Of a DNA stretch of 64,000 nt, positions 1-64,000 are shown in pieces. Both the position numbers and the translations under genes were made by a program. The notes under the pieces were generated by a model that was not told where the DNA came from, did not search any database, and saw nothing but the letters and a program-made list of their open reading frames with translations. The stretch spans positions 204,740 through 268,739 of the IMG/VR virus record IMGVR_UViG_3300032296_003307; one strand, 5' to 3'. Numbering within the stretch: the stretch's first letter is position 1; the number at the start of each line of letters is the position of its first letter.

Positions 1-542
1 CAGTTGTTGATGTAAATGGACTATATGCTTTATTTATCGGTGATTCACATACGGCAAATCACGAAAGTGGTTGGCAAACTGTTTTGTGTGAATCTACAGG
101 AATGAAAATGAATAATATTTCCATAGGTGGTAAAACAACGTATTGGATGCAAATAACCGCAAAAACTAATGTGACATCACACTACGATTATTGTTTCATT
201 TATGGTGGTGCAAATGACATGTATTCACAAGGTATTAAACCTGAAACCGCATTACATAACGTTCAAAAAATCGTTGATTTGTGTAATCGTATGAAAGTTC
301 ATGCCGTGGTTATTACAGGGTTTGACCCCGTAAAATGCACAAGAACAAATAACCCACAATACCCATCAAGGTATTCCAAATTACAAGAGTTATTTATGGA
401 CTCAATCAAAGGTGCGGATGTTATTGACACAAGAGTTGTGGATAGAAAAGATTGTTGGGATAACCTTTGTCATATGGCTCCATCAGGACACAAGAAAATT
501 GCGGATAAAATTATTTTGGACATGAAATTTAAAAGAAAATGA
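1..542 (+). CDS. SGNH/GDSL hydrolase family protein (5'-truncated)
   Basis: The frame is open from the window start (VVDVNGLYALFIGDSHT...), giving block I GDS, block III GANDM and C-terminal DNLCH (DxxH). The ORF-track start at 84 is internal. Confidence 0.85.
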   Translation, partial: VVDVNGLYALFIGDSHTANHESGWQTVLCESTGMKMNNISIGGKTTYWMQITAKTNVTSHYDYCFIYGGANDMYSQGIKPETALHNVQKIVDLCNRMKVHAVVITGFDPVKCTRTNNPQYPSRYSKLQELFMDSIKGADVIDTRVVDRKDCWDNLCHMAPSGHKKIADKIILDMKFKRK

Positions 543-943
543 AAAAACTAATTTTCGTATTGCTCCTATTTCCAATCTTATGCTTTAGTCAACCAAGAAT
601 TTGTTGGGGAGGAACTGCGGGATATTCTACGGTTCCAACACAGGAGGTTTTTGTTTGGGGAACATTTGTAAATTACGAATTTAATAAAAAGAATTTAGTG
701 ACTCCTTTACTTGGTATTGGAATTGTAAGTTGGAATAGTCCGACAGTAAATCAAAGATACTTTATTCCTCAGGCACAAGTTGGCGTGGCAACAAAAGACG
801 GGTTAGTGTGTTTTTTTGGTATGACAGAAAAAAAAGAAGCCTCATTCGGGGTTGGGTTTTATACAGGATATCAACAATTTAGAATAGAATATAGTGAAAC
901 ATCAAAAACAATAATGTTTGGCACTGGTTACATATTGAAATAA
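539..943 (+). CDS. Secreted/outer-membrane hypothetical protein
   Basis: Signal peptide MKKLIFVLLLFPILCFSQ, then beta-strand-like alternating residues ending in FGTGYILK. Confidence 0.55.
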   Translation: MKKLIFVLLLFPILCFSQPRICWGGTAGYSTVPTQEVFVWGTFVNYEFNKKNLVTPLLGIGIVSWNSPTVNQRYFIPQAQVGVATKDGLVCFFGMTEKKEASFGVGFYTGYQQFRIEYSETSKTIMFGTGYILK

Positions 944-951
944 TTATAAAG

Positions 952-1575
952 ATGGAATATACATTAAAAGGTTATGGTTGGTCCATGGAAGCCGTGGGTA
1001 AAGCAATCACAGATGAACAGATTGAAATCATTAAGAAAAAATTAGAAGAAGAAGGTAATCCTGAACTTTGGACAATCCGACACGATTTTGACGAATTGCT
1101 CGGAATTGATATATGGGATGGCGATTTATTTCACATATCAAAACCTTTGGATAATGGTACTGCTCGTTTTGAATTAGTCGGTACAGACGATAAGGTCATT
1201 TTTGAGTTTGGTATTGAAGACGTATCAAGCATTTATGCCATTATGGACAACTACGATGAAATATATGGATTAGAAGAACAAGACGCATATCCAAAACCTA
1301 GTGGTCCAAAACACGTATATTTGTCTATTGACGAAAGTAAGGGTGGTTTGATGAGTTGGGTTTTTGAATCAGATGAAGAACCAAAAATTGAAGATTTCCA
1401 TTTTTCTACAGGATGCGTGGCAACACCTAAAGGTGATTGGGACTATCTTGATAAGGTTTTCTTTAAGGGTCAACCAATTGAAGTTTACGATTGGCTTGAT
1501 AATTGGGGTAAAGGTGCGACTATCGAGATTTACTCTTGGGATGACCAAGACGGTGATTACTCAACAATTTCTTAA
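952..1575 (+). CDS. Hypothetical acidic protein
   Basis: 207-aa ORF, co-oriented with its neighbours, A-rich leader. Confidence 0.7.
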   Translation: MEYTLKGYGWSMEAVGKAITDEQIEIIKKKLEEEGNPELWTIRHDFDELLGIDIWDGDLFHISKPLDNGTARFELVGTDDKVIFEFGIEDVSSIYAIMDNYDEIYGLEEQDAYPKPSGPKHVYLSIDESKGGLMSWVFESDEEPKIEDFHFSTGCVATPKGDWDYLDKVFFKGQPIEVYDWLDNWGKGATIEIYSWDDQDGDYSTIS

Positions 1576-2128
1576 TCAAAAATTTTGTTTCATTTTCACT
1601 TAGATTTGTAACAAAATTTTTGATACTTTCTTGTTGGACTTCGCCAATCTCCCACACTTCATCAACATCTTCATCATTAACATCACTATCGTGATAATCG
1701 GTATCAACCAAATCACCGTAGTCATCTATGTATCCTTCACTTATTAGATAAAGTAGATTTGCCTCTAATTGAGTTGAATCCATAAAATAACCGTCAATTT
1801 CTTGTTCATAATATTTTGTGGACCATTCAGATTCATCTCTTTTGATGCGAGCGCCAAATGTTTTTTTAACAGGTACTTTCATGCTGTCTACCGTTAATGT
1901 GTCATCTTCTAAACGTTCTTTGTTTTCCGCCATCATGTTGTACCAAAAAAACATATCATCCATGTCTTCAGAGTTGGCATTTATTAACTTACCTCGTTTT
2001 TGTAAAAAATAATCAAAATCAGATTCACCCAAATCCCCATAAAAATCATCAACACTGGCATCCCCGTAGTCTTTTTTCCAAAGATTGAATAAGGTTTTTA
2101 ATTCTCTAAATAATTGTTCTTTATTCAT
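1520..2128 (-). CDS. Hypothetical acidic protein
   Basis: 202-aa ORF; its start overlaps the stop of the upstream GH19 gene. Confidence 0.65.
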   Translation of the reverse strand: MNKEQLFRELKTLFNLWKKDYGDASVDDFYGDLGESDFDYFLQKRGKLINANSEDMDDMFFWYNMMAENKERLEDDTLTVDSMKVPVKKTFGARIKRDESEWSTKYYEQEIDGYFMDSTQLEANLLYLISEGYIDDYGDLVDTDYHDSDVNDEDVDEVWEIGEVQQESIKNFVTNLSENETKFLIKKLLSNHRLGHPKSKSR

Positions 2129-2922
2129 TACGCAGTTGTTGCAATATCAAATTTTGGATTCATAGCCAATGCGGCTTTTCTTGACCAATCTGACCTTCTA
2201 TTTCCGGCGTTTATATCTGTAAAATAAATTGTTGCTGATTCTTTATCTTTAAAATCAGGTAATTTTTTTGGGTCTTTACCATTCAAGAAAAATGAGATGG
2301 CAACTTTTGCAGATATTTCCGGTTTTTCCAATAATTCAGGATTGTTTTCCAAATCCACGCCCGCTAATTTACCGTAGTGTCTATAATTTGCTCTTCCGGT
2401 AATTCCATTTAAACCACGCCCAACATATTTCCACCCATCACCTGGTTGAGTATTTCCCAATGGAACACCCGAATCCTTACCGTACACACAATCAAAAAAC
2501 TTTGGGTCATCACATTTTAAAGATTTGCACTTGGTCCCTCTAGCACCAAAAATACTAACAATTCTACTATCACTTGTGGTACAATAACCAAATTCTTTAA
2601 CAGCAACAAATCCTGATTCTTTACCAATAACAGATAAAATACCAATCTGTGCATATGGGTTTGTAATACCCATTTTTTCCATTTCTTGGATAGTCATATC
2701 GACCATTTTTGCGGCTTGACCTGAATAACTGTGTTTAATTTTTCCTGTTATTTTATTTTTTCCGATTGATTCGTTTTCTTTTGTTGATGGTGATGTTCCT
2801 CCACTATTGTTAGAAAATCCAAACATTTTTTTCGCCATACCCAACAAACTATCTTCAGGTTGTTCGTTGACACTCATGAGTTCTCTAACTCTATTTACTT
2901 CTTCAATAAGATTTTGTCTCAT
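2128..2922 (-). CDS. Glycoside hydrolase family 19 (chitinase/lysozyme-like) endolysin or virion lysin
   Basis: KESG catalytic region and GNTQPGDGWKYVGRGLNGITGRANY, the GH19 phage lysozyme signature. TATTTAT motif upstream on the sense strand (2927-2933). Confidence 0.85.
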   Translation of the reverse strand: MRQNLIEEVNRVRELMSVNEQPEDSLLGMAKKMFGFSNNSGGTSPSTKENESIGKNKITGKIKHSYSGQAAKMVDMTIQEMEKMGITNPYAQIGILSVIGKESGFVAVKEFGYCTTSDSRIVSIFGARGTKCKSLKCDDPKFFDCVYGKDSGVPLGNTQPGDGWKYVGRGLNGITGRANYRHYGKLAGVDLENNPELLEKPEISAKVAISFFLNGKDPKKLPDFKDKESATIYFTDINAGNRRSDWSRKAALAMNPKFDIATTA

Positions 2923-2970
2923 AACAATAAATAGCTTGTTTGTTTAAAAAATATTCAATACCTTTGTATT

Positions 2971-3138
2971 ATGATGCCACCAAAATATCTACAAGACCTA
3001 CTTGAAATGTATGACAAGAATCTAACAATGTTCGTAGGCGACGTACCTGTTTTGTTTTTCACCACCACAATTGTACGTGAGGAAGAAGAACCAACAAAAG
3101 CACCAAAAGATAATATTTTACAATGTTCAGCGGGATAA
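2971..3138 (+). CDS. Small hypothetical protein, 55 aa (MMPPKYLQDLLEMYDK...CSAG)
   Basis: Read by eye (below the ORF-track cutoff). Preceded by a TAccTTTG -7 element at 2959-2966. Confidence 0.55.
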   Translation: MMPPKYLQDLLEMYDKNLTMFVGDVPVLFFTTTIVREEEEPTKAPKDNILQCSAG

Positions 3139-3193
3139 CTTGACGCTTTTTTAAAATTGGATATATTTATATCAAAACAAATTAAAACTTTCA

Positions 3194-3262
3194 ATGAAAA
3201 CCATTTTCATATTCGGGACACCAGCAACAGAGGGTGATACTTCCAAAGTGGAGATGGGATAA
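3194..3262 (+). CDS. Putative attenuator leader peptide MKTIFIFGTPATEGDTSKVEMG
   Basis: 22 codons after a TATTTAT motif (3164-3170) and an A-rich leader. Its 3' end overlaps the antiterminator strand GAGATGGG. Confidence 0.7.
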   Translation: MKTIFIFGTPATEGDTSKVEMG

Positions 3263-3315
3263 TATTGTCTTTAAGACCTTAAGAAAACCCATCTCAAAAA
3301 GATGGGTTTTTTTTT
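3251..3315 (+). terminator. Intrinsic terminator with competing antiterminator
   Basis: Terminator AAAACCCATCT(3284-3294)/AGATGGGTTTT(3300-3310) plus a T9 run. Alternative 8-bp helix GAGATGGG(3251-3258)/CCCATCTC(3288-3295). Confidence 0.8.
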
Positions 3316-3322
3316 GGTTTAA

Positions 3323-3354
3323 TTTGGCAAATCAAAAATAAAGTTGTAATTTTG
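3323..3354 (+). promoter_or_regulatory. Bacteroidota housekeeping-sigma promoter (-33 TTTG / -7 TAnnTTTG) for the tRNA array
   Basis: TTTG at 3323-3326, 20-nt spacer, TAATTTTG at 3347-3354. Confidence 0.75.
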
Positions 3355-3388
3355 TATCGTTGTTGAAAGAAACATCTGAAACAACAAA

Positions 3389-3400
3389 GTTCTTTGACAT
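3389..3400 (+). promoter_or_regulatory. boxA-like antitermination element
   Basis: GTTCTTTGACAT resembles rrn boxA (TGCTCTTTAACA-type) and lies 15 nt before the first tRNA. Confidence 0.65.
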
Positions 3401-3415
3401 ATTGGAAAAACACAT

Positions 3416-3487
3416 GGCCCCTTCGTCTATCGGCTAGGACATATCCCTTTCACGGATAAAAGACGGGTTCGATTCCCGTAGGGGCTA
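3416..3487 (+). tRNA. tRNA-Glu(UUC)
   Basis: Acceptor GGCCCCT/AGGGGCT, anticodon arm TATCC-CTTTCAC-GGATA, T-loop TTCGATT. Confidence 0.95.
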
Positions 3488-3493
3488 CAAAAC

Positions 3494-3628
3494 ATCTCCG
3501 TAACTGTTAAAACGGTGAGTGGGTAAATGATGGTTGATTGGTCTGACACTACTTATACTAGTTTGTAGAGAAAAGTCAGAGCACTAAACAAGTAATTTAC
3601 AAGATGGGTTCGATTCCCATCGGAGATT
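3494..3628 (+). ncRNA. tRNA-like RNA with a greatly extended central arm
   Basis: Acceptor ATCTCCG/CGGAGAT, T-arm ATGGG-TTCGATT-CCCAT, mini D-arm ACTG/CGGT, nested helices GTAAAT/ATTTAC, TCTGAC/GTCAGA and CTAC/GTAG. Confidence 0.7.
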
Positions 3629-3634
3629 CAAAAT

Positions 3635-3708
3635 GCCACCATAGCTTTAATTGGTAGAGCACCTGACTTGTAATCAGGGGGTTGGCGGTTCGAATCCGTC
3701 TGGTGGCT
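3635..3708 (+). tRNA. tRNA-Thr(UGU)
   Basis: GCCACCA/TGGTGGC acceptor, CCTGA-CTTGTAA-TCAGG anticodon arm. Confidence 0.95.
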
Positions 3709-3757
3709 CAAACTCAAGGAGTAATTAACCTTGAACTGTCAGGTTCGAAACTGACGA

Positions 3758-3849
3758 TTGATTATGGTGTAATAGGGCACACTGGCCTTAGTTGCTTCTT
3801 AACAGAAGTGGACGGGGCTGGGGATTGGGTTCGATTCCCTTTAATCAGC
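3758..3849 (+). ncRNA. tRNA-like RNA with an elongated anticodon arm
   Basis: TTGATTA/TAATCAG acceptor, D-arm GTGT-AATAGG-GCAC, long arm CTGGCC...GCTTCT-TAAC-AGAAGT...GGCTGG, T-arm GGG-TTCGATT-CCC. Confidence 0.7.
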
Positions 3850-3853
3850 AAAT

Positions 3854-4382
3854 GACCCCACAATTAACAGTAGTACTCGACTGTTATGGTGTGTGAACCC
3901 GACTTGAAGTCTTCGGGGCTATGGGGGATAGATACACTTGACGTGAAATTTGTATAACCTCTTATAAACGGGGTTAACCGACATGGGGAAGTTCAGTCGG
4001 GTACATCGGGAACAAGTATGACTGAGTCCCCCATTATGGATTAAGGGGGTTAGGGGCTTTAATTAGTCGTAATACAATCCACAAGTTGTAGAAACACTGG
4101 ACAATTCTACAATATACACTCTTCTTCCGAGTGAGACCAGACACGTAACTATGTGGTAGGGTGAAGATGTCCTGAGGGTAATATCGTTGTTAATTGTAAG
4201 GCTTATGGTCCGAAAGGATAAGTTGAAACCCAAAGGCACAACGGTATGATAGTACAGACCTACCTTGGATGGTTACTATGTTCTGACGAATCTTGGAAAT
4301 ATAGGTAGGGATATTAATTCGCCAACTATTAAAACTTAAAGGTGTTCCTATAATGGCGTAGGGATGATTCAACACCTTTTTT
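3854..4382 (+). ncRNA. Large structured non-coding RNA candidate (~520 nt)
   Basis: No credible ORF, GC content above the flanks, many helices including a long-range 10-bp pairing 3860-3869/4188-4197. Confidence 0.6.
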
Positions 4383-4386
4383 ACAT

Positions 4387-4464
4387 CGCGGGATGGACTG
4401 GAGATGGTACCAGCTGAGTCTCATAAGCTCAATCACGGGGGTTCGAATCCCTCTCCCGCTACCA
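4387..4464 (+). tRNA. tRNA-Met(CAU), atypical (C1.U72 mismatch, encoded CCA)
   Basis: CGCGGGA/TCCCGCT-A-CCA, anticodon arm TGAGT-CTCATAA-GCTCA. Confidence 0.85.
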
Positions 4465-4467
4465 AAT

Positions 4468-4538
4468 CGTGGATTGGTGTAATGGTAACATATTGGGCTC
4501 ATAACCCAAAGTTCCGAGTTCGAGTCTCGGGTCCGCAA
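4468..4538 (+). tRNA. Initiator tRNA-fMet(CAU)
   Basis: C1.A72 mismatch and three consecutive G-C pairs in TTGGG-CTCATAA-CCCAA. Confidence 0.92.
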
Positions 4539-4544
4539 CTAAAT

Positions 4545-4584
4545 GCCGGAGGACTCCCATGATAGTCCCATGGGTCCGGCTCCA
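4545..4584 (+). ncRNA. CCA-ended tRNA minihelix-like element
   Basis: GCCGGA/TCCGGC stem stacked on CCCATG/CATGGG with a 7-nt loop, followed by T-CCA. Confidence 0.55.
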
Positions 4585-4585
4585 T

Positions 4586-4657
4586 GCGGGTGTCGTATAA
4601 AGGCTATTACTTCAGCCTTCCAAGCTGAAGATGGGAGTTCGATTCTCCCCACCCGCT
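4586..4657 (+). tRNA. tRNA-Gly(UCC)
   Basis: GCGGGTG/CACCCGC-T, TCAGC-CTTCCAA-GCTGA. Confidence 0.95.
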
Positions 4658-4662
4658 CAAAA

Positions 4663-4735
4663 GCGAGAGTGGCTCAGTTGGTAGAGCATGACCTTGCCAA
4701 GGTCAGGGTCGCCAGTTCGAACCTGGTCTCTCGCT
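4663..4735 (+). tRNA. tRNA-Gly(GCC)
   Basis: GCGAGAG/CTCTCGC-T, TGACC-TTGCCAA-GGTCA. Confidence 0.95.
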
Positions 4736-4805
4736 CGAATGTGAATCTTAAAAAGGGCACTTCCGTCTCGTTGAGCGGCACGCTGAGCCCGGATTCACAT
4801 ATCAC

Positions 4806-4877
4806 GGTCTCATAGTTAATCGGCTATAATATCGCCCTGTCACGGCGAAGTGCCGGGTTCGATTCCCGGTGGGACCG
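4806..4877 (+). tRNA. tRNA-Asp(GUC)
   Basis: GGTCTCA/TGGGACC-G, TCGCC-CTGTCAC-GGCGA. Confidence 0.95.
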
Positions 4878-5075
4878 CAAAATTCAGTCAGGGTCGAGCC
4901 ACGTTGTGCCACGACTGAATGATAGGTAAGGAAGGACAAGAGGTGGCCGTGACTACTCCTTACCGTTAATTTATGTATTTATTGGTATGTTTAAACGACT
5001 ACTAAAATACTTGGAATCAATAGAACAACACAGAATGAACGCCATTATTTTTGGTGGAAAAGGGTTGTTGTAGTT

Positions 5076-5149
5076 GGGCTGTTAGCTCAGATGGCTAGAG
5101 CACCTGCCTTGCACGCAGGGGGTCGAGAGTTCGAGTCTCTCACGGTCCA
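5076..5149 (+). tRNA. tRNA-Ala(UGC)
   Basis: G3.U70 pair, CCTGC-CTTGCAC-GCAGG. Confidence 0.95.
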
Positions 5150-5233
5150 CAAGATGAGTTTCCCTACACCTTTGGGTTAGTAACTAGTTAAAGGGGGACA
5201 AAAGTGGTATACAAGTCCACGACTCATCCACTT

Positions 5234-5310
5234 CGGGATGTTGGGGAGCCCGGTCACCCCGCCTGCTTTGGGAGCAGGAGAACTCGCAGGTTCGAATCCT
5301 GCCATCCCGA
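5234..5310 (+). tRNA. tRNA-Pro(UGG)
   Basis: CGGGATG/CATCCCG-A, CCTGC-TTTGGGA-GCAGG. Confidence 0.95.
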
Positions 5311-5354
5311 CAAAATTTTTTCAATATGTCAAAAACTTTTCTTATCTTTGTAAT

Positions 5355-5663
5355 ATGAAACAAAAAATTAATAAACTCGGTGCTTTGGTATCTGTAATGA
5401 TATGGTTTGTTCTTATAACCATCTTAGGTATCTTTTTGACTTCTTGTGGTAAGCCAAAGAACAGGATTGAAAAAGGTGATATTGTTCAGAAGTGTCAGAT
5501 TGATTCTATTAATGTTTTACCACAGCATTCAACAATCGAACCTGACAGGAAGTGTGAATATTTTACAAGTTGTGGAAGTAGAATTGTGTCACATGAAGGC
5601 GCTTTCAGGGTTGGTGATACTGTGACTTACGTATATAAGAAATCTAATAGTCAGAAAAACTGA
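5355..5663 (+). CDS. Putative lipoprotein
   Basis: The likely start is ATG 5355, after TAtcTTTG at 5343-5350. Hydrophobic stretch followed by lipobox LTSC. Confidence 0.7.
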   Translation: MKQKINKLGALVSVMIWFVLITILGIFLTSCGKPKNRIEKGDIVQKCQIDSINVLPQHSTIEPDRKCEYFTSCGSRIVSHEGAFRVGDTVTYVYKKSNSQKN

Positions 5664-6300
5664 TTAACTTTTTTATACGGTTCATAGATTCTGTCATACC
5701 GTCTTGGTAATCATATTTTCCAACATAAACGTCAGGATATTGTACGGTAATTGGATATTTTTTGCCGATTCTTTCCATAATATCATCCTGAATCGCTTCA
5801 GGACTATTCTCACTTAAATCGTCAAGTTCTGATTGAAACATACTTACTTTTTCTTCAAATTCAAAATCACCAAATTCTAAATTTGGGTAATATTTTTCAA
5901 CCACTTCATCCATTTTATTTGTATTTAAATCTCCAATAGTAACTACCGTTCCGTCGGCCATTTTTACAGTGCTGTTTGGATAAATTAAAACAGAATCTAA
6001 TTCTAAATCGTACGAAATTAAAATAGATGAAGTACGTATTGGTTCAATAGCATAATTCGTAACTTTATAAATTAATTTGGCGTAAGGGGTTTCTACAATT
6101 CCGGGGTTTTCAATTACCTCAGAAATAAGTTTAAAATAGTTTTTTTCACCACCGTAATATTCAACAATATAAGGTAAAAAATCTTCCAAGCCCCAACTTT
6201 CTTTCCCTATAAATCTTGAAACTTGATTTAAATTATATACATCAACACCTCTGGCATCCCAAAGTTTAAATAGTACTTTTTTTTCTTGGTCTGTTAACAT
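5644..6300 (-). CDS. Hypothetical protein, paralog of 6302-7084
   Basis: Shares KKxLxxxWxxxG, YYGG and PxST motifs and the C-terminal ESxxRIKxLISFSDY with its neighbour. Confidence 0.75.
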   Translation of the reverse strand: MLTDQEKKVLFKLWDARGVDVYNLNQVSRFIGKESWGLEDFLPYIVEYYGGEKNYFKLISEVIENPGIVETPYAKLIYKVTNYAIEPIRTSSILISYDLELDSVLIYPNSTVKMADGTVVTIGDLNTNKMDEVVEKYYPNLEFGDFEFEEKVSMFQSELDDLSENSPEAIQDDIMERIGKKYPITVQYPDVYVGKYDYQDGMTESMNRIKKLISFSDY

Positions 6301-6301
6301 A

Positions 6302-7084
6302 TTAATAATCTGAAAAAGATATTAAATTTTTTATTCTAATTACTGACTCGTTCAGATTTCCCAAATCAAAATCAACAATTTCAACTTTTGGTATATTTGG
6401 TTTTGGTGTAGGTGATGTTTGAACAAAAAATTTTTCTCGGGCAATTTTATTTAAGTAATCACTGGCGTTTTCTTTAATAGTTTCAATTAGTTCCTTAAAA
6501 TCTCCGTATATTTCTTTTTGATATTGTATATATTCTTCGCTACCAACTTCAATTTGAGGTAAATATTTTTCCATAAGTTGTTTGATTCCTAAATTTTTGA
6601 TTTCCAAAACAGGAATATATGTTGTTTCCCTGTTAAGGGTTGTGAACTTAAGAGTTGAACTTGGATGTAAATAAATTTTTTTCAAATACATTTTTGTGTT
6701 TTTAGGAACGCCATTATCATAGTAGGTTTGTACTAATTGTATGTCACCTAATTTTAAAAAAATGGTACCCATTGGGTTAATTAACGAACGGTCTTTTTTT
6801 GTTTCCTTTTTATAGACACCAAACTCCTGTAATATTTTTTCTTTGTATTTTTCTAATCCGCCGTAGTAATCAAAAAATAAATCGGTATAATATTCAGGTT
6901 GTAATTTATCTTTTGTGTAATAACCCACAAAACGTAAATCGCTTTCTAACCTATTTGGGTCAAAACCTTTTTTATTCCAAATAATGGATAGGATTTTTTT
7001 CTGATTTGGTGTTAATCTAGGTTCTCTTAAACCAAAAATTTTTTTTAGGTCAAATTCGTTAATTAGAGAAATTTTATTACCCAT
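6302..7084 (-). CDS. Hypothetical protein, paralog of 5644-6300
   Basis: Same shared motifs as 5644-6300. TATTTAT on the sense strand at 7091-7097. Confidence 0.75.
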   Translation of the reverse strand: MGNKISLINEFDLKKIFGLREPRLTPNQKKILSIIWNKKGFDPNRLESDLRFVGYYTKDKLQPEYYTDLFFDYYGGLEKYKEKILQEFGVYKKETKKDRSLINPMGTIFLKLGDIQLVQTYYDNGVPKNTKMYLKKIYLHPSSTLKFTTLNRETTYIPVLEIKNLGIKQLMEKYLPQIEVGSEEYIQYQKEIYGDFKELIETIKENASDYLNKIAREKFFVQTSPTPKPNIPKVEIVDFDLGNLNESVIRIKNLISFSDY

Positions 7085-7149
7085 GATTTTATAAATATTT
7101 GTTTTTTTAATTAAACTGATATATATTTGTAAGGTAATGTAATAAAGAT

Positions 7150-7278
7150 ATGGGAAAGTTCAGTTATGATGACTTTAACGAGGAAGAACAACCACGTAAA
7201 GGGTCAAGAAACGACAAAAAAGAGAGCAAGAAACCTAAACTTACAGACAAAACAAAAAAACCTAAAAAACCGAAATAA
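7150..7278 (+). CDS. Small Lys-rich basic protein (42 aa)
   Basis: MGKFSYDDFNEEEQPRKG...KKPKKPK, downstream of the promoter TTTG(7098-7101)-N20-TATATTTG(7122-7129). Confidence 0.6.
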   Translation: MGKFSYDDFNEEEQPRKGSRNDKKESKKPKLTDKTKKPKKPK

Positions 7279-7280
7279 CA

Positions 7281-7481
7281 ATGTCAAACAAAGAAAAAAA
7301 ACCAATTAATGCGGAAAATCTACAGAAGATTTCAAACGGAAATGAAATCCACATTAATATTGGAAAAAAATTCTTTGATATGGGTGATGTTGAGGTCATA
7401 GAAATACAAAGACCCAAAGAACCCGTCTACGGTGAAGATGAGTGGGATAATATACACGGAGATATAGTACACTTCACCTAA
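7281..7481 (+). CDS. Small hypothetical protein
   Basis: 66-aa ORF starting 2 nt after the upstream stop. Confidence 0.6.
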   Translation: MSNKEKKPINAENLQKISNGNEIHINIGKKFFDMGDVEVIEIQRPKEPVYGEDEWDNIHGDIVHFT

Positions 7482-7488
7482 TCAATAT

Positions 7489-7562
7489 AGACGGGTGGCG
7501 CAATAGGTTAGCGCAGGATTCTTATACAATCAAGGTTACGGGTTCAAGTCCCGTCTCGTCTA
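7489..7562 (+). tRNA. tRNA-Ile(UAU)
   Basis: AGACGGG/CTCGTCT-A, anticodon loop CTTATAC, T-loop TTCAAGT. Confidence 0.88.
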
Positions 7563-7566
7563 CTTC

Positions 7567-7640
7567 GGGCCTTTAGCTCAGTCGGTCAGAGCAGGACACT
7601 CATAATGTCAAGGTCGTAGGTTCGAACCCTACAAGGCCCA
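7567..7640 (+). tRNA. tRNA-CAU (probably Ile2/lysidine type; elongator Met not excluded)
   Basis: GGGCCTT/AAGGCCC-A, anticodon loop CTCATAA, paired 1:72. Confidence 0.85.
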
Positions 7641-7691
7641 CAAATTATAATTTTATTCCTTTTTTTATTGAGTTATCCATATTTATTTATT

Positions 7692-8318
7692 ATGGATTTT
7701 ACTCAGATTATTATTACCCTGTTAACTTCAATTACTTCTGTTATTGTTGCACTTATAACCGCAGGGTTTATTCGTAGAAAAGATGACAAAGCAAAGGCGG
7801 AAAAATCTAAAAAACAATTAATAGACCAAATTCAAAAAGACGAGTTGATTCACGCAACTCTAAGGGAAATAAGAAGAAAATATAACGCTGATAGAGTATT
7901 CATAACTCAGTTCCATAACGGAGGTACGTTTTATACTAATTCACCAATGCAGAAAGCGTCGGTAACATACGAAAGATGTTCAGATGGATTAAAAAGAATT
8001 GCTGACCAATTTCAGAATTATTTGGTGAGCAATCTTTCTTGGTACGCATCTAAAGTACTTAAAAACCAAGCTTTTTTTTATGACATTGATGAAGTTGTTG
8101 ACGATATAATAATGAAAAGTGTTTTTAAAAATTACTCTACGTGGGCACACGCCGCGGTTCCAATAATGGATAATAATAAAAATCCCATAGCGGTACTTGC
8201 CATGGATTGGGTCATATCAGAACTACCTGTTGAGTATGTCGATGATGAAGATTTTAACGATGAGTTTACCGAAGAATTTACAAAAGACGGAAATTCCTTA
8301 AAAACATACTTAATGTGA
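7692..8318 (+). CDS. Membrane-anchored GAF-like protein, candidate holin
   Basis: Start MDFTQ after TATTTAT 7680-7686. One N-terminal TM helix, then a GAF-like pattern (NADRVFITQFHNG...AVPI...PIAVLAMD). Confidence 0.55.
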   Translation: MDFTQIIITLLTSITSVIVALITAGFIRRKDDKAKAEKSKKQLIDQIQKDELIHATLREIRRKYNADRVFITQFHNGGTFYTNSPMQKASVTYERCSDGLKRIADQFQNYLVSNLSWYASKVLKNQAFFYDIDEVVDDIIMKSVFKNYSTWAHAAVPIMDNNKNPIAVLAMDWVISELPVEYVDDEDFNDEFTEEFTKDGNSLKTYLM

Positions 8319-8330
8319 TATTTATAATAT

Positions 8331-8960
8331 ATGTCTGACATTATTGCAGGAAATTTTCAGTGGAAGTCTAACGGAGGTCCTCGTAATCACCCATCAGGTT
8401 CTTGGAAATTATCTAATGCGTGGGATTTAGAGTCCAGAGAGGGTAATGATGTGTTTTCCGCTGTTAATGGAATGGTAACCGAAAAACAAAGTCCGTCAAC
8501 ACCAGGTCATCTGTATGGTACATCGATAACTATAAGAGGTGAAGGTTCCTACCCAACTATTTTTTATAGTAATTTAAGTTCTGTAAATGTTAACGTAGGG
8601 TCACAAGTTAGAGTCGGTGATAAACTAGGTGAAATTGCAAACGCGCCGGCAGGTACATCCCCTTATATACACATAGCTCTACCAATTGGAAAAGATATAA
8701 CATCGATTATAAGTAACAACGGTTCTTTTGTATCTCCATCTGGTTCATCTTCAGGTGTTGAGGATGCCGCGGTCGCCGCAGGAGCCGCAGGAGCGACTGC
8801 GTTGGCTAGTGGTGATGGTAAAAAAGATAATGGAGATGGTGGAAGTTTTATGGACAAATTTTATGGTACTTTAACCAAAGGTTTATTACCCTTTGGATTA
8901 GTTACGGGTGTTGCCGGTATGAAAGAAGAGGTCGAAAGAATTAAAGAACTTATGAAATAA
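8331..8960 (+). CDS. M23 peptidase-like protein
   Basis: DL...VFSAVNGMV...YGTSITI...YSNL...VNVGSQVRVGDKLG...PYIHI matches the M23 fold pattern; the metal-binding motifs are partly degenerate. Confidence 0.7.
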   Translation: MSDIIAGNFQWKSNGGPRNHPSGSWKLSNAWDLESREGNDVFSAVNGMVTEKQSPSTPGHLYGTSITIRGEGSYPTIFYSNLSSVNVNVGSQVRVGDKLGEIANAPAGTSPYIHIALPIGKDITSIISNNGSFVSPSGSSSGVEDAAVAAGAAGATALASGDGKKDNGDGGSFMDKFYGTLTKGLLPFGLVTGVAGMKEEVERIKELMK

Positions 8961-8988
8961 AAAAACCCACTCAGAGTGGGTTTTTTTA
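8961..8988. terminator. Bidirectional intrinsic terminator
   Basis: A-run, CCCACT-CAG-AGTGGG, T-run, between convergent genes. Confidence 0.8.
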
Positions 8989-9005
8989 ATGTTGTTAATT
9001 ACTGA

Positions 9006-9191
9006 TTACTTTTTTGTTTCTTCTTTTTTTACTTCTTTAGTACACGTGTCTTTACAAGTAGAATCTTTCTTACAAGTATCAACACATTCTTTCTTCGTTG
9101 TTGTGTCTACAACGGCTTGTTCAGTTGAGTTCGAACATGAAACGAAAGTTAACATAGTAATTGTTACGAATGCGATAAATAAATTTTTCAT
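9006..9191 (-). CDS. Small Cys-rich lipoprotein
   Basis: MKNLFIAFVTITMLTFVSC lipoprotein signal, then repeated CxDT/DST units. Confidence 0.7.
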   Translation of the reverse strand: MKNLFIAFVTITMLTFVSCSNSTEQAVVDTTTKKECVDTCKKDSTCKDTCTKEVKKEETKK

Positions 9192-9282
9192 TTTTCTTTT
9201 TATTAATTATACAAAATTAAATATATAAAAAAAAGGTAAAGTTCGCCATATTTATTGTGTATAGTAAAAATATTTATCATTT

Positions 9283-9639
9283 ATGGAACATTTAAAAAAA
9301 ATTATACACGAAAGTTTGGGACGTGTTCTCAAAGAACAAATGGCTGCCCCAATGGAGGGACAAAAACAAGCGACGCAACAACCTCAAAAATCTATTAAAC
9401 CTAAAAAAGACGAAATTAAAGTTCCTGAAAATTGTTTTGGCGGACCTAAAAAACAAGCCGGTGGTTTAGTCGCTTTAATTCAAGTATTAATGAAGGATAG
9501 TGATAGAAACGGTGAAAGAGCGGTTGAGGAAATTAAAAGATTCTCAGAAGGTAAATCTAAACCTGACCCTAAAGAAGTGGTACAAATTTTAAACAAATAC
9601 AACAAACAAAAATATTTGGGATACGCAGGTTGTTTCTAA
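9283..9639 (+). CDS. Hypothetical protein
   Basis: 118 aa; TATTTAT at 9271-9277. Confidence 0.7.
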   Translation: MEHLKKIIHESLGRVLKEQMAAPMEGQKQATQQPQKSIKPKKDEIKVPENCFGGPKKQAGGLVALIQVLMKDSDRNGERAVEEIKRFSEGKSKPDPKEVVQILNKYNKQKYLGYAGCF

Positions 9640-9658
9640 TTTAAAAAATATTAAAAAG

Positions 9659-9686
9659 AAAAGGTGGTCAATGACCACCTTTTTTT
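9659..9686. terminator. Bidirectional terminator (ends the tmRNA and the convergent CDS)
   Basis: AAAAGGTGGTCA-A-TGACCACCTTTT inverted repeat with a T-run. Confidence 0.8.
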
Positions 9687-9691
9687 GTTTG

Positions 9692-10072
9692 TGGAGGTGG
9701 AGGGTATCGAACCCTCGTCCAGTCTACCTTGACTGTAAGGTACTACACGTTTAGGTTAACATTTGCTAATGTTCCAAACTTCACAATTCCCTTATTTTAT
9801 AGTGGTTCGGTTTACTGAGAACTAATCCTCCACTTGTTTCTTTTAAGATAGAAACCACACCTCTAAAGGACTTATGTTCCTAGGTTAATGTCCTCCCGAC
9901 CTGAGTGTTATAGCGATTAGGCTACAACTGAAGCCTCTTCACGGAACAAACCGCAAGCTGCCATGTTATTTAAAACGTTGCCGTCTAATTGGTTAAATCA
10001 GTTTTTAATGAGTTAATTCAGCTCATACGTGCACCTTACCTTCAAAAATACCTGTCAAATCCAGTCACCCCC
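9692..10072 (-). ncRNA. ssrA: tmRNA
   Basis: 5' GGGGGTGACTGGATTTGAC, 3' GAGGG-TTCGATA-CCCTC-CACCTCC-A with G3.U70. Tag ORF 9982-9917 encodes (A)GNVLNNMAACGLFREEASVVA. Confidence 0.92.
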
Positions 10073-10075
10073 ATA

Positions 10076-10098
10076 TTTCAAAGAACACTACAAATATA
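10076..10098 (-). promoter_or_regulatory. Host-type -7 promoter plus boxA-like element for tmRNA
   Basis: On the minus strand, TATATTTG (10098-10091) followed by GTTCTTTGAAA (10086-10076). Confidence 0.65.
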
Positions 10099-10138
10099 CT
10101 AACACTATAAATATATTCCAAGTATTTATAAGAAACAT

Positions 10139-11971
10139 ATGAAACTTTTTTCAATACTGACCGAGTCAAAAAAATCTGACGTAAAAAAAGAATTACTGTC
10201 TAAATTTCCTGAAGCCGAAATGTATATTGACCGTGCGATTAATTCTGACCCAACAGGATTCAAATATATGGATTACATTAAACGTTCATTTATTGATTTA
10301 TATCCTATTTCTAAAAGTTGGGGTAATGAAGAAAGTCTTGTTGAATATTTTGACGATATATCTTGGTTTGAAAACAATTATAAAAGATTATCTATTGATG
10401 ATATTGATTCAATATATGAAGACGCTAAGGCGGACAACGCATCGCAAAAAATGTTGAGAAGCATTGTATCAATAAATCCAAACAAAATAAGGGATATTAA
10501 TTCTTGGGACATTAGGACGTTAAAATATGTTAGGGATTATGTTAATTCTAAAAAAACAAGAAAACAAATGGAAAAAGAAGCCAAGGAAGGTGCTGACTTG
10601 GTTTATGAATCCCCAAACAAAAAAGTTTTAGTTTTCAAAGTTAAAACACATGCCGCCGCTTGTTACTATGGTAGAAATACCAAATGGTGTGTAACAACCG
10701 CAGGACAACCTGGTCATTTTCAAAGGGAAACCCAAGATTACGATATGTATTTTGTTGTTGATAGAACAGGTGAAAGGGAAAAATTGGCGGTACAGAAACC
10801 AAAAGACAGACGCAAATCAAACTTCTTGAAAGTATGGAATGAAAAAGACGTTGAAAAGGGTCCTAATCATTTATACGATTTGTATCCTGAAGTACATGAT
10901 GTATTTGTTGGTGATTCAATGAACGAAACAATTAAGTTCTTAAAATCATTAACAACAGATAATTTGGGTAAGTACCGTTGGGATTATCCTGATGATTTAA
11001 TTACTGATATGTATTTGGCGGGTTCTACTGAAGAGGGTAATTTAAGGATAATAATTGAGATTACCTTTTCAGATAAAAGTTTTTGGGAAATGTATGATAT
11101 AAATGAATATGATAGTACATTAATTCAAACTGTCTATTCTCCTTACAACAGTTGGGATTTTTGGGACACATACACAATAAAAGAAGATTTTGAAGAAGGT
11201 TATTTGTGGAACTACGCAACCAACGAGCAACAAGAAGAAATATCAAGGTTATGTCAAATTTTATTTCCATCATATCTTGTACAATTAAAACAAAATACAT
11301 TGGACGAAATGCCTAAGGAATTTAATCAGTTAGTAGAAAAAACTTTCCCAAGAAAAATTGATAGTATGGTCTATGAGTACACAGCATCAAAGAATAATGA
11401 AGCCGAACACAACGTTAGAGATGGATTAGAAAGTGAATATTGCGACATATTCAAAGAATATAATGGTAAGGTGATGTCTTGTTTTTATAGATACGCCTTT
11501 AATGTTAATGACCTTATCAGGTTATTAGAAGATTACAAAGGTGGTGATGTTTTTGATTCTTTAAGAGCATATGTAAATAGAGTGTCTGACGCACCATATG
11601 AAATTAGTGATTGGGCTTACCAAGGTGGGGGGTCATCTGACGAATACAATGGTATGGAAAACGAATTTGACTCTTTAATTAACGCGATGCAAGAATCGGT
11701 TGATAGTAGTGAAGATGTTGAAGACATTACCCGAAAAACAGAGGAGTACAACAACTTCAACAAATTTTTAGAAAAAAATAAAATAACTGTTGGAGATTGG
11801 AATACATTACCATCGGACAATAATTTTTCCTTTAGAATTAATACAATTGACTTTAAAGAGGGTAAGGTGGACCTTCAAATCAAATCAAACGATACGGGCA
11901 ACATGAAAGAATATTTCCCCACCTACGAAGAATTTACAAGTTTATTATACAATTATCAACTTTTTAGATAA
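10139..11971 (+). CDS. Large hypothetical phage protein (AACYYGRNTKWC motif)
   Basis: 610-aa ORF; TATTTAT at 10123-10129. Confidence 0.75.
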   Translation: MKLFSILTESKKSDVKKELLSKFPEAEMYIDRAINSDPTGFKYMDYIKRSFIDLYPISKSWGNEESLVEYFDDISWFENNYKRLSIDDIDSIYEDAKADNASQKMLRSIVSINPNKIRDINSWDIRTLKYVRDYVNSKKTRKQMEKEAKEGADLVYESPNKKVLVFKVKTHAAACYYGRNTKWCVTTAGQPGHFQRETQDYDMYFVVDRTGEREKLAVQKPKDRRKSNFLKVWNEKDVEKGPNHLYDLYPEVHDVFVGDSMNETIKFLKSLTTDNLGKYRWDYPDDLITDMYLAGSTEEGNLRIIIEITFSDKSFWEMYDINEYDSTLIQTVYSPYNSWDFWDTYTIKEDFEEGYLWNYATNEQQEEISRLCQILFPSYLVQLKQNTLDEMPKEFNQLVEKTFPRKIDSMVYEYTASKNNEAEHNVRDGLESEYCDIFKEYNGKVMSCFYRYAFNVNDLIRLLEDYKGGDVFDSLRAYVNRVSDAPYEISDWAYQGGGSSDEYNGMENEFDSLINAMQESVDSSEDVEDITRKTEEYNNFNKFLEKNKITVGDWNTLPSDNNFSFRINTIDFKEGKVDLQIKSNDTGNMKEYFPTYEEFTSLLYNYQLFR

Positions 11972-11993
11972 TTTTTCGTATCTTTGTATTCAA

Positions 11994-12863
11994 ATGGAAA
12001 GATTACAATTATTAAAAGACGTTCTGTCTGTACGCACTTGCACATATCAAGAAGATTATTTGGTTGAGTTTTTGAGAAATTACTTAACAGAAAAAAATTA
12101 TGATTTTTTCATTGATGAGTTCAAAAACGTATATGTCACAAAAACTTCACCTGAGTTTGAAGGTCAACATTTTCCTTGTGTGGTTGCTCATACCGACACC
12201 GTACATTGGGGAATGAAATCAATTAATATCAAAGAAGAGATTAAATTGGATTACCAAAAAAGGGAAAAATTGTCATTAAAAGCATACGATGACGAAGGCA
12301 ATCCATCAGGTATTGGTGGCGATGATAAAGCCGGTGTATTTGGATGTTTGAGTTGTTTGGAGGATTTACCACATATCAAAGTTGCGTTGTTTGTTTCAGA
12401 AGAAACAGGTTGTCACGGTTCAAAAATGGCTAATTCTGAATTTTTTTCTGATGTTGCCTACGCCATCCAATTTGACGGACCTGAAAATTATATGATTACC
12501 GAAGTTTGTTCAGGTATCAGATTGTTTGACCGTAATAGTTACTTCTTTGATGTTATTGATGGTGTTTTTACCGAAAAAATGGAATATCACCAATACATGA
12601 TTCACCCATACACAGATGTGTCAATGCTCAAAATGAAATTTGACTTCGCATGTGTGAATATATCAATTGGGTATTACAACTACCACACCGCTCATGAATA
12701 CGTTGTTTTGGACGACGTAGAACGTGGTATTGATGTTTGTAAAACAATCATTGAAAGGTTGGGTTACGAAAAACAACTTTACGAATACAAAAAACCAACT
12801 TACAATCGCCATTTCTACGTAAAAGACGAAGATGAAGATTTTGTTCAAAGGTATTTGTTCTAA
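11994..12863 (+). CDS. Zinc peptidase, M20/M28/M42 clan
   Basis: AHTDTV, GGDDKAG, EETG, QFD and YHT metal-binding motifs. TAtcTTTG promoter at 11979-11986. Confidence 0.85.
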   Translation: MERLQLLKDVLSVRTCTYQEDYLVEFLRNYLTEKNYDFFIDEFKNVYVTKTSPEFEGQHFPCVVAHTDTVHWGMKSINIKEEIKLDYQKREKLSLKAYDDEGNPSGIGGDDKAGVFGCLSCLEDLPHIKVALFVSEETGCHGSKMANSEFFSDVAYAIQFDGPENYMITEVCSGIRLFDRNSYFFDVIDGVFTEKMEYHQYMIHPYTDVSMLKMKFDFACVNISIGYYNYHTAHEYVVLDDVERGIDVCKTIIERLGYEKQLYEYKKPTYNRHFYVKDEDEDFVQRYLF

Positions 12864-12891
12864 TTAATTATTTCGGCATATTTATTTAATT

Positions 12892-14298
12892 ATGCCAAGA
12901 TTTATTCTAACAGAACAAGAAAGAAAAAGGATTCTTGAATTATATCTAAATGAACAAGTGGCTCAAATACCATACCCAACTGGTGTTACTAAAGCCGCGG
13001 TAGACAAAATACTATCTATTTCGGCACAAAATAAAAAAGGTTTAAGAGGTTCTTATTTGGCTCCTTTACAACAACAAGAAATAGACAAAGAATTTGGTAA
13101 AGATACTTTTAAGAAATTTTTTGATGGTGGCGGTAGAGACGTTTTAGACGGAAAAAAAACATTCAAAGATAGTTCTATACCGGAAATTTTAAATTGTGTA
13201 AGATTTGATGAAAAAGATGGAGACACAATGGGAACCTATACTAACGGTAAAAAATATGTTAGAGTTTTTAATCCAAACAGTATTCAAGTTTTTTGGGAGA
13301 CAGGGGCTTTTCAACAATTTGTACGTAAATCGGATAACTCTGCAGGTTCATTAACTAAAAGTGGTACATACGCATGTAACGCACAAAAGAACGATGTGGT
13401 AATTAGCGCCACCGATACAGGTGCAAATACCGGTTCAGTAAATCTTGATTGTGTAAGATTTGATGAAAAAGATGGAGACACAATGGGAACCTATACTAAC
13501 GGTAAAAAATATGTTAGAGTTTTTAATCCAAACAGTATTCAAGTTTTTTGGGAGACAGGAGAATTTCAACAATTTGTGCGTAAAGCAGACAACTCCGCAG
13601 GTCCATTAACTAAAAGCGGAAAATGGTCTTGTAACGCAACAAAAGATAACGTTGTAATAGACACCAACCAAACCGGTTCTACATCAAACAAGACTGAGTG
13701 GATGACATATTTAACTGACTCAGTTTTTAATGGTAAATCAAAACAATATCTAAAATATAAAGACCAAGACTCTGTTTATTTCCCTGATTCTAAAACATAT
13801 TATACTGAGAAAGAATGGTTTACCGTTGATGATTCAGGAAATGTGACAAAATCAGGATATTGGTTCCAAGACAAAAATAAACCTCAAAACAGCCAGTTTA
13901 CGCAAGGTGAAGGTAAAAATCCAAATGAAAAAACTGTTACAGTTGCACCTCCTTTAGAAAATGTTGCAAAAGGAACCGCAAGTATGAAACAGGGTAACCA
14001 AGGTGATTCTGTAAAAACATTACAACAAATGTTAATAGATAAAGGATATTTAAAAATCAATAATCCAACTAATTACTTTGGTAATATGACCTACAATGCG
14101 GTTCTACAGTTCCAAAAAGACAGTCTTTTGAAAAAACAAGATGGTATCGTTGGTTATGAAACATATACTGCCTTGTATAGAGCCCCTGAAGTTCAAAAAA
14201 CACCTGATGTGAACATACAACCAAAAGGAATACAAGCTCAACCACTTTCGTCCGAAACCCCAAAGACACCTACCCAAATAACAATACCCAATAGATAA
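12892..14298 (+). CDS. Protein with a tandem-duplicated domain and C-terminal peptidoglycan-binding domain
   Basis: GNQGDSVKTLQQML...FGNMTYNAVLQFQ...DGIVGYETY matches PG_binding_1; internal 85-aa-period duplication. Confidence 0.8.
   Translation: MPRFILTEQERKRILELYLNEQVAQIPYPTGVTKAAVDKILSISAQNKKGLRGSYLAPLQQQEIDKEFGKDTFKKFFDGGGRDVLDGKKTFKDSSIPEILNCVRFDEKDGDTMGTYTNGKKYVRVFNPNSIQVFWETGAFQQFVRKSDNSAGSLTKSGTYACNAQKNDVVISATDTGANTGSVNLDCVRFDEKDGDTMGTYTNGKKYVRVFNPNSIQVFWETGEFQQFVRKADNSAGPLTKSGKWSCNATKDNVVIDTNQTGSTSNKTEWMTYLTDSVFNGKSKQYLKYKDQDSVYFPDSKTYYTEKEWFTVDDSGNVTKSGYWFQDKNKPQNSQFTQGEGKNPNEKTVTVAPPLENVAKGTASMKQGNQGDSVKTLQQMLIDKGYLKINNPTNYFGNMTYNAVLQFQKDSLLKKQDGIVGYETYTALYRAPEVQKTPDVNIQPKGIQAQPLSSETPKTPTQITIPNR
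13193..13640 (+). repeat. Direct intragenic duplication, period 255 nt
   Basis: 13193-13304 is identical to 13448-13559 (112 nt); similarity continues with mostly third-position changes. Confidence 0.95.
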
Positions 14299-14299
14299 G

Positions 14300-16306
14300 T
14301 TAAACTTTTTCTATCTTAATTATTTCGTCAAATTTCAAGACGTAATTTTCACCTTCAATTACATTACCAACCAAGTATTCTTCTGAAATATAATCTTCAA
14401 CTTCATCTTGAATCGCTCTTTTAATCGGTCTGGCACCGAATGTTTCGTCAAACCCGACTTTGGCAATATGTTCAATTATGGTATCGTCAAATTCAAAGTT
14501 AAGTTTTAATTCTGTTAACCTGTCTTTAAGTTTTACTATTTCCAATTTAACAATTTTTTCAATTTCGGGTTGTTTCAAAGAGTTAAAAACAATAACTTCA
14601 TCAATACGATTTAAAAATTCAGGAGAGAAATAATTTTTCATTTCTTTTTGAAGAATTTGACGCTTGTACTCTTCTTGTGTTGAAGAGCTTGATGCGGTTG
14701 AAAAACCAATCTGAGTTCCAAAATCTTGTAATTTTTTAACCCCTAAGTTTGAAGTCATAATAATCAAACAATTTTTAAAGTTGATTTTTCTACCTAAAGA
14801 ATCAGTTAAATGACCTTCATCTAACATCTGTAACAATGTGTTAAAGATTTCTTTGTTTGCCTTTTCAACTTCATCAAACAGAATTACCGAATAAGGTTTG
14901 TTCTTAACTTGTTCGGTTAACTGTCCACCTTCATCGTAACCAACATAACCAGGAGGAGCACCAATCAATTTGGAAATGGTGTGTTTTTCTTGAAACTCAG
15001 ACATATCTACACGGATAAGATTGTCTTCACTACCAAAGATTTGTTTTGCCAATTGTTTTGCCAAGTGAGTCTTACCAACACCTGTTGAACCCAAGAAAAT
15101 GAATGAACCGATAGGTTTATTTGGGTCTTTAATTCCCAACCTATTTCTGCGAATTGATTTTGCAATTTTGGTAACCGCCTCATCTTGTCCAATAACTTTG
15201 TCCATCAGAGATTTGTCTAAGGCAATTAAGTTTGTTTTATCATCAACAGATATTTTAGAAACAGGAATTTTAGTCATAGAAGAAACGACATCCAAAACAA
15301 GTTCAGGTAAAATCTCGCGTTTCTTTTCTGACATTTCTATCTCATACCTTTCCTTTTCATTTTCTAACTTACTGGCAATTTTTTTCTCTTTGTTCCGTAA
15401 TTCTGCCGCCTCTTCATATTTTTGTCTTTTCACAACATCTTTTTTCTTTTCACTTATTTCTCTGAGTTGTGCGGTAAGTTTTTCTATGATTTCAGGTACT
15501 TTGGCCTCTACTTGTGCACGAGCACCAACCTCATCCATAATGTCAAACGCTTTGTCAGGAAACTCTCTGTCGGTAATGTATCTATCAGCCAAATTAACAC
15601 AAAGCTCAAGTACTTCATCAGAATAACTTACTTTGTGATATTCTTGATACTTTGTTCTTAGATTTTTAAGAATTAATAATGTTTCTTTTTTTGATGGTGA
15701 ATCAACAACTACTTTTTGAAATCTGCGTTCTAACGCACCGTCTTTTTCAAAGTTTGTTCTGTATTCATCTAGTGTTGTTGCTCCGATACATTGAATTTCA
15801 CCACGAGCAAGGGCGGGTTTAAATATATTAGAGGCGTCCATAGAGCCCGATGCGTTACCCGCACCAACTATAGTATGAATTTCATCGATAAAAACAATAA
15901 TTTCGGGGTTTTTTGACAATTCTTCAATAATTACTTTTAATCTTTCTTCAAACTGACCACGATATTTTGTTCCAGCAACAATTGATGTCATATCCAATAG
16001 AACAATCCTCTTACTCAATAAGTTACGTGGACAATCACCATTAAAAATTTTCATGGCGAGACCTTCAACAATTGCGGTTTTACCACAACCTGGCTCTCCT
16101 ATGATTATTGGATTGTTTTTCTTTCTTCTTGAAAGAATTTGAGCAATTCGTTGTATTTCACGTTCTCTACCAATTACAGGGTCTAATCTACCTTCTGACG
16201 CCAATTTTATTAGGTCTTTTGAGAAGTTATCCAATACGGGTGTAGATGAACTGTTACGTCTACTTTGCGGTTTTACATTTTCGTTGTCGTCCATTGATTC
16301 AATCAT
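14300..16306 (-). CDS. clpC: ClpC/ClpA-type AAA+ chaperone lacking the Clp N-terminal domain
   Basis: Two Walker A motifs (GEPGCGKT, GSTGVGKT), pore loops KYRG and GYVG, UVR-like middle domain and IGF ClpP-docking loop. Start MIES follows TATATTTG at 16318-16311. Confidence 0.92.
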   Translation of the reverse strand: MIESMDDNENVKPQSRRNSSSTPVLDNFSKDLIKLASEGRLDPVIGREREIQRIAQILSRRKKNNPIIIGEPGCGKTAIVEGLAMKIFNGDCPRNLLSKRIVLLDMTSIVAGTKYRGQFEERLKVIIEELSKNPEIIVFIDEIHTIVGAGNASGSMDASNIFKPALARGEIQCIGATTLDEYRTNFEKDGALERRFQKVVVDSPSKKETLLILKNLRTKYQEYHKVSYSDEVLELCVNLADRYITDREFPDKAFDIMDEVGARAQVEAKVPEIIEKLTAQLREISEKKKDVVKRQKYEEAAELRNKEKKIASKLENEKERYEIEMSEKKREILPELVLDVVSSMTKIPVSKISVDDKTNLIALDKSLMDKVIGQDEAVTKIAKSIRRNRLGIKDPNKPIGSFIFLGSTGVGKTHLAKQLAKQIFGSEDNLIRVDMSEFQEKHTISKLIGAPPGYVGYDEGGQLTEQVKNKPYSVILFDEVEKANKEIFNTLLQMLDEGHLTDSLGRKINFKNCLIIMTSNLGVKKLQDFGTQIGFSTASSSSTQEEYKRQILQKEMKNYFSPEFLNRIDEVIVFNSLKQPEIEKIVKLEIVKLKDRLTELKLNFEFDDTIIEHIAKVGFDETFGARPIKRAIQDEVEDYISEEYLVGNVIEGENYVLKFDEIIKIEKV

Positions 16307-16343
16307 ACCACAAATATACAACTATGTTTCATATTATCAACTA

Positions 16344-16380
16344 TGACAATTTGTCTTTATTATATGACAAAATGTCATAT
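16344..16380. promoter_or_regulatory. Tandem TGACA-N3-TGTC(A) operator-like palindromes between divergent clpC and the UVR gene
   Basis: TGACAatt TGTCT (16344-16356) and the perfect ATATGACA-aaa-TGTCATAT (16362-16380). Confidence 0.6.
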
Positions 16381-16443
16381 TTTCTTTTTTGGTATAATTT
16401 TATATAATTGTAAGGAAAATAAAAGAAATAAAAAAATAAAAAT

Positions 16444-16902
16444 ATGTTTAACAGAAATTTTAAATTAAAAGATTGGTTAAAAGAATTTGACGACATTTAT
16501 GAGTCATTAAGTAAATCCGCTTGGGAAATTAAAAACGAAATGGGTTTAGAAGAAAACACTGAATCGGGTGAAAATGAAAACGGTAAGTGGAAAAGAACTA
16601 CCTATACCACACCTGGTAAAAATGGTATAACATACACAGTGACAACTTATCATGTTGGTTCTGATAAAACCGAAACAACTGAAAAAGAAACCGAGATTTA
16701 TATGTTGAAAAAAGAACTTGCTCAGGTAGTGGAAAAACAAGATTTTGAAAAGGCGGTAGAGTTGAGAGATAAAATTAAAAAACTTGAAACATCAAACAAA
16801 GAAATCACTAAATTAGAATCTGATTTGAAATCTGCAATTGACAAAGAAGATTTTGAAACGGCAATCAAACTACGGGACAAAATCAAAAAAATGAAATCCT
16901 AA
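16444..16902 (+). CDS. Double UvrB/UvrC (UVR) motif protein, McsA-like C-terminus
   Basis: LxxxVEKQDFEKAVELRDKIK and LKSAIDKEDFETAIKLRDKIK. Confidence 0.85.
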   Translation: MFNRNFKLKDWLKEFDDIYESLSKSAWEIKNEMGLEENTESGENENGKWKRTTYTTPGKNGITYTVTTYHVGSDKTETTEKETEIYMLKKELAQVVEKQDFEKAVELRDKIKKLETSNKEITKLESDLKSAIDKEDFETAIKLRDKIKKMKS

Positions 16903-16905
16903 TTT

Positions 16906-16935
16906 TAACCCCCGACTTAGTTTCGGGGGTTTTTT
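16906..16935 (+). terminator. Intrinsic terminator
   Basis: AACCCCCGA...TCGGGGGTT followed by a T-run. Confidence 0.8.
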
Positions 16936-16948
16936 ATATTTATATTAT

Positions 16949-17323
16949 ATGAAACTTTGGGAAAAATATTTAGATACGACCAAAAAGGATTTGGCCATTC
17001 TGAATGAATACAGAAAAATGAGAAAAATTTTACAGGATTATGATACCGAAGAATGGCAATTATCTAAAGGAATTAATATCCCAACAGAAGCATATTTTAT
17101 TAGGTCTCAAATAGTTGAACGACTTACAAGCTTAAGAAGTATGTTAGAAAAATTGGGTTTAACTAACACCGAAGAAGAACAGTCGGATTTTACTACCTAC
17201 ATTATGACTAAATTTTCAGAAATAGATAAAGAAATACCTTTACAAAAAGGAAATGAACCCGATAATATAAGCGGAGAAAAAATATGGCAATCAAGAGTCA
17301 AACAATCGAAGGTACAAAGATAA
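16949..17323 (+). CDS. Hypothetical protein
   Basis: 124 aa; TATTTAT at 16937-16943. Confidence 0.65.
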   Translation: MKLWEKYLDTTKKDLAILNEYRKMRKILQDYDTEEWQLSKGINIPTEAYFIRSQIVERLTSLRSMLEKLGLTNTEEEQSDFTTYIMTKFSEIDKEIPLQKGNEPDNISGEKIWQSRVKQSKVQR

Positions 17324-17526
17324 TTAATGAAATAGTTTCAACAAACTTGGTTAAAACTACGTATGACGTAGAAGAAAACAGTTTAATTGCGGAATTTAAA
17401 AATGGTGTACAGTACATATACGAAAAAGTTCCCCATGAACTATACGTAAGGTTTAGAAACGCAGAATCGCAGGGAAATTTTTTTAATACACAAATATCTA
17501 AAAAATATAAATACAAAAAACTTTAA
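17284..17526 (+). CDS. KTSC domain protein
   Basis: STNL..TTYD.EENSLIAEFKNG.QYIYEKVP..LY..F.NAESQGNFFN..I matches the KTSC pattern. Confidence 0.85.
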   Translation: MAIKSQTIEGTKIINEIVSTNLVKTTYDVEENSLIAEFKNGVQYIYEKVPHELYVRFRNAESQGNFFNTQISKKYKYKKL

Positions 17527-17548
17527 CATTTCCTTGTATTTATTATGG

Positions 17549-18301
17549 ATGGCAATTGATAAAGAAATAATTAACTCTTTTGAACCCAAGGATAAATTAA
17601 ATCCAAAAATTTGGTATACACCAAAAGGGGAAGATACACCAAAATTACAACCTGAAGTTAGAACCGCATTACTTAAATCGGCTCAACTTTTTATTGAGTA
17701 CGTAAAAGTAGATTTTTTCTTTTCGGATATTATTATGCCTGGTTCTTTAGCAAATTACAATTGGTCAAAGTATTCAGATGCGGATGTTCACATCATTGTT
17801 AATTTAGACCAATTTGATAGAGATGAAATTCCTTTATACCAAGAGTTATTTAAAATTAAAAAAACACTTTTTAATAATACTCATAACATTAAAGTTAGGG
17901 GATATGATGTTGAAATGTATATCGAAGATAGTTCTGTCCCAAGATTTTCAGAAGGAACATACTCAATAATGTTTGATGAATGGATTTCGGTTCCAAAAAA
18001 AGAAGAATTTAAAATAGATAAAGAACTTTTAAAAAAGAAAACTAAGAATTGGATGGACCAAATTGATTTGGTAATTAGCCAAACAAAAAAAGAAGATGTT
18101 GATGATATACGTGATTTGTTTAAAAAGATTGATGATAAGTTAAAAAAATATAGAACGGAAGGTCTTAGACAAGGTGGTGAGCAATCTTATGAAAATTTAG
18201 TATTTAAAATTTTAAGAAGAAATGGGTATATTGGAAAGATGAAAGACTACGAAACTGAATTCGTTGATAAAAAGTTATCGGTTGAACAAACTGAAGAATA
18301 A
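17549..18301 (+). CDS. Pol-beta-superfamily nucleotidyltransferase
   Basis: GSLANYNWSKYSDADVH (GS...DxD) and a third acidic residue in YDVEMY. Start MAIDK follows TATTTAT at 17537-17543. Confidence 0.75.
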   Translation: MAIDKEIINSFEPKDKLNPKIWYTPKGEDTPKLQPEVRTALLKSAQLFIEYVKVDFFFSDIIMPGSLANYNWSKYSDADVHIIVNLDQFDRDEIPLYQELFKIKKTLFNNTHNIKVRGYDVEMYIEDSSVPRFSEGTYSIMFDEWISVPKKEEFKIDKELLKKKTKNWMDQIDLVISQTKKEDVDDIRDLFKKIDDKLKKYRTEGLRQGGEQSYENLVFKILRRNGYIGKMKDYETEFVDKKLSVEQTEE

Positions 18302-18341
18302 TTAAATATTCATTAAGTAACGCATATTTATATAGAAAAAA

Positions 18342-19358
18342 ATGGCTTTAGTAACATATACCATAGCACCATGTGCAGGAGGGAGCACATTAGATGTTGA
18401 ATTTAGTGGCTCATCTTTACCCGTGGTCGGCGGGAATTATTATTTAACCTTTACAGGTGCGACAACTCAAGGTTGTTATGAAATTGTTGATACTTCAGAA
18501 CCAGGAACTGGTTCGGATAAAGTTGATACTATGTCAACAAATTATGGTGATTGTGCGACTTGTTTGACGGCAAATCCAACCCCAACCCCAACACCAACAG
18601 TATCCTTGACTCCATCGGTAACCAAGACACCAACCAATACCCCGACTCAAACCAAAACACAGACACAAACACCAACTAAAACACCAACCCAAACTAAAAC
18701 ACCTACAAACACTCCAACACCTACCACAACACCTTCTACTTGCTTTTCAGCAATAACCGACACTACAAATTGGTATTATACAGATTGTTGCGGTAACTTT
18801 CAAGGAGGAAATGAAATAGGTATTACTGTTTGTGTTGATAGTACTAAACCTAATTCGGGTTTGGCAATTTTGGTAGATTTTCCGTGTAGTCAATCATGCC
18901 CTACACCAACACCAACAGCTTCAGTAACTAAAACACCAACAAACACACCAACTAATACACCAACTAAAACATCAACACCAACTAATACACCAACTAAAAC
19001 TCAAACACCTACAAAAACAACAACAAACACACCAACACCTTCACAAACACAAACTAAGACACCAACTAATACACCAACACCAACCAATACACCAACTAAA
19101 ACATCAACCCCAACAATAACACCAACTAAAACCCCTACACAAACGTCAACACCTACACCCTCATTTACTCCCTTTTATTCGATTGAAACAGGTTCTGAGT
19201 ATTTTATGTGTGTAATTTGTCCCGACGAAGGATTAACAGGTTATACCTATACACCAACAACAGTTCCACATCCAGCAGCAGCAAACGCACAGGAAAACGT
19301 AACTATATACCAAAGAGGTGCAGTCGTAATTGGCGGACCTGATGGATTAAACTCATAA
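18342..19358 (+). CDS. Thr/Pro-repeat (mucin-like) protein with small Cys-rich modules; putative virion surface protein
   Basis: Two long (TPT/TKT/TNT)n tracts separated by Cys-rich motifs. Confidence 0.7.
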   Translation: MALVTYTIAPCAGGSTLDVEFSGSSLPVVGGNYYLTFTGATTQGCYEIVDTSEPGTGSDKVDTMSTNYGDCATCLTANPTPTPTPTVSLTPSVTKTPTNTPTQTKTQTQTPTKTPTQTKTPTNTPTPTTTPSTCFSAITDTTNWYYTDCCGNFQGGNEIGITVCVDSTKPNSGLAILVDFPCSQSCPTPTPTASVTKTPTNTPTNTPTKTSTPTNTPTKTQTPTKTTTNTPTPSQTQTKTPTNTPTPTNTPTKTSTPTITPTKTPTQTSTPTPSFTPFYSIETGSEYFMCVICPDEGLTGYTYTPTTVPHPAAANAQENVTIYQRGAVVIGGPDGLNS

Positions 19359-19382
19359 TAAAATAAAATAAAAAACTATATC

Positions 19383-20720
19383 ATGGCAGATTTAAAACCA
19401 ATCGGTAGTGAAAAACTCCAAGGACAGGATAAAATTTCAAGAATTTTGCAAATTGCAAATTATAAAGAAGTCCGCCCTTCAAATATAAACGAAACATCCA
19501 AAGATGAATATAGTAGAACTTTGGCTGATGGTAATGAATACCATATTGTAAAAGAAAAATTGGGTTACGTTATCAAGAAAAAAGTTAACGAGTCTTTAGA
19601 ATACATAGACCAAATGCAAAATAGAAAGCATTACGACTCATATGGTTCCGCACTTAAAAGACTAAACTTAATGATTAAAGAACAAAACATACTCCATGGT
19701 AATGATGAGGGTATCTCTTTGTTTGGTGAACAGAAAAAATTTGTACTAAAAACACCAAAACCAAAAGCACCTGAGGGCGATGATACACCAGCACCACCAA
19801 TGGCAGATGTTCCGCCAGCACCCGCAGAACCGGGCGGAGGAACAGGTCTATCATATGGCGGAGATACACCACCAACAGGAGGAGATGATATGCCACCTCC
19901 ACCACCTGGTGACGAGATGGGCGGTGATTTAGCACCTGAACCTGGTATGGGTGATGAAGGTGATTTGGCTCCTGATATGGGTGGAGAAGAGGGAGATATT
20001 GAACCTGCGGAACCTGATGACGAAGGCGAGGTTACAATGAAAACGATTCAAAAATTAACAGGTAAACTTGGTCAAAAAATCAGAATGATTAACGATTCTG
20101 TCGGAATGACTTCTGATGACGTAAAGTATGTAATTAACTCAATATTATCGGCTTTAAATGTTTCTTTACTCGATGAAGACGACAGACAAGACATCATTGA
20201 CAGATTAGAAGAAATGCCTGAAGATATGGGCGATGAAGGAGATGAATCAGGATTGATACCTGAACCTGACGGTATGGACATTGGTGATGAAGGAGATGAA
20301 GGAGGGTTAATTCCTGAACCAGAAGGAGAAATGACTGAAGAAGTCCCTACTTACGGTAAAGGATACAAACCCGGCGACAATCATCCTTACACTACAAAAG
20401 TTAGTAAAATAATGGATTCTGTTTTTGCAGAATCTAAAGTAGATAAAGTTCTTAAATCATACTTCAATATTTCTGAGTCAGAAAAAAAATTCAAGAAAAA
20501 TATTGAGATTCAAAAGGGTGTGGAAAGAGCGGATAAAATTAAAAGAACTTTAGGTCAGATAAAGAAACTTAGTGAGACCGTTGAGCAACAAATGGCATCT
20601 GAATTTATAATTAAAGAAAATTCTGAATTTACATTAGTTGGTAAAACCAATAAAGATAATTTAATTTTTGAACACGAGGGAACTCAAATCAAAATCACAC
20701 CAAGAGGCGAAATTCTATGA
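19383..20720 (+). CDS. Hypothetical protein with a Pro/Gly/acidic disordered linker (head module)
   Basis: 445-aa ORF in the run leading to the terminase. Confidence 0.75.
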   Translation: MADLKPIGSEKLQGQDKISRILQIANYKEVRPSNINETSKDEYSRTLADGNEYHIVKEKLGYVIKKKVNESLEYIDQMQNRKHYDSYGSALKRLNLMIKEQNILHGNDEGISLFGEQKKFVLKTPKPKAPEGDDTPAPPMADVPPAPAEPGGGTGLSYGGDTPPTGGDDMPPPPPGDEMGGDLAPEPGMGDEGDLAPDMGGEEGDIEPAEPDDEGEVTMKTIQKLTGKLGQKIRMINDSVGMTSDDVKYVINSILSALNVSLLDEDDRQDIIDRLEEMPEDMGDEGDESGLIPEPDGMDIGDEGDEGGLIPEPEGEMTEEVPTYGKGYKPGDNHPYTTKVSKIMDSVFAESKVDKVLKSYFNISESEKKFKKNIEIQKGVERADKIKRTLGQIKKLSETVEQQMASEFIIKENSEFTLVGKTNKDNLIFEHEGTQIKITPRGEIL

Positions 20721-21115
20721 GTCATCTAATCTATGTAAATGGTTTAGGACCTAATTACAAAGGTGATAATATGTATGAGTTCATATTTAGTGACGAATTT
20801 GATGTTTGGGGGGAAGGATGGGATAGAAAACCGGCACACGGAGCTCCTCTTCCCCCCGAACTTAACTACATAAAAAAAGTTGGAGTTCTTAAAAATACCG
20901 AAATAATATTAGAATTAATTCAAAACTCCGATTATTTTGCGGTTACAGATGCTATGGAGGATGTAATTGCATTAGCCTGGGAAACTGATGAATCATGTGA
21001 AAACGAAAAAAGATTAGTTTTTAAGTTTGGCGATTCGGAAGATACCATAAAAGACAAGTTGTACGAAAGAGATTTGTTAATACATTTTGAAAAAGAAGAA
21101 ATCTATGAGAGCTAA
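20717..21115 (+). CDS. Hypothetical protein
   Basis: ATGA overlap with the upstream gene. Confidence 0.75.
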   Translation: MSHLIYVNGLGPNYKGDNMYEFIFSDEFDVWGEGWDRKPAHGAPLPPELNYIKKVGVLKNTEIILELIQNSDYFAVTDAMEDVIALAWETDESCENEKRLVFKFGDSEDTIKDKLYERDLLIHFEKEEIYES

Positions 21116-21965
21116 TAAAATAAAATTTTTAATGGAAAACGGATTACCGTCAAATTTCCTAATAAATTTAACTGACAGTCAGTTAAATACTTTACACAAC
21201 AGATATTTGAGTGAACAACCCCAAACTAAGGGTACTCTAAAAGTGCCTGCCGGTTCACAAGCTGAAAAAGACGCTCAAGCAAAAAAAATACCTTACATGA
21301 CTTATGAAGAAGAAATGAGAGAAACCGAAGAAGACCCAATGGACTTTGAAAAAGGGGCTAGAAGTCAAGATGCAAAACAAGTTGGTCCCGCATCTGATGA
21401 CGGGTTTGGTAACTATGACGACGGTACGGGTGAGTTCACCGAAGGTAAGAAAAAATCCAAATATAACGCTTGGGCAATCTGCACATCACAAATGGGTAAA
21501 GAGTTTAAAACCACTGAAAGAAGTCAGTGGTCAGCAAAACAAAAAAACAAATACGAAAGATGTGTAAAAGATGTTAAGCAATCGTTGAAGGAAGGAAAAG
21601 ACCCTTACGTATCTTTGTTGGAATCAAAAGTGATGAACATGGTACAATCAAATATCCTTCCTGGTATGACTAAAAATGATTTGATAAAAATGGTTAAAGA
21701 AAACATGCAAATGGTTAGTTTCAAAAAATTGGACAAACCAATTGGAAAAATGTATTCTTCTAAAAAATCAAATCCTATGGAGACAGTAATGGCGGAACCC
21801 GCAACAAAACCAAAAACAGCACCTCCTAAAATTAAACCAGGAACAAGACCAAAGACAACACCAAATCCCTACCAACCACCAAAAGAAACACCAAAAGAAA
21901 AACCAAGAGCAGAAGACTATAAGTCAATGTTTATTCAGGCATTAAATCAATTATTGGGTAAGTAA
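21105..21965 (+). CDS. Hypothetical protein
   Basis: Likely start MRANK; Pro/Lys-rich tail. Confidence 0.7.
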   Translation: MRANKIKFLMENGLPSNFLINLTDSQLNTLHNRYLSEQPQTKGTLKVPAGSQAEKDAQAKKIPYMTYEEEMRETEEDPMDFEKGARSQDAKQVGPASDDGFGNYDDGTGEFTEGKKKSKYNAWAICTSQMGKEFKTTERSQWSAKQKNKYERCVKDVKQSLKEGKDPYVSLLESKVMNMVQSNILPGMTKNDLIKMVKENMQMVSFKKLDKPIGKMYSSKKSNPMETVMAEPATKPKTAPPKIKPGTRPKTTPNPYQPPKETPKEKPRAEDYKSMFIQALNQLLGK

Positions 21966-21969
21966 TAAA

Positions 21970-23469
21970 ATGGCAAAAAAATTAAGAACTGAAGCACCTA
22001 TGGATTTTGGGGATATGCCCGAAAGACCCGCAAGAGGAATCCAAAGAAGATTGGCTAGCGGAGAAACTATTTTCCAAGGTAATCCCGCAATTCCTCAAAC
22101 AGGTGGGGATACTTCTTACCTTGAGAAAAATGCAAGTCAAAGATTTGCTGAAGTTATTCAAATGGCGCGTAGATTTACAGGTAGGGATGACCTATCGTCA
22201 AGTGCGGTAATCAATATGTTGGCAATGCAATTGATGAGAGATGTTCAAACAGTGATTAACTTAGAAACATCAAATCAACAAACCGCACAAGAATTGATTA
22301 ATTATGCTATAGATATTATCCAAAAAGAGTATAAGATAACCGATTGTTCTTACTTGTTTGATGTTGGTTTTGTTGATTTATATGGAATCCCTTCGTCAAC
22401 ATTTAGAACAAGACCTGAACCAAGAAGACAACAACCTGAACCGGAACCTGAGGATGACGAAGAAGAACAAAATGAACCTAATTTTGATTTCCCTTCTTTT
22501 GAAACTCCCGAGATAGAAAGAACCGATGAAGATTTTGTATTGGAAAAACACAAAAGACAAATTATTAACTCTTTAATTCAGGGAGCTGCAAAAAAATTCC
22601 ATTGGATAATATTAGACCCAGAAGTTGCCACGGCATTAAATGCCATTAGCCCTCAATTACAACCCGCATACACAAGAATTATGGCAATAAACGATTTGTT
22701 GTATTGGACTATGGACGATATGATACAACAAATGTCGGGTTCAGGTGAAGGCGCTGGCGGTTCTTCTGAAGCTAATTATGACGAAGAAGAAGGATATCCT
22801 GAATGGAGAGCCGGTCAAACATACAACAAAAGAGACATTGTTCAATTTAATGGTGCGGAATATTTGTGTAAGACAGAACAAGTAACATCAAATATAAATC
22901 CTGAAGATGATGACACAAATTGGTGTCCAAAACCAGGTGTTAAATTAACTGTTAGGGCAACGACATTTGTAATTATGGTTCACGAATTAGGTAAGGCGGT
23001 TGAGTCTGCGTTGGGTAGATTTGGATTACCTGAAAATCCTATATTAGCGGCGGATGTTATGGGTCAAACTGATACTATGATGGCAGAACCTGACCAATTA
23101 AGATTGGGTCCAAAAATGGTTGAGAAGTTAAGGAGTTTATTGCCAAATGAACTATATGATGAAGATGCGGGAGATTTGATGAACTGGTTTAAAATGTATT
23201 TTTACAAAAAACCCGCACAGGAATTCTTAGAATTGGTTAAAAATGTTTTGTCTGACAATCCAAGAGATAATGATAAGGCGAAACGAGAGTTTGAATATGT
23301 TTTAAGGGATGCTAAAAAGGCTCGTGAGACTTATTTAAGTGGTGGAGACGATGAAGAAGACTACTATGGTGATGATGACGATGAAACACCACCATCAGGT
23401 CCTGATGATGAAGGTTTTGATGACTTGGATTCAATGTTAAAAGGTCTCGGAATAGATACCTCCAAATAA
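21970..23469 (+). CDS. Hypothetical protein with an inserted CBM5/12-like (chitin-binding type 3) module
   Basis: YPEWRAGQTYNKRDIVQFNGAEYLC...P....NW matches the CBM5/12 aromatic pattern. Confidence 0.65.
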   Translation: MAKKLRTEAPMDFGDMPERPARGIQRRLASGETIFQGNPAIPQTGGDTSYLEKNASQRFAEVIQMARRFTGRDDLSSSAVINMLAMQLMRDVQTVINLETSNQQTAQELINYAIDIIQKEYKITDCSYLFDVGFVDLYGIPSSTFRTRPEPRRQQPEPEPEDDEEEQNEPNFDFPSFETPEIERTDEDFVLEKHKRQIINSLIQGAAKKFHWIILDPEVATALNAISPQLQPAYTRIMAINDLLYWTMDDMIQQMSGSGEGAGGSSEANYDEEEGYPEWRAGQTYNKRDIVQFNGAEYLCKTEQVTSNINPEDDDTNWCPKPGVKLTVRATTFVIMVHELGKAVESALGRFGLPENPILAADVMGQTDTMMAEPDQLRLGPKMVEKLRSLLPNELYDEDAGDLMNWFKMYFYKKPAQEFLELVKNVLSDNPRDNDKAKREFEYVLRDAKKARETYLSGGDDEEDYYGDDDDETPPSGPDDEGFDDLDSMLKGLGIDTSK

Positions 23470-23476
23470 TAAGAAT

Positions 23477-23507
23477 AACCCTATATTTATTGATATAGGG
23501 TTTTTTT
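23477..23507 (+). terminator. Terminator-like hairpin containing the TATTTAT motif, directly abutting the terminase ATG
   Basis: AACCCTATAT-ttattg-ATATAGGGTT plus a T-run ending at 23507. Confidence 0.7.
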
Positions 23508-25280
23508 ATGGCAATAACTAAAGAACAGTTACTTTTAGAGAAAGCGAGATGTATTAAAAGTACATACTACGCACTTAAAACGTACTTACAAACTTACGAC
23601 AACACACAATCAAAATATGTTCCGTTGGAACTATTTCCTGACCAACAAAGGTTAATTGAAGATTATGATAAATATAACGAAAACATTGCGTTAAAGTATC
23701 GTCAGGCGGGTGTGTCTACGGTAACCGCCGCTTGGGTGTCTAAAAAATTAGTCTTCGCTAATTCACAACAACCTGAAAAAATATTGATAATCGCCAACAA
23801 GCTTGACACCGCAGTGGAAATGGCAAACAAAGTTAGAGAATTTACCGAACAATGGCCCAAGTGGTTGAATGTTGGTTTTTCTCCTGAAAAAAATGCAGCA
23901 AGACATTTTAAGTTAACAAATAAGTGTGAAGTAAAAGCGGTGGCAACATCAAAAGACGCACTTCGTGGTTATACCCCAACCATACTTATATTTGATGAGG
24001 CGGCTTATATAGACGCTGACGATGATTTTTGGGCGGCTTGTATGGCATCACTTTCCACAGGTGGTAAAGTGATTGTAATTTCAACCCCAAACGGATATGA
24101 CCCAATTTATTACAGTATTTACGAACAAGCAAACAAAGGGGTTAACGAATTTAAAATTTCCGACATGTATTGGTACCGTGACCCAAGATACACGAGGGAT
24201 TTATACATGGTAAAAACAGAAAGTTTGGTTGATTATCTATTAGATAGAAACAATTTTCCAAACACAGAAATACTGGATTTAAGTGGTAATCCATTTGAAA
24301 GGGATATTGAAAAGGTTCAAGAGTTAATTTCCCAAGGGTACAAACCATGTTCGGCTTGGTTCGAATCCATGGTTAAAAAACTTAAATTTGACAAAAGAAA
24401 AATATCACAGGAATTAGAATGTAATTTTTTGGGTTCAGGTGATAACGTATTTGATTCTAATTTGCTTCACAAAATTTCCGAAACTATGATAAAAGAACCG
24501 TCATCAAAAATGATGACAAATAGTTTGTGGATTTGGAAAGAACCTATTATGGGTCACAAATATGTTATGGGTGTCGACGTATCTCGTGGCGACTCTGAAG
24601 ACTTTTCATCAATCCAAATTATCGATTTTGATGAAAGAGAACAAGTATTGGAGTATGTTGGAAAAACACCTCCTGATATGTTGGCTGAAATTGCCTACAA
24701 ATGGGCTACTATGTATTCGGCGTATATTGTAGTCGATATTACCGGTGGTATGGGGGTTGCCACATCAAGAAAACTACAAGAACTTGGATATAGGGATTTA
24801 TATGTTGATGGTGTTGAAATGGGAAATAAATGGAAATACGACCCAAAGACCGCTGATAAAATACCTGGCATCAACTTCAATTCTAAACGTGTTCAAATTA
24901 TCAGTTCGTTTGAAGAAGGAATTAGACATGGTTTTAAAATCTATTCATTAAGATTATTGAATGAAATGAACACGTTTGTTTATATAAATGGAAGACCCGA
25001 CCACATGAAAGGTCAGCATGATGACTTGTTAATGAGTTTGGCAATGGCGATTTATGTAAGTGAAATGTCATTCACTCAATTGAAAAAAGTGGACGATTTA
25101 ACAAAAGTTATGTTAGAATCTTGGACAGTAAATAAACACGATAATTCCGCAATAACCGATTTTAATCCAAATATACCGGTATTTGTTAATGACGATAATA
25201 AGAATATTTTTAGAAATCAACCGACAAGACAAGATTATCAAGATTATAGATGGGTCTTCGGAGGAATGGGGTTTAAATAA
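23508..25280 (+). CDS. terL: Terminase large subunit (T4 gp17-like)
   Basis: LKYRQAGVST ATPase motif, ILIFDEAA Walker B, ISTPNG coupling motif, nuclease motifs GVDVSRG and HDDL. Confidence 0.95.
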   Translation: MAITKEQLLLEKARCIKSTYYALKTYLQTYDNTQSKYVPLELFPDQQRLIEDYDKYNENIALKYRQAGVSTVTAAWVSKKLVFANSQQPEKILIIANKLDTAVEMANKVREFTEQWPKWLNVGFSPEKNAARHFKLTNKCEVKAVATSKDALRGYTPTILIFDEAAYIDADDDFWAACMASLSTGGKVIVISTPNGYDPIYYSIYEQANKGVNEFKISDMYWYRDPRYTRDLYMVKTESLVDYLLDRNNFPNTEILDLSGNPFERDIEKVQELISQGYKPCSAWFESMVKKLKFDKRKISQELECNFLGSGDNVFDSNLLHKISETMIKEPSSKMMTNSLWIWKEPIMGHKYVMGVDVSRGDSEDFSSIQIIDFDEREQVLEYVGKTPPDMLAEIAYKWATMYSAYIVVDITGGMGVATSRKLQELGYRDLYVDGVEMGNKWKYDPKTADKIPGINFNSKRVQIISSFEEGIRHGFKIYSLRLLNEMNTFVYINGRPDHMKGQHDDLLMSLAMAIYVSEMSFTQLKKVDDLTKVMLESWTVNKHDNSAITDFNPNIPVFVNDDNKNIFRNQPTRQDYQDYRWVFGGMGFK

Positions 25281-25306
25281 ATCAATATCAAATTATATTT
25301 AAAGAT

Positions 25307-27124
25307 ATGAGCGATAATTTAACAATATGGCAAAGGCTGAGTCAGACATTTGGTCCTGATTCACTTCTTGGTCAAGATTCACCAGTATACAAATACGATA
25401 AGAAAGAATTACTTAGAACTACAGATAGAGCTCAATATGAGTTAGAAAAACTACAGGCACAACAAACTGCGTTTCTATCTAATCAATGGGCGAAGATTGA
25501 AAACAATCTGTATCAACAAGCCGTATATTACGAACCAACAAGACTTTCTGCGTTTTATGACTACGAAAGTATGGAATATACTCCTGAAATTTCTGCGGCG
25601 TTAGATGCGTACGCCGAAGAATCTACTACTGTAGATGAAGATGGTTACATGTTACAGATTTATTCCGAATCAAAAAGAATAAAATCAATATTAACCGATT
25701 TGTTTAACAATGTAATGGACATTAACACCAACTTACCTATGTGGACAAGAAACACATGTAAGTATGGTGATAATTTTGTGTTCTTAAAATTGGACCCTGA
25801 AAAAGGAATTGTGGGTTGTTTCCAACTACCTAATATTGAAATGGAGCGTATTGAGAGAGGTATGACACCACAAACAGTGGCAACCGCAGAGAACGAACAA
25901 AAAGCCCTTAAGTTTGCGTGGAAGAACAAACAAATGGAATACCAATCTTGGGAGGTTGCTCACTTCCGTTTATTGGGTGACGATAGAAGATTGCCTTACG
26001 GAACATCTATGTTGGAAAAAGGAAGAAGAACATGGAAACAGTTAGTATTGGCTGAGGACGCAATGTTAATTTACAGAACATCAAGAGCACCTGAAAGACG
26101 TGTATTCAAGGTTTACGTTGGTAACATGGATGACAAAGACGTTCAACCATATGTTCAAAAATTTGCAAACAACTTTAAAAGAGACCAAGTTACCGATTCA
26201 AAAACAGGTAACGTAGACATGAGATTTAACCAAATGGCGGTTGACCAAGATTATTTTGTACCTGTACGTGACCCTGCCGCGCCAAGTCCAATCGATACTT
26301 TACCAGGAGCGCAGAACTTGGCAGAAATTGCTGATATTGAATACATTCAGAAAAAATTATTAACCGCATTAAGAATTCCTAAAGCGTTTTTAGGTTTTGA
26401 AGAAGTTGTGGGTGACGGTAAGAATTTGTCTTTGTTAGATATTCGTTTTGCTCGTACAATTAACAGAATACAAAAATCCATGATTGCAGAACTTAATAAA
26501 ATAGCAATTATACATTTATTCTTGTTAGGGTTCGAAGATGAATTAGGTAACTTTACTTTAGGGTTGACAAACCCATCTAAACAGGCAGACTTGTTAGCGA
26601 TTGATGTTTGGAAAGAAAAAATGTTACTTTATAAAGATGCGGTAACACCAATTGAAGGTATTGCACCAACATCACAATCTTGGGCTAAAAAACATATACT
26701 TGGTTTTTCTGACGATGAGATAAAATTAGATTTACAACAACAAAGATTAGAAAAGGCAGTTTCTGCTGAACTCACAAATACCGCAACTGCAATTCCAAAA
26801 ACAGGTTTATTTGATAATGTTGACAAACTGTACGGTCAACTTAGCGGTAAAACAGGTGGAGCGGTTCCAACACCGGGAGCGGAATTAGGTGGAGCACCTC
26901 CTGATTTAGGTGGCGGAGCACCACCACCACCTCCGCCTCCACCTCCTCCTGGTGGTGAGGAACTTGCTGCGGGTGGCGGAACGTTACCCGAAGAGAAAAT
27001 GGATAAAATAAACATTCTATTGGAAGGAGACTTTTTGACCCCAAATGATTTCTTAGATTTGGGTAAAGCTAAAAATTCTCTGAATGAAATGGATGACGAA
27101 TTAAACAGAATATTAAAATCGTAA
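25307..27124 (+). CDS. Portal protein (T4 gp20-like)
   Basis: LAEDAMLIYRTSRAPERRVFKVYVGNM, DYFVP, IDTLPG and ALRIP are gp20 motifs. Confidence 0.95.
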   Translation: MSDNLTIWQRLSQTFGPDSLLGQDSPVYKYDKKELLRTTDRAQYELEKLQAQQTAFLSNQWAKIENNLYQQAVYYEPTRLSAFYDYESMEYTPEISAALDAYAEESTTVDEDGYMLQIYSESKRIKSILTDLFNNVMDINTNLPMWTRNTCKYGDNFVFLKLDPEKGIVGCFQLPNIEMERIERGMTPQTVATAENEQKALKFAWKNKQMEYQSWEVAHFRLLGDDRRLPYGTSMLEKGRRTWKQLVLAEDAMLIYRTSRAPERRVFKVYVGNMDDKDVQPYVQKFANNFKRDQVTDSKTGNVDMRFNQMAVDQDYFVPVRDPAAPSPIDTLPGAQNLAEIADIEYIQKKLLTALRIPKAFLGFEEVVGDGKNLSLLDIRFARTINRIQKSMIAELNKIAIIHLFLLGFEDELGNFTLGLTNPSKQADLLAIDVWKEKMLLYKDAVTPIEGIAPTSQSWAKKHILGFSDDEIKLDLQQQRLEKAVSAELTNTATAIPKTGLFDNVDKLYGQLSGKTGGAVPTPGAELGGAPPDLGGGAPPPPPPPPPPGGEELAAGGGTLPEEKMDKINILLEGDFLTPNDFLDLGKAKNSLNEMDDELNRILKS

Positions 27125-27135
27125 TATTTATTATC

Positions 27136-27843
27136 ATGAACTTCGGAGAAAAATTTAGTAAAATAGAGTTTTTGTTGTCAGAATCTTACGTTAACAAAAA
27201 CTTAAAAAATGATATCAAAAAATTCCAAAAATTAGTTTTGGAAAATAAAAACGTTGCAAAAATGTATTTTTTGTATTCGGAGCTATCTAAACAACAAGGA
27301 TTTGATAAGAATTTTGCTGAAGATTTTATTACGGAATCTCTTTCACAAATTAAAGATTTATCATCTAAAACAAACTTCAAATCAATCAATCCTTGGATTT
27401 CTAAAGTTGTTTGTGAGAATAGATATTCTGATATAGATAATTTGATAAACAATGACCCTCTGAAATTAAAAGAAAAAATATTAGCAAAATCAAAAATAGT
27501 TGAGTCGTTGACCAAAAAATCAATTCAAAAAGAAAGTGTTAATATTCCTTTAAGTTCAGTTGAGGTTATCAGAAAAAATGTGGTAAAAAACTATATCGAT
27601 TCATTAGATGAATCCACTCAGAATAGTTTAAAAAATCTTTTATCTAAAGACGACAAAGAATTAAAAAATTTATTTGAAGATGTTAAGTCAAAAACTTTAG
27701 ATAAATTAATGGTCGTTTCTGAAGGTAACCACGACGAACTTACCAAGAACAAAATCAACGAAACTATTACGCATGTTAAGAAAGAAGAGTACAACAAATT
27801 CAACTACGTTAGATTAAAGAATCTATACGAAAATTTAGGTTGA
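27136..27843 (+). CDS. Hypothetical protein (head module)
   Basis: 235 aa; TATTTAT at 27125-27131. Confidence 0.75.
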   Translation: MNFGEKFSKIEFLLSESYVNKNLKNDIKKFQKLVLENKNVAKMYFLYSELSKQQGFDKNFAEDFITESLSQIKDLSSKTNFKSINPWISKVVCENRYSDIDNLINNDPLKLKEKILAKSKIVESLTKKSIQKESVNIPLSSVEVIRKNVVKNYIDSLDESTQNSLKNLLSKDDKELKNLFEDVKSKTLDKLMVVSEGNHDELTKNKINETITHVKKEEYNKFNYVRLKNLYENLG

Positions 27844-28032
27844 TTAGTCGTTACTCTGTTTTGATTGTTTGTATTTCGCCTTTTTCATTTTTTCACGTTT
27901 CAAGGTCGTCTTTTTAACGTATTCTGTACGTTTTCTCAACTCCTCATTTTGTTTGGTTTTAATAACCTTACCTTTTAACGTTTTTAAGGCTTTTTCTAAA
28001 TTAGTGTTTTTGTCTATGTTTACTACTAGCAT
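27844..28032 (-). CDS. rpsU: Ribosomal protein bS21 (Bacteroidota type)
   Basis: MLVV..NLEKALKTLKGKV.KTK..EELRKR.EYVK.T..KR...KKAKYKQ matches the bS21 pattern. Confidence 0.9.
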   Translation of the reverse strand: MLVVNIDKNTNLEKALKTLKGKVIKTKQNEELRKRTEYVKKTTLKREKMKKAKYKQSKQSND

Positions 28033-28129
28033 ATATACTAAATAATACGAAAAGTGGAAAAAGTTTGACTGATGAATATACTATGTGTATATTTTTAAAA
28101 AATAAACTTTTCTATTATGATATTTTTTA

Positions 28130-28573
28130 ATGAAAAAAGGCAAAACAGCAAAAATAATAGGTTTTGAATCTATTAAAGTTATTTATGGTACAGTTGATTC
28201 GAAAAACCTAAAATCCGTTTATCTAAACATTCAAACATGGGCAAATCCAATACAGACATCAGAAAATTGGGACAGAGTTGTAGCGAATTTAAGTAGAAAC
28301 ATAAAATTAAACATTTCAGATATTTTAGATACAACATTATTTAATACAAATTTTATTGTTGATTTAGATTTAAGAACAAGCGGAATACAAACAGGTAAAA
28401 AAAGTTTTACAAATTTAGAGGTTACTTTTTTCTTAAATAAAGAAATTGATTTTAAATCTACAGAACTAAAAGACAAATTAAAAAAATTGACAAAATACAT
28501 TTATCAAGAAAATTTAAAGAAAAACACTCACTTTGATTTTACTATTTCTAAATCCGAAAAACAAACAATTTAA
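28130..28573 (+). CDS. Hypothetical protein
   Basis: 147 aa, divergent from bS21. Confidence 0.75.
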   Translation: MKKGKTAKIIGFESIKVIYGTVDSKNLKSVYLNIQTWANPIQTSENWDRVVANLSRNIKLNISDILDTTLFNTNFIVDLDLRTSGIQTGKKSFTNLEVTFFLNKEIDFKSTELKDKLKKLTKYIYQENLKKNTHFDFTISKSEKQTI

Positions 28574-28601
28574 TCTTCCATTATATTTATAACTAAAAGT
28601 T

Positions 28602-29312
28602 ATGAAGATTTTAGGACCAAACGATACGGGGCGTGGTATTTTGATTGAGTACGATGCGGGATACATTTCCCCAACCGAAAAACACAACCTTCATTTGATG
28701 GAGCAAATGAAGAAGGACATGTTAGATTATTCAAAACCATTTGAATTCTATGCCGTACTACAAAAATACAACACACCAAATAGAAACGGAAGAATATATC
28801 CTGAAAGGATTTTGAAAAGAGAATCGGAAAATTATAAAAAGATGATTCAAAAAGGTACCTCTTTATCAGAGTTGAACCACCCTGAATCATCTTTAATTGA
28901 TTTGGACCGTGTATCACACATTATCACTGACATTTGGTGGGATGGTATAATTTTGATGGGTAAATTAAAATTATTGACTTCGCCAGGTTTTCATGAAAGA
29001 GGTATTGTTTCAACCAAGGGAGACCAAGCGGCTAACTTACTAAGACAGGGGGTTACTTTAGGTATTTCTTCTCGTGGAGTTGGTTCGTTAAAAAAAGTAG
29101 GTGAAAGAAATGAAGTGCAAGACGATTTTGAATTAATTTGTTTTGATTTAGTATCGTCACCGTCTACACCTGGCGCGTATCTATTCTTGGACCCAAAAGA
29201 AAGAAGTAATTTTGAAGAAAATTTGGAAGAAGAAATACAAAGGAAATCGCAAGGCTCAATTGATAAATCAGTTGACTTAATGAAGAAATTAACCGATTAT
29301 TTATCAAAATAA
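28602..29312 (+). CDS. Prohead core protease (T4 gp21-like)
   Basis: NRNGRIYP, ELNHP, VSH, GISSRGVGS and FDLVSSPSTPGA motifs. Confidence 0.95.
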   Translation: MKILGPNDTGRGILIEYDAGYISPTEKHNLHLMEQMKKDMLDYSKPFEFYAVLQKYNTPNRNGRIYPERILKRESENYKKMIQKGTSLSELNHPESSLIDLDRVSHIITDIWWDGIILMGKLKLLTSPGFHERGIVSTKGDQAANLLRQGVTLGISSRGVGSLKKVGERNEVQDDFELICFDLVSSPSTPGAYLFLDPKERSNFEENLEEEIQRKSQGSIDKSVDLMKKLTDYLSK

Positions 29313-29322
29313 ATTAATTGAC

Positions 29323-29535
29323 ATGGACGAAAAATATTTTGTAGCAAAAATCACTTATGATTTACCCGATGAAGAATCAGGAAAGATTAAAAAAATTAGA
29401 GAAGAAAAACTCGTTAAAGCATTCTCTGTTACTGATGTAGAAGCTAAAGTAACAAGTAGATACCAAGGGTTTCAACACGATTGGAGAATAACATCGGTAT
29501 CTGAAAGTAAAATTGACGAAGTGATAGAAGCGTAA
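29323..29535 (+). CDS. DUF4494-like small protein
   Basis: YFVAKITY...KKIREEKLVKAFSVTDVEAKV...ITSVSESKIDEV resembles Bacteroidota DUF4494 (from recall). Confidence 0.6.
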   Translation: MDEKYFVAKITYDLPDEESGKIKKIREEKLVKAFSVTDVEAKVTSRYQGFQHDWRITSVSESKIDEVIEA

Positions 29536-29537
29536 TC

Positions 29538-29563
29538 AAAACCCCTCGAATCGAGGGGTTTTT
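29538..29563 (+). terminator. Intrinsic terminator
   Basis: AAAACCCCTCGA-A-TCGAGGGGTTTT inverted repeat with a T-run. Confidence 0.8.
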
Positions 29564-29646
29564 TGTTTTTATTGGGTTCTTAAATCAAAGAATCTAACTT
29601 TTTTCAAGTTGGGGTATATTTATTATATACAATTTAATAACTTGAA

Positions 29647-31290
29647 ATGACTGAAAAAGATTTAGTTCAGGAAGCATTACAACAAATGAAAAATTTGGAG
29701 GACGTAGTGCAAGAAAATGCAAAAGGAATACTTGGAGCAACAATGGCTCAAGAAATCTCAGAATTAGTAAAAGAGTCTTTAATTAAAGAGACTAAGAAAA
29801 AAGAGTCAATGGAACAGGATGAAGACGAAATGCCTGATGACACGGATGACATGGATGACACTATGGATTCATTATCACCTGAAGGTGACGATGATGATTT
29901 AGGTGCTGATGATGACGACGTAGATTCGATGGGAATGTCACCTGATTCGATGATGGAACCAGAAGATGATGATGTAATTGACGCAACAGGATTAGACGGC
30001 GAAAAACTTTGGAACTTATTTAAGAAAATCGACCCTAACAAAGACCAAATTTTAGTTCAAAATGATGGTGACAACATTCACATTAAAGATGATGAAAACG
30101 ATGTTGAATACATCCTTAGAATGAACGAAAGTTATGACGATGTTTATGAAGATGATTATTCTAATGTAGATGATATTTATTCTGAAGTATTCAACGAAGA
30201 CATGGGATATGATTTAGAAGAAGATGAAGACGGAATGGGTATTGAAGATGCCAATGTTGATATATTCAGCGAAGACATGGGATATGACCCCGAAGATTCA
30301 GAAACCGTTTACGAAATCACTATGGACGAAGAAATGGACGAGGAAATGGATGAAGACATGGGTTATGACTCAGGTGAGTTTGATGAAACCATCTATGAAA
30401 TTACCATGGACGAAGAAATGGACGAAGAAATGTACGAAGAAATGGATGAGGAAATGGACGAGGAAATGGACGAAATGTACCACGATGATGTCAATGAAGC
30501 AAAATACATGATAAAACCTGTTATGGGTAAAATGAAGAATAAGGGCGAAGCTAAAGAAAATAAAACCATGAAATCAGCAATGAGAGGTTTGAAGAAAGGT
30601 GAAACAAAAGAAGGTAATTATATGTCAAAACCAATAAAACCAACTAAACAAACCAAAGTTGATGGATATAAAAAAGAAACTTTACCCGAAAAAGGAATCA
30701 GTAACGTTGTAAAGAAAGAAACTAAAGAAGGGTCATTTGTAACAAAACCAAAAGGTGTTGGTATGAAACCTGGACAAAAGAAATTCGAATACAAAGAAGC
30801 TGCAAGAACTTACGGTAATGGTTCTAAAGAAGGTCGTGGTTTAAGAAAAGGAATTACACCAAATAGAAATTTTGTTTATGAAAATGAAGTTTTACAACAA
30901 GAGATTGAGACTCTAAGAGAAAAAAATGAAGAGTACAGAAAAGCACTCAACGTTTTTAGAGAAAAACTTAATGAAGTTGCGGTGTTTAATTCAAACTTAG
31001 CATACGCGACTAGGTTGTTTACAGAACATTCAACATCTAAAACTGAAAAGATTAATATTCTTAGAAGATTTGATGATGTAGAAACACTTAAAGAATCTAA
31101 ATCGTTGTATTCCGCTATTAAAAACGAGTTGTCACAAACAACAAACAATAAAGTTGTTACAGAATCTATCGAAAGAAAGATTGAAAAAACAGCATCAACA
31201 GGCTCAGCAACTAATTTGATTGAGTCTAAAACTTACGAAAATCCTCAGTTTTTAAGAATGAAAGATTTGATGGGTAAGTTACAAAAATAA
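29647..31290 (+). CDS. Prohead core/scaffolding protein (gp22-like by position)
   Basis: Located between protease and MCP; highly acidic (EMDE)n repeats and a C-terminal coiled coil. Confidence 0.75.
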   Translation: MTEKDLVQEALQQMKNLEDVVQENAKGILGATMAQEISELVKESLIKETKKKESMEQDEDEMPDDTDDMDDTMDSLSPEGDDDDLGADDDDVDSMGMSPDSMMEPEDDDVIDATGLDGEKLWNLFKKIDPNKDQILVQNDGDNIHIKDDENDVEYILRMNESYDDVYEDDYSNVDDIYSEVFNEDMGYDLEEDEDGMGIEDANVDIFSEDMGYDPEDSETVYEITMDEEMDEEMDEDMGYDSGEFDETIYEITMDEEMDEEMYEEMDEEMDEEMDEMYHDDVNEAKYMIKPVMGKMKNKGEAKENKTMKSAMRGLKKGETKEGNYMSKPIKPTKQTKVDGYKKETLPEKGISNVVKKETKEGSFVTKPKGVGMKPGQKKFEYKEAARTYGNGSKEGRGLRKGITPNRNFVYENEVLQQEIETLREKNEEYRKALNVFREKLNEVAVFNSNLAYATRLFTEHSTSKTEKINILRRFDDVETLKESKSLYSAIKNELSQTTNNKVVTESIERKIEKTASTGSATNLIESKTYENPQFLRMKDLMGKLQK

Positions 31291-31324
31291 AAAAAATAAA
31301 CATAAAAATTAAATAAAAATAAAA

Positions 31325-33208
31325 ATGGGAGCATTATTAGATTCAGGTCTTGTAGGTAACATTGGTCTTAAGCATCTTAAGGTTATCAAAGAAGACACTA
31401 TTAACAAATGGGATAAACTAGGTTTCTTAGAAGGTCTAAGAGGTCACTTAAAAGAAAATGTTGCGCAGTTGTACGAAAACCAAGCGTCTTTCTTAATTAA
31501 CGAAGCGGCTTCAACCACAGATTCAGGTTCTTTTGAAACAGTTGTATTCCCAATCGTGAGAAGAGTATTCTCTAAACTTTTGGCTAACGACATCGTTTCT
31601 GTACAAGCAATGAACTTACCTATCGGTAAATTGTTCTACTTTGTACCTAAAATTCAAGGTTACTCAGGTGGTACTTTGACATCTCCAGCATGGGGTGATG
31701 CACAATCAGGTCAGCACTACGCACCAATGGGGTCTCCAGGAAACTACCCAGGTAATCCTGATTCAGGTTATTTGGCGGCAGACAGCACAGGTGACTACAA
31801 TCCTTACTACAAGAAAAATCTTTACGATTTATTCTATGAAGGTAACGAAGCTGACTTGGACCCTCCAGGGTTGTTTGACTACTCTAAAGGTAGATGGTCC
31901 GCAATCACTTCAACTACTTTGACTCAGAGATGGGTTGGTAGCAACTTAGTTGATTGGGGTGTAAGTGCTAGCACAGAATATAGAAAAATTATTCTTAAGA
32001 TGTGTGGATTTGCTGATACAGGCGCAGGTAAATTAATCGGTCCTAACGGTAACGAAATGGACACTGAAGAATTCTTGGCTAGTTTACAAATCAGAACTTT
32101 GAAATCTGCAGGTTCTTCAGGAACAGGTTCTTTCTCAGGTCTTTCTATGTCAGACATCAATGGTGTTTCTAACCCATTGTTATTCAGAGTTGTAACTCAA
32201 ATCTACGGTCAAGGTATTGTACAGTACGGAGGTTACGCATCAACTTCATGGGCTTCTACAGGTTCAGGTGGAAAATTCTGGAATACTTGTGACGCTAACG
32301 GTTGTATTTACTTGGAAGTTGATTTACAACAACCAGTATGTATTGATTGTGCAACTAACTCACTTGATGGTTACTCAGGTTACACTACAGGTGGTGAAGG
32401 GTTAGCACCTGACGCTTCATTCTTCGCAGTATTTAGAAGATATGAAGAGTTAGAATTTGAAGATAAAATTGGTGAAGTTTCTTTTGATTTGGAATCTGTA
32501 ACAGTTTCCGTAACTGAAAGAAAATTGAGAGCTCAGTGGTCTCCTGAATTAGCACAGGACGTTGCAGCATTCCATAACATCGACGCTGAGGCTGAATTAA
32601 CAGCTTTATTGTCAGAACAAATCGCGGCTGAAATCGACAGAGAAATCTTAAGAGATTTGAGAAAAGGTGCGGCTTGGAACTTAAGATGGGATTACAACGG
32701 ATGGAAGAGACTTTCTCAGACTACATCATACACACAAAAAGATTGGAACCAAACTTTGATTACCGCAGTTAACCAAATCTCAGCACAGATTCACAAATCT
32801 ACTTTGAGAGGTGGAGCTAACTGGATTGTTGTGTCTTCTGAAATTAGTGCAATTTTTGATGATTTGGAATACTTCCACGTGTCAAACGCAGCACCTGAAC
32901 AGGACCAATATAACATGGGTATTGAAAGAGTAGGTACTTTGGCAGGTAGATACCAAGTTTACAGAGACCCTTACTTCCCAGCTAACCAAGTGTTGTTGGG
33001 TCACAAAGGAACATCTTTGTTAGACACAGGTTACATATACGCACCATATGTACCTCTACAATTAACTCCAACAATGTATAACCCATTCAACTTCACACCT
33101 ATCAAGGGTATCATGACAAGATACGCTAAGAAGATGGTTAACAACCGTTTCTATGGTAGAATTACAGTTGACGGCGTAAGAACATTTGACTTGAGAGAAT
33201 TGAGATAA
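31325..33208 (+). CDS. Major capsid protein (T4 gp23-like)
   Basis: PIVRRVF, VSVQAMNLP, RKLRAQWSPELAQD, DAEAELT, EIDREI, YAPYVPL and P.KGIMTRY motifs. Confidence 0.97.
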   Translation: MGALLDSGLVGNIGLKHLKVIKEDTINKWDKLGFLEGLRGHLKENVAQLYENQASFLINEAASTTDSGSFETVVFPIVRRVFSKLLANDIVSVQAMNLPIGKLFYFVPKIQGYSGGTLTSPAWGDAQSGQHYAPMGSPGNYPGNPDSGYLAADSTGDYNPYYKKNLYDLFYEGNEADLDPPGLFDYSKGRWSAITSTTLTQRWVGSNLVDWGVSASTEYRKIILKMCGFADTGAGKLIGPNGNEMDTEEFLASLQIRTLKSAGSSGTGSFSGLSMSDINGVSNPLLFRVVTQIYGQGIVQYGGYASTSWASTGSGGKFWNTCDANGCIYLEVDLQQPVCIDCATNSLDGYSGYTTGGEGLAPDASFFAVFRRYEELEFEDKIGEVSFDLESVTVSVTERKLRAQWSPELAQDVAAFHNIDAEAELTALLSEQIAAEIDREILRDLRKGAAWNLRWDYNGWKRLSQTTSYTQKDWNQTLITAVNQISAQIHKSTLRGGANWIVVSSEISAIFDDLEYFHVSNAAPEQDQYNMGIERVGTLAGRYQVYRDPYFPANQVLLGHKGTSLLDTGYIYAPYVPLQLTPTMYNPFNFTPIKGIMTRYAKKMVNNRFYGRITVDGVRTFDLRELR

Positions 33209-33220
33209 TCATTCTTAACT

Positions 33221-33253
33221 TAAAAAAAGGGTCCAAAAAGGACCCTTTTTTTT
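33221..33253. terminator. Bidirectional terminator after the major capsid gene
   Basis: AAAAAAAGGGTCC-aaaaa-GGACCCTTTTTTT. Confidence 0.85.
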
Positions 33254-33492
33254 TATTCTTTTTTTTCTTCATTATCAACATTTTCTTGATAAGAAATTTT
33301 TCTAATTAATTTAGAAACAATTTCGCTTTCTATCAAAGTAAACGCACCTCGAGTAAATGAAGATTCTAACGCTTTAATTATTAAAAATCTAACTTGTTCG
33401 TCATCCATGTTATCGATTAATTTATTTAACTGAGTTGACGATTCCCAACTAATTGTATCGAATAACATATTTATATTTTTTTTATTGCTCAT
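33253..33492 (-). CDS. Small hypothetical protein
   Basis: The likely start is MSNKKNINML at 33492; the longer ORF-track call overlaps the divergent gene. Confidence 0.65.
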   Translation of the reverse strand: MSNKKNINMLFDTISWESSTQLNKLIDNMDDEQVRFLIIKALESSFTRGAFTLIESEIVSKLIRKISYQENVDNEEKKE

Positions 33493-33517
33493 AATCTGAT
33501 ATTTATTAATATAAGAA

Positions 33518-34195
33518 ATGTCTAACAAAAAAACAATATCAGAGATAACGGGCACGGGCGGTTCAGGTTCTTTCAAAATTCCTTTGAATTTGGCACCTAG
33601 AATGTGGACAAAAGAACAGATGGGTGCGTTTACAGAACCAGTATCACACTACTTAAACCCAAACGTCGCATATGATAGTTATGACGGGACATTAAAAATG
33701 AGTAAACAGGAAATAAACAAACAAGAAAAAAAGGCTAAAAAAATGGCTAATTTTATGAAAAAAATTGAAAACGAGTTACCAAAGGGGACTCCTAAGTACA
33801 TACAAACCCAAGCTAATTTACCCAAAGACGAATATAAACCCGTACTACAAGAAGATTTAGCGGTTTGGTTCGGTAAAAAGAAAAAAGGTAAAGGTAGCTC
33901 CCAACCACAAGGACCATGGGTTAATATTTGTAGAAAAAAAGAAGGCGGTGGTCATCCACCTTGTGGCAGACCAGATGCCGACCCTAAAGGATACCCAAAG
34001 TGTAGAGCTGCCGGAGTGGCGGCAAAAATGACAGATTCGCAAAAAAAATCCGCATGTGCTCAAAAAAGAAGAGAAGAAAAAAAGGACACACAATCAGGTA
34101 AAGGTCAAAAACCGGTTATGACCTCATACAAACCTAAAAATGAATCTTTAAGAGAAATTATTGTTTCTATTCTTAGAGAAGAAACTTCTATTTAA
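33518..34195 (+). CDS. Hypothetical protein with a Cys-containing basic C-terminal module
   Basis: WF...WVNIC...PCGR...YPKCR...CAQKR; TATTTAT at 33500-33506. Confidence 0.7.
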   Translation: MSNKKTISEITGTGGSGSFKIPLNLAPRMWTKEQMGAFTEPVSHYLNPNVAYDSYDGTLKMSKQEINKQEKKAKKMANFMKKIENELPKGTPKYIQTQANLPKDEYKPVLQEDLAVWFGKKKKGKGSSQPQGPWVNICRKKEGGGHPPCGRPDADPKGYPKCRAAGVAAKMTDSQKKSACAQKRREEKKDTQSGKGQKPVMTSYKPKNESLREIIVSILREETSI

Positions 34196-34598
34196 TATTA
34201 TCCGAAATAGTTTTAAGTGAGTGCTTAATGTTTGAAGTTATTTCGCTTTCAAATTTTTGTCTTCTTGTTTCTAACTCCGTATTAAATAAATTAGTAACCA
34301 CCTCTATACCTTTTCCTTCTATTACTAAAGAATAACTATAAACGTGATTAATTATGTTTACATGCCTACCCTCAATAATTACATATATATCTAATTCATC
34401 ATTTCTTATATACCTTTTGTTTGATAAGGGCGTTATTAATAACGTAGTTTGTTCTAATGGTATTAGTTTTTTACATATTTCAACACATTGACGTTCGTGT
34501 TGACTTTTAACCAATCTTGTTGGGTCACTAATTTTGTGTAGTTTAATCCCTTGTTTCTGTACAAACCTTTTTAGTTTGTGAAGTATATTTCTTGACAT
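34188..34598 (-). CDS. Hypothetical protein
   Basis: 136 aa; host-type TACATTTG at 34617-34610. Confidence 0.7.
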   Translation of the reverse strand: MSRNILHKLKRFVQKQGIKLHKISDPTRLVKSQHERQCVEICKKLIPLEQTTLLITPLSNKRYIRNDELDIYVIIEGRHVNIINHVYSYSLVIEGKGIEVVTNLFNTELETRRQKFESEITSNIKHSLKTISDNIK

Positions 34599-34639
34599 AT
34601 GTTTAAAAACAAATGTAAATATAAGATAAAAAAATTAGA

Positions 34640-35119
34640 TTAACAATATGTACCTGAACATCTTTTTTTTCCATCTAAACCAGGCATTTTTCCTTTACAT
34701 ACTTGAACCGCATATCCGTTTGCGTAAGCCGAAGGGTATACGTCAAATTTGGCTTTAGCTGCAGATTTACCTCTTGCACATAACTTAGTGCCTGTTTTTT
34801 TTCTACCCTCAGTCATAGTATCAATCATTTGGTCATCCATTTCTTCATCATCGGAACCTTCCGTTTCATTCATTAAAAAATCAAATACTTGGTCCATATT
34901 GTTTTTTGCTTCGGCAATATGGTCTTGAGCCCAATCATGACCATTATCTAAAATACCTTCAATTACGGATTTATCCATATCAAGAAGTATTTCGCACTGT
35001 CTTTTCATTTGTTCTAAATTGGAAAAAAACATATACCTGTTTGATTCTACACCACCACCTTCATTAAGAAGTTTATTTATTATTCTTTTTAAATCGTTTT
35101 CTGATAATTTTGTTCTCAT
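34640..35119 (-). CDS. Hypothetical protein (C-terminal CARG...YPSAYANG...C motif)
   Basis: 159-aa ORF overlapping the upstream stop. Confidence 0.7.
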   Translation of the reverse strand: MRTKLSENDLKRIINKLLNEGGGVESNRYMFFSNLEQMKRQCEILLDMDKSVIEGILDNGHDWAQDHIAEAKNNMDQVFDFLMNETEGSDDEEMDDQMIDTMTEGRKKTGTKLCARGKSAAKAKFDVYPSAYANGYAVQVCKGKMPGLDGKKRCSGTYC

Positions 35120-36627
35120 TTTGAGTTTACTATTTGGAATTTTAATTGTTTTTTATAAGTATCTACTTGACCACTAGAATTAACTTTTATATCTATAAAA
35201 TATTCGTTTGGTATTTTGTCTCTAGTGTCAAAAATAAAATAATACTCATTTGGTGTTCTGTTTATATTTGTCCAATCTTGAACTAATACTTCAGTAGTGC
35301 CTTCCATTACGTATACCCTATACTGTGCGGATATCTTTTGTAATGTCTCTTGAGCCGAGTATGCTTTTTTAATTGTTACCCCAACTTTTCTGACATCTGT
35401 ATCTAATATTTTTTCACTTTGTTTTATACCGTAAAAATCAAACCCAAAGATTGATGGGTCTTTACTGTATTGACCAACAATACCAAAAGTAGTTATGGCT
35501 TTTAACGCAAATTGGTTTTCAATTGTCCCTAAATTCGCACCATCTAAAATAACATCTGACCATTTGTCGTAAAATAAACATGGTGTTGTGTACCCTGTAA
35601 TTGCCGGTACAGTTACTTCGTAAACCCCCTTTGTCTTTAGACATGTTGTGAGTCCACTTAAATAAGAAGGTATATCTCCATAAGGGTCTTCAATATTAAC
35701 AACAGGTTCAGTGTCTAAATTTGACAATTCTCCCGCATCATTATAAACATACAAATACAATTTATTTTGTTTTTTTTCTACAAAATTATTTCTGTCATCG
35801 TCTATTAAGTCATCGTAAGTGGTTAAAAGATACGGTTCATAAAAAGTTTGTGTGTACTTAGTAAAAAAACCAACAGAATAATTTGTGGTTAAACCCGTGA
35901 TTATTTCAAAAGCGGGTTTGTAAGCGATTATCCAACCAGTAACACCTGTTAAAGAACCGTTTAAAATGGAATTTATTTCGTTGGACATATCAAACTCAAT
36001 ATCCTCATTTCCTAATTCAAAATGTTGTGTATCAACAATTGTTAGGTTTTCATAATTCTGACCTGAAAAAGACGATGTGTTTAAATTGCTGTAAATTCCC
36101 GGTGTTTGCCAATTTTCAATCGTACTCCTTTGGAAAAAATTACTTGGTCTGTCAGAATAAGTGTCTGTATCAAAAAAAGTGTTGTTAGTAAATGACGCTA
36201 AATAATTATTGTTTGTTTTTGTCAAATTATTAAAGTCGTATCCAACACCCTCGTCCCACGTTTGTGTGGTTCCACTACTTGTTAGTGGTATTCTGATTAA
36301 TACTAAATCAAATGATGTTGCTCTTTGTGAACCTGTCGAAGTTGTGGTATTTAATAAAGCCTCGTCAAAAGAAGAGGTGTTTCTCATTTTTAATGTATGT
36401 GTCATAGAAGAAAAAGAGGTACATCCTGTTGAAATTTCTCCTGACGCAATTTTTTCTTCTAATAAAGTTAAATCAATATCAAAAATAAATCTAGTGTAAC
36501 TAATCGGTTCTAATGCGAGTTGATTTGACCCAAAAGTTAATTCAGTTACGGGGTTTCTAGCCGTATTGGTATATGCGCCAAATATGATAGTATTATTTCT
36601 GTTAAAATATGAATTTAAAATTGACAT
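35116..36627 (-). CDS. Putative virion structural protein (beta-rich)
   Basis: 503 aa, Thr/Asn-rich, next to the baseplate spike gene; TATTTAT at 36639-36633. Confidence 0.6.
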   Translation of the reverse strand: MSILNSYFNRNNTIIFGAYTNTARNPVTELTFGSNQLALEPISYTRFIFDIDLTLLEEKIASGEISTGCTSFSSMTHTLKMRNTSSFDEALLNTTTSTGSQRATSFDLVLIRIPLTSSGTTQTWDEGVGYDFNNLTKTNNNYLASFTNNTFFDTDTYSDRPSNFFQRSTIENWQTPGIYSNLNTSSFSGQNYENLTIVDTQHFELGNEDIEFDMSNEINSILNGSLTGVTGWIIAYKPAFEIITGLTTNYSVGFFTKYTQTFYEPYLLTTYDDLIDDDRNNFVEKKQNKLYLYVYNDAGELSNLDTEPVVNIEDPYGDIPSYLSGLTTCLKTKGVYEVTVPAITGYTTPCLFYDKWSDVILDGANLGTIENQFALKAITTFGIVGQYSKDPSIFGFDFYGIKQSEKILDTDVRKVGVTIKKAYSAQETLQKISAQYRVYVMEGTTEVLVQDWTNINRTPNEYYFIFDTRDKIPNEYFIDIKVNSSGQVDTYKKQLKFQIVNSK

Positions 36628-36639
36628 CTATTATAAATA

Positions 36640-38163
36640 TCAATTCATTCTAATATTTTCATTCAGTATGGTTTGGTTTGCATTGTTTAATTCAAATAAA
36701 ATTTGTTGGACTGTTGTACCATCAGTACCTACGGGTACCGCAGCCAATCCATGATATGAGTGAACGTGAGATATCATAAATTTTATGACCAAATTAAGAA
36801 GACTTATTAATTCTTCACCTCTTACCATAGAACTTGTATTTGGTAAAATATTGTCTAAAATTTGTGATTGGTTAATTCCATATATTGTGTTTTCAATATC
36901 TAACTCTTTTGCCAAGTGTGATAATAATAAAACATTATCGGCACCTAAAATTCCGTAAGTTACAGGGTTTGTTGTGTTTTCAGTTTCTTGGATTTCACTA
37001 AAAACCGTTTTTGTTGGTTTTCCGGTTGCGTTTTCACTTAACACAATACCAAAACCATTGTCTTGATTACTTGGGTTATCGTAGTCGGCATCTAAAAAAG
37101 AAATGTTGTTGTAAAATCTATTAAAATTATTCTCAGATACATTACCATCTACAGAAGTAATTGTTGTAATATTTGGTTTAAAAATAAAAGGAAATCTATT
37201 TTCTGATAAATCGGGACCGCTTTCACCTGTATCAGGAATTGTTAAATTATTCCAAGCAACATCAGATATAAAATTATTTATTATTTCTACCGCATCGTCA
37301 AAACTTTCATTTTTAAATTGTTGTGTATAATATATTTGAGAAATAGAACTTAAATCAGAATTAAAAACTATTGTTTCTGTGGTTGCACTTCTTGATAATG
37401 GTAATTTATATAAATTTACACTACCTGTAAACCTACCCAATAAATTATCTAAATTTTGTATATCCCATTCTACCAAATATCTAACAAATAATTCATCATC
37501 TTCTAATCTAAACGTTTTTCTTGGGGGTTGTTTAATTAAAGTTTCCTTAAAATTTGTTAGTTGTAAAAATGACCTCCTCGTGTACCCTATTGGGTAATCA
37601 TGAACAGATAGATTTTGTGTTTTACCTGCTCTAACTAATACTTCTTCTGCCTTTACAATTACATCCGCAGAACCTCTGCCTATAATACCGTAATCCTCAG
37701 GTTGAGGAAAGATTCCCTCTGATTGGGGGTTGTTGTATTCCCCTTCACTATTTTTAAGTTCTAATGTTGGTAAAATTTGAGGACCTTCACCTGTTTGTTG
37801 TTTCATCGCTTGGAAGTTCTCAAAAGGAATTGCCATTGGAGAGGAATATTGACCAGGAACATAATAAGCGTCTTGCCAAGGATACAATGAGTTTTGATAA
37901 AAAATGTTAATCCTTTCACCCTCAATCATGGGTAAACTTAAAAACAGTGGAACCAAAGGTCTTACCACCAAAGGGTCTATGGGACCTTTTCTTGGGTCTG
38001 TATTCCATTTGTATTTTCCATCAATACCATAAGCCTCAATAACCGCTAATATTGATTTATCTTCAGGTTCGGCTCTTACCCTACCCAAATCCAATGGGTC
38101 TTGAACATCAACGACCAAAGCGGGAAATATTATTCGGTATTCGTTTTTAACTATATCAGGCAT
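36640..38163 (-). CDS. Baseplate hub/central spike protein (gp5/VgrG-like)
   Basis: N-terminal OB-fold motif VVDVQDPLDLGRVRA and C-terminal HVHSYHG metal-binding tip motif. Confidence 0.7.
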   Translation of the reverse strand: MPDIVKNEYRIIFPALVVDVQDPLDLGRVRAEPEDKSILAVIEAYGIDGKYKWNTDPRKGPIDPLVVRPLVPLFLSLPMIEGERINIFYQNSLYPWQDAYYVPGQYSSPMAIPFENFQAMKQQTGEGPQILPTLELKNSEGEYNNPQSEGIFPQPEDYGIIGRGSADVIVKAEEVLVRAGKTQNLSVHDYPIGYTRRSFLQLTNFKETLIKQPPRKTFRLEDDELFVRYLVEWDIQNLDNLLGRFTGSVNLYKLPLSRSATTETIVFNSDLSSISQIYYTQQFKNESFDDAVEIINNFISDVAWNNLTIPDTGESGPDLSENRFPFIFKPNITTITSVDGNVSENNFNRFYNNISFLDADYDNPSNQDNGFGIVLSENATGKPTKTVFSEIQETENTTNPVTYGILGADNVLLLSHLAKELDIENTIYGINQSQILDNILPNTSSMVRGEELISLLNLVIKFMISHVHSYHGLAAVPVGTDGTTVQQILFELNNANQTILNENIRMN

Positions 38164-38374
38164 TGTTTCTATTTCTGAATTCTTTATGTATTATATCATA
38201 CATTGTTTCGATGTTGTCCAAATGATGTGTCAATTGAACTATGGTTTCTTTTGTTTGGTCAAAGTCTTCTCTTAAAAAGTCCATCGCCTTTATTAAGTCA
38301 GAGTTTGGTCTATCGTTAACTTCTTTGACAATTGTTGTCAATTCTTCCACTGTTATTTTTCCTAAGTCAATCAT
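38156..38374 (-). CDS. Small coiled-coil protein
   Basis: 72 aa, overlapping both neighbours. Confidence 0.65.
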   Translation of the reverse strand: MIDLGKITVEELTTIVKEVNDRPNSDLIKAMDFLREDFDQTKETIVQLTHHLDNIETMYDIIHKEFRNRNNA

Positions 38375-40296
38375 AATATTATTCCTGATTTTGTTACAAA
38401 CCCAACTTGGCTTATCAAACCTATATCTGCCGCGGTTATTAATTGTTTTGTTACTGAATTGGCATCTCTTTCCGCTTCAACGCCGGTGATTTCTGCTAAT
38501 TTAGCCAAAAGACCAATATTTGGAGAACCATCGGGCATCGGTCCAGTTGGTATTCCAATTTTTTGATATTCTTCTAAAACATTCAAAAACGCTCTTGTGT
38601 TATCAAAACCTCCTCTGGCATCCGCCAACGCTAGAAGTGGTGCAGGTACGTTTATCAGACCTTGCCTTAGAGCAAGTCGTATTGCGTTTAGTATACTATC
38701 AATTAAATTTTTACACTTTCTATAATCACTAATAACGCCAGCAACAAGAACCCCCGCATCTATAATCTGTAGTAATTGTAATATAACTTTTACTTTTTTG
38801 TTTTTTTTATTTTTTAAAATGTCTTTTGCAATGACTCTTAAAAGGTCCTTAATGTCTTTTATTATTAAATCGTATAAAATTTTCACAAATAATGCACCCA
38901 ATTTAGAAACGACATTTATAACAAGTGTTTTGAATTTTTTAGAAAAATCAACTAACCCTGTTATAGTGTCGACTACTGATTGTTGTAACGATTTTAACAT
39001 AATCATCATAGGTAATAACACCTTGGGTGATAACATTGCCTTAAATATTGATATCGCAACTTCTTTAATAAATTTTGTATTGATAGATATTTTTAATGTC
39101 TCTTGCTTGGGCCAACCGGGACTATCTCCTATATTATCAAACACTTTATTAACTAATTCGTCTAACTTTCCTGGTGCCGCTTGGTCATCTAATAGTGTTA
39201 AATTTTTATAGATACCTTGTGTGTTTACCGGTAAATTTACAACGTCGCAGTCTTGAAACTGTATTACACCTAATTTTACATCGTTTATTGTTGCGTCTAT
39301 GTCACGTAAATCTATATCAGTCATTTCAAAAAACTGCTCATCAACACCATCTAATTCAGGTACTTTTGACGTTCCTGCAACGTCTATTTCTTTTCTATCA
39401 TCAAAACATAATCCTAACACTCTTTGAAGAATTAAACTGAATTTTTTTTCTTCTTGTATTTTTTCAGAAGGGGCGTCCGAAACTATATAATCAAAATTTA
39501 ATAGATTATTCAGAATAGATGTCCAAAGAGCTCTCATATCTAATATTTTAATTGTTTGAAAATAGTCATTTATAAAATCACTAATTAAATTTTCGGAACC
39601 AATTCTGTCCTTTAAAGTGACTCTATAACTTTCAATTGAGTCTATGTATTGAATATCAAATAACTCTCTACCTGTAAATCCATAATATATTTGTCCGTTG
39701 GTTACGGAGTATTCTTGTCCGGTCATGATTAACTCAAACAATTCACGATTCATCGCAAACGGTGTTTGTTGTACCACAATAGGATAAGTTTCGTAATGTA
39801 ATGCGCCCACTTTAGAATCAGGAGCGTCGTATAACGCTCCGAAAAGGTCAATAGATTTAATTGGTATATCTAAGACTTGTGAGTTGTATTTTTGTTGTTG
39901 GTCACACCCTAATAATTTTTTTAATTCTTGTAGAAATATTGTTTCCGCCTGTCCTTGGACCCTATTAACAGCCTCTACGTATTTATTTCTCAAAAAATTA
40001 GTGGTCTCACCCATGGTTTTTCCACTTACGTTGCCAGGTGCGCCTTGTAATTTCAATAAGTCAAAAAGTCTGTCTGATTGGGTTTTGACATCCCTCTCAA
40101 ATCTTTTTTTTCCTGTCGCTTTTTGTAATTGGTCTATTTGAGTAACTAACTTTGTTTTAGATTCTTGAAACTCTTTTTGTTTTCCGTTAGCATCTTCAAT
40201 AGCCTCTTTATACGCAACTTTAACCTCCTTATAGGTTTTTGATGCAACTACTTTGGATTCTACTTCACCATATGTTTCTTTTAAATCTATTGGCAT
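38371..40296 (-). CDS. Large helical hypothetical protein (possible tail/baseplate component)
   Basis: 641-aa ORF in the same operon as the spike gene. Confidence 0.7.
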   Translation of the reverse strand: MPIDLKETYGEVESKVVASKTYKEVKVAYKEAIEDANGKQKEFQESKTKLVTQIDQLQKATGKKRFERDVKTQSDRLFDLLKLQGAPGNVSGKTMGETTNFLRNKYVEAVNRVQGQAETIFLQELKKLLGCDQQQKYNSQVLDIPIKSIDLFGALYDAPDSKVGALHYETYPIVVQQTPFAMNRELFELIMTGQEYSVTNGQIYYGFTGRELFDIQYIDSIESYRVTLKDRIGSENLISDFINDYFQTIKILDMRALWTSILNNLLNFDYIVSDAPSEKIQEEKKFSLILQRVLGLCFDDRKEIDVAGTSKVPELDGVDEQFFEMTDIDLRDIDATINDVKLGVIQFQDCDVVNLPVNTQGIYKNLTLLDDQAAPGKLDELVNKVFDNIGDSPGWPKQETLKISINTKFIKEVAISIFKAMLSPKVLLPMMIMLKSLQQSVVDTITGLVDFSKKFKTLVINVVSKLGALFVKILYDLIIKDIKDLLRVIAKDILKNKKNKKVKVILQLLQIIDAGVLVAGVISDYRKCKNLIDSILNAIRLALRQGLINVPAPLLALADARGGFDNTRAFLNVLEEYQKIGIPTGPMPDGSPNIGLLAKLAEITGVEAERDANSVTKQLITAADIGLISQVGFVTKSGIIL

Positions 40297-40297
40297 A

Positions 40298-40660
40298 TTA
40301 TTTCATTTTAAAAGAGGTGTTTATGTCATCCAAATCTTTTTGAAGTAATGTTTTGAGCATTTCTTCATCGGAATCAGTTAACATTAACGATTCTTCTTGT
40401 TTTGATTTCTCCCAAATTGATGTTTGTAATTTAGCTAAAGTTAATTTTTTTTCTACAACTTCATTTATTATTTTTTGTTGTTTTTCTAAAACAGGACCAA
40501 TAAGAGTCATATCTTCAGGTTCCTTTAGAAATGCTAACATTTTATTTTGAACTCTTAATGCGGTTGTTCTTTGTTCAACAAGTTCATTATATACTTCTTG
40601 AAGTAATGACAATATTGAGTCCTTTGAGGTATCAATTTCTTTCTTTTTTGGTCTTGGCAT
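40298..40660 (-). CDS. Hypothetical coiled-coil protein
   Basis: 120 aa; TATTTAT at 40671-40665. Confidence 0.7.
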   Translation of the reverse strand: MPRPKKKEIDTSKDSILSLLQEVYNELVEQRTTALRVQNKMLAFLKEPEDMTLIGPVLEKQQKIINEVVEKKLTLAKLQTSIWEKSKQEESLMLTDSDEEMLKTLLQKDLDDINTSFKMK

Positions 40661-40686
40661 ATCTATAAATACTTTTCCTACGATTT

Positions 40687-41430
40687 TTAATCTAACATAC
40701 CATTTAAAACAAAGTAGTACATTTTTTTGAACTTTTTAATTGAGCCTCTTATTTCTTTGGTTGATAAGTTAGTCATTTCTCTTAAAGACAACAATATAAC
40801 ATTTTTATTAAACTTGTTATTCTCATTCCCTAAAAATATTTCTTTGTAATTCTCAAAAAGGTCTTGAAGTGCAAATCCTAATTTTTTTTCATTTTCAGTC
40901 AATTCATTTTGGTCCATCATTCTTTTTAATTCGTCTACAAATTTACCTATTACGTCTTGAGCATCAACAATTTCATACTCCAAATAATAAACCATGTCAG
41001 GTCTATTTTCTAAATTTGTTGATATGTCTTCATACGATACTTTACGATTAGTTTCTTTTTGGTCCTTAATGATTTGACCCATTAAATAATTCTTGCAAAT
41101 TGTACCAAAATATGAATAAGCCTTCTTTTCTTTAGAAGGCTTAAACTTATCAATTTTGGTCATTAAAAAAGAGTGAGTATCCGTATGAATTTCCTTAAAG
41201 TCCATGTCTTTACGATATAACTTGTATCTTCTTATTATTGAAGATATCATTTTATCTAATGGACCTCTTAGGTATTGATTGTAAATCTCGTTCTTTTCGT
41301 TAAATGTTGTTGCGGTTAGATACATTCTAACCGCCATTTCTTCTTCTACATCAAAGTAGTTTTCTTTTGTGGCTTTACGCCCCCTTTTTCTCGAAAGAAC
41401 TGTCGTTGTAGTCGTTTCATACGTGGACAT
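40687..41430 (-). CDS. Phage sigma factor (T4 gp55-like late sigma)
   Basis: ENYF...KIDKFKPSKEKKAYSYFGTICKNYLMGQIIKDQK resembles sigma region 2 and gp55 (NF...AYxTQxxxNAFxxRIKKE). Confidence 0.65.
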   Translation of the reverse strand: MSTYETTTTTVLSRKRGRKATKENYFDVEEEMAVRMYLTATTFNEKNEIYNQYLRGPLDKMISSIIRRYKLYRKDMDFKEIHTDTHSFLMTKIDKFKPSKEKKAYSYFGTICKNYLMGQIIKDQKETNRKVSYEDISTNLENRPDMVYYLEYEIVDAQDVIGKFVDELKRMMDQNELTENEKKLGFALQDLFENYKEIFLGNENNKFNKNVILLSLREMTNLSTKEIRGSIKKFKKMYYFVLNGMLD

Positions 41431-41432
41431 TA

Positions 41433-42233
41433 TTATACTTGAGGTTCATATTTTATGCCTCTATCGTCTGTAAAATAAAATTCTTTCTTAGATGTTTCAA
41501 TCCAAAATTTAACTTCATTTTCAGTCATGGGTTGAGTTCCGTTTTTGTAGTTCCAAAAAATACTACCCTCTCTCATGTTCAAGTGTTTGTACCCAAACTT
41601 AGGTATTGTCATAATACGTAAAGAATGATATGTCATTCTCAAGAAGAATTCATATCCAAAAGTCAATTTTACACTAGGCTTTAGTTTTCCGAATTCGACA
41701 AATTTATTTTTTTTCATAACCGCACCTGAGATTTGAAAGTTTTGATAACTTTGTAAAATATCATTAGACAATATCCCTATTTCCTGTGCAAAATTAGCCG
41801 CAAATGTGGCTTCATTTGTAAAACCAGCAAAAGTACCTTTTGTATCTACGTCAATTACGATAGGTAAAAAAATGTCAGTTTGTTCGTAGAAATTGTAATA
41901 TTTTTCTACATTGTCCAACCAAATTGGTGATAATTCGTCATCAAATTCTAAAATAGTAAACCACTCTGAGTTGCAATTTTCGACACCAAAATTAACTTGA
42001 GAACAAAAATTAGGTTCATCAGAATACTCTAATAGGTTTACCGTTAAACCTGAATAATCAAATGATTTTAATTTTTCAATTAATGGTTCTTCTTTAGTAT
42101 GTACAATTACTAACTCTTTAGGTTGTTTTCTTTGTTGTAAAACCGAGTTAACACAACTTTGTAAATAATCATCAAAACCTTTGGTTAATGCGGATTTTAT
42201 GGGTAGTATAACTGAAATATCTATATTTTTCAT
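41433..42233 (-). CDS. Glycosyltransferase, GT2 family
   Basis: ISVILPI...SVLQQ...ELVIV...NFGV...ILEFDD. Confidence 0.8.
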   Translation of the reverse strand: MKNIDISVILPIKSALTKGFDDYLQSCVNSVLQQRKQPKELVIVHTKEEPLIEKLKSFDYSGLTVNLLEYSDEPNFCSQVNFGVENCNSEWFTILEFDDELSPIWLDNVEKYYNFYEQTDIFLPIVIDVDTKGTFAGFTNEATFAANFAQEIGILSNDILQSYQNFQISGAVMKKNKFVEFGKLKPSVKLTFGYEFFLRMTYHSLRIMTIPKFGYKHLNMREGSIFWNYKNGTQPMTENEVKFWIETSKKEFYFTDDRGIKYEPQV

Positions 42234-42237
42234 AATC

Positions 42238-43296
42238 TTAGTTTGTTTCTTTAATTCTGTTTAATTGTTCTTGGAAATTATTAAGTCTTGCGTCAAAAAT
42301 ATTCATAAAACAATCTAATACTTTTTCCTCAAAAACATTTTTATCCGAAAATTTATTTGCGGTTTCTTTTCCGTCTTGAATTAGTTTCGGTGAAATATTA
42401 TCCTCCAACCAATTTAGGGTAAAATCTGCAATTACGTCTGTAAAATTTATTGGGTTGTCTATCCACACTCCATTCTCTTCGGTCATCCAGTCATGTTTCA
42501 AATAAGGTATTTTACCAATTACAGGAACTCCAACTTTCATACTTTCCAAAGGAAATGAGCCCCAAGTACTTGTTGGGTCAATCCAAACAGACAAGAATGA
42601 TTCTTTGATAGAAGTGGCGAAATCTTGTTCAGATAAACCTCTTAAATCTCTAAAAGTAATCCATCTATACTGAGGAAATTTTAAATAAAACTCTTTAATC
42701 AAGTTTATTGCATCTCTTTGGTCTCTTGAGTGTACACCAATTATTGGTTTTGCGGGAACCACCTGCTCTTCAAATTTATCTGAAATCAAAGGTTCAATAA
42801 TGTCGTAAGAAACATTTCTCATTACCTTAGATATTTGTGACTTAGCACTTTCACTTGTGGTAATACATTTTAAGAAACCAAAATCAGGCCAAGTGGCACC
42901 TGGTTGTAATGTTTCTAAAACATGGTCGTAAGCCTGAGCAATCACTATTTTACCACAAGGTAGGTTTTTTACCTGTTCCATTACGAAACCAAATATTTCG
43001 GGTAGAACTAACAAATCTTCAGGTGCCACTGACAAATTACCCCCCTCAATTGGTTGATGAGGTAAGTCATCATATTTAGCGTCTAACCAAGAAGACACAG
43101 GTGTGTAGTCAGGTTTTTCAGTCAACATTATTGCGTTGTAACCGTTGTTTTTTAATGTAAGTGCAAAATCATAAATGTATCTTATTGATGCCTTTGCGTT
43201 ACCTTTTGTTTCTTGAACGAAGAAATAAATCCTTGCGTTTTTATTTACGATTTGTTCAATTGATTTTTCTAACTTTAAAACTAATTCGTTTTCCAT
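42238..43296 (-). CDS. Glycosyltransferase, GT-B fold
   Basis: DLLVLPE and WGSFPLESMKVGVPVIG (GT4-like nucleotide-binding motif). Confidence 0.75.
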   Translation of the reverse strand: MENELVLKLEKSIEQIVNKNARIYFFVQETKGNAKASIRYIYDFALTLKNNGYNAIMLTEKPDYTPVSSWLDAKYDDLPHQPIEGGNLSVAPEDLLVLPEIFGFVMEQVKNLPCGKIVIAQAYDHVLETLQPGATWPDFGFLKCITTSESAKSQISKVMRNVSYDIIEPLISDKFEEQVVPAKPIIGVHSRDQRDAINLIKEFYLKFPQYRWITFRDLRGLSEQDFATSIKESFLSVWIDPTSTWGSFPLESMKVGVPVIGKIPYLKHDWMTEENGVWIDNPINFTDVIADFTLNWLEDNISPKLIQDGKETANKFSDKNVFEEKVLDCFMNIFDARLNNFQEQLNRIKETN

Positions 43297-43297
43297 A

Positions 43298-43570
43298 TTA
43301 TAAACTTTGTATCATTTTGTGTTTAAGAAGTGTGTTCCAAGCAATTCTGAATGGGATTGTTAAGTTATTAGATGCTCTTGACCCCAACATTTCGTCCGTC
43401 TCTTCTTGTTCTGTAAGAACAATCTCCATCATCATTTTTACCAATTCATATCTTACGATGGAAATACTTTGTTCTGTTTCACCTGTTGTAGGCTCTTTCG
43501 ATTCAATATTCAAATACTCGTTGATATTGTTTAAATCGAAATAATAATTTTCACCCATTAACTGTATCAT
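43298..43570 (-). CDS. Hypothetical protein
   Basis: 90 aa within the operon. Confidence 0.65.
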   Translation of the reverse strand: MIQLMGENYYFDLNNINEYLNIESKEPTTGETEQSISIVRYELVKMMMEIVLTEQEETDEMLGSRASNNLTIPFRIAWNTLLKHKMIQSL

Positions 43571-44156
43571 GTTCTGTTATTTTTTCTAAAATAATATCTA
43601 ATTCCTTAAAATTAGAAATAGTAAATTCGGTATCAATGTCTTTATTATAGACCATATCATATTTAATCATGGTTTTCCCATGATTATTTTGTAATAAATT
43701 TGGATTTGTAGTTACAATAACATCCATTTCAGACCAAACTTCATTTTCATTAAATTTGTTTATGAATATTATTTTATCACACTGACACGCAAATTTTGAG
43801 ATAAAAAATAATGTTGCGGGTTTCGCTTTACCGATGTCATCTGAAAACAAAATGAATCTATGTTTTTCTTTGTATTTTTGATAGATTTCGTCATAATCAT
43901 AAAAAGTTGACATTTCAGTCGATGGGGCGTGACCAAATATCTGCATTACAAATTCTTCATATAAAAAACTATAAAATTCTTCGTCGTCTTTGAAGTTGAA
44001 ATGATTACCGAATTCAAATGATGTTACAGGTAAATTCATCTCATAAACAAACTCAGGTTCTTCACCCATTTCATCAATTAAGTATTTTTGATAAACTTGT
44101 TCTATTTTGGCAACAACGTCCCTTAGAACCCCATTTATTTCTATTGCGATGTTCAT
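43551..44156 (-). CDS. HAD/NT5C-like 5'-nucleotidase homologue with a degenerate motif I
   Basis: MNIAIEINGVLRD (canonical IxIDxDGVLxD) and C-terminal YN motif. Confidence 0.6.
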   Translation of the reverse strand: MNIAIEINGVLRDVVAKIEQVYQKYLIDEMGEEPEFVYEMNLPVTSFEFGNHFNFKDDEEFYSFLYEEFVMQIFGHAPSTEMSTFYDYDEIYQKYKEKHRFILFSDDIGKAKPATLFFISKFACQCDKIIFINKFNENEVWSEMDVIVTTNPNLLQNNHGKTMIKYDMVYNKDIDTEFTISNFKELDIILEKITEHDTVNG

Positions 44157-44878
44157 TCTTCGTATCTTTTAAGAATTTTAGTTATAAGAGGATTTCTTAC
44201 AATATCTTTTTCATTAAATTCAAAGACACCTATATCATCCATATCTTTAAATTTATTTATTGCATCCCATAAACCTGATTGAGTTTTATCTTTGTACCTA
44301 TCCGTCTGTTCCAAATCTCCTGAAATAAAAAATTTACTATTAAAACCAATCCTTGTTAACAATAATTTCATTTGATTAGGTGTACTATTCTGACCTTCTT
44401 CAAAAATCAAAATTGTGTTATCTATGTTCCAACCTCTTATGTATGCCAACGCTTGAACTTCTATAAAATCAGATTGTATTAATCTTTCTCGTGTTTCTTT
44501 ACCTATTAATTTATTTAAAAGATAATACGAGGGACTGATGTATGGGTCTAATTTTTCTTCTAACGAACCGGGTAACGAACCTAACTTTTCTTCCGCTTCA
44601 ACCGCAGGTCGTACAATCATTAATTTTTCATAAGGACTGTTTGGGTCTGATAATAAATCTACAGCGGCTTTCATGGCTATGTATGATTTTCCTACACCGG
44701 CGGGACCAGAACAAATAGTGATTTGATTCTTTCTAAGAATATCATAATAAATTTTTTGATTTTCTGTTAAGAATTTTTCTTTTGTTTGTTTTTTTAGAAT
44801 TGTGACTAAAAGTTCTTTTTTATTTTTTTGTGATAATTCTTGTACAATCGGAGTTGTTACTTTTTTCTTTTTTTCCAT
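44153..44878 (-). CDS. phoH: PhoH family ATPase
   Basis: GPAGVGKS, RPAVE..EKLGSLPG, AYIRG, EEGQN, LTRIG, GDLEQ and DIVRN motifs. Confidence 0.95.
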   Translation of the reverse strand: MEKKKKVTTPIVQELSQKNKKELLVTILKKQTKEKFLTENQKIYYDILRKNQITICSGPAGVGKSYIAMKAAVDLLSDPNSPYEKLMIVRPAVEAEEKLGSLPGSLEEKLDPYISPSYYLLNKLIGKETRERLIQSDFIEVQALAYIRGWNIDNTILIFEEGQNSTPNQMKLLLTRIGFNSKFFISGDLEQTDRYKDKTQSGLWDAINKFKDMDDIGVFEFNEKDIVRNPLITKILKRYEE

Positions 44879-44879
44879 T

Positions 44880-45875
44880 TTAGTTAGTTATTATTTTATT
44901 TTGATTTTGATTATAAAATTCAAACCAATAATCAATCATTTCATTCAACATCGTTTCAAAGTTGTACTTGGGTTCCCACCCTGTATGGTTTTTTAATTTT
45001 TCAGGACTACCTTTTAAATTGTTTAGTTCTTCCGGTCTTAAAAATTTTTCATCAATTACTACATAATCTTGATAAGATAAATTAAGTCTGTGGAACACGT
45101 ATTCGCACAAATCTCGAACGGTATGTGAAACGCCCGTTGCACAAACATAATCGTCAGGAGATTCTAATTGTAGTATCATCCACATCGCTTCAACATAATC
45201 TTTAGCGTGACCCCAATCACGACTGGCATCTAAATTACCTAACGCTAATTTATTTGACAATCCTAATTTTATCTTAACGGCTTCTTTCACCACTTTATTA
45301 GTAACAAAATTAGTTCCTCTCCTTGGCGATTCGTGGTTAAAAAGAATGCCGTTCGATATGAACATGTCGTAAGAATTTCTATAGTTTCTTGATATGTTAT
45401 ATGAAAATACTTTTGCACATCCATATGGAGATACTGGGTTCATCTGTGTTGTTTCTCTTTGGAACCCGTCAGGGTCTATAGAGTTTCCAAACATTTCAGA
45501 TGATGATGCTTGGTATATTTTTGTGTTGGGTTTTATTAATCTTACCGCCTCTAAAAGATTTAATGTTCCTAAACCAGTTACGTTTGCGGTGTATATGGGT
45601 TGGTCAAAAGATATTCTAACGTGTGACTGAGCAGCCAAATTATATATTTCATCTGGTTGTGTTTTTTTGATTACTGTCATTAATGATGAAAGGTCAGTCA
45701 TATCCGCATAAAATAATTTAACATCATCGTAAACATTTCCAAGTCTTGCTGTTTGATTCTCTGCAACTGAATTTCTTTTTAAAGTACCAAAAACTTCGTA
45801 ATTTTTTTCTAATAATAATTCGGCCAAATAAGAACCGTCTTGTCCATTAATGCCGGTAATCAAAGCTTTTTTCAT
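44880..45875 (-). CDS. gmd: GDP-mannose 4,6-dehydratase
   Basis: ALITGINGQDGSYLAE, YNLAAQSHV, QASSSE, SPYGCAK, NHESPRRG and RDWGHA. Confidence 0.95.
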   Translation of the reverse strand: MKKALITGINGQDGSYLAELLLEKNYEVFGTLKRNSVAENQTARLGNVYDDVKLFYADMTDLSSLMTVIKKTQPDEIYNLAAQSHVRISFDQPIYTANVTGLGTLNLLEAVRLIKPNTKIYQASSSEMFGNSIDPDGFQRETTQMNPVSPYGCAKVFSYNISRNYRNSYDMFISNGILFNHESPRRGTNFVTNKVVKEAVKIKLGLSNKLALGNLDASRDWGHAKDYVEAMWMILQLESPDDYVCATGVSHTVRDLCEYVFHRLNLSYQDYVVIDEKFLRPEELNNLKGSPEKLKNHTGWEPKYNFETMLNEMIDYWFEFYNQNQNKIITN

Positions 45876-47023
45876 ATTGTTTCGTTCACTATTTCTATTA
45901 TGTAATCTAATTCACCTTTAGTCATTTGGTGGTTATTTGGTAGATAAAGACCATATTTATGAACCTTAAACGCCTTTGGCAATTCTTGTTTATCGTACCT
46001 TTCAAACCAAAATGGGTGTTCGTTTATTGAACCACATATCAAAGGTCTACACTCGACACCCTTAACATTTAGGTTATGAACCAATAACTCTAATTTACTT
46101 GTTATTATTGGATAAGAAAAATTAGATATAAATGTATTTTCACTTGGTTTAATTTTCCATTCATGATTTATGATACCCTCATGATAAATTTTATAATTTT
46201 TATTCCTGTTACTCACTATAGAATCTAACTTTTTTAGTTGTTCTAATCCAATAAATGCTTGTAAATCTGTTGCTCTTAGATTAAATCCCGGATAATAAAA
46301 TGTGTACAAAGAACGAAAATCAGAAATTTTATATTTGTTTCTTAATTCTTCTTGTTTTTGTTTTGGTAAATCTCTGTCCCACCCATGAGAACGAATTGAT
46401 AAAAGTATATGGTATAACTCCTCGTCATCTGTAGATATCATACCACCTTCAATTGTTGACATATGATGACCAAAATAAAAAGAAAATGTGGACATGTCCC
46501 CAAACGTACCTAATTTTTTTTCCTCATATTCAGAACCAATCGATTCACAAGTATCTTCAATAAGTTTAATATCGTGTTTTACACACAAATCAACTATTTC
46601 TTTCATGTGGTTTGGAAAACCTAAAACATGAACTAAAATAATACTGGAAGGGTTGTGTTGTTCTATTATTTTTTTTAAGTGTTCAATATCTAAACCCAAG
46701 TTATCTTCATCACATTCGCACATTATTGGTTCTAACCCAAGTTGTATTGCTGGTGTTACTGTGGTTACCCAAGAAACTGAAGGAACAACAATTTTTTTAT
46801 TTCTTAATTTACCTGAGATAAGTAATGCGTATACAGATGCTAAATTTGCCGAAGAGCCTGAGTTTACAAAAACCGAGAATTTTCTACCTAACCATTCAGA
46901 CCATTTTTTTTCAAACTCTACAGTTAAATCACCTTTTGTTAATTTTGGGTTATGTTGCAACCATTCAATCAACTTGGATATGTCCTGATTGTCTATTGTG
47001 TCTTTAACCAATTTTATATTCAT
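45872..47023 (-). CDS. PLP-dependent DegT-family enzyme of the ColD/E1 3-dehydratase type
   Basis: VNSGSSAN, EDTCES and SFYFGHHMSTIEGG, with His at the position where aminotransferases have the Schiff-base Lys. Confidence 0.8.
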   Translation of the reverse strand: MNIKLVKDTIDNQDISKLIEWLQHNPKLTKGDLTVEFEKKWSEWLGRKFSVFVNSGSSANLASVYALLISGKLRNKKIVVPSVSWVTTVTPAIQLGLEPIMCECDEDNLGLDIEHLKKIIEQHNPSSIILVHVLGFPNHMKEIVDLCVKHDIKLIEDTCESIGSEYEEKKLGTFGDMSTFSFYFGHHMSTIEGGMISTDDEELYHILLSIRSHGWDRDLPKQKQEELRNKYKISDFRSLYTFYYPGFNLRATDLQAFIGLEQLKKLDSIVSNRNKNYKIYHEGIINHEWKIKPSENTFISNFSYPIITSKLELLVHNLNVKGVECRPLICGSINEHPFWFERYDKQELPKAFKVHKYGLYLPNNHQMTKGELDYIIEIVNETI

Positions 47024-47798
47024 AGATGTCTTTTTTTGTTAGGTTTAAAAGCTCATTATAATCAGATGTTTTTATACAAGAATAATAACTATTACGTTTG
47101 TTTAATAAATTGTTAGAGTCGTCATACTCCAAATATTCTTCGATATTTTTTCCTGTTTGTGTGTATAAATCTACAATAAATTGTTTTACATTATATAATT
47201 CTCCGCTTCCGATAATTAGGTCTGATTCTGCACTTATAGATTTTTCTACAACAATTTTTGGGTGTATCAAGTCCCTTTCAAAGTCGATGTTACCTATTTT
47301 TATTTTTTGATTAAGTATTAATGAGTCAAATATTTTCTTAAATAGAAACCCGTCTTTTCTAAATGGTGAATTGAAATTAAACGGATATATTATTACAACG
47401 TTATTGTAATCTTTTTTATTTTTGTTTATTTCGTTGCACATCATTTCTTTGGATTTTATGTATGGAGTCTCAAAATAATTGTAAGGTGTTTCTAAATTTA
47501 TACACCCGTCATGTTTGTTCCATAATTCCGATGTTGAATAAACAACTATTTTTCTGCAAAAATCTTTCAATCTGTTTATAACATCTAAAGTATATGATAC
47601 GTTAACTTGAAAAAACAAAGAATCATTATCCTTTAAAAAAGTTCTTTGTTCGGCAAACAATAAAAAAATCTTATCGTATTTTTTTTTCTGTATTTTTTCA
47701 AAATCTAAATTTCTTGATGAAATAAAATCAAAATTATTTTTTGGAAAGTACGTTGAAAGTTGTGATGTGTTACCAATCACTAAGTTTTGATTGGTCAT
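47004..47798 (-). CDS. NAD-dependent epimerase/reductase (extended SDR)
   Basis: Degenerate GxxSQL Rossmann motif, STSE, PYIKSK (YxxxK) and RDLIH. Confidence 0.7.
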   Translation of the reverse strand: MTNQNLVIGNTSQLSTYFPKNNFDFISSRNLDFEKIQKKKYDKIFLLFAEQRTFLKDNDSLFFQVNVSYTLDVINRLKDFCRKIVVYSTSELWNKHDGCINLETPYNYFETPYIKSKEMMCNEINKNKKDYNNVVIIYPFNFNSPFRKDGFLFKKIFDSLILNQKIKIGNIDFERDLIHPKIVVEKSISAESDLIIGSGELYNVKQFIVDLYTQTGKNIEEYLEYDDSNNLLNKRNSYYSCIKTSDYNELLNLTKKDIYEYKIG

Positions 47799-48397
47799 AA
47801 TTTAAACGTTTCGTTATACGGGCTTTTTTTGTTTACGTATATTTCATGTGAATTTGCGACTATTCCCTTTCTTTCAAAACCTAAGTGTTCAAGAAACGAA
47901 AAATCTTGGTCAACTCCTAATGCTTTGTGATTTTCTACATCCAAAACATGAATAAAAACATCATCAAAATTAATCCCCTTTAACACCTGATTTTCATAAC
48001 CCTCAACGTCTAAACACATAAAATGCACCTCAGTGATGTTGTGTTTATTTAATAATTTAGACAATTGTATTGCGGGATGCGGTTTAGGATTCCAAGACTT
48101 GTTATGAATATTAAGTACACCACCAATCATATAATGACTAAAATCCCCTTCAATATAATCTAATTTGTAATCATCAGATACTAATACATAGTTTTCTACT
48201 ATTGTGTTTGGTCTGTAAATTTTGTACTTGTGGTTAAAATCCATTTTAGGTTCTACAACTAAACCAGTCCATCCGTTCCTTTCTAACGTTGCCGTATTAT
48301 TTTGGTCTTCAGGGTCTGAACCGCCCGCTTCAACAAAAAATTTATTTGTACCTAAATTTTTTATTATAATACCATCAATTCCAAATTGAGCTCCCAT
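47795..48397 (-). CDS. FkbM family methyltransferase
   Basis: FFVEAGG...SNT-like NNT..LE..GWTGLVVEP and LDVEGYE. Confidence 0.85.
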   Translation of the reverse strand: MGAQFGIDGIIIKNLGTNKFFVEAGGSDPEDQNNTATLERNGWTGLVVEPKMDFNHKYKIYRPNTIVENYVLVSDDYKLDYIEGDFSHYMIGGVLNIHNKSWNPKPHPAIQLSKLLNKHNITEVHFMCLDVEGYENQVLKGINFDDVFIHVLDVENHKALGVDQDFSFLEHLGFERKGIVANSHEIYVNKKSPYNETFKL

Positions 48398-48440
48398 ATA
48401 AAATAATTTAATTAAAAATCAAAAATTATCAATCTAAGAA

Positions 48441-49454
48441 TTATTTTCTTCTATATTTTACATTTGACTTGTCGTAGATATTATCAATCAAAGAAATTAC
48501 ATTTAGAGTTTCTTTCATTTTAAATTCCTCCAAGTTTTGATATACAAAAGGGTGATTTGGACATGACCCTTCATATGACCCATAGTTATTTGGTTCATTA
48601 GATATTTTGTATTTTTTTCTTATTTTTTCAAATTCAGATTGTGAACCTTGTGACAATAAGTTTGCTGACTCAACAATATTCATTGCTTTACCACCAATCT
48701 TGACAAATCCGTTTGAACCTATTACTGATAGTGAGCATTCTAAATTTCTAGGTTCTGCAGCAATTGTTATTTCACACGTACCACCAAAAGAACCAAAATC
48801 AAATATGGAATAAATGGTGTCCTCAATATCCACATTTGAATGTTTCATATTATATAACTTAGAACTATGAACCTCTGGTAACCCAAAAACAAATTGTAAA
48901 ATGTCTAAATAATGTATTCCTACTTCGTAAAGAGTGCCTCCACCAACAGATGGAATTGCTCTCCACCCACTGAAATATTCTAGTGGTCTTTGCCATCTTT
49001 GAACTAAGTTCACCGAACGGATATCACCTAATAAATTATTCTCTATTGTTTCTTTTAACAGTTGTACTGTTGGATTTAATCTAACTTGTAAAACACAATA
49101 TGCATCTCTATTGTATTTTTCACTCACCGAGATAATTTTTTCAACTTCATCAACAGAAAAAGAAACAGGTTTTTCAACTAAAACATCACAATTATTTTCT
49201 AACGCAAAAATAGATTGGGTGGTATGTAGTGAATTTGGTGTTGCTATGGTCACAAAATCAACTTTACCTGATTTAATCATTTCTTTATAATCAACAAACC
49301 AATCCACACCAAACTTTTCGCCAATTTCTTGTGCGATGTGTTCTTGTATGTCACACACCGCAACTAATTTAAAATTTTTATTTGCCTCAATCGATTCAAT
49401 ATGTCGTGGTAGTATAGCACCACATCCTATTATCCCTACTTTTTTTGTTTTCAT
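48441..49454 (-). CDS. Gfo/Idh/MocA oxidoreductase (WbpB/WlbA-like sugar 3-dehydrogenase)
   Basis: VGIIGCGAI, ATPNSLH, VEKP and GIHYLD motifs; likely start MKTKK. Confidence 0.85.
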   Translation of the reverse strand: MKTKKVGIIGCGAILPRHIESIEANKNFKLVAVCDIQEHIAQEIGEKFGVDWFVDYKEMIKSGKVDFVTIATPNSLHTTQSIFALENNCDVLVEKPVSFSVDEVEKIISVSEKYNRDAYCVLQVRLNPTVQLLKETIENNLLGDIRSVNLVQRWQRPLEYFSGWRAIPSVGGGTLYEVGIHYLDILQFVFGLPEVHSSKLYNMKHSNVDIEDTIYSIFDFGSFGGTCEITIAAEPRNLECSLSVIGSNGFVKIGGKAMNIVESANLLSQGSQSEFEKIRKKYKISNEPNNYGSYEGSCPNHPFVYQNLEEFKMKETLNVISLIDNIYDKSNVKYRRK

Positions 49455-49455
49455 A

Positions 49456-49932
49456 TTATAATATTTTTCTAACAACTTTAATTGGATTTCCGTAAGCTAA
49501 AACCGAATCAGGTACGTTTTTTGAAACCACACTTCCAGCACCAACTAAAGAATTTTCACCAATTATTACACCGCAAATTATAACTGAATTTGCACCGATA
49601 GAACACCCATCTTTAAATATTGTTTTTTTAAACCGATATGGTTTTTTCCAATCCCCGTTTACTTTCGGATATAAATCATTTGTTGTTACTGTGTTTGGAC
49701 CTAAAAAAACATTATTACCAATTTCAACACCTTCGTAAATTAACGAATGATTTTGTATTTTGCAGTTATCCCCAATTACAACATTAGGTCCTATGTGAAC
49801 ACCCTCTCCAATTACACAGTTTTTACCTATGGTTGAATTTTCACAGATGTGGCTAAATGCCCAAATTTTTGTATTTTCCCCAACGTTTTTTGTTTCTACT
49901 ATTGCGGTATCATGTATAAAAACATTTTCCAT
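49456..49932 (-). CDS. Hexapeptide-repeat N-acetyltransferase (WbpD/WlbB-like)
   Basis: FIHDTAIV, TKIWAFSHI, CKIQN, TNDLYP, SIGANS and YGNP. Confidence 0.88.
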   Translation of the reverse strand: MENVFIHDTAIVETKNVGENTKIWAFSHICENSTIGKNCVIGEGVHIGPNVVIGDNCKIQNHSLIYEGVEIGNNVFLGPNTVTTNDLYPKVNGDWKKPYRFKKTIFKDGCSIGANSVIICGVIIGENSLVGAGSVVSKNVPDSVLAYGNPIKVVRKIL

Positions 49933-49933
49933 A

Positions 49934-50722
49934 TTATTTAACTTTTTTATTTATTTGGTCAATCCAATATTCGTAATCAATCAATTCTTTACTGTTGTTT
50001 TTAACTTTTCGTATTTCTTTTTTAACAAGTTCAATATTATTTAAATCTATCGGGTTGTTCAAGAAAACTATTGGTAAAAATTTATACAGGGCGTTATATA
50101 TGGCGTCATACTTTGTCCTGTCACCAACACAAACAGGAATGCAGTCCAAATAAAGCGCCTCATAGGTTCTGATACACTCTAATCCGTTACCTGTTGGGGA
50201 AACCACTCCAATATACTCTTTCATTTTTTTAACGTATTCACGGTATGTTAATCCATACTCAAAGTCTATATTTTGTGATACCATGCAAATTTGTTTTATT
50301 AAATTCCTATAGTTTGGGTTGGTATAAACATTAAAATTTGCATACAATTTTTCATAAATTGGTTCTTGGTTTATTATCTCTTCTCCAGTTAAAAACGGTA
50401 ATTTTTCAAAAATGGCGTCGTTAATCATACCGTGACCTTCTCTTTTAGGTGCGTATTGATTTTCAACACCAATTGGTATTGGTGTTACAATGCTATTGTA
50501 TACGGTAGAATTTGTTGCAAATATGTGTTTTACGTTGTGTGGTTTTTGTTTAAGAATTTCTTCAGTAAAACTTATATCACCATTCATAATTAACATTACA
50601 ACCTTGTGAGGTATTGTTGACACCCTTCTGAATTCAGGTATTACATGGTCTATCTTACAAAAAACAATTCTTTCATCGTCGTGTAACTCAGAAAACCTGT
50701 TCATTTGAATTAAATTGTTCAT
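49934..50722 (-). CDS. Exostosin/GT47-like glycosyltransferase
   Basis: PIPIG and VSPTGNGLECIRTYEALYLDCIPV; likely start MNNLIQ. Confidence 0.65.
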   Translation of the reverse strand: MNNLIQMNRFSELHDDERIVFCKIDHVIPEFRRVSTIPHKVVMLIMNGDISFTEEILKQKPHNVKHIFATNSTVYNSIVTPIPIGVENQYAPKREGHGMINDAIFEKLPFLTGEEIINQEPIYEKLYANFNVYTNPNYRNLIKQICMVSQNIDFEYGLTYREYVKKMKEYIGVVSPTGNGLECIRTYEALYLDCIPVCVGDRTKYDAIYNALYKFLPIVFLNNPIDLNNIELVKKEIRKVKNNSKELIDYEYWIDQINKKVK

Positions 50723-50723
50723 C

Positions 50724-51512
50724 TTATATAAAGTAGGGTATTTTATCAAATAAAGTATCTAAATAATTTTTGTGTTCACTGTATGGTCTTACAGAATGGC
50801 ACTCTATATAAAAATTTTTATTTAAAAGAATTTCGTTGTAGGGTACCTCAATATTTCTGTAACAATCGACTCTCCTCTTTAAAAAATCCGATGATTTACT
50901 AAGTGCGGATATTCTTTTTCTATAAGGAAAATTCATTAGTTTTTTACAACTGTATGCCTCGTCCATACCCCACTTATCACCCCACATTGTGATTACACCA
51001 CTATTTTCTAATTTTAATATTTCTTCTTCAAAAGTATCTTCAAAATCATAAACATCCCAAAACGTACTACCTTTTGCAATGTGATATGCGGAAGGGCTGT
51101 ATCCATTTTCATACCATGTTAATTTAGATTTACCCTCTAATTTATATTGGTCGTCTATCAACATAACATAGTTATCATCAGGAACGTCTTTTATAGTATC
51201 TCTTAAGAAGTAGGTACCTAAAGGTATTTGGTCAATACCCATAATAGCACAAACATCATCCTCAAAAAATTTTGTAAAATAAAATAAACCCCAAGTATAT
51301 TGCCAAGGTTTGATATCAGGAACCGATGGTTGTACTAAAATTTCCCCATATTCAGTAGATAAATTAATTTCATCTAATTCTTCTTGTGTTCCGAAAAATA
51401 TTAAGGTTGGTTTAATACCAAACTTTTCTTTATACGTAAAAGAAAGTTTGTTCCAAAAATCATAATACAATGGATTGTTATTTGTTGATAATATAACTCT
51501 ATCTACTTTCAT
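50724..51512 (-). CDS. Putative glycosyltransferase
   Basis: Cluster context, GIDQIPL (DxD-like) and WGMDE. Confidence 0.5.
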   Translation of the reverse strand: MKVDRVILSTNNNPLYYDFWNKLSFTYKEKFGIKPTLIFFGTQEELDEINLSTEYGEILVQPSVPDIKPWQYTWGLFYFTKFFEDDVCAIMGIDQIPLGTYFLRDTIKDVPDDNYVMLIDDQYKLEGKSKLTWYENGYSPSAYHIAKGSTFWDVYDFEDTFEEEILKLENSGVITMWGDKWGMDEAYSCKKLMNFPYRKRISALSKSSDFLKRRVDCYRNIEVPYNEILLNKNFYIECHSVRPYSEHKNYLDTLFDKIPYFI

Positions 51513-51515
51513 AAC

Positions 51516-52325
51516 TTAATTAATTGTTGTTCTGTGACTTCCGTGATAATACGAAATGTCTTTATTTTCCTCATAGTTTTTATTGTCTATTAGTGTTGAT
51601 AATATAACACCCCAAACAGGTAAGTCACCCCACCTATTACTATAAATCCCGTGTGAATCGTCCACCTCATCTAAAAACATACATACAATGTCATTATCTA
51701 AAAAGTATTGAATGTCTACTATCATAAAGTTGGTATACGGACACTTAATTTCTTCAAATGATTTATATGGAGAAATACCGTTAACTGAAATAAAACTCTC
51801 CCAAAGATTTTTTAAACCAACAATGACATAATCCTCGTCTTGTCCTTGAAACATTGGTGAGGAGAAATATATTTCATTCTCCGTCATACGTTTTATTGTA
51901 TTTGGGTCAAACTTGGTTACGACACAATCTTCATCAATTCTTATGATGTATTTGTAATTGGATAAATAATCCAAAAAATCCATAGACCAAAAATGACACA
52001 TGTGTTTGTATCCTAATGGAAAGGCCATTGACTGTGGTGTTGGTGGGCATAACAACATATTTATTTTGTTTTTCTTGTCGTCAAAAGCTGTTTTTGGGTA
52101 TGCCTTTTTAATATCAATAAACGTTAAGTTTAACCCTTTGCTATTGGACGAAATAAATGTTTGGTGTTCTTTGGTTATATTTCCTTCGTGAAAAAGTATT
52201 ATGTCATATTTTTCACTTGTTTTAGAAATAATGTTATCGTATATACTTTTGTTTCTAAGTATAAGATTTTGATATCCATTTAAGTCTTGATATCCTCTAG
52301 TTAATGCAACTATAGCGTTTTTCAT
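51516..52325 (-). CDS. GT15 (Kre2/Mnt1-like alpha-1,2-mannosyltransferase) homologue
   Basis: GYKHMCHFWS, YKYIIRIDED, YTNF and GIYSNRWGDLP match the GT15 signatures (YRHMCRF, YYWRVEP, RWGDA). Confidence 0.75.
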   Translation of the reverse strand: MKNAIVALTRGYQDLNGYQNLILRNKSIYDNIISKTSEKYDIILFHEGNITKEHQTFISSNSKGLNLTFIDIKKAYPKTAFDDKKNKINMLLCPPTPQSMAFPLGYKHMCHFWSMDFLDYLSNYKYIIRIDEDCVVTKFDPNTIKRMTENEIYFSSPMFQGQDEDYVIVGLKNLWESFISVNGISPYKSFEEIKCPYTNFMIVDIQYFLDNDIVCMFLDEVDDSHGIYSNRWGDLPVWGVILSTLIDNKNYEENKDISYYHGSHRTTIN

Positions 52326-52330
52326 AAAAA

Positions 52331-53761
52331 TTATGACATGTTGTTTGTTGTGAGTTTACCCATAATAGATTCGGTATCAACATAATGACCTTGAGTCTTG
52401 TGAGAATCCATTTGAAAATGTTTTAGAAAATTTGCAGTCAAGGCCATTTTTTTTCTATTGAATAATGAAAACAACGTTATTGAGCGCTCGTGATAGTGTC
52501 CTGCGTTTTTATCGTTTCTGAACTTAGTAACCAAAGGAACTACCCAATTCATGTACTTATCAAACACGTCTTTTCTAAATGTGGTATTGGATGTTGCAGA
52601 CCAATGTTGAACTGTTCCTTTTTGAACTGCTGCTTCAACACTGTTTTTTAAATCTAACCCATAGACTGATTTCATTGCTTCGTCCAAACCATTTATAAAT
52701 GGGGCGTGTTTGATAAACATGTTGTGATTTGCAGGGTATGGTATATACCCAATCATGTCTGTTTTTTCATAATAAAACTTAAACATGTTTGTTTCAAAAT
52801 CAGGTACATAGTTAATATCATACTCAAAAAGATTAACATATTCACTGTCAATTAAGTTGTGTTTCCATAAAGTATACCAACCAGTGAAAGAAGTTAATTG
52901 AGGATAGTTTTCCAAATTGCCTTCATAATTTCTAGAAATAATTATGTTTGGAACGTCCGTTAATTTGTCTATAGGTCTGTTCCCAACAAAAACATACTTG
53001 TAACTACTAAAACCAATAAATTTTTTTATTCTTTCAAACTCCAATAATAAATCTTGGTCGTGAATAAAAATAAAAGTTTTGACATATTTTTCAGGTTCGG
53101 TAATGTCTATAGGAAGTTTTTCTGAAAATTTTTCAACAAAAGATTCCCTATTAGATTCCCACTGTTCATTTGTTTGACCCACTGACAAATGAGTTACTCT
53201 AATGTCAGTACATATACCTATTTGAACGTTTTTAATGTAGTTTCTAAAACAGAAATCAATATCATAGAAATGAAATCCTTTTACAGACTCATCAAAATTT
53301 TCAACTATGTTTTTTTTGTTTACCGCAAAAAACAATCCATCCACAATAATTGTGGGTTCTAATTTGTTACCAATATCTTTAGAGTATTTGGACTCCCACT
53401 TCTTACCTTCCGATTCATGATTTACGATACCATACATGGCAGATGTCATTTCCCACCACCTACCTGTTTCGGGTAGATATTTTGTCCCTGCTAAACCTAT
53501 AATCCCATATTCAGGGTTTTTGTTGAAGTGTGATTTTAGTTTGTGAGCCCAACCATTAGTATCAAATTTTAAGTCGTCGTGACAAAAAACAACAATATCA
53601 TATTCAGATTGTTCTAAAATTTTGTTATAGACTTCCGTCAAAGAATATTGACCATTATTTTCTATCGGAATAATTTGAATTTTTTTATTACCAGATGTTT
53701 TCTTTAATTGTTCGATGTATTTTTCATCGATTTTACGAGTGCTATATCCTATTGTAATCAT
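52331..53761 (-). CDS. Two-domain glycosyltransferase (GT2-like N-domain plus a second GT-A-like domain)
   Basis: SLTEVYN, VFCHDD, GIIGLAG, VDGLF and FHFYDID; the second half has FEYD and HER. Confidence 0.8.
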   Translation of the reverse strand: MITIGYSTRKIDEKYIEQLKKTSGNKKIQIIPIENNGQYSLTEVYNKILEQSEYDIVVFCHDDLKFDTNGWAHKLKSHFNKNPEYGIIGLAGTKYLPETGRWWEMTSAMYGIVNHESEGKKWESKYSKDIGNKLEPTIIVDGLFFAVNKKNIVENFDESVKGFHFYDIDFCFRNYIKNVQIGICTDIRVTHLSVGQTNEQWESNRESFVEKFSEKLPIDITEPEKYVKTFIFIHDQDLLLEFERIKKFIGFSSYKYVFVGNRPIDKLTDVPNIIISRNYEGNLENYPQLTSFTGWYTLWKHNLIDSEYVNLFEYDINYVPDFETNMFKFYYEKTDMIGYIPYPANHNMFIKHAPFINGLDEAMKSVYGLDLKNSVEAAVQKGTVQHWSATSNTTFRKDVFDKYMNWVVPLVTKFRNDKNAGHYHERSITLFSLFNRKKMALTANFLKHFQMDSHKTQGHYVDTESIMGKLTTNNMS

Positions 53762-53764
53762 ATT

Positions 53765-54490
53765 TTAATTATACATAAAATCTCTTGCTAATGTATCTTC
53801 AACATCACAAAAATCAAATTTAGTTTGATGCCACTGCTCAGGTTTTTTAGTAGGACCATTATCTGACTGACCTCTTTCACACCTGATTATCCAATCTTCT
53901 AATGTTTTGTGATGGTAATGATTTAATTGTGCGGTGTCAATAGTTCCCTTATCATTGTAAGGACCAACAAAAAATTTTTTATTCGTATCCATTAAAGGAA
54001 CATTTGGATTGTGAGGAAGTACCATACGACCTCCTGATGACATTTTTAATATTGTTTTAACATGTCTATCAACATCTTTTTGTTTAATAGTAAATTGTTT
54101 TAATAGAGAATTAGAATTTTCGTCTCGTTTTAATTTACCATTAGCACCAAAAAATTGCCAGTTTATTCCAATTCCGCTTGGGTTATTATATTCTTCTAAA
54201 AATGAGTTAATGTTTTCGTGTTTTTTTAACACTAGAAATTCGTCGCAATCAAAAAAAGCCGCCCACTCGTATTCTGTTTTATATGTGTTTATAAAATGAT
54301 TATAAACTTCCATCTGTTTACGGTGCCCGTCATATTGTATTTTTTTTAAGTAAGGACGATTTATCTTACATCTCCAATCATTTTCATAGATTACAATTTC
54401 ATCAAATCCTAATTTATGATTGTAATCAATCCATTCTTCAATGTAATTGTCTTCGTCTTTCGCAATACAAATTAGTGCCGATTTTTTCAT
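53765..54490 (-). CDS. Glycosyltransferase (GT92/GT2_4-like)
   Basis: CIAKDE..YIEEWI.Y...LGFD and WAAFFDCDEFL. Confidence 0.8.
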   Translation of the reverse strand: MKKSALICIAKDEDNYIEEWIDYNHKLGFDEIVIYENDWRCKINRPYLKKIQYDGHRKQMEVYNHFINTYKTEYEWAAFFDCDEFLVLKKHENINSFLEEYNNPSGIGINWQFFGANGKLKRDENSNSLLKQFTIKQKDVDRHVKTILKMSSGGRMVLPHNPNVPLMDTNKKFFVGPYNDKGTIDTAQLNHYHHKTLEDWIIRCERGQSDNGPTKKPEQWHQTKFDFCDVEDTLARDFMYN

Positions 54491-55080
54491 AATCCCGTAC
54501 TCCCAAATCCATTTTCACCTCTTTCTCCACTGTCTATGTTTTTACTTTCTTTTATTACCACAACCTCACCATCCAAAACAGGTGACAAAACCGCTTGAGC
54601 TATTTTATCTCCTGATTTAATATGATAGTCTTCTTTATTTGTGTTAAAAATTATCACCATAACCTCTCCCGTATAACCTCTGTCTACAGTACCGGGAGAA
54701 TTTAAAACCATTAATCCTTTTTTAGACGCCAAACCGCTTTTAGAACGAATTTGCATTTCGTATCCAACAGGTATCTTGAATTTTAATCCTGTACCAACAA
54801 CCGCTCTTCCTAGTCCTGGTATGTTAACATCGTTAATTGCGTGTAAATCAAATCCACTATCAGACGGATAATTGTACAATGGTGTTACTGCGTTATCTTT
54901 AATTTTTTCATAGACTAATGTATGTCTATATCTGTCAACTTTAAAATTCCTTTCAAGTTCTTCTAAGTCTAAACCATCTAATAGTTGAGCATCACTTTCA
55001 GATATATCTTCTTTTATGGTTTGTTCTAACTCCTCTAGTAATTTTTTTAGTTCTTTTTCTAATTCGTCTCCGTAAATCAT
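54487..55080 (-). CDS. dut: Trimeric dUTPase with an acidic N-terminal extension
   Basis: SGFDL, RSKSG, NSPGTVDRGYTGE, KIAQ and RGENGFGSTG. Confidence 0.95.
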   Translation of the reverse strand: MIYGDELEKELKKLLEELEQTIKEDISESDAQLLDGLDLEELERNFKVDRYRHTLVYEKIKDNAVTPLYNYPSDSGFDLHAINDVNIPGLGRAVVGTGLKFKIPVGYEMQIRSKSGLASKKGLMVLNSPGTVDRGYTGEVMVIIFNTNKEDYHIKSGDKIAQAVLSPVLDGEVVVIKESKNIDSGERGENGFGSTGL

Positions 55081-55781
55081 TATCTTAAATTTTTTAATTT
55101 ATCTATTAGTTTAACCAACACAAGGACATCTCTTTCACAGTATTGACAAATCGCATCTAACATATCGTCTAACCAATATGCGTCATGTACTCGGTTACCG
55201 GTAACTTCACCTTCCTTTGATGACTCAACACCCATGGCGGCACACATTAATTCCAAAGACGCCAATCCCCAAGGATTACCCGCTCTCCACACTTCTAATG
55301 TGTCAATTGCTTTAACTTCCCATGGTTTTGTATCATGACGAGGTAATAGTTTTGAAGGTTCAATACCATTAATCATCATTCGTTTAATCATTACAGGGAT
55401 GTCAAAGTTTTTAATATTGTGACCACACATCCAAAAATTCAAATTGTGACACCTTTCAAAAAGATGGTTAACTTCTTTTAACAATTCATATTCATTATGG
55501 TTTTTAAGGACCTGAGAACGAACTTTACCTTCCTTATCAACAAACGCCATACACACACAAACAATCTTAGAAAATTCAGGAACCAATGCCGCTCTATTGT
55601 GGTAAACATCTTTCGATGGTAAACCCGCATCTTCAGGATAACGCTTCAAAAACCAATCAAAATAATTGTGAAATTGTTTGTGAAGCATTGGGTATTTTTC
55701 CTGTAAGTCTTCGTATGTTGATGTTATTCCGACAGTTTCTATGTCTAAGAATAAAATGTTTTGTAATGGTATGTCTATCAT
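55080..55781 (-). CDS. DEDDy 3'-5' exonuclease (PolB-exo-like)
   Basis: FLDIET, GHNIKNFDIP, IDT and YCERD. Confidence 0.88.
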   Translation of the reverse strand: MIDIPLQNILFLDIETVGITSTYEDLQEKYPMLHKQFHNYFDWFLKRYPEDAGLPSKDVYHNRAALVPEFSKIVCVCMAFVDKEGKVRSQVLKNHNEYELLKEVNHLFERCHNLNFWMCGHNIKNFDIPVMIKRMMINGIEPSKLLPRHDTKPWEVKAIDTLEVWRAGNPWGLASLELMCAAMGVESSKEGEVTGNRVHDAYWLDDMLDAICQYCERDVLVLVKLIDKLKNLR

Positions 55782-56992
55782 AAAATTGATTTGTAAAACT
55801 CTGCTCTTGTTTTTGTTACTGTATTTAAATCGTAAGTGTCTTTTACCGTTTCATATAATCTTTCACCCATATCTTTAACCATATTGGGATTATTGATTAA
55901 TTTTTTAATGAACTTATACCAATCACCATGATTTCTGTTTTCATCAACTAAAAGTGCGTTTCCGTCAACAAAGTTACCATTTTTTAGACAATGTTTCAAA
56001 TCAATAGTGTAGGGACCTACATTTGATGCGATAAGAGCCTTTTTGTAAAATCCCGCTTCAATAACTTTTAATTGAGACTTCATTCTGTTGAATACGTGAT
56101 TTTTAATTGGTGCTAATGACACATCAAATTTTGAGTAATTTTTTGCGTATGAAGTTACAGGTCTTGTCCAAACCCTTTGGTAAAAATTATTATCCCATTT
56201 AGTTGGACCTTCAAATTCTTTCCATTTCATAAGTTCAGTTTTATAGTCCGCCTCAACCATTTTATAATTGTTTGTAACAATTTCTTCATATCTAGCCCAA
56301 ACAGTTTCATGAGGTTCAATTGGTCTTCTTTTCTGTTCTCCCGTGTCTTTGTTAATTTCAGTTACAACTCCTCTAATGTCAAAACCACATAAATAAAACT
56401 GTGTTTCGTTTCTATGAGACTCCAAGTAATTACCTAACCCCTCTATTAACGCCATGTCGTGTAAATGTGAAGAACCTCCTAACCAACCAATTCTTAATTT
56501 ATCGGACTCTAAAGTAGGTTCCATAAACTGACCTTCCTTTGGATTAATTGCGTTAGGAAAAACAACAACATTTTTATTTAATTTACTAATTTCATCTGCG
56601 AAAATTTTTGTAGTTGTCATGACATAACCCGCAACCTTTAAATTTGCCATAATTTTTTCGTGAATTTTTTGTTGCACAATAATTTGATGTATTGGGTGTT
56701 CTTTTGTAGGTAACCAATAATCATCTAAATCCATGATAGTTTTAATTCCCATCATGTTTAGTATTTCTATAAATGTTTTTGCTTTATCATAATCACCACC
56801 TATAGTTCTATGAAAATGAACTATTTGATAGTTAGACCAAAAAGACAAATCGTCCATATTTGGTTCATACTCAATATCTACGTGAAAATCGTTTGGATAT
56901 AAGTTTTGTAAAAAAATGTGAGGGTCGACCGACCTAAACTTACCTACGCCTGTTTTATCTGAAGGCACTACTAAAACTTTAATTTTTGACAT
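55778..56992 (-). CDS. Glycosyltransferase, GT-B fold
   Basis: MDLDD, IGWLGGSSH and DVSLAPI...FNRMKSQLKVIEAG. Confidence 0.8.
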   Translation of the reverse strand: MSKIKVLVVPSDKTGVGKFRSVDPHIFLQNLYPNDFHVDIEYEPNMDDLSFWSNYQIVHFHRTIGGDYDKAKTFIEILNMMGIKTIMDLDDYWLPTKEHPIHQIIVQQKIHEKIMANLKVAGYVMTTTKIFADEISKLNKNVVVFPNAINPKEGQFMEPTLESDKLRIGWLGGSSHLHDMALIEGLGNYLESHRNETQFYLCGFDIRGVVTEINKDTGEQKRRPIEPHETVWARYEEIVTNNYKMVEADYKTELMKWKEFEGPTKWDNNFYQRVWTRPVTSYAKNYSKFDVSLAPIKNHVFNRMKSQLKVIEAGFYKKALIASNVGPYTIDLKHCLKNGNFVDGNALLVDENRNHGDWYKFIKKLINNPNMVKDMGERLYETVKDTYDLNTVTKTRAEFYKSIL

Positions 56993-57041
56993 CTTATTCT
57001 TTTCAGAAAAAGATACAAAAAATTACGTAAAAATCAAAAGA

Positions 57042-57632
57042 TTACTTAAGTTTTTTAATTTTAGAGATTTTTCCTTCAAAAATATGTTGACCAACTCTGA
57101 ATGAAAATAAATCATTTGATTTTGATGTTGACTCAACTAATAAACCGCTTTCAGATAAAATCTCACGTACGGCTTCTTTTACCATCTTTTTAATGTTTTG
57201 TGTTTCAGAGACATTTTGTCTTTGAGGTTGTCCTTGAGGTTGTTTCTTTACGGTTGTTTCTTCTTCTGAAAACAAATCTTTTTTCATTAATCTCGCCGCT
57301 TTGTTAACCAATTCATCACTTATTGATGGTCCCGCCATGGACGCAGGAGGTGCGATTGGATGCTCAATCATCAGTCTTTTTATTTCGTCAGGTAATTTAG
57401 AACTCATAATTCTATCCTTAGTTTGTGGAACTGGTGTTGAATTTTGTTTTTGTATTACCGCTTGTTCTGACATTAAAAAATCTTGTGGTATATTATACGA
57501 AGCTTGAGGTGTGTCAAAGTTTTCTACTATTGGATTAGAAACTGATTTATTGGCTCTAGGTGTATCGTTGTGTCTATCCATTATTTTTTTAGACACCATT
57601 AATTTCTGCATTAAAGAATTTTCGTCCATCAT
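57042..57632 (-). CDS. Hypothetical protein
   Basis: 196-aa ORF. Confidence 0.7.
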   Translation of the reverse strand: MMDENSLMQKLMVSKKIMDRHNDTPRANKSVSNPIVENFDTPQASYNIPQDFLMSEQAVIQKQNSTPVPQTKDRIMSSKLPDEIKRLMIEHPIAPPASMAGPSISDELVNKAARLMKKDLFSEEETTVKKQPQGQPQRQNVSETQNIKKMVKEAVREILSESGLLVESTSKSNDLFSFRVGQHIFEGKISKIKKLK

Positions 57633-57644
57633 ATTACTATATTA

Positions 57645-58025
57645 TCAAAATTTACTATTAATTATAACACGATTCATGCTTTTGTCACCATTAAAATTGT
57701 ATCCTGGTCTTGGAGTGTTAAATTTTTCTGTTGTTGGTTTAAACGACATTATTTTATCTAATCTAAATAATCTCCAAGAAGGTAAAGGTAAAACACCTAA
57801 GTACGCTTTGTGAGACGAGCCTTCATAGTCCCAAGCTCTTAAAACCAAGTTATTCGCCTTAGAATACCCTAAACATACAGGTTCTATTAAACGCAGACCT
57901 TTACCGCCAGGTTCGTCCCCGTCATAATAGATTACCGTGATATCTTTGTTTTTTATTGCTTTTTGAACGTCATTCAAATTAGCAACCTCCAACAGAATAC
58001 CTTTTAAGGTGTTTGTTAATTTCAT
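57645..58025 (-). CDS. Stand-alone WYL-domain protein
   Basis: AI.....V.IYY......G.R.IEP..LG......LRAW......WRLFRLDKI. Confidence 0.75.
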   Translation of the reverse strand: MKLTNTLKGILLEVANLNDVQKAIKNKDITVIYYDGDEPGGKGLRLIEPVCLGYSKANNLVLRAWDYEGSSHKAYLGVLPLPSWRLFRLDKIMSFKPTTEKFNTPRPGYNFNGDKSMNRVIINSKF

Positions 58026-58315
58026 TAAAAATCGGGATACCTTTTATTCTTATTGTATTTGTTTATTTTTATTTCAAGTTTTCTTTCAACTACATCTATA
58101 CTAGTACCCGCATCTTCATTGAAGATATCTAAAAATACTCCTGTACCCCTACCCAAAGTATCTCCATCGGCAATTGCGTCAGGTGAAGTAACTGAGTATT
58201 CGTCTGCTTTAGGCGTGTAGTCGTTTTTAACTTGGTTTACAACTCTTTGTCTGTCAGCAATTGCGGTTAACAAGTTAGTTGGTTGTGAATAATCTAAAGG
58301 GATTAAAGTTGCCAT
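58025..58315 (-). CDS. Hypothetical protein
   Basis: 96 aa, overlapping both neighbours. Confidence 0.65.
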   Translation of the reverse strand: MATLIPLDYSQPTNLLTAIADRQRVVNQVKNDYTPKADEYSVTSPDAIADGDTLGRGTGVFLDIFNEDAGTSIDVVERKLEIKINKYNKNKRYPDF

Positions 58316-58779
58316 AAATTTTCCATTAATTGATTTATCCTTTTGAGGCTGTTTAGTGCTTGCTCATTCATGTGTTTATCAACACCTGATTTGTGCGATT
58401 TTGATGGGGAATTGTTCATGTTTGATAATTGAGGTGAATAGTCTCTGTCCATTTGCATTCCCGTTTCTCTTTTGTTTCTGTCGGTCATTTCTAAACCTCT
58501 ACGAGCACCTGATAAGATAGATTCAACAAATTGTTTCATTTTAAGACCCCCATTTAAATTAAATTCAGGTCCATTTTGGTCACCTTTAAAAGAATCGAAA
58601 AAATTTTTAATTCTTTTTGCTTGTTGATATGTCATAGAGGTAGACCCTTGTAATTGTCTATTTCTTTCAAACCCGTCCTTACCTTGACCCGCAGCGCCGT
58701 GTTGTCGATACATATCTATAAGATGTTTTCTAACATCTTCAGGCATTTCGAATTTTTGACCATATAAATTACTATTCAT
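58303..58779 (-). CDS. Hypothetical protein
   Basis: 158 aa. Confidence 0.7.
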   Translation of the reverse strand: MNSNLYGQKFEMPEDVRKHLIDMYRQHGAAGQGKDGFERNRQLQGSTSMTYQQAKRIKNFFDSFKGDQNGPEFNLNGGLKMKQFVESILSGARRGLEMTDRNKRETGMQMDRDYSPQLSNMNNSPSKSHKSGVDKHMNEQALNSLKRINQLMENLWQL

Positions 58780-59620
58780 TCTTTAATAACATCATTAAAT
58801 CTCTAACAGACAAACCTTCCTTATTTGCCATTTTTTTCAACGCTTTAATATTCCTTCTTAACATAGAACTCGCGTCAATATCTTTTTTAGATATTTCGTG
58901 GTCATCCGTTTTTTTATGTAACAAATCTTCAATCATCTTCATCATCTTTTGTTTTTGTATTTCTGATAAAGTTGCTTTTGTTACAAAATTTTTATCTTTA
59001 TAATATTTTGAGCTTTTATCTCTTTTACCTGAAGGGTCTTTACCAAACTGTTTTGTTCTGTTATACGCCTCTTCGGGTTCCATTTCCATCTTATCTTTTA
59101 AGTACTTAAATGTTTCTTTTCCGTCTAATTCTTCGGTTTCTTCATATCCAAAGGCGTCCGAATAATCAACTTCTTGGATTGTTGGTTCGTCTTCTGTTGA
59201 TTCTCCATAATACACACGATAAGTTCCTGTGTATGGTGGTTTTGGCGTTCTTGTCGCTCTTACTGTTTGGTCCATAGTTTTTCTCGGATGCATTGACATA
59301 TCTAAAATTGGTGTAGAAGAGTCACTCATGGTTCCGTCAAAATCAATTAACTCTGAAACTTCTCCATTTTTTTTACTAACACGTGTAATAATTTTTTTCA
59401 AATCATCTATTGTGTATTTTTTGTCTTTTTGTTTACCCAAGTTAGAAACAACTTTTTTTAATTCCTTTTGATTTTTTTTAGGAACAGAAATTTTTTCGTC
59501 TTTTTTTCTTGCTTCAGAAAGTGTTCTTTGTACTGAAAAATAGACATCAATAGTATTTGCATTCTCCTTTAAGAAGAAGTAATACGGTTCAGCATAATAT
59601 TCTTTATTAAGTTCTATCAT
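58772..59620 (-). CDS. Hypothetical protein
   Basis: 282 aa; TATTTAT on the minus strand at 59638-59632. Confidence 0.7.
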   Translation of the reverse strand: MIELNKEYYAEPYYFFLKENANTIDVYFSVQRTLSEARKKDEKISVPKKNQKELKKVVSNLGKQKDKKYTIDDLKKIITRVSKKNGEVSELIDFDGTMSDSSTPILDMSMHPRKTMDQTVRATRTPKPPYTGTYRVYYGESTEDEPTIQEVDYSDAFGYEETEELDGKETFKYLKDKMEMEPEEAYNRTKQFGKDPSGKRDKSSKYYKDKNFVTKATLSEIQKQKMMKMIEDLLHKKTDDHEISKKDIDASSMLRRNIKALKKMANKEGLSVRDLMMLLKNE

Positions 59621-59663
59621 AATTACTAACTATAAATACATCATTAAAGGTATTTATTTTATA

Positions 59664-62291
59664 ATGGCTTATCAAAACATCAATCAATACGTCTATAACA
59701 AGTGGTATTTATTGGGAGTATACACTGGTGATGACATCTCCTTAGCGTCCGACGAAAGAAATTACAACGAAGAAGTTGTTTTTTCTACCGACATTATAGG
59801 CGTTGATGATGGTAATCTTCTACCAATAAATATCAACTTTAACAGTACTGCAAATACTCAGACTTTTGATATTTCTTATAATTCATACAACTTTAACAAT
59901 ATTATAGTCTCGTCCAATTATTGGACGCCTGAAAATTTTGACCCGAATTGTATAACAGCACAAACAATTTGTGACATTGGTTTGACAGGCACTGATAACG
60001 GTTTGGTTACCGGAATGACAGGTCAATCCATTACTATAACAAATGGGGTATTGACCGGCTCATCAAAATTTAATAGATATACTTTTGGTAGACAAATGAA
60101 GTTTCACCAAGTTACAGGATATACTGCAAGTCCAAACGTTAGATTTTCAGGTGTTCCTTCAGGTGCGACATATGCGATTGTAACAAAATCAGCCAGTACA
60201 ATAGGGACTTATCAAGAATTTTATGGTGGTTTTTATCAAGGTTTTTATTCTTTATTTGGATACGAATATGACGTATTACCATACAGACAACATAGAGGTT
60301 GGACTGTTGAAATGTTGTTAAAGCCGAGATTATCTGATGAATATTCTCCGCCGTCAGGATATGCAACTTTAAACGGATTTTATCCGCAAAACAAAAATAT
60401 TTTCTTTTACTTAGGAACTAGAGCGGAAAACAAATATTGGCATCACGCTGACGGAACAAATTCTGGTGATACAGGTTACACAAGAGTAACTTCGGGTCTA
60501 ACAACTCTTCTTACTTGTGCTTGTGCAGACACGGGAGTTACCAACTCAAGCTGTATTCATGTATACCCCCCAACAGGATATACAACCGCACATACCACTT
60601 GTGATTGTGTGTGTACTTGTGGGTATTGTAACACACTTGTTCCCGAACCCGAAGACGACCCGTTATACGATTCAATGTCAAACGCTCTTGCGTTGAGATT
60701 GAGTGGTGACCCAGGAAACCCACATATATGTGTTAGGGTACTTAGGATGACAGGTGATTGTGTAACCACCGGTACTTGTGTCACAGGTGAAACTTCTTTA
60801 ACAGGTTATACGTTTGAGGAATTTTGTTCTTCTAAAGGAATATACGATTACTGTACAGGAACGACTTATTTAGAACAGGAACACTGGTTTCAGGTAGACG
60901 CCGTTTTTGAAAGAAAATATTGGTTTGACGAATGTGATTTATATTATAGGGGTGGTTTAGGAACGATTACATCATATCCTTTTTCCGCAACTGTTGTAAA
61001 TCAAACACTATCGTTAATCCAACCACCAACAACACATGAGAATATTGTCCCCCCAAAATTAGAAATTGTTGAATTAAATAATATGTGGTTACTTGAAAAG
61101 GACTACAGAAAAGGTACATTTAAAATTTACGTAAATGGAATGCACATTTTTTCTATTGAGGATTTTGAGGAAATCATACCTAGAGGATTATCAACAAGAA
61201 AAGAAAGACAAGTAGGTGTTCCTTTTAATATATCAATTGGGGGAGGAACACAAGGTCTACACGATAATTTAGTATTCAGTGGTTTACCCACAGGAATTAC
61301 AAACAACTATATTCAAGACCCTGAGTTATTTCCTGACAATATTCTTAGTGCCACTACCTTGAGTGGTCTTAACACTAATATTTTAATTGAAAAATATTTT
61401 GCGGGAAATTTTGAGGGGGGTATTTCTCAGTTTAGGTTTTACAACAAACCTTTATCTGTACCTGAAATACAACACAATTACAGAATATTAAATACTGACT
61501 ACGAATTATTTAATGAGTTCTGTCCAACTTGCCCACCAGTTCCAACACCTACACCAACCCCAACTGTAACTCAAACCCAAACTTCAACTCCAACACCAAC
61601 ACCTACCGAAACTGTAACACCAACAGTAACTCAGACACCGACAACAACACCAACGCCTTCAGTTACACCGGGAATTACACCTACAATGACATCGTCACCA
61701 ACACCAACACCGTCTTCAACTCCTGTGTTCGATTTCGGATACTTGTTCATAGAACCACAATCAGGTTCAACAAATATTGGTCAATACTTGTACGATTTGG
61801 GTCTAAACTTCTTCGGATTTACAAACTTGTCATCTCCAGATACTTCTGATGCATCTCAATTTAACATAGATATGAATAGATATGTTGACTTCAGTGGTTG
61901 GACTTCAGGACTGTTCCCATCTGTAAGAAGTCAGTTTATACCTCAAACATCAGGTGGTGTTGATGGATATGGAAATGCAATAGTTGCTTACAACTTCACA
62001 ACACACGAAGTTCCTGCTAACACAGTAATCGGTCCTGCTTGGTTTATTTGGATACTTCCTGTTGATTCAACTAATAACCAAATCCAAACCATGATTGATT
62101 ACAATAACAGTGGTAATCCAAATGATTTGACTGGCGTTAATACCGAAGGAACATTAAGAGCAAATACATTTACATACTCAGGTAGTACAATACCGCCTGA
62201 TACATATAGAGTTTACACAACATTTACTGACGTTGCGTTCTATCTAAACAATACCGATGATATTTATTTCAAAGGAAACTCAGTTTCATAA
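59664..62291 (+). CDS. Large beta-rich putative virion protein (LamG/ConA-like features, Cys cluster, PT-repeat linker)
   Basis: WTVEMLLK, KIYVNG and FEGGISQFRFYNKPLS.PEI..NY are LamG-like; a (PT)n tract precedes the C-terminal domain. Confidence 0.65.
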   Translation: MAYQNINQYVYNKWYLLGVYTGDDISLASDERNYNEEVVFSTDIIGVDDGNLLPININFNSTANTQTFDISYNSYNFNNIIVSSNYWTPENFDPNCITAQTICDIGLTGTDNGLVTGMTGQSITITNGVLTGSSKFNRYTFGRQMKFHQVTGYTASPNVRFSGVPSGATYAIVTKSASTIGTYQEFYGGFYQGFYSLFGYEYDVLPYRQHRGWTVEMLLKPRLSDEYSPPSGYATLNGFYPQNKNIFFYLGTRAENKYWHHADGTNSGDTGYTRVTSGLTTLLTCACADTGVTNSSCIHVYPPTGYTTAHTTCDCVCTCGYCNTLVPEPEDDPLYDSMSNALALRLSGDPGNPHICVRVLRMTGDCVTTGTCVTGETSLTGYTFEEFCSSKGIYDYCTGTTYLEQEHWFQVDAVFERKYWFDECDLYYRGGLGTITSYPFSATVVNQTLSLIQPPTTHENIVPPKLEIVELNNMWLLEKDYRKGTFKIYVNGMHIFSIEDFEEIIPRGLSTRKERQVGVPFNISIGGGTQGLHDNLVFSGLPTGITNNYIQDPELFPDNILSATTLSGLNTNILIEKYFAGNFEGGISQFRFYNKPLSVPEIQHNYRILNTDYELFNEFCPTCPPVPTPTPTPTVTQTQTSTPTPTPTETVTPTVTQTPTTTPTPSVTPGITPTMTSSPTPTPSSTPVFDFGYLFIEPQSGSTNIGQYLYDLGLNFFGFTNLSSPDTSDASQFNIDMNRYVDFSGWTSGLFPSVRSQFIPQTSGGVDGYGNAIVAYNFTTHEVPANTVIGPAWFIWILPVDSTNNQIQTMIDYNNSGNPNDLTGVNTEGTLRANTFTYSGSTIPPDTYRVYTTFTDVAFYLNNTDDIYFKGNSVS

Positions 62292-62302
62292 GTAATAGTA
62301 TA

Positions 62303-64000
62303 ATGAGTAATTTACCATATAAGAATCCGTTAACCGCACTTCAGTTAAACAGTCAACAATCAATACCAAGAAACGTAAATAGAGGTGTATCTTTTTCCGT
62401 GCTCAATACGGGTGGATATATGGAAGTGTACACTCTTGGTGATTTAATATGGAATTACTCGGGTGAAACTCTTCAAACAATTACCGGTTCAACAATACCA
62501 ATAGATTTTTATAAAGGGGGAAACACAGCATTTCAACCCGATGTGTTAACTCTTAACTCGGACAACATATCTACAGGTCGTAGAAAATTGGGTATGTTAG
62601 CATATGTTTATGAAACGGATTTAATATATCAGTTTCACATTGACAATTATGATGCGTTATGGAGTGGTGCCACAGGAGCGACAGGTGTAGGTGGTCCAAC
62701 TGTGATTCAAAATCAATTTGGAACTACGGTTAAAAATAATTCTGTTGCGGGTCAAAATTTTATTAATGCATGGACCGCATCTACTATTGAAGGTGTTGGG
62801 GGAGTGTCAAGAAGTAATGCAAGGTGGAGAGTATTTAGCGGGTCACTTGCGGTAATAACAGGTGGAACGGTTAGTGGTGGAACCACACTTATTTTAGATA
62901 CTAACTACGGTACTCAAATAGAAGTAACAGGATTTACTTCAGGTACTACTGTAACGGGTGGCACATATGACTATACCACAGGAAATTTAACATTAGACAA
63001 TTCTAACGGTACATTTGAAATAATTTCGGGTGTGACCGGTGTTTTAATAACAGGAGGCACATATTTTAGCGGGACCTCCACATTAGATTTGTTTGATTCA
63101 ACAGGAGGCACCATATCAATAACAGGTGTTACCGCAGGTACTTCAGGTACTTCAGGCACTTCGGGTACAAGTGGTACTTCGGGTACTTCCGGTACAAGCG
63201 GTACTTCAGGCACTTCGGGTACAAGTGGTACTTCGGGTACAAGTGGCACTTCAGGAAGTTCAGGAACAAGTGGGTCTTCGGGAAGTTCAGGTTCAAGTGG
63301 TACTGATGGTAGCTCAGGTACTTCAGGAACTAGCGGAACAAGCGGCACAAGCGGTTCTTCAGGAAGTTCAGGAACAAGCGGTTCTTCAGGAAGTTCAGGA
63401 ACAAGTGGTACTTCGGGAAGTTCGGGTTCTTCGGGATTGAGTGGTGTTGATGGAACTTCAGGTACATCAGGTTCAAGCGGAACTAGCGGAACAAGTGGTA
63501 TAAGTGGTTCTTCGGGAAGTTCAGGTACTAGTGGTTCTTCAGGCTCTTCCGGAACTAGCGGAACATCGGGAACTAGCGGAACAAGCGGCACAAGTGGTTC
63601 TTCAGGAAGTTCAGGAACAAGTGGTTCTTCAGGAAGTTCAGGTTCATCAGGAACATCAGGGACTAGCGGAACATCAGGTTCATCAGGAACATCAGGAACT
63701 AGCGGAACATCAGGTTCTTCAGGTACTAGTGGTTCTTCAGGTACTAGTGGTTCATCAGGCACTAGTGGTTCATCAGGCACTAGTGGTTCTTCAGGAAGTT
63801 CAGGTTCATCAGGAACATCAGGTTCTTCAGGCTCAAGCGGTACTAGTGGTACATCGGGAACTAGCGGAACAAGTGGTACAAGCGGCACATCAGGTTCTTC
63901 AGGGAGTTCAGGTTCTTCAGGTTCAAGTGGTACTAGCGGAACAAGCGGCACTTCAGGAACAAGTGGCACATCAGGTTCTTCAGGAAGTTCAGGTTCTTCA
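62303..64000 (+). CDS. Putative fibre protein with Gly-(Ser/Thr)-Ser triplet repeats (3'-truncated)
   Basis: Frame reads open from ATG 62303 (MSNLPYKNP...) to the window end. It is absent from the ORF track because it has no stop in the window. Confidence 0.85.
   Translation, partial: MSNLPYKNPLTALQLNSQQSIPRNVNRGVSFSVLNTGGYMEVYTLGDLIWNYSGETLQTITGSTIPIDFYKGGNTAFQPDVLTLNSDNISTGRRKLGMLAYVYETDLIYQFHIDNYDALWSGATGATGVGGPTVIQNQFGTTVKNNSVAGQNFINAWTASTIEGVGGVSRSNARWRVFSGSLAVITGGTVSGGTTLILDTNYGTQIEVTGFTSGTTVTGGTYDYTTGNLTLDNSNGTFEIISGVTGVLITGGTYFSGTSTLDLFDSTGGTISITGVTAGTSGTSGTSGTSGTSGTSGTSGTSGTSGTSGTSGTSGTSGSSGTSGSSGSSGSSGTDGSSGTSGTSGTSGTSGSSGSSGTSGSSGSSGTSGTSGSSGSSGLSGVDGTSGTSGSSGTSGTSGISGSSGSSGTSGSSGSSGTSGTSGTSGTSGTSGSSGSSGTSGSSGSSGSSGTSGTSGTSGSSGTSGTSGTSGSSGTSGSSGTSGSSGTSGSSGTSGSSGSSGSSGTSGSSGSSGTSGTSGTSGTSGTSGTSGSSGSSGSSGSSGTSGTSGTSGTSGTSGSSGSSGSS
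63137..64000 (+). repeat. 9-nt-period coding repeat (GTS/GSS)n
   Basis: About 95 consecutive Gly-X-Y triplets with varied synonymous codons. Confidence 0.95.

What the first reader, a model, noticed from the sequence alone, without database searches (positions are those of the whole stretch)
2128..58779. Portable (L/M/I)xE...RIKxL amphipathic tag on unrelated proteins: possible capsid-targeting and prohead-protease signal
Seen at protein termini: MRQNLIEEVNRVRELMSVNEQ (GH19, N), MTESMNRIKKLISFSDY and LNESVIRIKNLISFSDY (5644 and 6302, C), MKEEVERIKELMK (M23-like, C), MPRFILTEQERKRILELYLNEQ (PG-binding, N), LKKIIHESLGRVLKEQ (9283, N), MRTKLSENDLKRIINKLLNE (34640, N), NESLREIIVSILREE (33518, C), MNEQALNSLKRINQLM (58303, C), MKLTNTLKGILLE (WYL, N). 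The major capsid protein has FLINE/AA near residue 60. Established: T4 gp21 cleaves after Glu in (I/L)xE, and T4 internal proteins carry a cleavable capsid-targeting peptide. Inference: a modular tag loads cargo (wall hydrolases, WYL protein) into the prohead for removal by the protease and later ejection. Most carriers also have the TATTTAT motif.
Basis: partly seen in the sequence, partly recalled or inferred. Interest (0 to 1): 0.7.

Follow-up and report, generated by a model that had tools for sequence, protein, structure and literature searches.

The report
Scaffold-like terminal tag on phage proteins
An uncultured freshwater giant phage puts one short helical tag, near-identical to the tail end of its own capsid-scaffold protein, on either end of about 25 unrelated proteins, most likely to load them into the capsid, though no experiment shows this yet.

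Summary
The core R-[IVM]-[KRNL]-x-L-[MILY] occurs 11 times in the 268.7-kb phage genome. All 11 lie within 30 residues of a protein end (0.65 expected). The enrichment repeats in three complete relatives.

New here: the same motif ends the scaffold-position protein just upstream of the major capsid protein. It is near-invariant there in 80 relatives. It also ends that protein in four distant Far-T4 phages. Tag-like helices end the S77 prohead protease, the portal and a head-module protein.

Homologous GH19 wall hydrolases from metagenomes carry interchangeable N- or C-terminal tags. Some share 7-mers (RMKDLMK) with scaffold ends. On the cargo side, a hydrophobic-x-Glu site is enriched, matching the T4-type protease cleavage pattern.

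Best reading (about 0.55): a capsid-targeting peptide copied from the scaffold C-terminus and removed by the protease. It is a T4 CTS-like system that works from either end.

Binding, packaging, cleavage and ejection are all inferred. The phage is known only from metagenomes.

Cautions:
- C-tagged lysins sit near a holin in three of five genomes examined.
- The clade encodes a Clp-type unfoldase.
- The "WYL" item is not a tag.
- TATTTAT is a general promoter-like element, not tag-specific.

The parts
2860..2922 (-). N-terminal tag MRQNLIEEVNRVRELMSVNEQ of the GH19 protein (gene 2128-2922).
   Evidence: Located. Pfam GH19; PHROG endolysin phrog_181. The AF2 model has a helix at 3-15, a disordered stretch at 16-59 and a confident GH19 domain at 60-264. 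Homologues carry interchangeable tags.
5647..5697 (-). C-terminal tag MTESMNRIKKLISFSDY of an orphan 218-aa protein (gene 5644-6300).
   Evidence: It is a paralogue of 6302 at 24% identity, and the tag is the best-conserved part.
6305..6355 (-). C-terminal tag LNESVIRIKNLISFSDY of an orphan 260-aa protein (gene 6302-7084).
   Evidence: The word-indexed search of 5.8 billion proteins returned only the protein itself.
7692..8318 (+). Membrane-anchored protein directly upstream of the C-tagged M23 peptidase. It is a homologue of the 'p203' gene that follows the holin in relatives.
   Evidence: tblastn; gene order. This is context for the lysis-cassette rival.
8919..8957 (+). C-terminal tag MKEEVERIKELMK of an M23 peptidase (gene 8331-8960).
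   Evidence: A homologous M23 domain carries the tag at the N-terminus in genome gene 121953-122591 and at the C-terminus in relative G001 280814-281530.
9283..9339 (+). N-terminus MEHLKKIIHESLGRVLKEQ of a 118-aa orphan. It is a weak, loose-variant tag.
   Evidence: Located. It does not match the strict core and has no orthologues in three relatives. It is supported only by resemblance to the 34640-type variants.
12892..12957 (+). N-terminal tag MPRFILTEQERKRILELYLNEQ ('type B') of a 468-aa protein with a PG_binding_1 domain (gene 12892-14298).
   Evidence: The same type-B tag is on 23 GH19 homologue clusters.
27080..27121 (+). C-terminal amphipathic helix LNEMDDELNRILKS of the T4-type portal (gene 25307-27124).
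   Evidence: Portal_T4. The helix is conserved as ..NSLGEIExQLxKLLxD in relatives. It is tag-like but below the statistical threshold.
27787..27840 (+). C-terminal tag ..YNKFNYVRLKNLYENLG of an uncharacterised head-module protein (gene 27136-27843).
   Evidence: Relatives conserve Y[FY]KLKxLNExL. Its hydrophobic-x-Glu density is 4.7 per 100 aa against 2.06 genome-wide.
28602..29312 (+). Prohead protease of the T4 gp21 family. Its C-terminal helix ..SVDLMKKLTDYLSK (29268-29309) is tag-like.
   Evidence: Peptidase_S77 at E 2e-23; phrog_207. The C-terminus is conserved as KS[LI]DLMKKLxxYLxK; in L070 it reads NRMKNLMSKLDSYLGK. The T4 gp21 C-terminus ..ALAEAMKKAL is similar.
29647..31290 (+). Scaffold-position protein: 547 aa, acidic, repeat-rich, between protease and capsid genes. 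Its last 24 residues LIESKTYENPQFLRMKDLMGKLQK (31216-31287) are the prototype of the tag.
   Evidence: Sequence; hydrophobic-x-Glu density is 5.3 per 100 aa. The C-terminus is near-invariant in 80 relatives although protein length varies from 460 to 669 aa. The Arg is invariant, including in four distant Far-T4 phages. There is no Pfam or PHROG hit and no profile match to T4 gp22, so 'scaffold' rests on position and composition.
31490..31504 (+). FLINE followed by AA at residues 56-60 of the gp23-type major capsid protein (gene 31325-33208). This is the likely maturation cleavage site.
   Evidence: Located; Pfam Gp23. L-I-N-E-A is invariant in relatives. T4 gp23 has FLTE/AE at the equivalent place.
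33518..34195 (+). Conserved neighbour of the capsid gene. Its short N-terminal propeptide-like stretch ends ISE before ITGTGGSGSF (33518-33544). It also has an optional C-terminal tag NESLREIIVSILREE (34139-34183).
   Evidence: Orthologues read ..IIKKVIKE/STG....QIKE/ATGTGGSGSF. The C-terminal tag is present in some orthologues and absent in others that end ..MVSYKPKKK.
35060..35119 (-). N-terminal tag MRTKLSENDLKRIINKLLNE of a conserved 159-aa protein (gene 34640-35119).
   Evidence: In 22 orthologues the extension varies in sequence and length, but Glu20 is invariant and always sits in hydrophobic-x-Glu. A variable linker and the conserved core RYMFFSNLEQ follow. AF2 gives a helix at 7-20, a break at 20-25 and a helical bundle at 29-90.
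58324..58371 (-). C-terminal tag MNEQALNSLKRINQLM(ENLWQL) of a 158-aa protein (gene 58303-58779).
   Evidence: Orthologues in all three complete relatives keep a C-terminal tag, for example ..VTESLKRINDLIKKII.
57987..58025 (-). N-terminus MKLTNTLKGILLE of gene 57645-58025.
   Evidence: There is no Arg core. The whole 126-aa protein is conserved from residue 1. The WYL hit is below the Pfam cutoff, and there is no PHROG hit.

Best explanation
What it is. The tag is a 12-20-residue amphipathic helix with the consensus hydrophobic-x-E-x-x-x-R-[IVM]-[KL]-x-[LM]-[MYI]. N-terminal copies are often followed by G-L-x-E. It is a copy of the extreme C-terminus of the phage's own scaffold-position protein.

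Proposed mechanism.
1. During prohead assembly, the tag docks where the scaffold's C-terminal helix docks. That place is either the inner face or N-terminal propeptide of the gp23-type capsid protein, or the scaffold core itself.
2. Any protein carrying the tag at either end, on a flexible linker, is therefore built into the prohead core. The scaffold, the S77 protease and other core proteins are built in the same way.
3. The S77 (T4 gp21-family) protease then cuts after Glu in hydrophobic-x-Glu sites between tag and cargo. The tag peptides leave and the cargo stays inside with the DNA.
4. The cargo may be delivered to the next host.

The cargo set is large and fast-evolving: about 25 genes in this genome. 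It includes GH19, M23 and peptidoglycan-binding proteins, a P-loop kinase-like protein and many orphans.

Shown here: the motif, its terminal position, its identity with the scaffold end, its portability, its conservation, the enriched Glu sites, and the presence of the S77 protease and a capsid propeptide site.

Inferred: binding, packaging, cleavage and ejection.
For: 1. Terminal enrichment is strong and replicated.

2. The motif ends the scaffold-position protein.
- It is the best-conserved part of that protein in 80 relatives.
- It is also at the C-terminus of the equivalent protein in immuto (..SRWQKLAGIIK), Mel-JY01 (..ERMKKLAGIVK), RM378 (..ERIKRLAGL) and LR756508 (..SRMQKLADIS).

3. 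In immuto, the lineage-specific variant R.Q.LAGI occurs three times in the proteome against 0.04 expected. One copy ends the scaffold. The other two are N-termini of two other proteins. The cargo tags thus follow the scaffold variant.

4. The tag is portable.
- Of 120 GH19 homologue clusters, 20 carry an N-terminal type-C tag, 23 type B and 1 type A.
- Another 24 are two-domain lysins carrying a C-terminal tag ..R[IM]K[DN][IL][IM]KK[IV]L.
- The 7-mers RMKDLMK, MKDLMKK and KDLMKKI are shared with scaffold C-termini.
- Homologous M23 domains carry the tag at the N- or the C-terminus.

5. The protease C-terminus is tag-like (in L070 it reads RMKNLMSKL). The portal and the 27136 protein also end in conserved helices of this kind.

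6. T4-type machinery is present: Peptidase_S77, Gp23 and Portal_T4, with an invariant LINE/A site in the capsid protein.

7. Hydrophobic-x-Glu is enriched on the cargo side.
- N-terminal tags: 19 of 25 against a background of 0.19.
- C-terminal tags: 12 of 16 against a background of 0.27.
- The Glu at the end of the tag is invariant in 22 orthologues of 34640.

8. The architecture is tag, flexible linker, then globular domain.

9. Precedent in T4: internal proteins share only a cleavable capsid-targeting sequence, and gp21 trims core and shell proteins (PMC3012670, PMC5694885). The T4 gp24 N-terminus MAKINELLRE/S resembles the ..IRRILREE variants.

10. An untagged PG_binding_1+GH19 protein, typical of an endolysin, exists elsewhere in the genome. 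The tagged hydrolases are therefore additional enzymes.
Against: - There is no direct evidence of binding, packaging or cleavage.
- The phage is a metagenome assembly and no cultured member of its clade exists.
- The scaffold assignment rests on position and composition only. The profile comparison with T4 gp22 found nothing.
- The Glu four residues before the Arg could be a helix salt-bridge partner rather than a cleavage site.
- The counts of Glu sites are inflated by paralogues and orthologues.
- Mel-JY01 and RM378 have the scaffold motif but no tagged cargo. Tagging is lineage-specific, so the motif's first role is something the scaffold does on its own.
- In three of five genomes examined, a C-tagged lysin or C-tagged protein lies within a few genes of a holin. 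This could mean a role in lysis.
- A Clp-type unfoldase is encoded in this clade.
- Packaging some 25 enzymes, including 400-aa two-domain lysins, is more than T4 is known to do.
Confidence: 0.55

Rival explanations
1. The tag is a lysis-related module. Under this reading, the tagged wall hydrolases are the endolysins or accessory lysis enzymes. The amphipathic helix would regulate or localise them, for example by membrane association near holin lesions or by sequestration until lysis. The similarity to the scaffold end would be convergent or reflect a shared partner unrelated to packaging.
For: - Gene order holin, membrane protein, then a C-tagged VanY or VanY+GH19 lysin is found in G003 and L169. 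G002 has the same order, but its C-tagged 259-aa protein has no Pfam family.
- In the window and in G001, a membrane protein is followed by a C-tagged M23 peptidase.
- The holin family Phage_holin_10 is confirmed.
- Four of the Pfam-identifiable cargoes in this genome act on peptidoglycan.
Against: - The tag is also on non-lytic proteins: a P-loop kinase-like protein, a zinc-ribbon protein and many orphans. It is also on the scaffold, and similar helices end the protease and a head-module protein.
- N-terminal tags are net acidic and C-terminal tags about neutral (read from the sequences). Cationic membrane-targeting helices look different.
- The gene run is not purely lytic. A pyrimidine-dimer glycosylase sits inside it.
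- In the window's genome and in G001, the holin lies 8-13 kb from the tagged lysins.
- An untagged endolysin-type protein exists.
- From my own knowledge, not tested here: enzymes that are both virion parts and lysis enzymes are known, for example PRD1 P15. Proximity to a holin therefore does not exclude packaging.
Confidence: 0.15
2. The tag is a recognition peptide (degron or adaptor site) for the phage-encoded ClpC/ClpB-like double AAA+ unfoldase. That enzyme would unfold, remodel or hand over tagged proteins.
For: - A 668-aa protein with AAA_2, AAA_lid_9, ClpB_D2-small and UVR domains lies at 14300-16306, between the tagged-lysin genes and the head module.
- It is conserved in the three complete relatives and sits next to the same neighbours in L169.
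- From general knowledge: AAA+ unfoldases read short peptides at either terminus and need a flexible stretch next to them. The tag architecture matches this.
Against: - Immuto has tagged proteins but no Clp homologue.
- Scaffold-position proteins of the Clp-less phages Mel-JY01 and RM378 also carry the motif.
- This reading does not explain the protease-type Glu sites or the tag-like helices on protease and portal.
Confidence: 0.08
3. The tag is a docking site (exosite) for the S77 protease. It would mark proteins for activation or processing without their being stably packaged.
For: The tag co-occurs with hydrophobic-x-Glu sites. The S77 protease is present.
Against: - The protease itself ends in a tag-like helix. 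That fits co-assembly better than self-docking.
- T4 gp21 acts on prohead core and shell proteins (PMC5694885). Processing by such an enzyme would therefore imply presence in the prohead anyway.
Confidence: 0.1
4. There is no shared function. The similarity would come from composition (a K/E/I/L/N-rich proteome), from generic terminal helices, or from common descent of paralogues.
For: The genome has 32% GC. Some listed items are weak (9283, 33518, the portal) or wrong (WYL; the 42238 C-terminus is not conserved in orthologues).
Against: - Both global and terminal-composition shuffles are exceeded, and the result repeats in three other genomes.
- The tag sits on unrelated folds and swaps ends on homologous domains.
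- Synonymous codon variation points to selection on the protein.
Confidence: 0.03

Closest known systems
T4 capsid-targeting sequence (CTS) of internal proteins IPI-III, Alt and gp24
   Same: Both are short terminal peptides on otherwise unrelated, fast-evolving proteins. Both end in hydrophobic-x-Glu. Both occur in a phage with a gp21-family protease, a gp23-type capsid protein with a cleaved propeptide and a proteolysed core (PMC3012670, PMC5694885). The ..IRRILREE variants resemble the T4 gp24 N-terminus MAKINELLRE.
   Different: Here the tag works from the N- or the C-terminus. It is longer (12-20 aa plus a linker of up to about 45 aa). It has a different consensus with an invariant Arg. 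It matches the scaffold-position protein's own C-terminus; the T4 gp22 C-terminus (..VSVYAKVASRF) has no such motif. The cargo set is much larger and includes wall hydrolases. Packaging is proven in T4 and not here.
Scaffold C-terminal capsid-binding helices and their mimics (P22 gp8; phage 80alpha scaffold and SaPI1 CpmB; herpesvirus protease and scaffold sharing a C-terminal tail; HK97 protease C-terminal targeting signal)
   Same: In both cases a conserved helix at the extreme C-terminus of a scaffold is also carried by other proteins that must enter the procapsid, notably the protease. The known examples are from my own knowledge and were not checked in papers here.
   Different: In the known cases one or two proteins share the tail, and it is always C-terminal. 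Here about 25 proteins share it, at either end, with apparent proteolytic removal. The binding partner is unknown.
Encapsulin cargo-loading peptides
   Same: Both are short terminal peptides on a flexible linker that would load diverse enzymes into an HK97-fold shell. In both, the peptide can sit at either terminus (my own knowledge).
   Different: The consensus differs. Encapsulins have no scaffold, no protease and no DNA. There is no evidence of common descent.
Long N-terminal propeptides of phiKZ/SPN3US head and ejection proteins
   Same: Both are giant phages with many processed inner-head proteins. In both, propeptides are thought to target proteins to the prohead and are removed at x-Glu motifs by a gp21-related protease (PMC5694885).
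   Different: Those propeptides are 80-160 aa, have no common short motif and are N-terminal only. A scaffold counterpart is not known there.

Membership tests
T4-type capsid-targeting sequence (CTS) | A short terminal propeptide shared by otherwise unrelated proteins | tested here: met
   The tag is found on GH19, M23, PG_binding_1 and P-loop kinase-like proteins and on orphans. It is interchangeable on homologous GH19 domains.
T4-type capsid-targeting sequence (CTS) | Located at the N-terminus | tested here: not met
   About a third of the copies are C-terminal: 5644, 6302, 8331, 27136, 29647 and 58303, plus 24 lysin clusters.
T4-type capsid-targeting sequence (CTS) | Ends in a (L/I)-x-Glu site cut by the gp21-family protease | tested here: inconclusive
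   The sequence pattern is present: 19 of 25 N-terminal tags, and an invariant Glu20 in the 34640 family. Cleavage itself cannot be tested with these tools.
T4-type capsid-targeting sequence (CTS) | The phage has a gp21-family protease, a gp23-type capsid protein with a propeptide and a gp20-type portal | tested here: met
   Peptidase_S77 at 2e-23, Gp23 at 7e-72 and Portal_T4 at 7e-78. The LINE/A site is invariant.
T4-type capsid-targeting sequence (CTS) | Directs proteins, including foreign ones, into the prohead | not testable with these tools
   This needs virion proteomics or tag-GFP packaging.
Scaffold C-terminal capsid-binding tail shared with other procapsid proteins | The motif lies at the extreme C-terminus of the scaffold and is conserved while the rest diverges | tested here: met
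   Seen in 80 relatives and four distant Far-T4 phages, with an invariant Arg. Caveat: scaffold identity rests on position and composition only.
Scaffold C-terminal capsid-binding tail shared with other procapsid proteins | The same tail is on the maturation protease | tested here: inconclusive
   The protease ends ..LDLMKKLxDYL, and in one relative ..RMKNLMSKLDSYLGK. It is similar, but usually lacks the Arg.
Scaffold C-terminal capsid-binding tail shared with other procapsid proteins | The tail binds the major capsid protein | not testable with these tools
   One complex job was run and gave no verdict. That is not evidence either way.
AAA+ (Clp) degron | The tag occurs only where the cognate unfoldase is encoded | tested here: not met
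   Clp is absent from immuto, Mel-JY01 and RM378. All three carry the scaffold motif, and immuto also has two tagged cargo proteins.
   17.8 bits against a cutoff of 21.8, E 0.0035.
T4 gp22 scaffold family | Detectable sequence or profile similarity to T4 gp22 | tested here: not met
   hhalign of the N-terminal profile against T4 gp22 gave probability 0.2%. There is no Pfam or PHROG hit.

The most novel reading that the evidence does not exclude
Far-T4 giant phages would use a position-independent cargo-loading code. Any protein given a copy of the scaffold's C-terminal helix, at either end, is built into the prohead and freed by the S77 protease. These abundant freshwater phages would then carry two dozen or more fast-evolving enzymes in the capsid and co-inject them. 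The cargo would include multi-domain wall hydrolases and kinases. In effect, this would be an encapsulin-like loading system in a tailed phage, evolved by mimicry of the scaffold.
Probability: 0.4. Interest if true: 0.75.

Novelty: new variant of a known kind. Interest (0 to 1): 0.6.

Why it matters
If true, three things follow.
- It gives a readable sequence signature for predicting which proteins of a very abundant, uncultured phage group travel inside the capsid into the host. The scaffold family alone has at least 8000 clusters at 90% identity in metagenomes. Such proteins are candidates for entry enzymes and anti-defence factors.
- It suggests how capsid-targeting peptides arise, namely by copying the scaffold's own docking helix.
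- It offers a compact tag, usable at either terminus, for loading foreign proteins into T4-type capsids.

If the lysis or Clp reading is right instead, the motif still marks a shared regulatory handle on about 25 phage proteins. No such handle is annotated in Pfam or PHROGs for these proteins.

Tried and rejected
- tblastn of 23-27-aa tag peptides against the phage collection found nothing, because the queries were too short.
Searches for cultured relatives with virion proteomics found none. The Far-T4 paper does not mention scaffold or prohead proteins.
I removed those sequences and did not send them to any folding tool.
- The repeated job paired the capsid protein with the last 60 residues of the scaffold. 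It returned 'no answer'. I do not use it as evidence either way.
- The genome search with the 17-column tag profile found nothing in immuto, Mel-JY01, RM378 or LR756508. Direct reading and regexes then found the scaffold motif in all four and two cargo tags in immuto.
- The profile comparison of the scaffold N-terminus with T4 gp22 found no similarity.
- tblastn with the Mel-JY01 scaffold reached only immuto and LR756508.
- T4 gp22 and S-PM2 gp22 lack the C-terminal motif. It is therefore not general to T4-like phages.
- The homologue search for the 6302 protein found only the protein itself.
- The AF2 model of 34640 was too uncertain outside residues 29-90 for a fold search.
- I rejected two candidate tags: the 42238 C-terminus, which is not conserved in orthologues, and the 57645 'WYL' N-terminus.
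- I tested whether tagged cargo is less conserved than other genes. Homologues exist in the three relatives for 5 of 26 tagged proteins against 103 of 262 others, p = 0.055. This is a trend only.
- Several '-' strand references were offset by one codon, so the first Met was dropped. This does not affect the results. Corrected references were used from then on.

Full report
**Context.** The window is the last 64 kb of a single-contig genome of 268,739 bp with 32% GC. It encodes a T4-type head module: large terminase, Portal_T4, Peptidase_S77 prohead protease and a Gp23-type major capsid protein. The nearest sequenced phages are distant, at 31-46% capsid-protein identity. They are an uncultured 484-kb phage (LR756508), Microcystis phage Mel-JY01, Flavobacterium phage immuto and Rhodothermus phage RM378. 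RM378 is the reference member of the 'Far-T4' group described from freshwater viromes (PMC4360716). The sequence is held almost complete in many lake and reservoir metagenomes. IMG/VR holds hundreds of relatives with 73-90% capsid identity. Three are complete or nearly complete genomes of 272-321 kb. No cultured member of this clade was found, so there are no virion proteomics.

- There are 11 matches, all within 30 residues of a terminus. Shuffled proteins give 2.05 matches, of which 0.65 are terminal.
- When only the terminal 35 residues are shuffled, the N-terminal count is 5 against 0.40 and the C-terminal count is 6 against 0.33. None of 500 shuffles reaches either value.
- The three complete relatives replicate the result: 7/9, 5/7 and 6/6 hits are terminal.
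- A tag HMM finds 22 hits there, 20 of them terminal, against about 0.3 in shuffles.
- An HMM built only from C-terminal copies ranks N-terminal carriers at the top, and the reverse also holds. The two forms are one motif.
- Tag codons vary synonymously and upstream DNA is not conserved. This argues against a DNA-level cause.

**Extent in this genome.** There are about 25 carriers.
- Type A: MNLQExIxRIKEMMGL grading into MNLQESIRRILREE. It is on nine or more adjacent small genes at 131-136 kb and 151-153 kb, including a P-loop kinase-like protein.
- Type B: RFxITExEKxRILxLY.
- Type C: LNEExxRILxLMGLNEQ. It is on the GH19 protein and on a second M23 peptidase.
- Type D: MKDIIRxNQLAGIITEGQ.
- C-terminal copies: 5644, 6302, the M23 peptidase 8331, 58303, 27136 and the scaffold-position protein.

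**The key new fact.** The 547-aa acidic, repeat-rich protein between the protease and capsid genes ends in ..NLIESKTYENPQFLRMKDLMGKLQK.
- In 80 relatives this tail is almost invariant, while the protein's length ranges from 460 to 669 aa.
- The equivalent proteins of distant Far-T4 phages end in ..SRWQKLAGIIK (immuto)..ERMKKLAGIVK (Mel-JY01)..ERIKRLAGL (RM378) and ..SRMQKLADIS (LR756508). The Arg is invariant.
- T4 gp22 and cyanophage S-PM2 gp22 do not have it. The motif is thus an old feature of the Far-T4 scaffold-position protein.
- In immuto, the lineage's own variant R.Q.LAGI occurs three times against 0.04 expected. One copy ends the scaffold. The other two are N-termini reading MKKQILSEQF[KR]RMQ[FK]LAGIITES. 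Cargo tags thus follow the scaffold variant.
- Mel-JY01 and RM378 have the scaffold motif but no cargo copies. This suggests the direction of evolution was from scaffold to cargo.
- The protease C-terminus is conserved as ..KSLDLMKKLxDYLGK. In one relative it reads ..NRMKNLMSKLDSYLGK, and T4 gp21 ends ..ALAEAMKKAL.
- The portal and the head-module protein 27136 also end in conserved helices of this style.

**Portability.** A search with the tagged GH19 protein returned 120 homologue clusters.
- The same catalytic domain carries an N-terminal type-C tag in 20 clusters, type B in 23 and type A in 1.
- In 24 clusters it is part of a two-domain lysin (Amidase_2, M23 or VanY plus GH19). These end in ..hydrophobic-x-E-[ED]-x-x-R-[IM]-K-[DN]-[IL]-[IM]-K-K-[IV]-L.
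- The 7-mers RMKDLMK, MKDLMKK and KDLMKKI are shared between these lysin ends and scaffold ends.
- More distant homologues carry PG_binding_1 or a lipoprotein-like signal and no tag.
- Within the clade, a homologous M23 domain has the tag at the N-terminus in one gene and at the C-terminus in another.
- Orthologues of 33518 have, or lack, a C-terminal tag.
- The alignment and the AF2 model of the GH19 protein show a helix at residues 3-15, about 45 disordered and hypervariable residues, then a confident enzyme domain. The 34640 family shows the same plan.

**Protease sites.**
- The capsid protein has an invariant L-I-N-E/A at residue 60. This parallels FLTE/AE in T4 gp23.
- Hydrophobic-x-Glu density is 5.3 per 100 aa in the scaffold-position protein and 4.7 in 27136, against 2.06 genome-wide. 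T4 core proteins are likewise chopped by gp21 (PMC5694885).
- On the cargo side of the tag, the site is present in 19 of 25 N-terminal tags (background 0.19) and in 12 of 16 C-terminal tags (background 0.27). These counts are not independent.
- The cleanest case is the 34640 family. The N-terminal extension varies in sequence and length, yet its last Glu is invariant and always sits in hydrophobic-x-Glu. A variable linker and the conserved core follow.
- Caveat: the Glu four residues before the Arg is part of the motif in both forms. It could be an i/i+4 helix salt-bridge partner rather than a cleavage site.

**Mechanism proposed.** The tag docks where the scaffold's C-terminal helix docks, either on the capsid protein's inner face or propeptide, or on the scaffold core. 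Tagged proteins are co-assembled into the prohead. The S77 protease then removes the tag. This is the logic of the T4 capsid-targeting sequence, under which diverse internal proteins share only a cleavable targeting peptide (PMC3012670, PMC5694885). There are three differences:
- the tag works from either end;
- it has a different consensus;
- it is visibly derived from the scaffold's own terminus.

It also recalls procapsid proteases and satellite scaffolds that share the scaffold's capsid-binding tail, and encapsulin cargo peptides. These comparisons rest on my own knowledge.

**What speaks against it, and the rivals.** Nothing here shows binding, packaging or cleavage.
- *Scaffold identity.* It is by position and composition only.
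- *Lysis context.*
  - In G003 and L169 a C-tagged VanY or VanY+GH19 lysin lies a few genes after a Phage_holin_10 holin and a membrane protein.
  - G002 has the same order, but its C-tagged protein has no recognised domain.
  - In the window and in G001, the C-tagged M23 peptidase follows a membrane protein. A lysis-related role for the tag on lysins is therefore a live rival.
  - Against it: the tag is on non-lytic proteins and on head proteins, and the N-terminal tags are net acidic.
  - Against it also: a DNA glycosylase sits inside the same gene run, and an untagged PG_binding_1+GH19 endolysin-type gene exists elsewhere.
- *Clp unfoldase.* The clade encodes a ClpC/ClpB-like double AAA+ protein next to the tagged genes. 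Terminal degrons for this enzyme would also explain tags at either end followed by a flexible stretch. However, immuto has tags and no Clp, and Clp-less phages keep the scaffold motif.
- *Pure composition or shared paralogy.* This is excluded by the statistics and by the domain swaps.

**Verdict.**
I put about 0.55 on a scaffold-derived, protease-removable prohead-targeting tag.
- Ejection of the cargo and wall digestion at entry are less certain.
- It is a new variant of a known kind (T4 CTS and scaffold-tail mimicry), found in an abundant group of uncultured phages.
- The cultured phage immuto makes it directly testable.

Noticed in passing
window 3416-7641: There is an array of 12 tRNA genes on the + strand: Glu, Thr, Leu, Met x3, Gly x2, Asp, Ala, Pro and Ile-TAT. 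They lie among the tagged genes. Many short ORFs listed here are artefacts that overlap tRNAs.
   Followed up: partly
whole genome; for example window 2923-2940, 8319-8330 and 12879-12891: TATTTAT lies within 60 nt upstream of 104 of 379 genes. It has a sharp peak 12 nt before the ATG (32 genes at -12, 12 at -13, 8 at -11). This looks like a promoter with almost no leader. A longer variant, AATATTTATAAC, at more variable distance dominates the first 110 kb. It is not specific to tagged genes.
   Followed up: partly
window 27844-28032 (-): A ribosomal protein bS21 homologue (Pfam Ribosomal_S21, E 3e-10) sits inside the head module on the opposite strand. Mel-JY01 has an annotated S21 gene at the equivalent place.
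   Followed up: partly
window 14300-16306 (-): The phage encodes a ClpC/ClpB-like double AAA+ ATPase with AAA_2, AAA_lid_9, ClpB_D2-small and UVR domains and no Clp_N domain. It is conserved in three relatives. In G002 it is split by an insertion of about 1.6 kb. It is absent from immuto, Mel-JY01 and RM378. In L169 an HSP70 gene lies next to it.
   Followed up: partly
window 41433-56992 (-): A long minus-strand cluster of sugar-modification genes is present: GDP-mannose 4,6-dehydratase, a DegT-type aminotransferase, a GFO/IDH/MocA oxidoreductase and several family-2 glycosyltransferases. A PolB-exonuclease-like gene at 55080-55781 lies within it.
   Followed up: partly
window 33518-33580 and 31490-31540: The predicted mature N-terminus of the 33518 protein and its orthologues (..E/ATGTGGSGSF) resembles that of the capsid protein (..INE/ATSDGSSGSF). 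The two may share an extended protease recognition site, or the protein may mimic the capsid N-arm.
   Followed up: no
window 31364-31393: The invariant segment G-L-K-H-L-K-V-I-K-E in the capsid propeptide (residues 14-23) resembles the ..IIKKVLKE type-A tag variants. This is by eye only and has no statistical support.
   Followed up: no
genome 175125-175949 (outside the window; L089:15125-15949): A second GH19 protein has an N-terminal PG_binding_1 domain and no tag. It is the likely canonical endolysin. The holin (Phage_holin_10) is at genome 199600-199767.
   Followed up: partly
G002 117830-119101 and 97421-98713 (L128, L127): Two internal tag matches occur in relative G002..EEINRIKEMMGIVLNEQ at residue 318 of 423, and ..TNLQESIRRIIREE at residue 317 of 430. 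They look like fusions of an upstream ORF with a tagged gene whose start codon was lost, or like true internal tags.
   Followed up: no
window 62303-64000 (+): GC rises to 40% here. An ORF runs off the contig end inside a long Gly-Thr-Ser / Gly-Ser-Ser triplet repeat that resembles collagen. Joined to the genome start, the frame closes at residue 686. The assembly probably broke in this repeat of a circularly permuted genome.
   Followed up: partly
window 34955-34975 (protein residues 100-106 of gene 34640-35119): A second conserved hydrophobic-x-Glu site, (V/M)M(M/T)E/G(R/K)KK, follows an acidic variable linker in the 34640 family. It may be an internal processing site that separates a helical bundle from a Cys-rich C-terminal part.
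   Followed up: no
window 11994-12863 and 21970-23469: An M20/M42-type peptidase-like gene is present, just below the Pfam cutoffs. Its counterpart sits next to the Clp gene in L169. A 499-aa protein just upstream of the terminase carries a CBM_5_12 carbohydrate-binding module.
   Followed up: no

What the first reader, a model, noticed from the sequence alone, without database searches (positions are those of the whole stretch)
2927..59657. Two promoter classes: host TAnnTTTG versus a phage TATTTAT motif just upstream of start codons, with a gp55-like sigma in the window
Seen: sense-strand TATTTAT ends 4-23 nt before ATG at 3164, 7680, 8319, 9271, 10123, 12879, 16937, 17537, 18325, 23484, 27125, 28584, 29617, 33500 and 59651 (+), and at 2927, 7091, 36633, 40665 and 59632 (-). 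These genes include structural and lysis genes. tRNAs, tmRNA, clpC and the peptidase instead have TAnnTTTG. TATTTATA is the reverse complement of the T4 late promoter TATAAATA and is one base from the host-type TATATTTG. Inference: it is the late promoter read by the sigma at 40687-41430, and many late mRNAs are nearly leaderless, which may relate to the phage carrying bS21 and initiator tRNAs.
Basis: partly seen in the sequence, partly recalled or inferred. Interest (0 to 1): 0.7.

Follow-up and report, generated by a model that had tools for sequence, protein, structure and literature searches.

The report
Phage late promoter making leaderless mRNAs
A 269-kb freshwater phage of Bacteroidota carries the exact word TATTTAT just upstream of about a hundred mostly structural and lysis genes; it is most likely a late promoter read by a phage-encoded sigma factor, and at about half the sites it should produce mRNAs that begin directly at the AUG start codon.

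Summary
All 20 listed sites exist. Across the 268,739-bp genome, TATTTAT is the top 7-mer in the 40 nt upstream of ORF starts. It occurs upstream of 93 of 350 genes, against 13 ± 3.5 in local shuffles and 20 on the antisense strand.

The gap to the ATG peaks at 5 nt, with a tail to 33 nt. The 8-mer TATTTATW therefore occupies -12..-5 relative to the A of ATG. This is the published register of the Bacteroidota sigma-A -7 box TAnnTTTG, which in this phage also sits 4 nt from the ATG of at least 8 non-structural genes.

Across 122 related loci the word is conserved right after the sigma gene (119 of 122), while its distance to the next ATG drifts from 4-6 to 10-34 nt. It also follows strong terminators and precedes the tmRNA gene.

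ORF 40687-41430 is a divergent sigma-70-family protein. Its sigma-2 domain is well supported, the C-terminal domain is unclear, and gp55 membership is not established.

Best reading: a sigma-directed late promoter without a -35 element, giving many leaderless mRNAs. Novelty: new variant of a known kind.

The parts
40687..41430 (-). Divergent sigma-70-family protein (247 aa, P0001). It is the candidate reader of the TATTTAT promoters.
   Evidence: The protein alone reaches only 13-14 bits on Sigma70_r2. In the family alignment A2, 54 of 78 members hit Sigma70_r2, and the profile hits SigA region 2 at E 0.007 and gp55 at E 0.21. The AF2 model has pLDDT 90.8. Residues 24-147 align to gp55 with Z 10.9 and to sigma-2 domains with Z 9.5-10.3 at rmsd 2.5 A. 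Predicted binding to F. johnsoniae beta-prime 272-319 scores 0.73 against a best control of 0.00.
40665..40671 (-). TATTTAT, 4 nt before ATG 40660 (120 aa, then a 641-aa gene). This is the conserved site immediately after the sigma stop codon.
   Evidence: Conserved in 119 of 122 related loci.
36633..36639 (-). TATTTAT, 5 nt before ATG 36627 (503 aa).
2927..2933 (-). TATTTAT, 4 nt before ATG 2922 (264 aa, endolysin-like).
7091..7097 (-). TATTTAT, 6 nt before ATG 7084 (260 aa).
59632..59638 (-). TATTTAT, 11 nt before ATG 59620. It faces away from the site at 59651.
59651..59657 (+). TATTTAT, 6 nt before ATG 59664 (875 aa, lectin-like; followed by a collagen-repeat protein).
3164..3170 (+). TATTTAT, 23 nt before ATG 3194 (22-aa ORF, followed by a strong hairpin with a T run).
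7680..7686 (+). TATTTAT, 5 nt before ATG 7692 (208 aa).
8319..8325 (+). TATTTAT, 5 nt before ATG 8331 (209 aa, peptidase/endolysin-like). It directly abuts the upstream gene's stop codon.
9271..9277 (+). TATTTAT, 5 nt before ATG 9283 (118 aa).
10123..10129 (+). TATTTAT, 9 nt before ATG 10139 (610 aa).
12879..12885 (+). TATTTAT, 6 nt before ATG 12892 (468 aa, endolysin-like C-terminus).
16937..16943 (+). TATTTAT, 5 nt before ATG 16949. It lies 5 nt after the stem of the terminator at 16907-16931.
17537..17543 (+). TATTTAT, 5 nt before ATG 17549 (250 aa).
18325..18331 (+). TATTTAT, 10 nt before ATG 18342 (338 aa).
23484..23490 (+). TATTTAT, 17 nt before ATG 23508 (large terminase). It sits in the loop of the hairpin at 23477-23502.
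27125..27131 (+). TATTTAT, 4 nt before ATG 27136 (235 aa).
28584..28590 (+). TATTTAT, 11 nt before ATG 28602 (prohead protease).
29617..29623 (+). TATTTAT, 23 nt before ATG 29647 (547 aa). It follows the terminator at 29538-29562. The transcription unit runs on through the major capsid gene (31325-33208) to the terminator at 33222-33252.
   Evidence: This unit agrees with the co-transcription reported for related phages.
33500..33506 (+). TATTTAT, 11 nt before ATG 33518 (225 aa), after the terminator that follows the capsid gene.
10107..10113 (-). TATTTAT with the extended consensus (A before, A after), upstream of the tmRNA gene and 8 nt upstream of its host-type box.
9689..10072 (-). tmRNA gene, a non-coding target of the tandem promoters.
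   Evidence: Rfam RF00023, 99.5 bits. ARAGORN missed it.
10091..10098 (-). Host-type -7 box TATATTTG upstream of the tmRNA.
16311..16318 (-). Host-type -7 box TATATTTG, 4 nt before ATG 16306 (ClpC-like ATPase).
11979..11986 (+). Host-type -7 box TATCTTTG, 7 nt before ATG 11994 (peptidase).
3347..3354 (+). Host-type -7 box TAATTTTG with TTTG 20 nt upstream. It heads the tRNA array that starts at 3416.
2959..2966 (+). Host-type -7 box TACCTTTG, 4 nt before ATG 2971 (55-aa ORF).
27847..28032 (-). bS21 gene. Its upstream carries TATTTAG, one mismatch from the motif, with 5 nt to the ATG (28044-28038).
4468..4539 (+). tRNA-Met with initiator hallmarks: a C1-A72 mismatch and GGG:CCC in the anticodon stem.
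   Evidence: read by eye.

Best explanation
TATTTAT (extended form A-TATTTAT-W) is the -10/-7-type element of the phage's late promoter class.

Proposed mechanism:
- Host core RNA polymerase reads it when loaded with the phage-encoded divergent sigma factor (ORF 40687-41430). It needs no -35/-33 element.
- Transcription starts at an A about 6 nt after the 7-mer.
- At about half of the sites that A is the A of the ATG, so the mRNA is leaderless (5'-AUG). At the remaining sites the leader is 3-30 nt and typically begins AACAAA.
- Non-structural genes, the tRNAs and the tmRNA use the host sigma-A promoter (TTTG-N19-20-TAnnTTTG), in several cases in the same leaderless register.
- The sigma gene carries no TATTTAT of its own. 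It ends a long co-directional gene array, and the first conserved TATTTAT lies right after its stop codon. This fits an early/middle-to-late cascade.

Shown here: the motif, its placement, its conservation, its register, and the sigma fold.

Inferred: the start site, the temporal class, and which protein reads the motif.
For: 1. Enrichment. 93 of 350 genes carry the word on the sense strand, against 13.1 ± 3.5 in local shuffles and 20 antisense. It is the top 7-mer found de novo.

2. Register. The gap peaks at 5 nt, which places TATTTATW at -12..-5 from the A of ATG. Published TSS maps put the Bacteroidota -7 box at -12..-5 with 4-5 nt to the TSS (PMC6847099; PMC9723704). Canonical host boxes in this phage sit exactly 4 nt from the ATG in 8 genes. 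TA at -12/-11 occurs in 107 of 350 genes, against about 11% at neighbouring offsets.

3. Start-site base. Leadered and leaderless sites both have A at the sixth base after the word (72% and 65%).

4. No conserved -35-like element upstream.

5. Footprint across relatives. In 122 distinct relatives with sigma identity of 30-76%, TATTTA lies within 90 nt after the sigma stop in 119 (about 9% expected). It lies before the sigma start in only 3. The distance to the next ATG changes from 4-6 nt to 10-34 nt in distant relatives.

6. Terminators. The order terminator, motif, ATG occurs at 16931/16937, 29562/29617 and 33252/33500. These units match the co-transcription seen in metatranscriptomes of related bS21 phages.

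7. The word also precedes the non-coding tmRNA gene.

8. Gene sets. Terminase, protease, the capsid unit, endolysin-like genes and fibre-like genes carry the phage word. RNA ligase, epimerase, phosphoesterase and a HAD RNA-repair gene carry the host box.

9. Sigma evidence. The complex model with beta-prime clamp helices scores 0.73 against a best control of 0.00. That mark was reached by 51 of 78 solved complexes and 2 of 108 mismatched pairs. The runs agree in at least 84% of contacts, and the partner's pLDDT is at least 77.

10. Shared sigma. P0001 is the only sigma-like gene shared by this genome and five large relatives. The second, ECF-like sigma here is itself preceded by TATTTAT.

11. 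No phage RNA polymerase was detected.
Against: - No transcription start site was observed. The public RNA runs hold only short assembled contigs of relatives and show no pile-ups of 5' ends.
- The sigma protein alone is below Pfam's threshold. Its C-terminal domain is only weakly sigma-4-like (best Z 5.8, mixed with unrelated helical proteins).
- About 125 further copies of the word lie elsewhere in the genome. The 7-mer alone therefore cannot be sufficient.
- The complex prediction may reflect resemblance to solved sigma-2/beta-prime complexes rather than binding by this particular protein.
- How the sigma gene itself is transcribed is unresolved. The only intergenic candidate is a near-consensus host-type promoter at about 57038.
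- 'Late' timing is inferred from gene function only.
Confidence: 0.6

Rival explanations
1. TATTTAT is a promoter element, but it is read by something other than P0001. The reader could be the host sigma-A holoenzyme, treating it as a variant -7 box and perhaps after phage-induced modification or sigma appropriation. It could also be the second phage sigma: the ECF-like protein in this genome, or the ~270-aa sigma-A-like protein in relatives.
For: The word shares T-12, A-11, T-8 and T-6 with TAnnTTTG and occupies the same register. Every large genome examined carries a second, more canonical sigma gene.
Against: The word lacks T-7 and G-5, which are nearly invariant in host promoters, and it has no -33 element. 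The second sigma is of a different type in this genome than in its relatives, and the two are not detectably homologous, yet the word is the same. The ECF-like gene is itself downstream of a TATTTAT. The sigma-A-like genes of relatives show host-type or no TATTTAT upstream. P0001 is the shared component, and the word always follows its gene.
Confidence: 0.2
2. TATTTAT is transcribed and acts in the mRNA as a phage-specific translation-initiation signal. It would be a ribosome-binding or enhancer element, possibly used by ribosomes that carry the phage bS21.
For: The tight 4-6 nt gap to the ATG at half of the sites resembles a Shine-Dalgarno spacing. The host phylum lacks Shine-Dalgarno use, and the phage encodes bS21 and an initiator tRNA. 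There are no TSS data.
Against: - The distance to the ATG is not conserved in orthologues (4-6 nt against 10-34 nt), while the word is.
- Within this genome, 40% of sites lie 8-33 nt away.
- The register is identical to that of the established host -7 box.
- The word sits directly after strong terminators with no other promoter-like element upstream.
- It precedes a tmRNA gene.
- It co-occurs with a sigma family.
Confidence: 0.1
3. TATTTAT is an RNA-processing site. An endoribonuclease would cut AU-rich sequence there and generate mature 5' ends next to start codons.
For: The word is AU-rich, single-strand-prone and close to the ATG. Phages are known to process mRNAs (own knowledge: T4 RegB).
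Against: The points against the translation rival apply here too. In addition, the word appears after terminators, where no upstream transcript is expected, and inside the loop of a terminator hairpin. It is also strictly strand-specific and conserved as DNA next to a sigma gene.
Confidence: 0.05

Closest known systems
Phage T4 late transcription: gp55 sigma with the late promoter TATAAATA at -13..-6
   Same: A phage-encoded, highly diverged sigma-2-type protein redirects host core polymerase to a single AT-rich 8-bp element that lacks a -35 box, upstream of structural and lysis genes. The N-terminal domain of P0001 aligns to gp55 with Z 10.9 over 118 of 137 residues.
   Different: - The word read on the sense strand is TATTTATW, not TATAAATA.
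- P0001 is 247 aa and has an extra helical C-terminal domain.
- Profile similarity to gp55 is weak (E 0.21) and weaker than to SigA.
- No gp45 C-domain was found.
- Half of the promoters abut the ATG.
Bacteroidota housekeeping promoter (sigma-ABfr): -33 TTTG / -7 TAnnTTTG
   Same: The register is the same (-12..-5, with 4-5 nt to the start). T-12, A-11, T-8 and T-6 are shared.
   Different: There is A instead of T at -7 and W instead of G at -5. There is no -33 element. The gene set is different.
Thermus phage phiYS40 middle/late promoters, and leaderless expression in Deinococcus-Thermus
   Same: A -10-type element lies immediately next to the ORF and gives leaderless phage mRNAs. This rests on my own knowledge of Sevostyanova et al. 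2007 (listed in the references shown) and on the title and abstract of PMC12340547.
   Different: In Thermus the host itself uses leaderless mRNAs widely and, as far as I recall, no phage sigma is involved. Here the host phylum has only about 5.5% leaderless mRNAs, and a phage sigma is the candidate reader.
Freshwater bS21-encoding Bacteroidota phages (Chen et al. 2022, PMC9723584)
   Same: The gene neighbourhood is the same: terminase, portal, reverse-strand bS21, protease and capsid. The reported co-transcribed pairs agree with the units predicted here.
   Different: That paper does not mention a promoter, motif, sigma or leaderless mRNA. All of those terms have zero occurrences in its text.

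Membership tests
Sigma-70 family | Region 2 (sigma-2 domain, Pfam PF04542) | tested here: met
   The protein alone reaches 13-14 bits, below the cut-off of 24. However, 54 of 78 family members hit PF04542 (best E 5e-7), and the family profile hits SigA region 2 at E 0.007. The model's residues 25-130 superpose on sigma-2 domains with Z 9.5-10.3 at rmsd 2.5 A.
Sigma-70 family | Region 4 helix-turn-helix (sigma-4 domain) | tested here: inconclusive
   There is no Pfam or PDB sequence hit for residues 150-247. The domain model (pLDDT 90.5) has a best Z of 5.8. SigH, SigE region 4 and Sig28 score Z 5.1-5.5 but are mixed with unrelated helical proteins.
Sigma-70 family | Binds the clamp helices of the RNA polymerase beta-prime subunit | tested here: met
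   This is a prediction only. The complex model with F. johnsoniae beta-prime 200-400 scores 0.73 against a best control of 0.00. That mark was reached by 51 of 78 solved complexes and 2 of 108 mismatched pairs. The runs agree in at least 84% of contacts, and the partner's pLDDT is at least 77. Contacts fall on beta-prime 272-319. The result may reflect likeness to solved complexes.
T4 gp55 late sigma | Specific homology to gp55 beyond the general sigma-2 fold | tested here: inconclusive
   The family profile hits gp55 (7d7c_F) at E 0.21. The structural match is Z 10.9 with 18% identity, similar to other sigma-2 domains. There is no PHROG hit.
T4 gp55 late sigma | Sigma-2-only architecture (~185 aa, no second globular domain) | tested here: not met
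   P0001 is 247 aa and has a confidently folded C-terminal helical domain at residues 157-246.
T4 gp55 late sigma | Works with a gp45-type sliding clamp and gp33 | tested here: inconclusive
   The gp45 C-terminal domain (PF09116) was not found in the genome. gp33 was not searched. Other clamp types were not examined.
T4 gp55 late sigma | Promoter is a single -10-region element without a -35 box | tested here: met
   No information content is seen upstream of the word out to -45.
Leaderless mRNA genes | The -10-type box sits at a fixed distance, so that the start site falls on the A of the ATG | tested here: met
   The gap is 4-6 nt for 50 of 93 phage-type sites and 4 nt for 8 host-type sites. 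This equals the published box-to-TSS distance.
Leaderless mRNA genes | Mapped 5' triphosphate end at the AUG | not testable with these tools
   Only assembled RNA contigs of relatives were available. No 5'-end pile-ups were seen.

The most novel reading that the evidence does not exclude
The phage switches the infected Bacteroidota cell to a leaderless mode of gene expression. Its own sigma would produce 5'-AUG late mRNAs from box-adjacent promoters. The phage-encoded bS21 and initiator tRNA would then bias host ribosomes, which normally see about 5% leaderless mRNAs, towards initiating on them. In this reading the promoter word, the sigma, bS21 and tRNA-fMet form one take-over system, shared by thousands of uncultured freshwater phages.
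Probability: 0.2. Interest if true: 0.8.

Novelty: new variant of a known kind. Interest (0 to 1): 0.6.

Why it matters
- **Regulatory map.** It gives a concrete regulatory map for a very abundant but uncultured group of freshwater jumbo phages. The sigma family has more than 1,100 clusters at 50% identity and carries no family annotation.
- **Unannotated sigma.** It assigns a likely function to that 'hypothetical protein' and predicts its DNA word.
- **Testable link to bS21.** It shows that a phage of a phylum poor in leaderless mRNAs places both host-type and phage-type promoter boxes flush against start codons. This makes the open question of why these phages carry bS21 and an initiator tRNA experimentally approachable.
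- **Annotation and engineering.** The word, together with the host box, improves start-codon and operon annotation in these genomes. It also offers an orthogonal sigma/promoter pair for Bacteroidota genetics.

Tried and rejected
- **RNA evidence.** Two run searches and one lay of four metatranscriptomes on 27000-32900 gave only short assembled contigs, mostly of conserved capsid parts from relatives at 90-95% identity. No 5'-end information came out of them. The second lay was not used because the same limitation applies.
- **Single-sequence Pfam and PHROG scans** of the sigma and its neighbours gave no hits. The shallow alignment A1 against the PDB gave nothing relevant.
- **blastn of the structural block** against deposited phage genomes found no match.
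- **Phage RNA polymerases.** The beta-prime domain and the T7-type family were not found. The T7-type control rang nowhere, so that negative is weak.
- **The sigma-70-type consensus scan** is not enriched, as expected for this host.
- **Chance or AT-richness as an explanation** is rejected by local shuffles and by same-composition permutations.
- **A loose third pattern, TTG(G)-N17-21-TATAWT,** is not enriched genome-wide (152 against 147 in shuffles). Only a small subset in the leaderless register looks real.
- **The phiYS40 paper** could not be read.
- **Literature searches** found no prior description of the word or of this sigma.

Full report
**Context**

The window is the last 64 kb of a 268,739-bp IMG/VR phage record with 32% G+C. 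It encodes:
- a large terminase (23508),
- a portal protein (25307),
- a reverse-strand ribosomal protein bS21 (27847-28032),
- a prohead protease (28602),
- a major capsid protein (31325),
- twelve tRNAs and a tmRNA.

This is the gene neighbourhood described for freshwater bS21 phages predicted to infect Bacteroidota (PMC9723584). No deposited phage genome resembles it at the DNA level.

**Checking the observation**

Each lies 4-23 nt before an ATG that opens an ORF.

The bare count in the window is not unusual: 45 sites against 35 ± 5.8 in shuffles. The placement is. I used a crude ORF set of 350 genes for the whole genome. In that set TATTTAT is the most enriched 7-mer in the 40 nt upstream of starts.
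- 93 genes carry it on the sense strand, against 5.1 expected from genome-wide frequency and 20 on the antisense strand.
- Shuffling each upstream region separately gives 13.1 ± 3.5, with a maximum of 24 in 500 shuffles.
- The best of the 20 other words of the same composition reaches 39, and it overlaps the motif.

The gap between the word and the ATG is 5 nt in 31 genes, 4 nt in 8 and 6 nt in 11. A tail extends to 33 nt. Functional copies prefer A just before the word (71%, against 38% at other copies) and A or T just after it. About ten more copies precede ORFs that my gene set had missed. The exact word is strict: among genes of at least 70 aa, no one-mismatch variant occupies the same register.

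**The register argument**

A 7-mer followed by 5 nt is the same as the 8-mer TATTTATW followed by 4 nt. This places the 8-mer at -12..-5 relative to the A of the ATG.

Published start-site maps of Flavobacterium place the housekeeping -7 box TAnnTTTG at -12..-5, with 4 or 5 nt between the box and the start site (PMC6847099; PMC9723704).

In this phage, canonical TAnnTTTG boxes sit exactly 4 nt from the ATG of eight genes. Several of them have TTTG 19-20 nt further upstream. A few more sit at 5-7 nt. So two different boxes, one of them an established promoter element, occupy the same register relative to start codons.

The dinucleotide TA at -12/-11 is present in 107 of 350 genes, against about 11% at neighbouring offsets. 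In sites with a longer gap (8 nt or more), the base at the sixth position after the word is A in 72%. The sequence often continues AACAAA. In the short-gap class that same position is the A of the ATG.

The simplest reading is a fixed start site about 6 nt after the word. That gives 5'-AUG mRNAs at roughly half of the sites. Host flavobacteria have only about 5.5% leaderless mRNAs.

**Comparative evidence**

The sigma-like ORF has thousands of metagenomic homologues. It has 1,122 clusters at 50% identity. I fetched 160 loci around homologues.

In loci whose sigma is at least 55% identical to the window's, TATTTAT is again the top upstream 7-mer: 278 hits against 20 expected. Orthologous sites are counted repeatedly, so these are not independent events.

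The clearest result is a footprint. Among 122 distinct loci whose sigma is 30-76% identical, TATTTA lies within 90 nt after the sigma stop codon in 119 (about 9% expected). It lies within 80 nt before the sigma start in only 3. The flanking bases are unrelated across loci.

The distance from the word to the next ATG is 4-6 nt where the sigma is at least 50% identical. It is 10-34 nt in more distant relatives. A conserved word whose distance to the start codon is free to change fits a promoter. It does not fit a ribosome-positioning signal.

**Transcription-unit evidence**

Strong hairpin-plus-T-run terminators on the plus strand end at 16931, 29562 and 33252. Each is followed within a few dozen bases by the word and an ATG.

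At the terminase gene the word sits in the loop of the hairpin at 23477-23502.

The unit predicted from 29617 to the terminator at 33252 contains a 547-aa gene and the capsid gene, which has no word of its own. The protease and its small downstream gene end at the terminator at 29562. The metatranscriptome study of related phages reported co-transcription of exactly these pairs.

The word, with its extended consensus, also lies upstream of the non-coding tmRNA gene, 8 nt before that gene's host-type box. This is a single case and could be chance.

**Gene classes**

In the window the word precedes the following genes:
- the terminase,
- the protease,
- the capsid unit,
- three endolysin- or peptidase-like genes,
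- a lectin-like 875-aa protein followed by a collagen-repeat protein,
- several unknown genes.

Host-type boxes precede the tRNA array, the tmRNA, a ClpC-like ATPase and a peptidase. Elsewhere in the genome they precede an RNA ligase, an epimerase, a phosphoesterase and a HAD RNA-repair protein. This fits a late versus early/middle division, but timing was not measured.

**The sigma**

ORF 40687-41430 (P0001, 247 aa) has no significant Pfam or PHROG hit by itself. It does have a sub-threshold Sigma70_r2 match.
- With an alignment of 78 diverse homologues, 54 members match Sigma70_r2. The profile finds SigA region 2 (E 0.007-0.02), an ECF sigma (E 0.16) and T4 gp55 (E 0.21) among only six PDB hits.
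- The AlphaFold model has pLDDT 90.8.
- Foldseek's top 50 hits are almost all sigma factors, though with weak E-values.
- Residue-level alignment gives Z 10.9 to gp55 (118 of 137 residues, 18% identity). It gives Z 9.5-10.3 at rmsd 2.5 A to sigma-2 domains of SigB, SigE and RpoS.
- The C-terminal domain (150-247), modelled alone with pLDDT 90.5, has only weak matches. Sigma region 4 of SigH, SigE and Sig28 scores Z 5.1-5.5, interleaved with unrelated helical proteins.
- A complex prediction of residues 20-150 with residues 200-400 of F. johnsoniae beta-prime supports binding at the clamp helices (residues 272-319). The score is 0.73 against a best control of 0.00. That mark was reached by 51 of 78 solved complexes and 2 of 108 mismatched pairs. 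The runs agree in at least 84% of contacts, and the partner's pLDDT is at least 77. This may reflect likeness to solved sigma-core complexes.

The protein is therefore a divergent sigma-70-family member. Calling it gp55-like overstates what can be shown, and its two-domain architecture differs from gp55.

**Who reads the word**

No phage RNA polymerase was detected, so host core polymerase is the likely enzyme.

The genome has a second sigma, an ECF-like protein at genome position 158640-159206. That gene is itself preceded by TATTTAT with a 6-nt gap. It has no detectable homologue in five large relatives. Those relatives instead carry a sigma-A-like gene of about 270 aa, with host-type or no recognisable box upstream.

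The P0001 family is the only sigma-like gene common to all of these genomes, and all of them carry the word next to it. It is still inference.

How P0001 itself is expressed is not resolved. It ends a co-directional array of about 25 genes without the word. The best intergenic candidate is a near-consensus host-type promoter near 57038.

**Translation side**

One tRNA-Met (4468-4539) has a C1-A72 mismatch and three G:C pairs in the anticodon stem, the hallmarks of a bacterial initiator. I read this by eye.

bS21 has TATTTAG in the leaderless register.

From general knowledge, leaderless initiation depends on initiator tRNA and IF2 and is done by 70S ribosomes. A functional link between these genes and leaderless late mRNAs is attractive, but nothing here tests it.

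**Comparison and novelty**

The system works like T4 late transcription: a phage sigma and a single AT-rich box with no -35 element. It also works like the leaderless middle/late promoters of Thermus phage phiYS40.

It differs in four ways:
- The box is a two-position variant of the Bacteroidota -7 box, in the same register.
- The sigma is a separate, unannotated family with an extra domain.
- The leaderless layout is used for host-type promoters too.
- The host phylum rarely uses leaderless mRNAs.

I found no description of the word or of this sigma in the searchable literature. I rate it a new variant of a known kind.

**Limits**

- Gene calls are my own crude ORF set.
- Counts across relatives include orthologous repeats.
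- No start site was mapped.
- 'Late' is inferred from gene function.
- The sigma-promoter pairing is circumstantial.

Noticed in passing
Genome G000:C1:158640-159206 (outside the window; locus L174): A second phage sigma, ECF-like, with Sigma70_r2 and r4_2 both above the cut-off. Its own gene is preceded by TATTTAT with 6 nt to the ATG. It is absent from five large relatives, which instead carry a ~270-aa sigma-A-like gene. This suggests a further step in a sigma cascade whose target promoters are unknown.
   Followed up: partly
window 9689-10072 (-): A tmRNA gene found by Rfam (99.5 bits) but missed by ARAGORN. It is preceded by tandem phage-type and host-type boxes 8 nt apart.
   Followed up: partly
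window 4387-4539 (+): Two adjacent tRNA-Met(CAT) genes. The tRNA at 4468-4539 has canonical initiator features. The tRNA at 4387-4464 is odd: 78 nt, a C1-U72 mismatch, no GGG:CCC in the anticodon stem, and only 30.8 bits in Rfam.
   Followed up: partly
window 23477-23502 (+): A hairpin with a T run directly upstream of the terminase ATG carries the TATTTAT word in its loop. Terminator and promoter overlap within 26 nt.
   Followed up: no
Genome positions 2861, 23217, 74320, 76405, 80190, 85739, 88983 (left arm, outside the window): A small set of genes has TTGG-N19-20-TATATTnn with 4 nt to the ATG. This may be a third promoter class, possibly early, in the same leaderless register. The loose pattern is not enriched genome-wide (152 against 147).
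   Followed up: partly
window 41433-59620 (-): About 25 co-directional, tightly packed genes carry no TATTTAT. At least one is a family-2 glycosyltransferase. The array ends with the sigma gene. A near-consensus host-type promoter (TTTG-N19-TATCTTTT) lies at about 57038.
   Followed up: partly
window 59664-64000 (+): An 875-aa protein with a weak concanavalin/lectin-like match is followed by a protein with a long collagen triple-helix repeat region (E 7e-40). These are probably fibre or decoration proteins, driven by the divergent TATTTAT pair at 59632/59651.
   Followed up: no
Loci L005-L164 (relatives): The words ATACGA(A), TAAACG and ACGAGA are 6-8 fold enriched upstream of genes near the sigma locus in relatives. 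They were not seen among the top words in this genome. Their meaning is unknown.
   Followed up: no
window 14300-16306 (-): A 668-aa ClpC/ATP-dependent-protease-like ATPase (phrog_4871, E 4e-236) is encoded on the opposite strand within the late gene block. It is driven by a host-type box 4 nt from its ATG.
   Followed up: no

Follow-up and report, generated by a model that had tools for sequence, protein, structure and literature searches.

Results

Organization of the region upstream of the phage tRNA array

The window analyzed here is a 64,000-nucleotide stretch (positions 204,740 to 268,739) of the IMG/VR virus record IMGVR_UViG_3300032296_003307, and all features described below with window coordinates lie on its plus strand. 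Using ARAGORN, we detected a tRNA array at 3416-5311 that comprises Glu-UUC, Thr-UGU, Leu-UAG, two tRNAs with a CAU anticodon, Gly-UCC, Gly-GCC, Asp-GUC, Ala-UGC and Pro-UGG, and further downstream, at 7489-7641, a tRNA-Ile(UAU) and an additional CAU tRNA. Whether the distal pair belongs to the same transcript is unknown; a separate promoter-like site is present at 7098-7129, with small ORFs between. An earlier note on this sequence had recognized a short ORF, a terminator and a codon-to-tRNA match in front of the array, and our analysis confirms these observations. However, the note missed the tRNA-Leu(UAG) at 3758-3849, so that seven of eight non-Met tRNA species, and not seven of seven, are represented among the leader codons. 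This slot is variable; it is empty in two relatives (designated L014 and L005) and holds Val-GAC in three others (L018, L025 and L034). Likewise, the tRNA at 7567-7641, regarded in the note as an Ile tRNA, has the anticodon CAU and not an Ile anticodon.

The leader ORF extends from the ATG at 3194 through 22 sense codons to a TAA stop codon at 3260-3262, and is preceded by an A-rich 5' UTR of about 19 nt that lacks a Shine-Dalgarno sequence. Upstream of it lies a predicted promoter, P1 (3140-3169), which consists of TTGACG (3140-3145), a 16-nt spacer, and TATATT within a -7 box reading TATATTTA (3162-3169), so that transcription is expected to start near 3175. The TATTTAT motif (3164-3170) highlighted in the earlier note is part of this host-type -7 box. 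P1 was the best sigma-70-like match between positions 2000 and 9000 (10 of 12 positions), reads TTGACA in nearly all close relatives, and is conserved in the relatives L035, L037 and L040 although the upstream gene differs. It fits the Bacteroidota sigma-A pattern (-33 TTTG, -7 TAnnTTTG; PMC7366714; PMC9723704) with a TTG, 19 nt and TATATTTA, matching 7 of 8 positions in the -7 box.

Downstream of the leader ORF, a terminator scan identified a 14-pair stem at 3281-3313 followed by a T run. The 5' arm of this terminator (AAAACCCATCT), together with the first loop bases, is designated r3 (3284-3296), while its 3' arm (AGATGGG) and the run of 9 T constitute r4 (3300-3315); the hairpin alone folds at -16.1 kcal/mol. 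A second predicted promoter, P2 (3323-3354), composed of TTTG, a 20-nt spacer and TAATTTTG, follows the terminator and is an exact match to TTTG-N17-22-TAnnTTTG. It is conserved in relatives but absent from most of the other leader families described below. Between P2 and the array lies a hairpin with the stem GTTGTT/AACAAC (3359-3385), whose stem is conserved whereas its loop differs in length and sequence in L035, L037, L040 and L041. There is no covariation in this stem, and a boxB-like role can be inferred only from its position.

A boxA-like 20-mer (GTTCTTTGACATATTGGAAA, 3389-3408) is positioned 7 nt before tRNA-Glu. The exact 20-mer occurs in 109 IMG/VR contigs, usually just upstream of tRNA genes, and in Bacteroidota genomes it is found in the 16S-23S spacer: 70 of 122 hits are within 2.5 kb downstream of a 16S 3'-end motif. 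A function of the 20-mer as a promoter was rejected, since it lies 6-12 nt from the tRNA 5' ends and sits in host rRNA spacers.

Codons 8-15 of the leader match the downstream tRNAs

Codons 8-15 (3215-3238) of the leader are GGG, ACA, CCA, GCA, ACA, GAG, GGT and GAT, and these are cognate to Gly-UCC, Thr-UGU, Pro-UGG, Ala-UGC, Thr-UGU, Glu-UUC, Gly-GCC and Asp-GUC, respectively. In addition, codon 6 (ATA) is cognate to the distal tRNA-Ile(UAU). While 35% of the phage's codons are read by these tRNAs, none of 17,291 eight-codon windows in the long ORFs is fully covered with seven or more species, and a random 22-codon ORF achieves this with p=2.6e-4. Among 396 ATG-ORFs of 15-45 codons in all six frames of the window, the leader is the only one with a covered run of eight or more codons. 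It should be kept in mind that both the wobble rules and the ARAGORN calls used in these analyses are simplifications.

Mutually exclusive RNA helices are predicted

The segment GAGATGGG (3251-3258) in the last codons of the leader can pair with CCCATCTC (3288-3295) in the terminator's 5' arm, as the earlier note had described. The complete 5' strand of this predicted antiterminator, r2 (GGAGATGGG, 3250-3258), forms a duplex with r3 of -15.1 kcal/mol, against -7.8 for the control 3' arm (shuffle p=0.003). The antiterminator (-14.8 kcal/mol) and the terminator (-16.1) exclude each other, and the antiterminator is the minimum-energy fold until the 3' arm of the terminator has been made. The helix is 9 bp in most relatives, which carry an extra C in the terminator loop. 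r2 ends 3 nt before the end of the stop codon, a position where a terminating ribosome would mask it. A 30-nt ribosome footprint with the A site on codon 8 spans 3203-3232 and leaves r2 free; with the A site on codon 15 it spans 3224-3253 and clips the 5' end of r2, leaving a 5-bp remnant of the helix. A trp-like 1:2 helix remains doubtful. A tentative segment r1 (3201-3210) can pair with 3248-3257 in the full-length minimum-energy fold of 3170-3330, but this is not the preferred fold before the terminator's 3' arm is made, and L040 carries two disruptive changes in it. As the partial transcript prefers the antiterminator in the absence of a ribosome, the default state of the predicted switch is unclear.

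Conservation of the leader module in relatives

The roughly 280-nt module is almost invariant in L035, L037, L040 and L041, where the endolysin is only 55-67% identical, the upstream gene is an aminotransferase or the endolysin itself, and tRNA-Glu has diverged with compensatory changes. The leader ORF and both helices are kept in more than 20 sequence variants, and also in distant relatives (L035, L037, L040, L041 and L042) with a different flanking gene. The ORF is open in all 16 aligned variants; the three changes seen in codons 8-15 are all synonymous third-position changes (GGG>GGA, ACA>ACG, GCA>GCG), whereas amino-acid changes occur at codons 2, 4 and 22. r2 is kept even in the relative L246, where the stop codon lies 5' of it. 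A homologous 24-codon leader is present in L047, L072, L125, L181 and L202.

Across the homologous family, 92% of cells are paired in the antiterminator and 95.5% in the terminator. The helices hardly vary; only one compensatory pair was found in the antiterminator (in L047; 94 of 500 shuffles reach this) and none in the terminator. One variant (L018/L025) weakens the antiterminator without compensation, and L026 changes its last G. Searches for DNA similarity to GenBank phages found only tRNA genes and nothing for the leader module, and no cultured relative was found among them; a 47-nt boxA query recovered only near-matches in Lak megaphages, which show a promoter plus boxA-like elements without a leader. 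IMG/VR searches with the neighboring genes returned only the source contig. No Rfam match at E<=1 other than tRNAs and weak chance hits was found in 2800-8000, and the leader peptide has no GxxxxGK pattern that would point to a decayed P-loop NTPase N-terminus.

Recurrence of the layout in other leader families

At least 11 further leader families in IMG/VR, with unrelated peptides, share the layout of a host-type promoter, a short ORF, a segment at the ORF's 3' end that pairs with the terminator's 5' arm, a terminator, an rRNA-type boxA and a tRNA array. In 10 of 12 families, the ORF's 3' end pairs far better with the terminator's 5' arm than with the control 3' arm (mean difference -5.6 kcal/mol, Wilcoxon p=0.0012), and in 8 of 12 families the pairing runs on into the terminator loop (p=0.003). 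The distance from r2 to the end of the stop codon is 1-18 nt for most family representatives (27 and 26 nt in the representatives L067 and L128). In most families the terminator abuts boxA and the first tRNA, leaving no room for a promoter, so the terminator would be the gate.

Leaders represent more of their array's tRNA species than random windows of the same phage's genes (Fisher-combined p=1.9e-13, or 9.5e-12 without the window). For instance, the leader L055 represents 9 of 9 species, and L044 represents 14 of 17 species with a run of 12; L085 and L128, in contrast, match their partly captured arrays poorly. Across 13 leader-array pairs, own-array Z scores average 2.44, against 1.01 for other arrays, and the own-array match exceeds every one of 20,000 permutations (p<=5e-5). 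Within the homologous family, the window type has GTPATEGD with Glu/Thr/Gly/Gly/Asp/Ala/Pro, while the L072 type has LRGLAIAED with Leu-UAA/Gly/Glu/Asp/Arg-UCU. The enrichment is confined to codons upstream of r2, with a value of 0.62 against 0.45 near or within r2 and a background of 0.41 (p=0.004).

Notably, the same phage, which carries 26 tRNA genes, has a second leader 5.3 kb before the window, in front of the Phe-to-Met cluster (L001 18225-18318, minus strand). It has a 10-bp r2:r3 helix, and its terminator abuts boxA and tRNA-Phe. This leader samples 13 of 14 tRNA species of its own clusters and not those of the window's cluster, and the two leaders are reciprocally specific (Fisher p=0.0013). 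In its homologues, the amino acids change but the codons stay array-cognate.

Discussion

The data reported here, all of them computational, lend themselves to a model in which the 22-codon ORF is probably the leader peptide of a ribosome-mediated transcription attenuator that samples several of the tRNAs encoded downstream at once. In this model, P1 starts a transcript near 3175, and a ribosome translates the leader while RNA polymerase moves on. When the tRNAs needed for codons 8-15 (and ATA at codon 6) are plentiful, the ribosome would reach the last codons or the stop codon and cover r2; r3 would then pair with r4, and transcription would end at the T run (3307-3315). When any sampled tRNA is scarce, the ribosome would wait upstream and leave r2 bare, so that r2 pairs with r3 as soon as r3 emerges and the terminator cannot form. 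Polymerase would consequently run on, pass the rRNA-type boxA and transcribe the array, and the tRNAs made would relieve the stall, thereby exerting negative feedback on tRNA supply. Translation of the leader, the control of read-through by stalling, an action of Nus factors at boxA and the biological trigger are all inferred, and transcription-translation coupling has not been shown in Bacteroidota. Leader-peptide attenuation has been inferred in Bacteroidota hosts (PMC9723704; PMC7366714).

This interpretation agrees with that of the earlier note, and is supported by the conservation of the module, the co-variation of leader codons with array content, the chance calculation and the folding analysis that the note had called for. 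Its suggestions that the switch operates late in infection and that an anticodon nuclease provides the trigger are either not supported or not testable by our analyses. The note had also cautioned that P2 would reduce the attenuator to a conditional addition. P2 indeed means that the switch is not essential for array expression in this lineage, where it would add a basal input that bypasses the switch, but in most other lineages the attenuator would be the only route from the nearest promoter.

One might alternatively view the region as ordinary punctuation, in which a small gene or a chance ORF is followed by a terminator that insulates the tRNA operon, with P2 as the real promoter. P2 is a perfect host-type promoter just downstream of a strong terminator, and an 8-mer repeat near a hairpin can arise by chance. 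We nevertheless consider this view improbable, as the ORF is unique among 396 small ORFs, the module travels with the array and not with the upstream gene, the layout and codon match recur in unrelated families, and no promoter fits between terminator and first tRNA in most families and at this phage's own second leader. It is still less probable that the unit from P1 to the terminator is a stand-alone gene for a roughly 140-nt small RNA or a micropeptide whose position next to the array is incidental. Its own promoter and terminator, nucleotide-level conservation that includes synonymous sites, and a fold z-score of -5.5 are in line with such a view. However, there is no Rfam match, and peptides are unrelated between families and change freely in the second leader's homologues while array-cognate codons are kept; this reading explains neither the codon-array specificity nor the r2:r3 design.

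A further possibility is that the attenuator is real but reports overall ribosome or elongation capacity, or coupling to RNA polymerase, with the codon match being a by-product of the phage's codon preferences. The geometry alone needs only a lagging ribosome, the leaders are diverse peptides without runs of a single codon, and they score above background against other phages' arrays. We regard this as unlikely in view of the permutation results, the end of the enrichment at r2, and the fact that two leaders in one genome, with the same codon usage, each match only their own cluster. The latter finding also led us to reject codon optimization of a highly expressed small gene. Finally, the main input might be aminoacylation, since a stalled ribosome cannot tell a missing tRNA from an uncharged one, and mixed-codon leaders appear to exist in the thr and ilv operons. 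This seems to us a remote alternative: making more tRNA does not relieve amino-acid starvation, so the feedback would be pointless, and the codon sets track the downstream tRNA genes species by species, including isoacceptors such as Gly-UCC versus Gly-GCC and Ile-UAU versus Ile-GAU.

The leader-peptide attenuators of amino-acid biosynthesis operons (trp, his, leu, pheA, thr and ilvGMEDA) in Enterobacteria, and those inferred in Flavobacterium and Bacteroides, possess, as is inferred for the phage leader, a short translated leader, an intrinsic terminator, an alternative helix that shares one strand with the terminator and is masked by a ribosome at the end of the leader, and regulatory codons that name the end product; the thr and ilv leaders probably already mix codons for two or three amino acids. 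In the proposed phage system, the regulated genes are tRNA genes and not enzymes, so that the sensed molecule is itself the product; the leader samples 7-14 different tRNA species, mostly once each, instead of runs of one codon; it occurs once per tRNA cluster; it is followed by an rRNA-type boxA; and a conserved 1:2 helix is not evident. Like the proposed phage attenuator, T-box riboswitches sense tRNA status through a codon-anticodon interaction and choose between terminator and antiterminator, but they bind one uncharged tRNA directly, need no ribosome, and control aminoacyl-tRNA synthetase and amino-acid genes in Firmicutes and Actinobacteria. The boxA-like 20-mer is identical to the element in the 16S-23S spacer of many Bacteroidota genomes and, as in rRNA operon antitermination (boxA with NusB/NusE, NusA and NusG), lies in the transcript between promoter and structured RNA genes; here, however, it occurs in phages in front of tRNA arrays and lies downstream of a terminator that is presumably regulated.

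Phage tRNA arrays have been discussed as codon-usage compensation or as counter-defense against tRNA-cleaving host systems, and such cleavage and phage responses to it are documented, for example for Septu, which cleaves tRNA-Tyr (PMC13096335). That literature deals with tRNA content and sequence, and in the literature searched we found no precedent for a sensor controlling array transcription. How phages control their tRNA genes is almost unknown, even though tRNA arrays are common in large phages. A leader that samples many codons at once would be the first attenuator whose sensed molecule is the direct product of the regulated genes, the first known feedback control of tRNA gene transcription by tRNA supply, and a natural multi-input sensor of tRNA pools that offers a compact part for tRNA-responsive reporters. 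The findings also suggest that phages copy the host rRNA-operon boxA to drive tRNA arrays. More likely than not, phages of Bacteroidota regulate each of their tRNA gene clusters with its own codon-sampling leader peptide, which would read the supply of exactly the tRNA species encoded downstream and open transcription when any of them runs short. This would amount to a homeostat for phage tRNAs, and possibly an alarm for host tRNA depletion or cleavage, and, as at least 12 unrelated leader families share the design, it would be either old or repeatedly invented.

Organization of the leader region and the tRNA gene cluster

The sequence features on which the earlier note based its proposal are all present. 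An ATG start codon at 3194 opens a 22-codon ORF that ends with a TAA stop codon at 3260-3262; the segment GAGATGGG is found at 3251-3258 and its pairing partner CCCATCTC at 3288-3295, and a 14-pair hairpin followed by a T run is positioned at 3281-3315. ARAGORN detected ten tRNA genes at 3416-5311 and two additional ones at 7489-7641, and codons 8-15 of the ORF are each cognate to one of the tRNAs encoded by this array. Three points in the earlier note require correction. It had overlooked a 92-nt tRNA-Leu(UAG) gene at 3758-3849, and it had assigned both distal tRNAs to Ile, although the one at 7567-7641 possesses the anticodon CAU. Furthermore, the TATTTAT sequence, listed in the note as a promoter motif, is part of a host-type promoter and not of a phage-specific one. 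This promoter (P1) consists of TTGACG (3140-3145), a spacer of 16 nt, and TATATT within TATATTTA, and it was the best promoter-like site in the region 2000-9000.

The slot between tRNA-Thr and the first CAU tRNA (3710-4386), in which tRNA-Leu(UAG) resides, turned out to be variable. It is empty in the related loci L014 and L005 and is occupied by tRNA-Val(GAC) in the related loci L018, L025 and L034, without any change in the leader. This points to a rapid gain and loss of single tRNA genes within one phage population. The neighboring genes encode a GH19-type endolysin (2128-2922, minus strand), an M23 peptidase (8331-8960, plus strand), a protein with a peptidoglycan-binding domain (12892-14298, plus strand), and a ClpB-like double AAA+ ATPase of 673 aa (14300-16321, minus strand), the last of which is an unusual cargo for a phage.

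The match between the codons of the leader and the downstream tRNAs is unlikely to have arisen by chance. The tRNAs of the array read 35% of the codons in the long ORFs of the window, yet none of the 17,291 eight-codon windows in these ORFs is fully covered with seven or more tRNA species, and a random 22-codon ORF achieves this with p=2.6e-4. Among the 396 ATG-initiated ORFs of 15-45 codons in all six frames of the window, the leader is the only one with a covered run of eight or more codons.

The window represents the last 64 kb of a 268.7-kb IMG/VR contig, and two lines of evidence point to a host belonging to the Bacteroidota. Its promoters fit the Bacteroidota sigma-A consensus, -33 TTTG and -7 TAnnTTTG (PMC7366714, PMC9723704), with an exact match at 3323-3354 (P2). 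In addition, the 20-mer GTTCTTTGACATATTGGAAA at 3389-3408 is identical to an element present in the 16S-23S spacer of many Chitinophagaceae, Sphingobacteriales and Bacteroidales genomes. It looks like the boxA of the host rRNA operon, copied by phages to drive tRNA arrays.

Conservation of the leader module in related phages

Close relatives, retrieved from contigs carrying the 55-aa ORF upstream of the module, are at least 90% identical and keep the leader almost unchanged. Five independent short-read contigs (Logan contigs L008-L012) end inside the leader ORF at the same place, at about 3243-3250, which suggests an assembly-graph branch caused by strain variation just downstream, around 3283-3300. 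More distant relatives were reached through homologues of the GH19 endolysin. In two of these, L035 and L037, an aminotransferase gene replaces the 55-aa ORF, and in a third, L040, the endolysin gene itself abuts the module; tRNA-Glu has diverged, with compensatory changes in its stems. Yet the stretch from P1 through the ORF, the terminator, P2, a hairpin and the 20-mer is almost invariant. The module thus travels with the array and is more constrained than the tRNA gene next to it. Among the relatives, L042 carries a tRNA with the anticodon CUA (5291-5363; amber-reading and labeled Pyl by ARAGORN), and L041 possesses a 94-nt tRNA-Glu(CUC) (2223-2316) in place of Glu-UUC; these may indicate suppressor or intron-containing tRNAs.

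The amino acid substitutions found in the leader ORF are K2R, I4K, I4M and G22V. In the close and more distant relatives whose codons 8-15 were inspected individually, only the synonymous third-position changes GGG>GGA, ACA>ACG and GCA>GCG were observed in this segment, each of which keeps the same tRNA. In L042, a GGG>GGC change moves codon 8 from Gly-UCC to Gly-GCC.

The exact 20-mer occurs in 109 IMG/VR contigs of very different phages, almost always a few nucleotides before a tRNA gene. Three of these loci (L047, L072 and L125), together with L181, L202 and L246, carry a clear homologue of the leader present in the window, with the same promoter, the same MK start, the same r2 (the antiterminator strand near the 3' end of the ORF), the same r3 and r4 (the 5' and 3' arms of the terminator), and 24 codons, but with different central codons. 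In L246, the stop codon lies just 5' of r2, and r2 is still kept, which argues that r2 is conserved as RNA rather than as coding sequence. Support from compensatory changes is weak, as only one such change within the family supports the antiterminator and it is not significant, and two variants weaken the helix without compensation.

A shared layout in leaders with unrelated peptides

Upstream of the 20-mer, we found about a dozen further leader families that share a host-type promoter, an ORF of 20-39 codons with an unrelated peptide, an intrinsic terminator, and a segment at or near the 3' end of the ORF that is complementary to the 5' arm of the terminator. When the 3' arm of the terminator was used as an internal control, the upstream region paired better with the 5' arm in 10 of 12 families, with a mean difference of -5.6 kcal/mol (Wilcoxon p=0.0012). 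One might suspect that r2 is merely a copy of the 3' arm; however, in 8 of 12 families the r2:r3 helix continues into bases that are unpaired in the terminator loop (p=0.003), and r2 is therefore more than such a copy.

In most families, the T run is 1-8 nt away from the 20-mer, and the 20-mer is 6-12 nt away from the first tRNA, so that no promoter fits between the terminator and the tRNA. The terminator must therefore be passable under some conditions. In the lineage of the window, in contrast, P2 bypasses the switch. A large group of 40-80 kb contigs, comprising the IMG/VR loci L046, L050, L054, L057 and about 30 similar ones, shares a conserved, GC-richer element in the roughly 130 nt directly upstream of the 20-mer; it begins with TGCGTTGAATTCATGCGCC and has no Rfam match. 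The megaphage Lak-A2 of Prevotella (2440-2640 of locus L386) has two host-type promoters, each of which is followed by a boxA-like sequence (GTTCTTTGACATATTGA and TGTTCTTTGAAATTTTGA), but it possesses neither a leader ORF nor a terminator at this site. Among the phages in GenBank, no cultured phage was found to carry the module.

Co-variation of leader codons with the content of the tRNA arrays

For each leader, we compared its codons with the tRNAs found downstream in the same locus, using conservative wobble rules. Leaders represent more of the tRNA species of their array than random windows of equal length from the long ORFs of the same locus. This was the case for the window (p=0.001) and for the leader loci L067 and L142 (5e-5 each), L055 (0.002; 9 of 9 species) and L044 (0.004; 14 of 17 species, with a covered run of 12). 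Although some arrays are only partly captured and two families match poorly, the p-value combined over one representative per family is 1.9e-13, or 9.5e-12 without the window. The match is specific, as the Z scores for the leaders' own arrays average 2.44 for species and 1.61 for codons, against 1.01 and 0.17 for other arrays, and none of 20,000 permutations reaches the observed value.

Co-variation is also apparent within the homologous family. The window type reads GTPATEGD and precedes Glu, Thr, Gly, Gly, Asp, Ala and Pro tRNAs, while the L072 type reads LRGLAIAED and precedes Leu-UAA, Gly-UCC, Glu, Asp and Arg-UCU tRNAs. The enrichment of cognate codons is confined to those located upstream of r2, where their fraction amounts to 0.62, against 0.45 near or within r2 and a background of 0.41 (p=0.004). 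This is what the geometry of the ribosome footprint predicts.

A second leader in the same phage genome

The phage has 26 tRNA genes. Its other large cluster lies 5.3 kb before the start of the window and encodes, in this order, Phe, Ile-GAU, Gln, Lys, Val, Tyr, Cys, His, Arg, Trp and Met tRNAs. This cluster is preceded by its own candidate leader-attenuator (L001, a locus of this phage, 18120-18379, minus strand; at about 199.3 kb of the contig), with a leader of 31 codons at 18225-18318 on the minus strand. Its r2, GAGTTCGGGT, pairs perfectly with ACCCGAACTC, the last two bases of which lie in the terminator loop, and the terminator abuts the 20-mer and tRNA-Phe. This second leader represents 13 of the 14 species in its own clusters and almost none of the window's cluster, whereas the window's leader does the reverse (Fisher p=0.0013). 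Since the two leaders share codon usage and genome, codon optimization cannot explain the match. In the homologues of the second leader (L040 and L042), a ten-codon core is invariant, while the flanking codons change the amino acid but mostly stay cognate to the array. This is the pattern expected of a codon sampler and not of a functional peptide.

Predicted folding of the alternative helices

The antiterminator alone folds at -14.8 kcal/mol and the terminator alone at -16.1 kcal/mol. Before the 3' arm is transcribed, the minimum-energy fold contains r2:r3, and this holds with or without a ribosome footprint on codon 8; with a footprint on the stop codon, only the terminator remains. The fold of the full-length transcript pairs r2 with 3201-3210. 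However, this helix is not favored co-transcriptionally and is disrupted in L040, and we therefore regard it as unproven.

Relation to known regulatory systems

The device described here would work like the trp/his class of leader-peptide attenuators, and it agrees with this class in every sequence-level criterion that we could test, with the reservation that compensatory changes within the family offer little support and that an anti-antiterminator (1:2) helix remains unproven. It differs in what it controls (tRNA genes), in what it senses (many tRNA species, mostly through one codon each), in where it sits (a phage, once per tRNA cluster), and in its coupling to an rRNA-type boxA. It is not a T-box. 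In the literature that we searched, no report was found of a leader peptide or an attenuator controlling phage or bacterial tRNA genes; leader-peptide attenuation in Bacteroidota has been inferred only for amino-acid operons (PMC9723704) and for long 5' UTRs (PMC7366714). The features seen in the earlier note are confirmed, and its interpretation as an attenuator is supported by evidence that is comparative and not experimental. With reasonable though not full confidence, we consider negative feedback of tRNA supply on tRNA gene transcription, exerted through ribosome stalling, to be the most likely mechanism.
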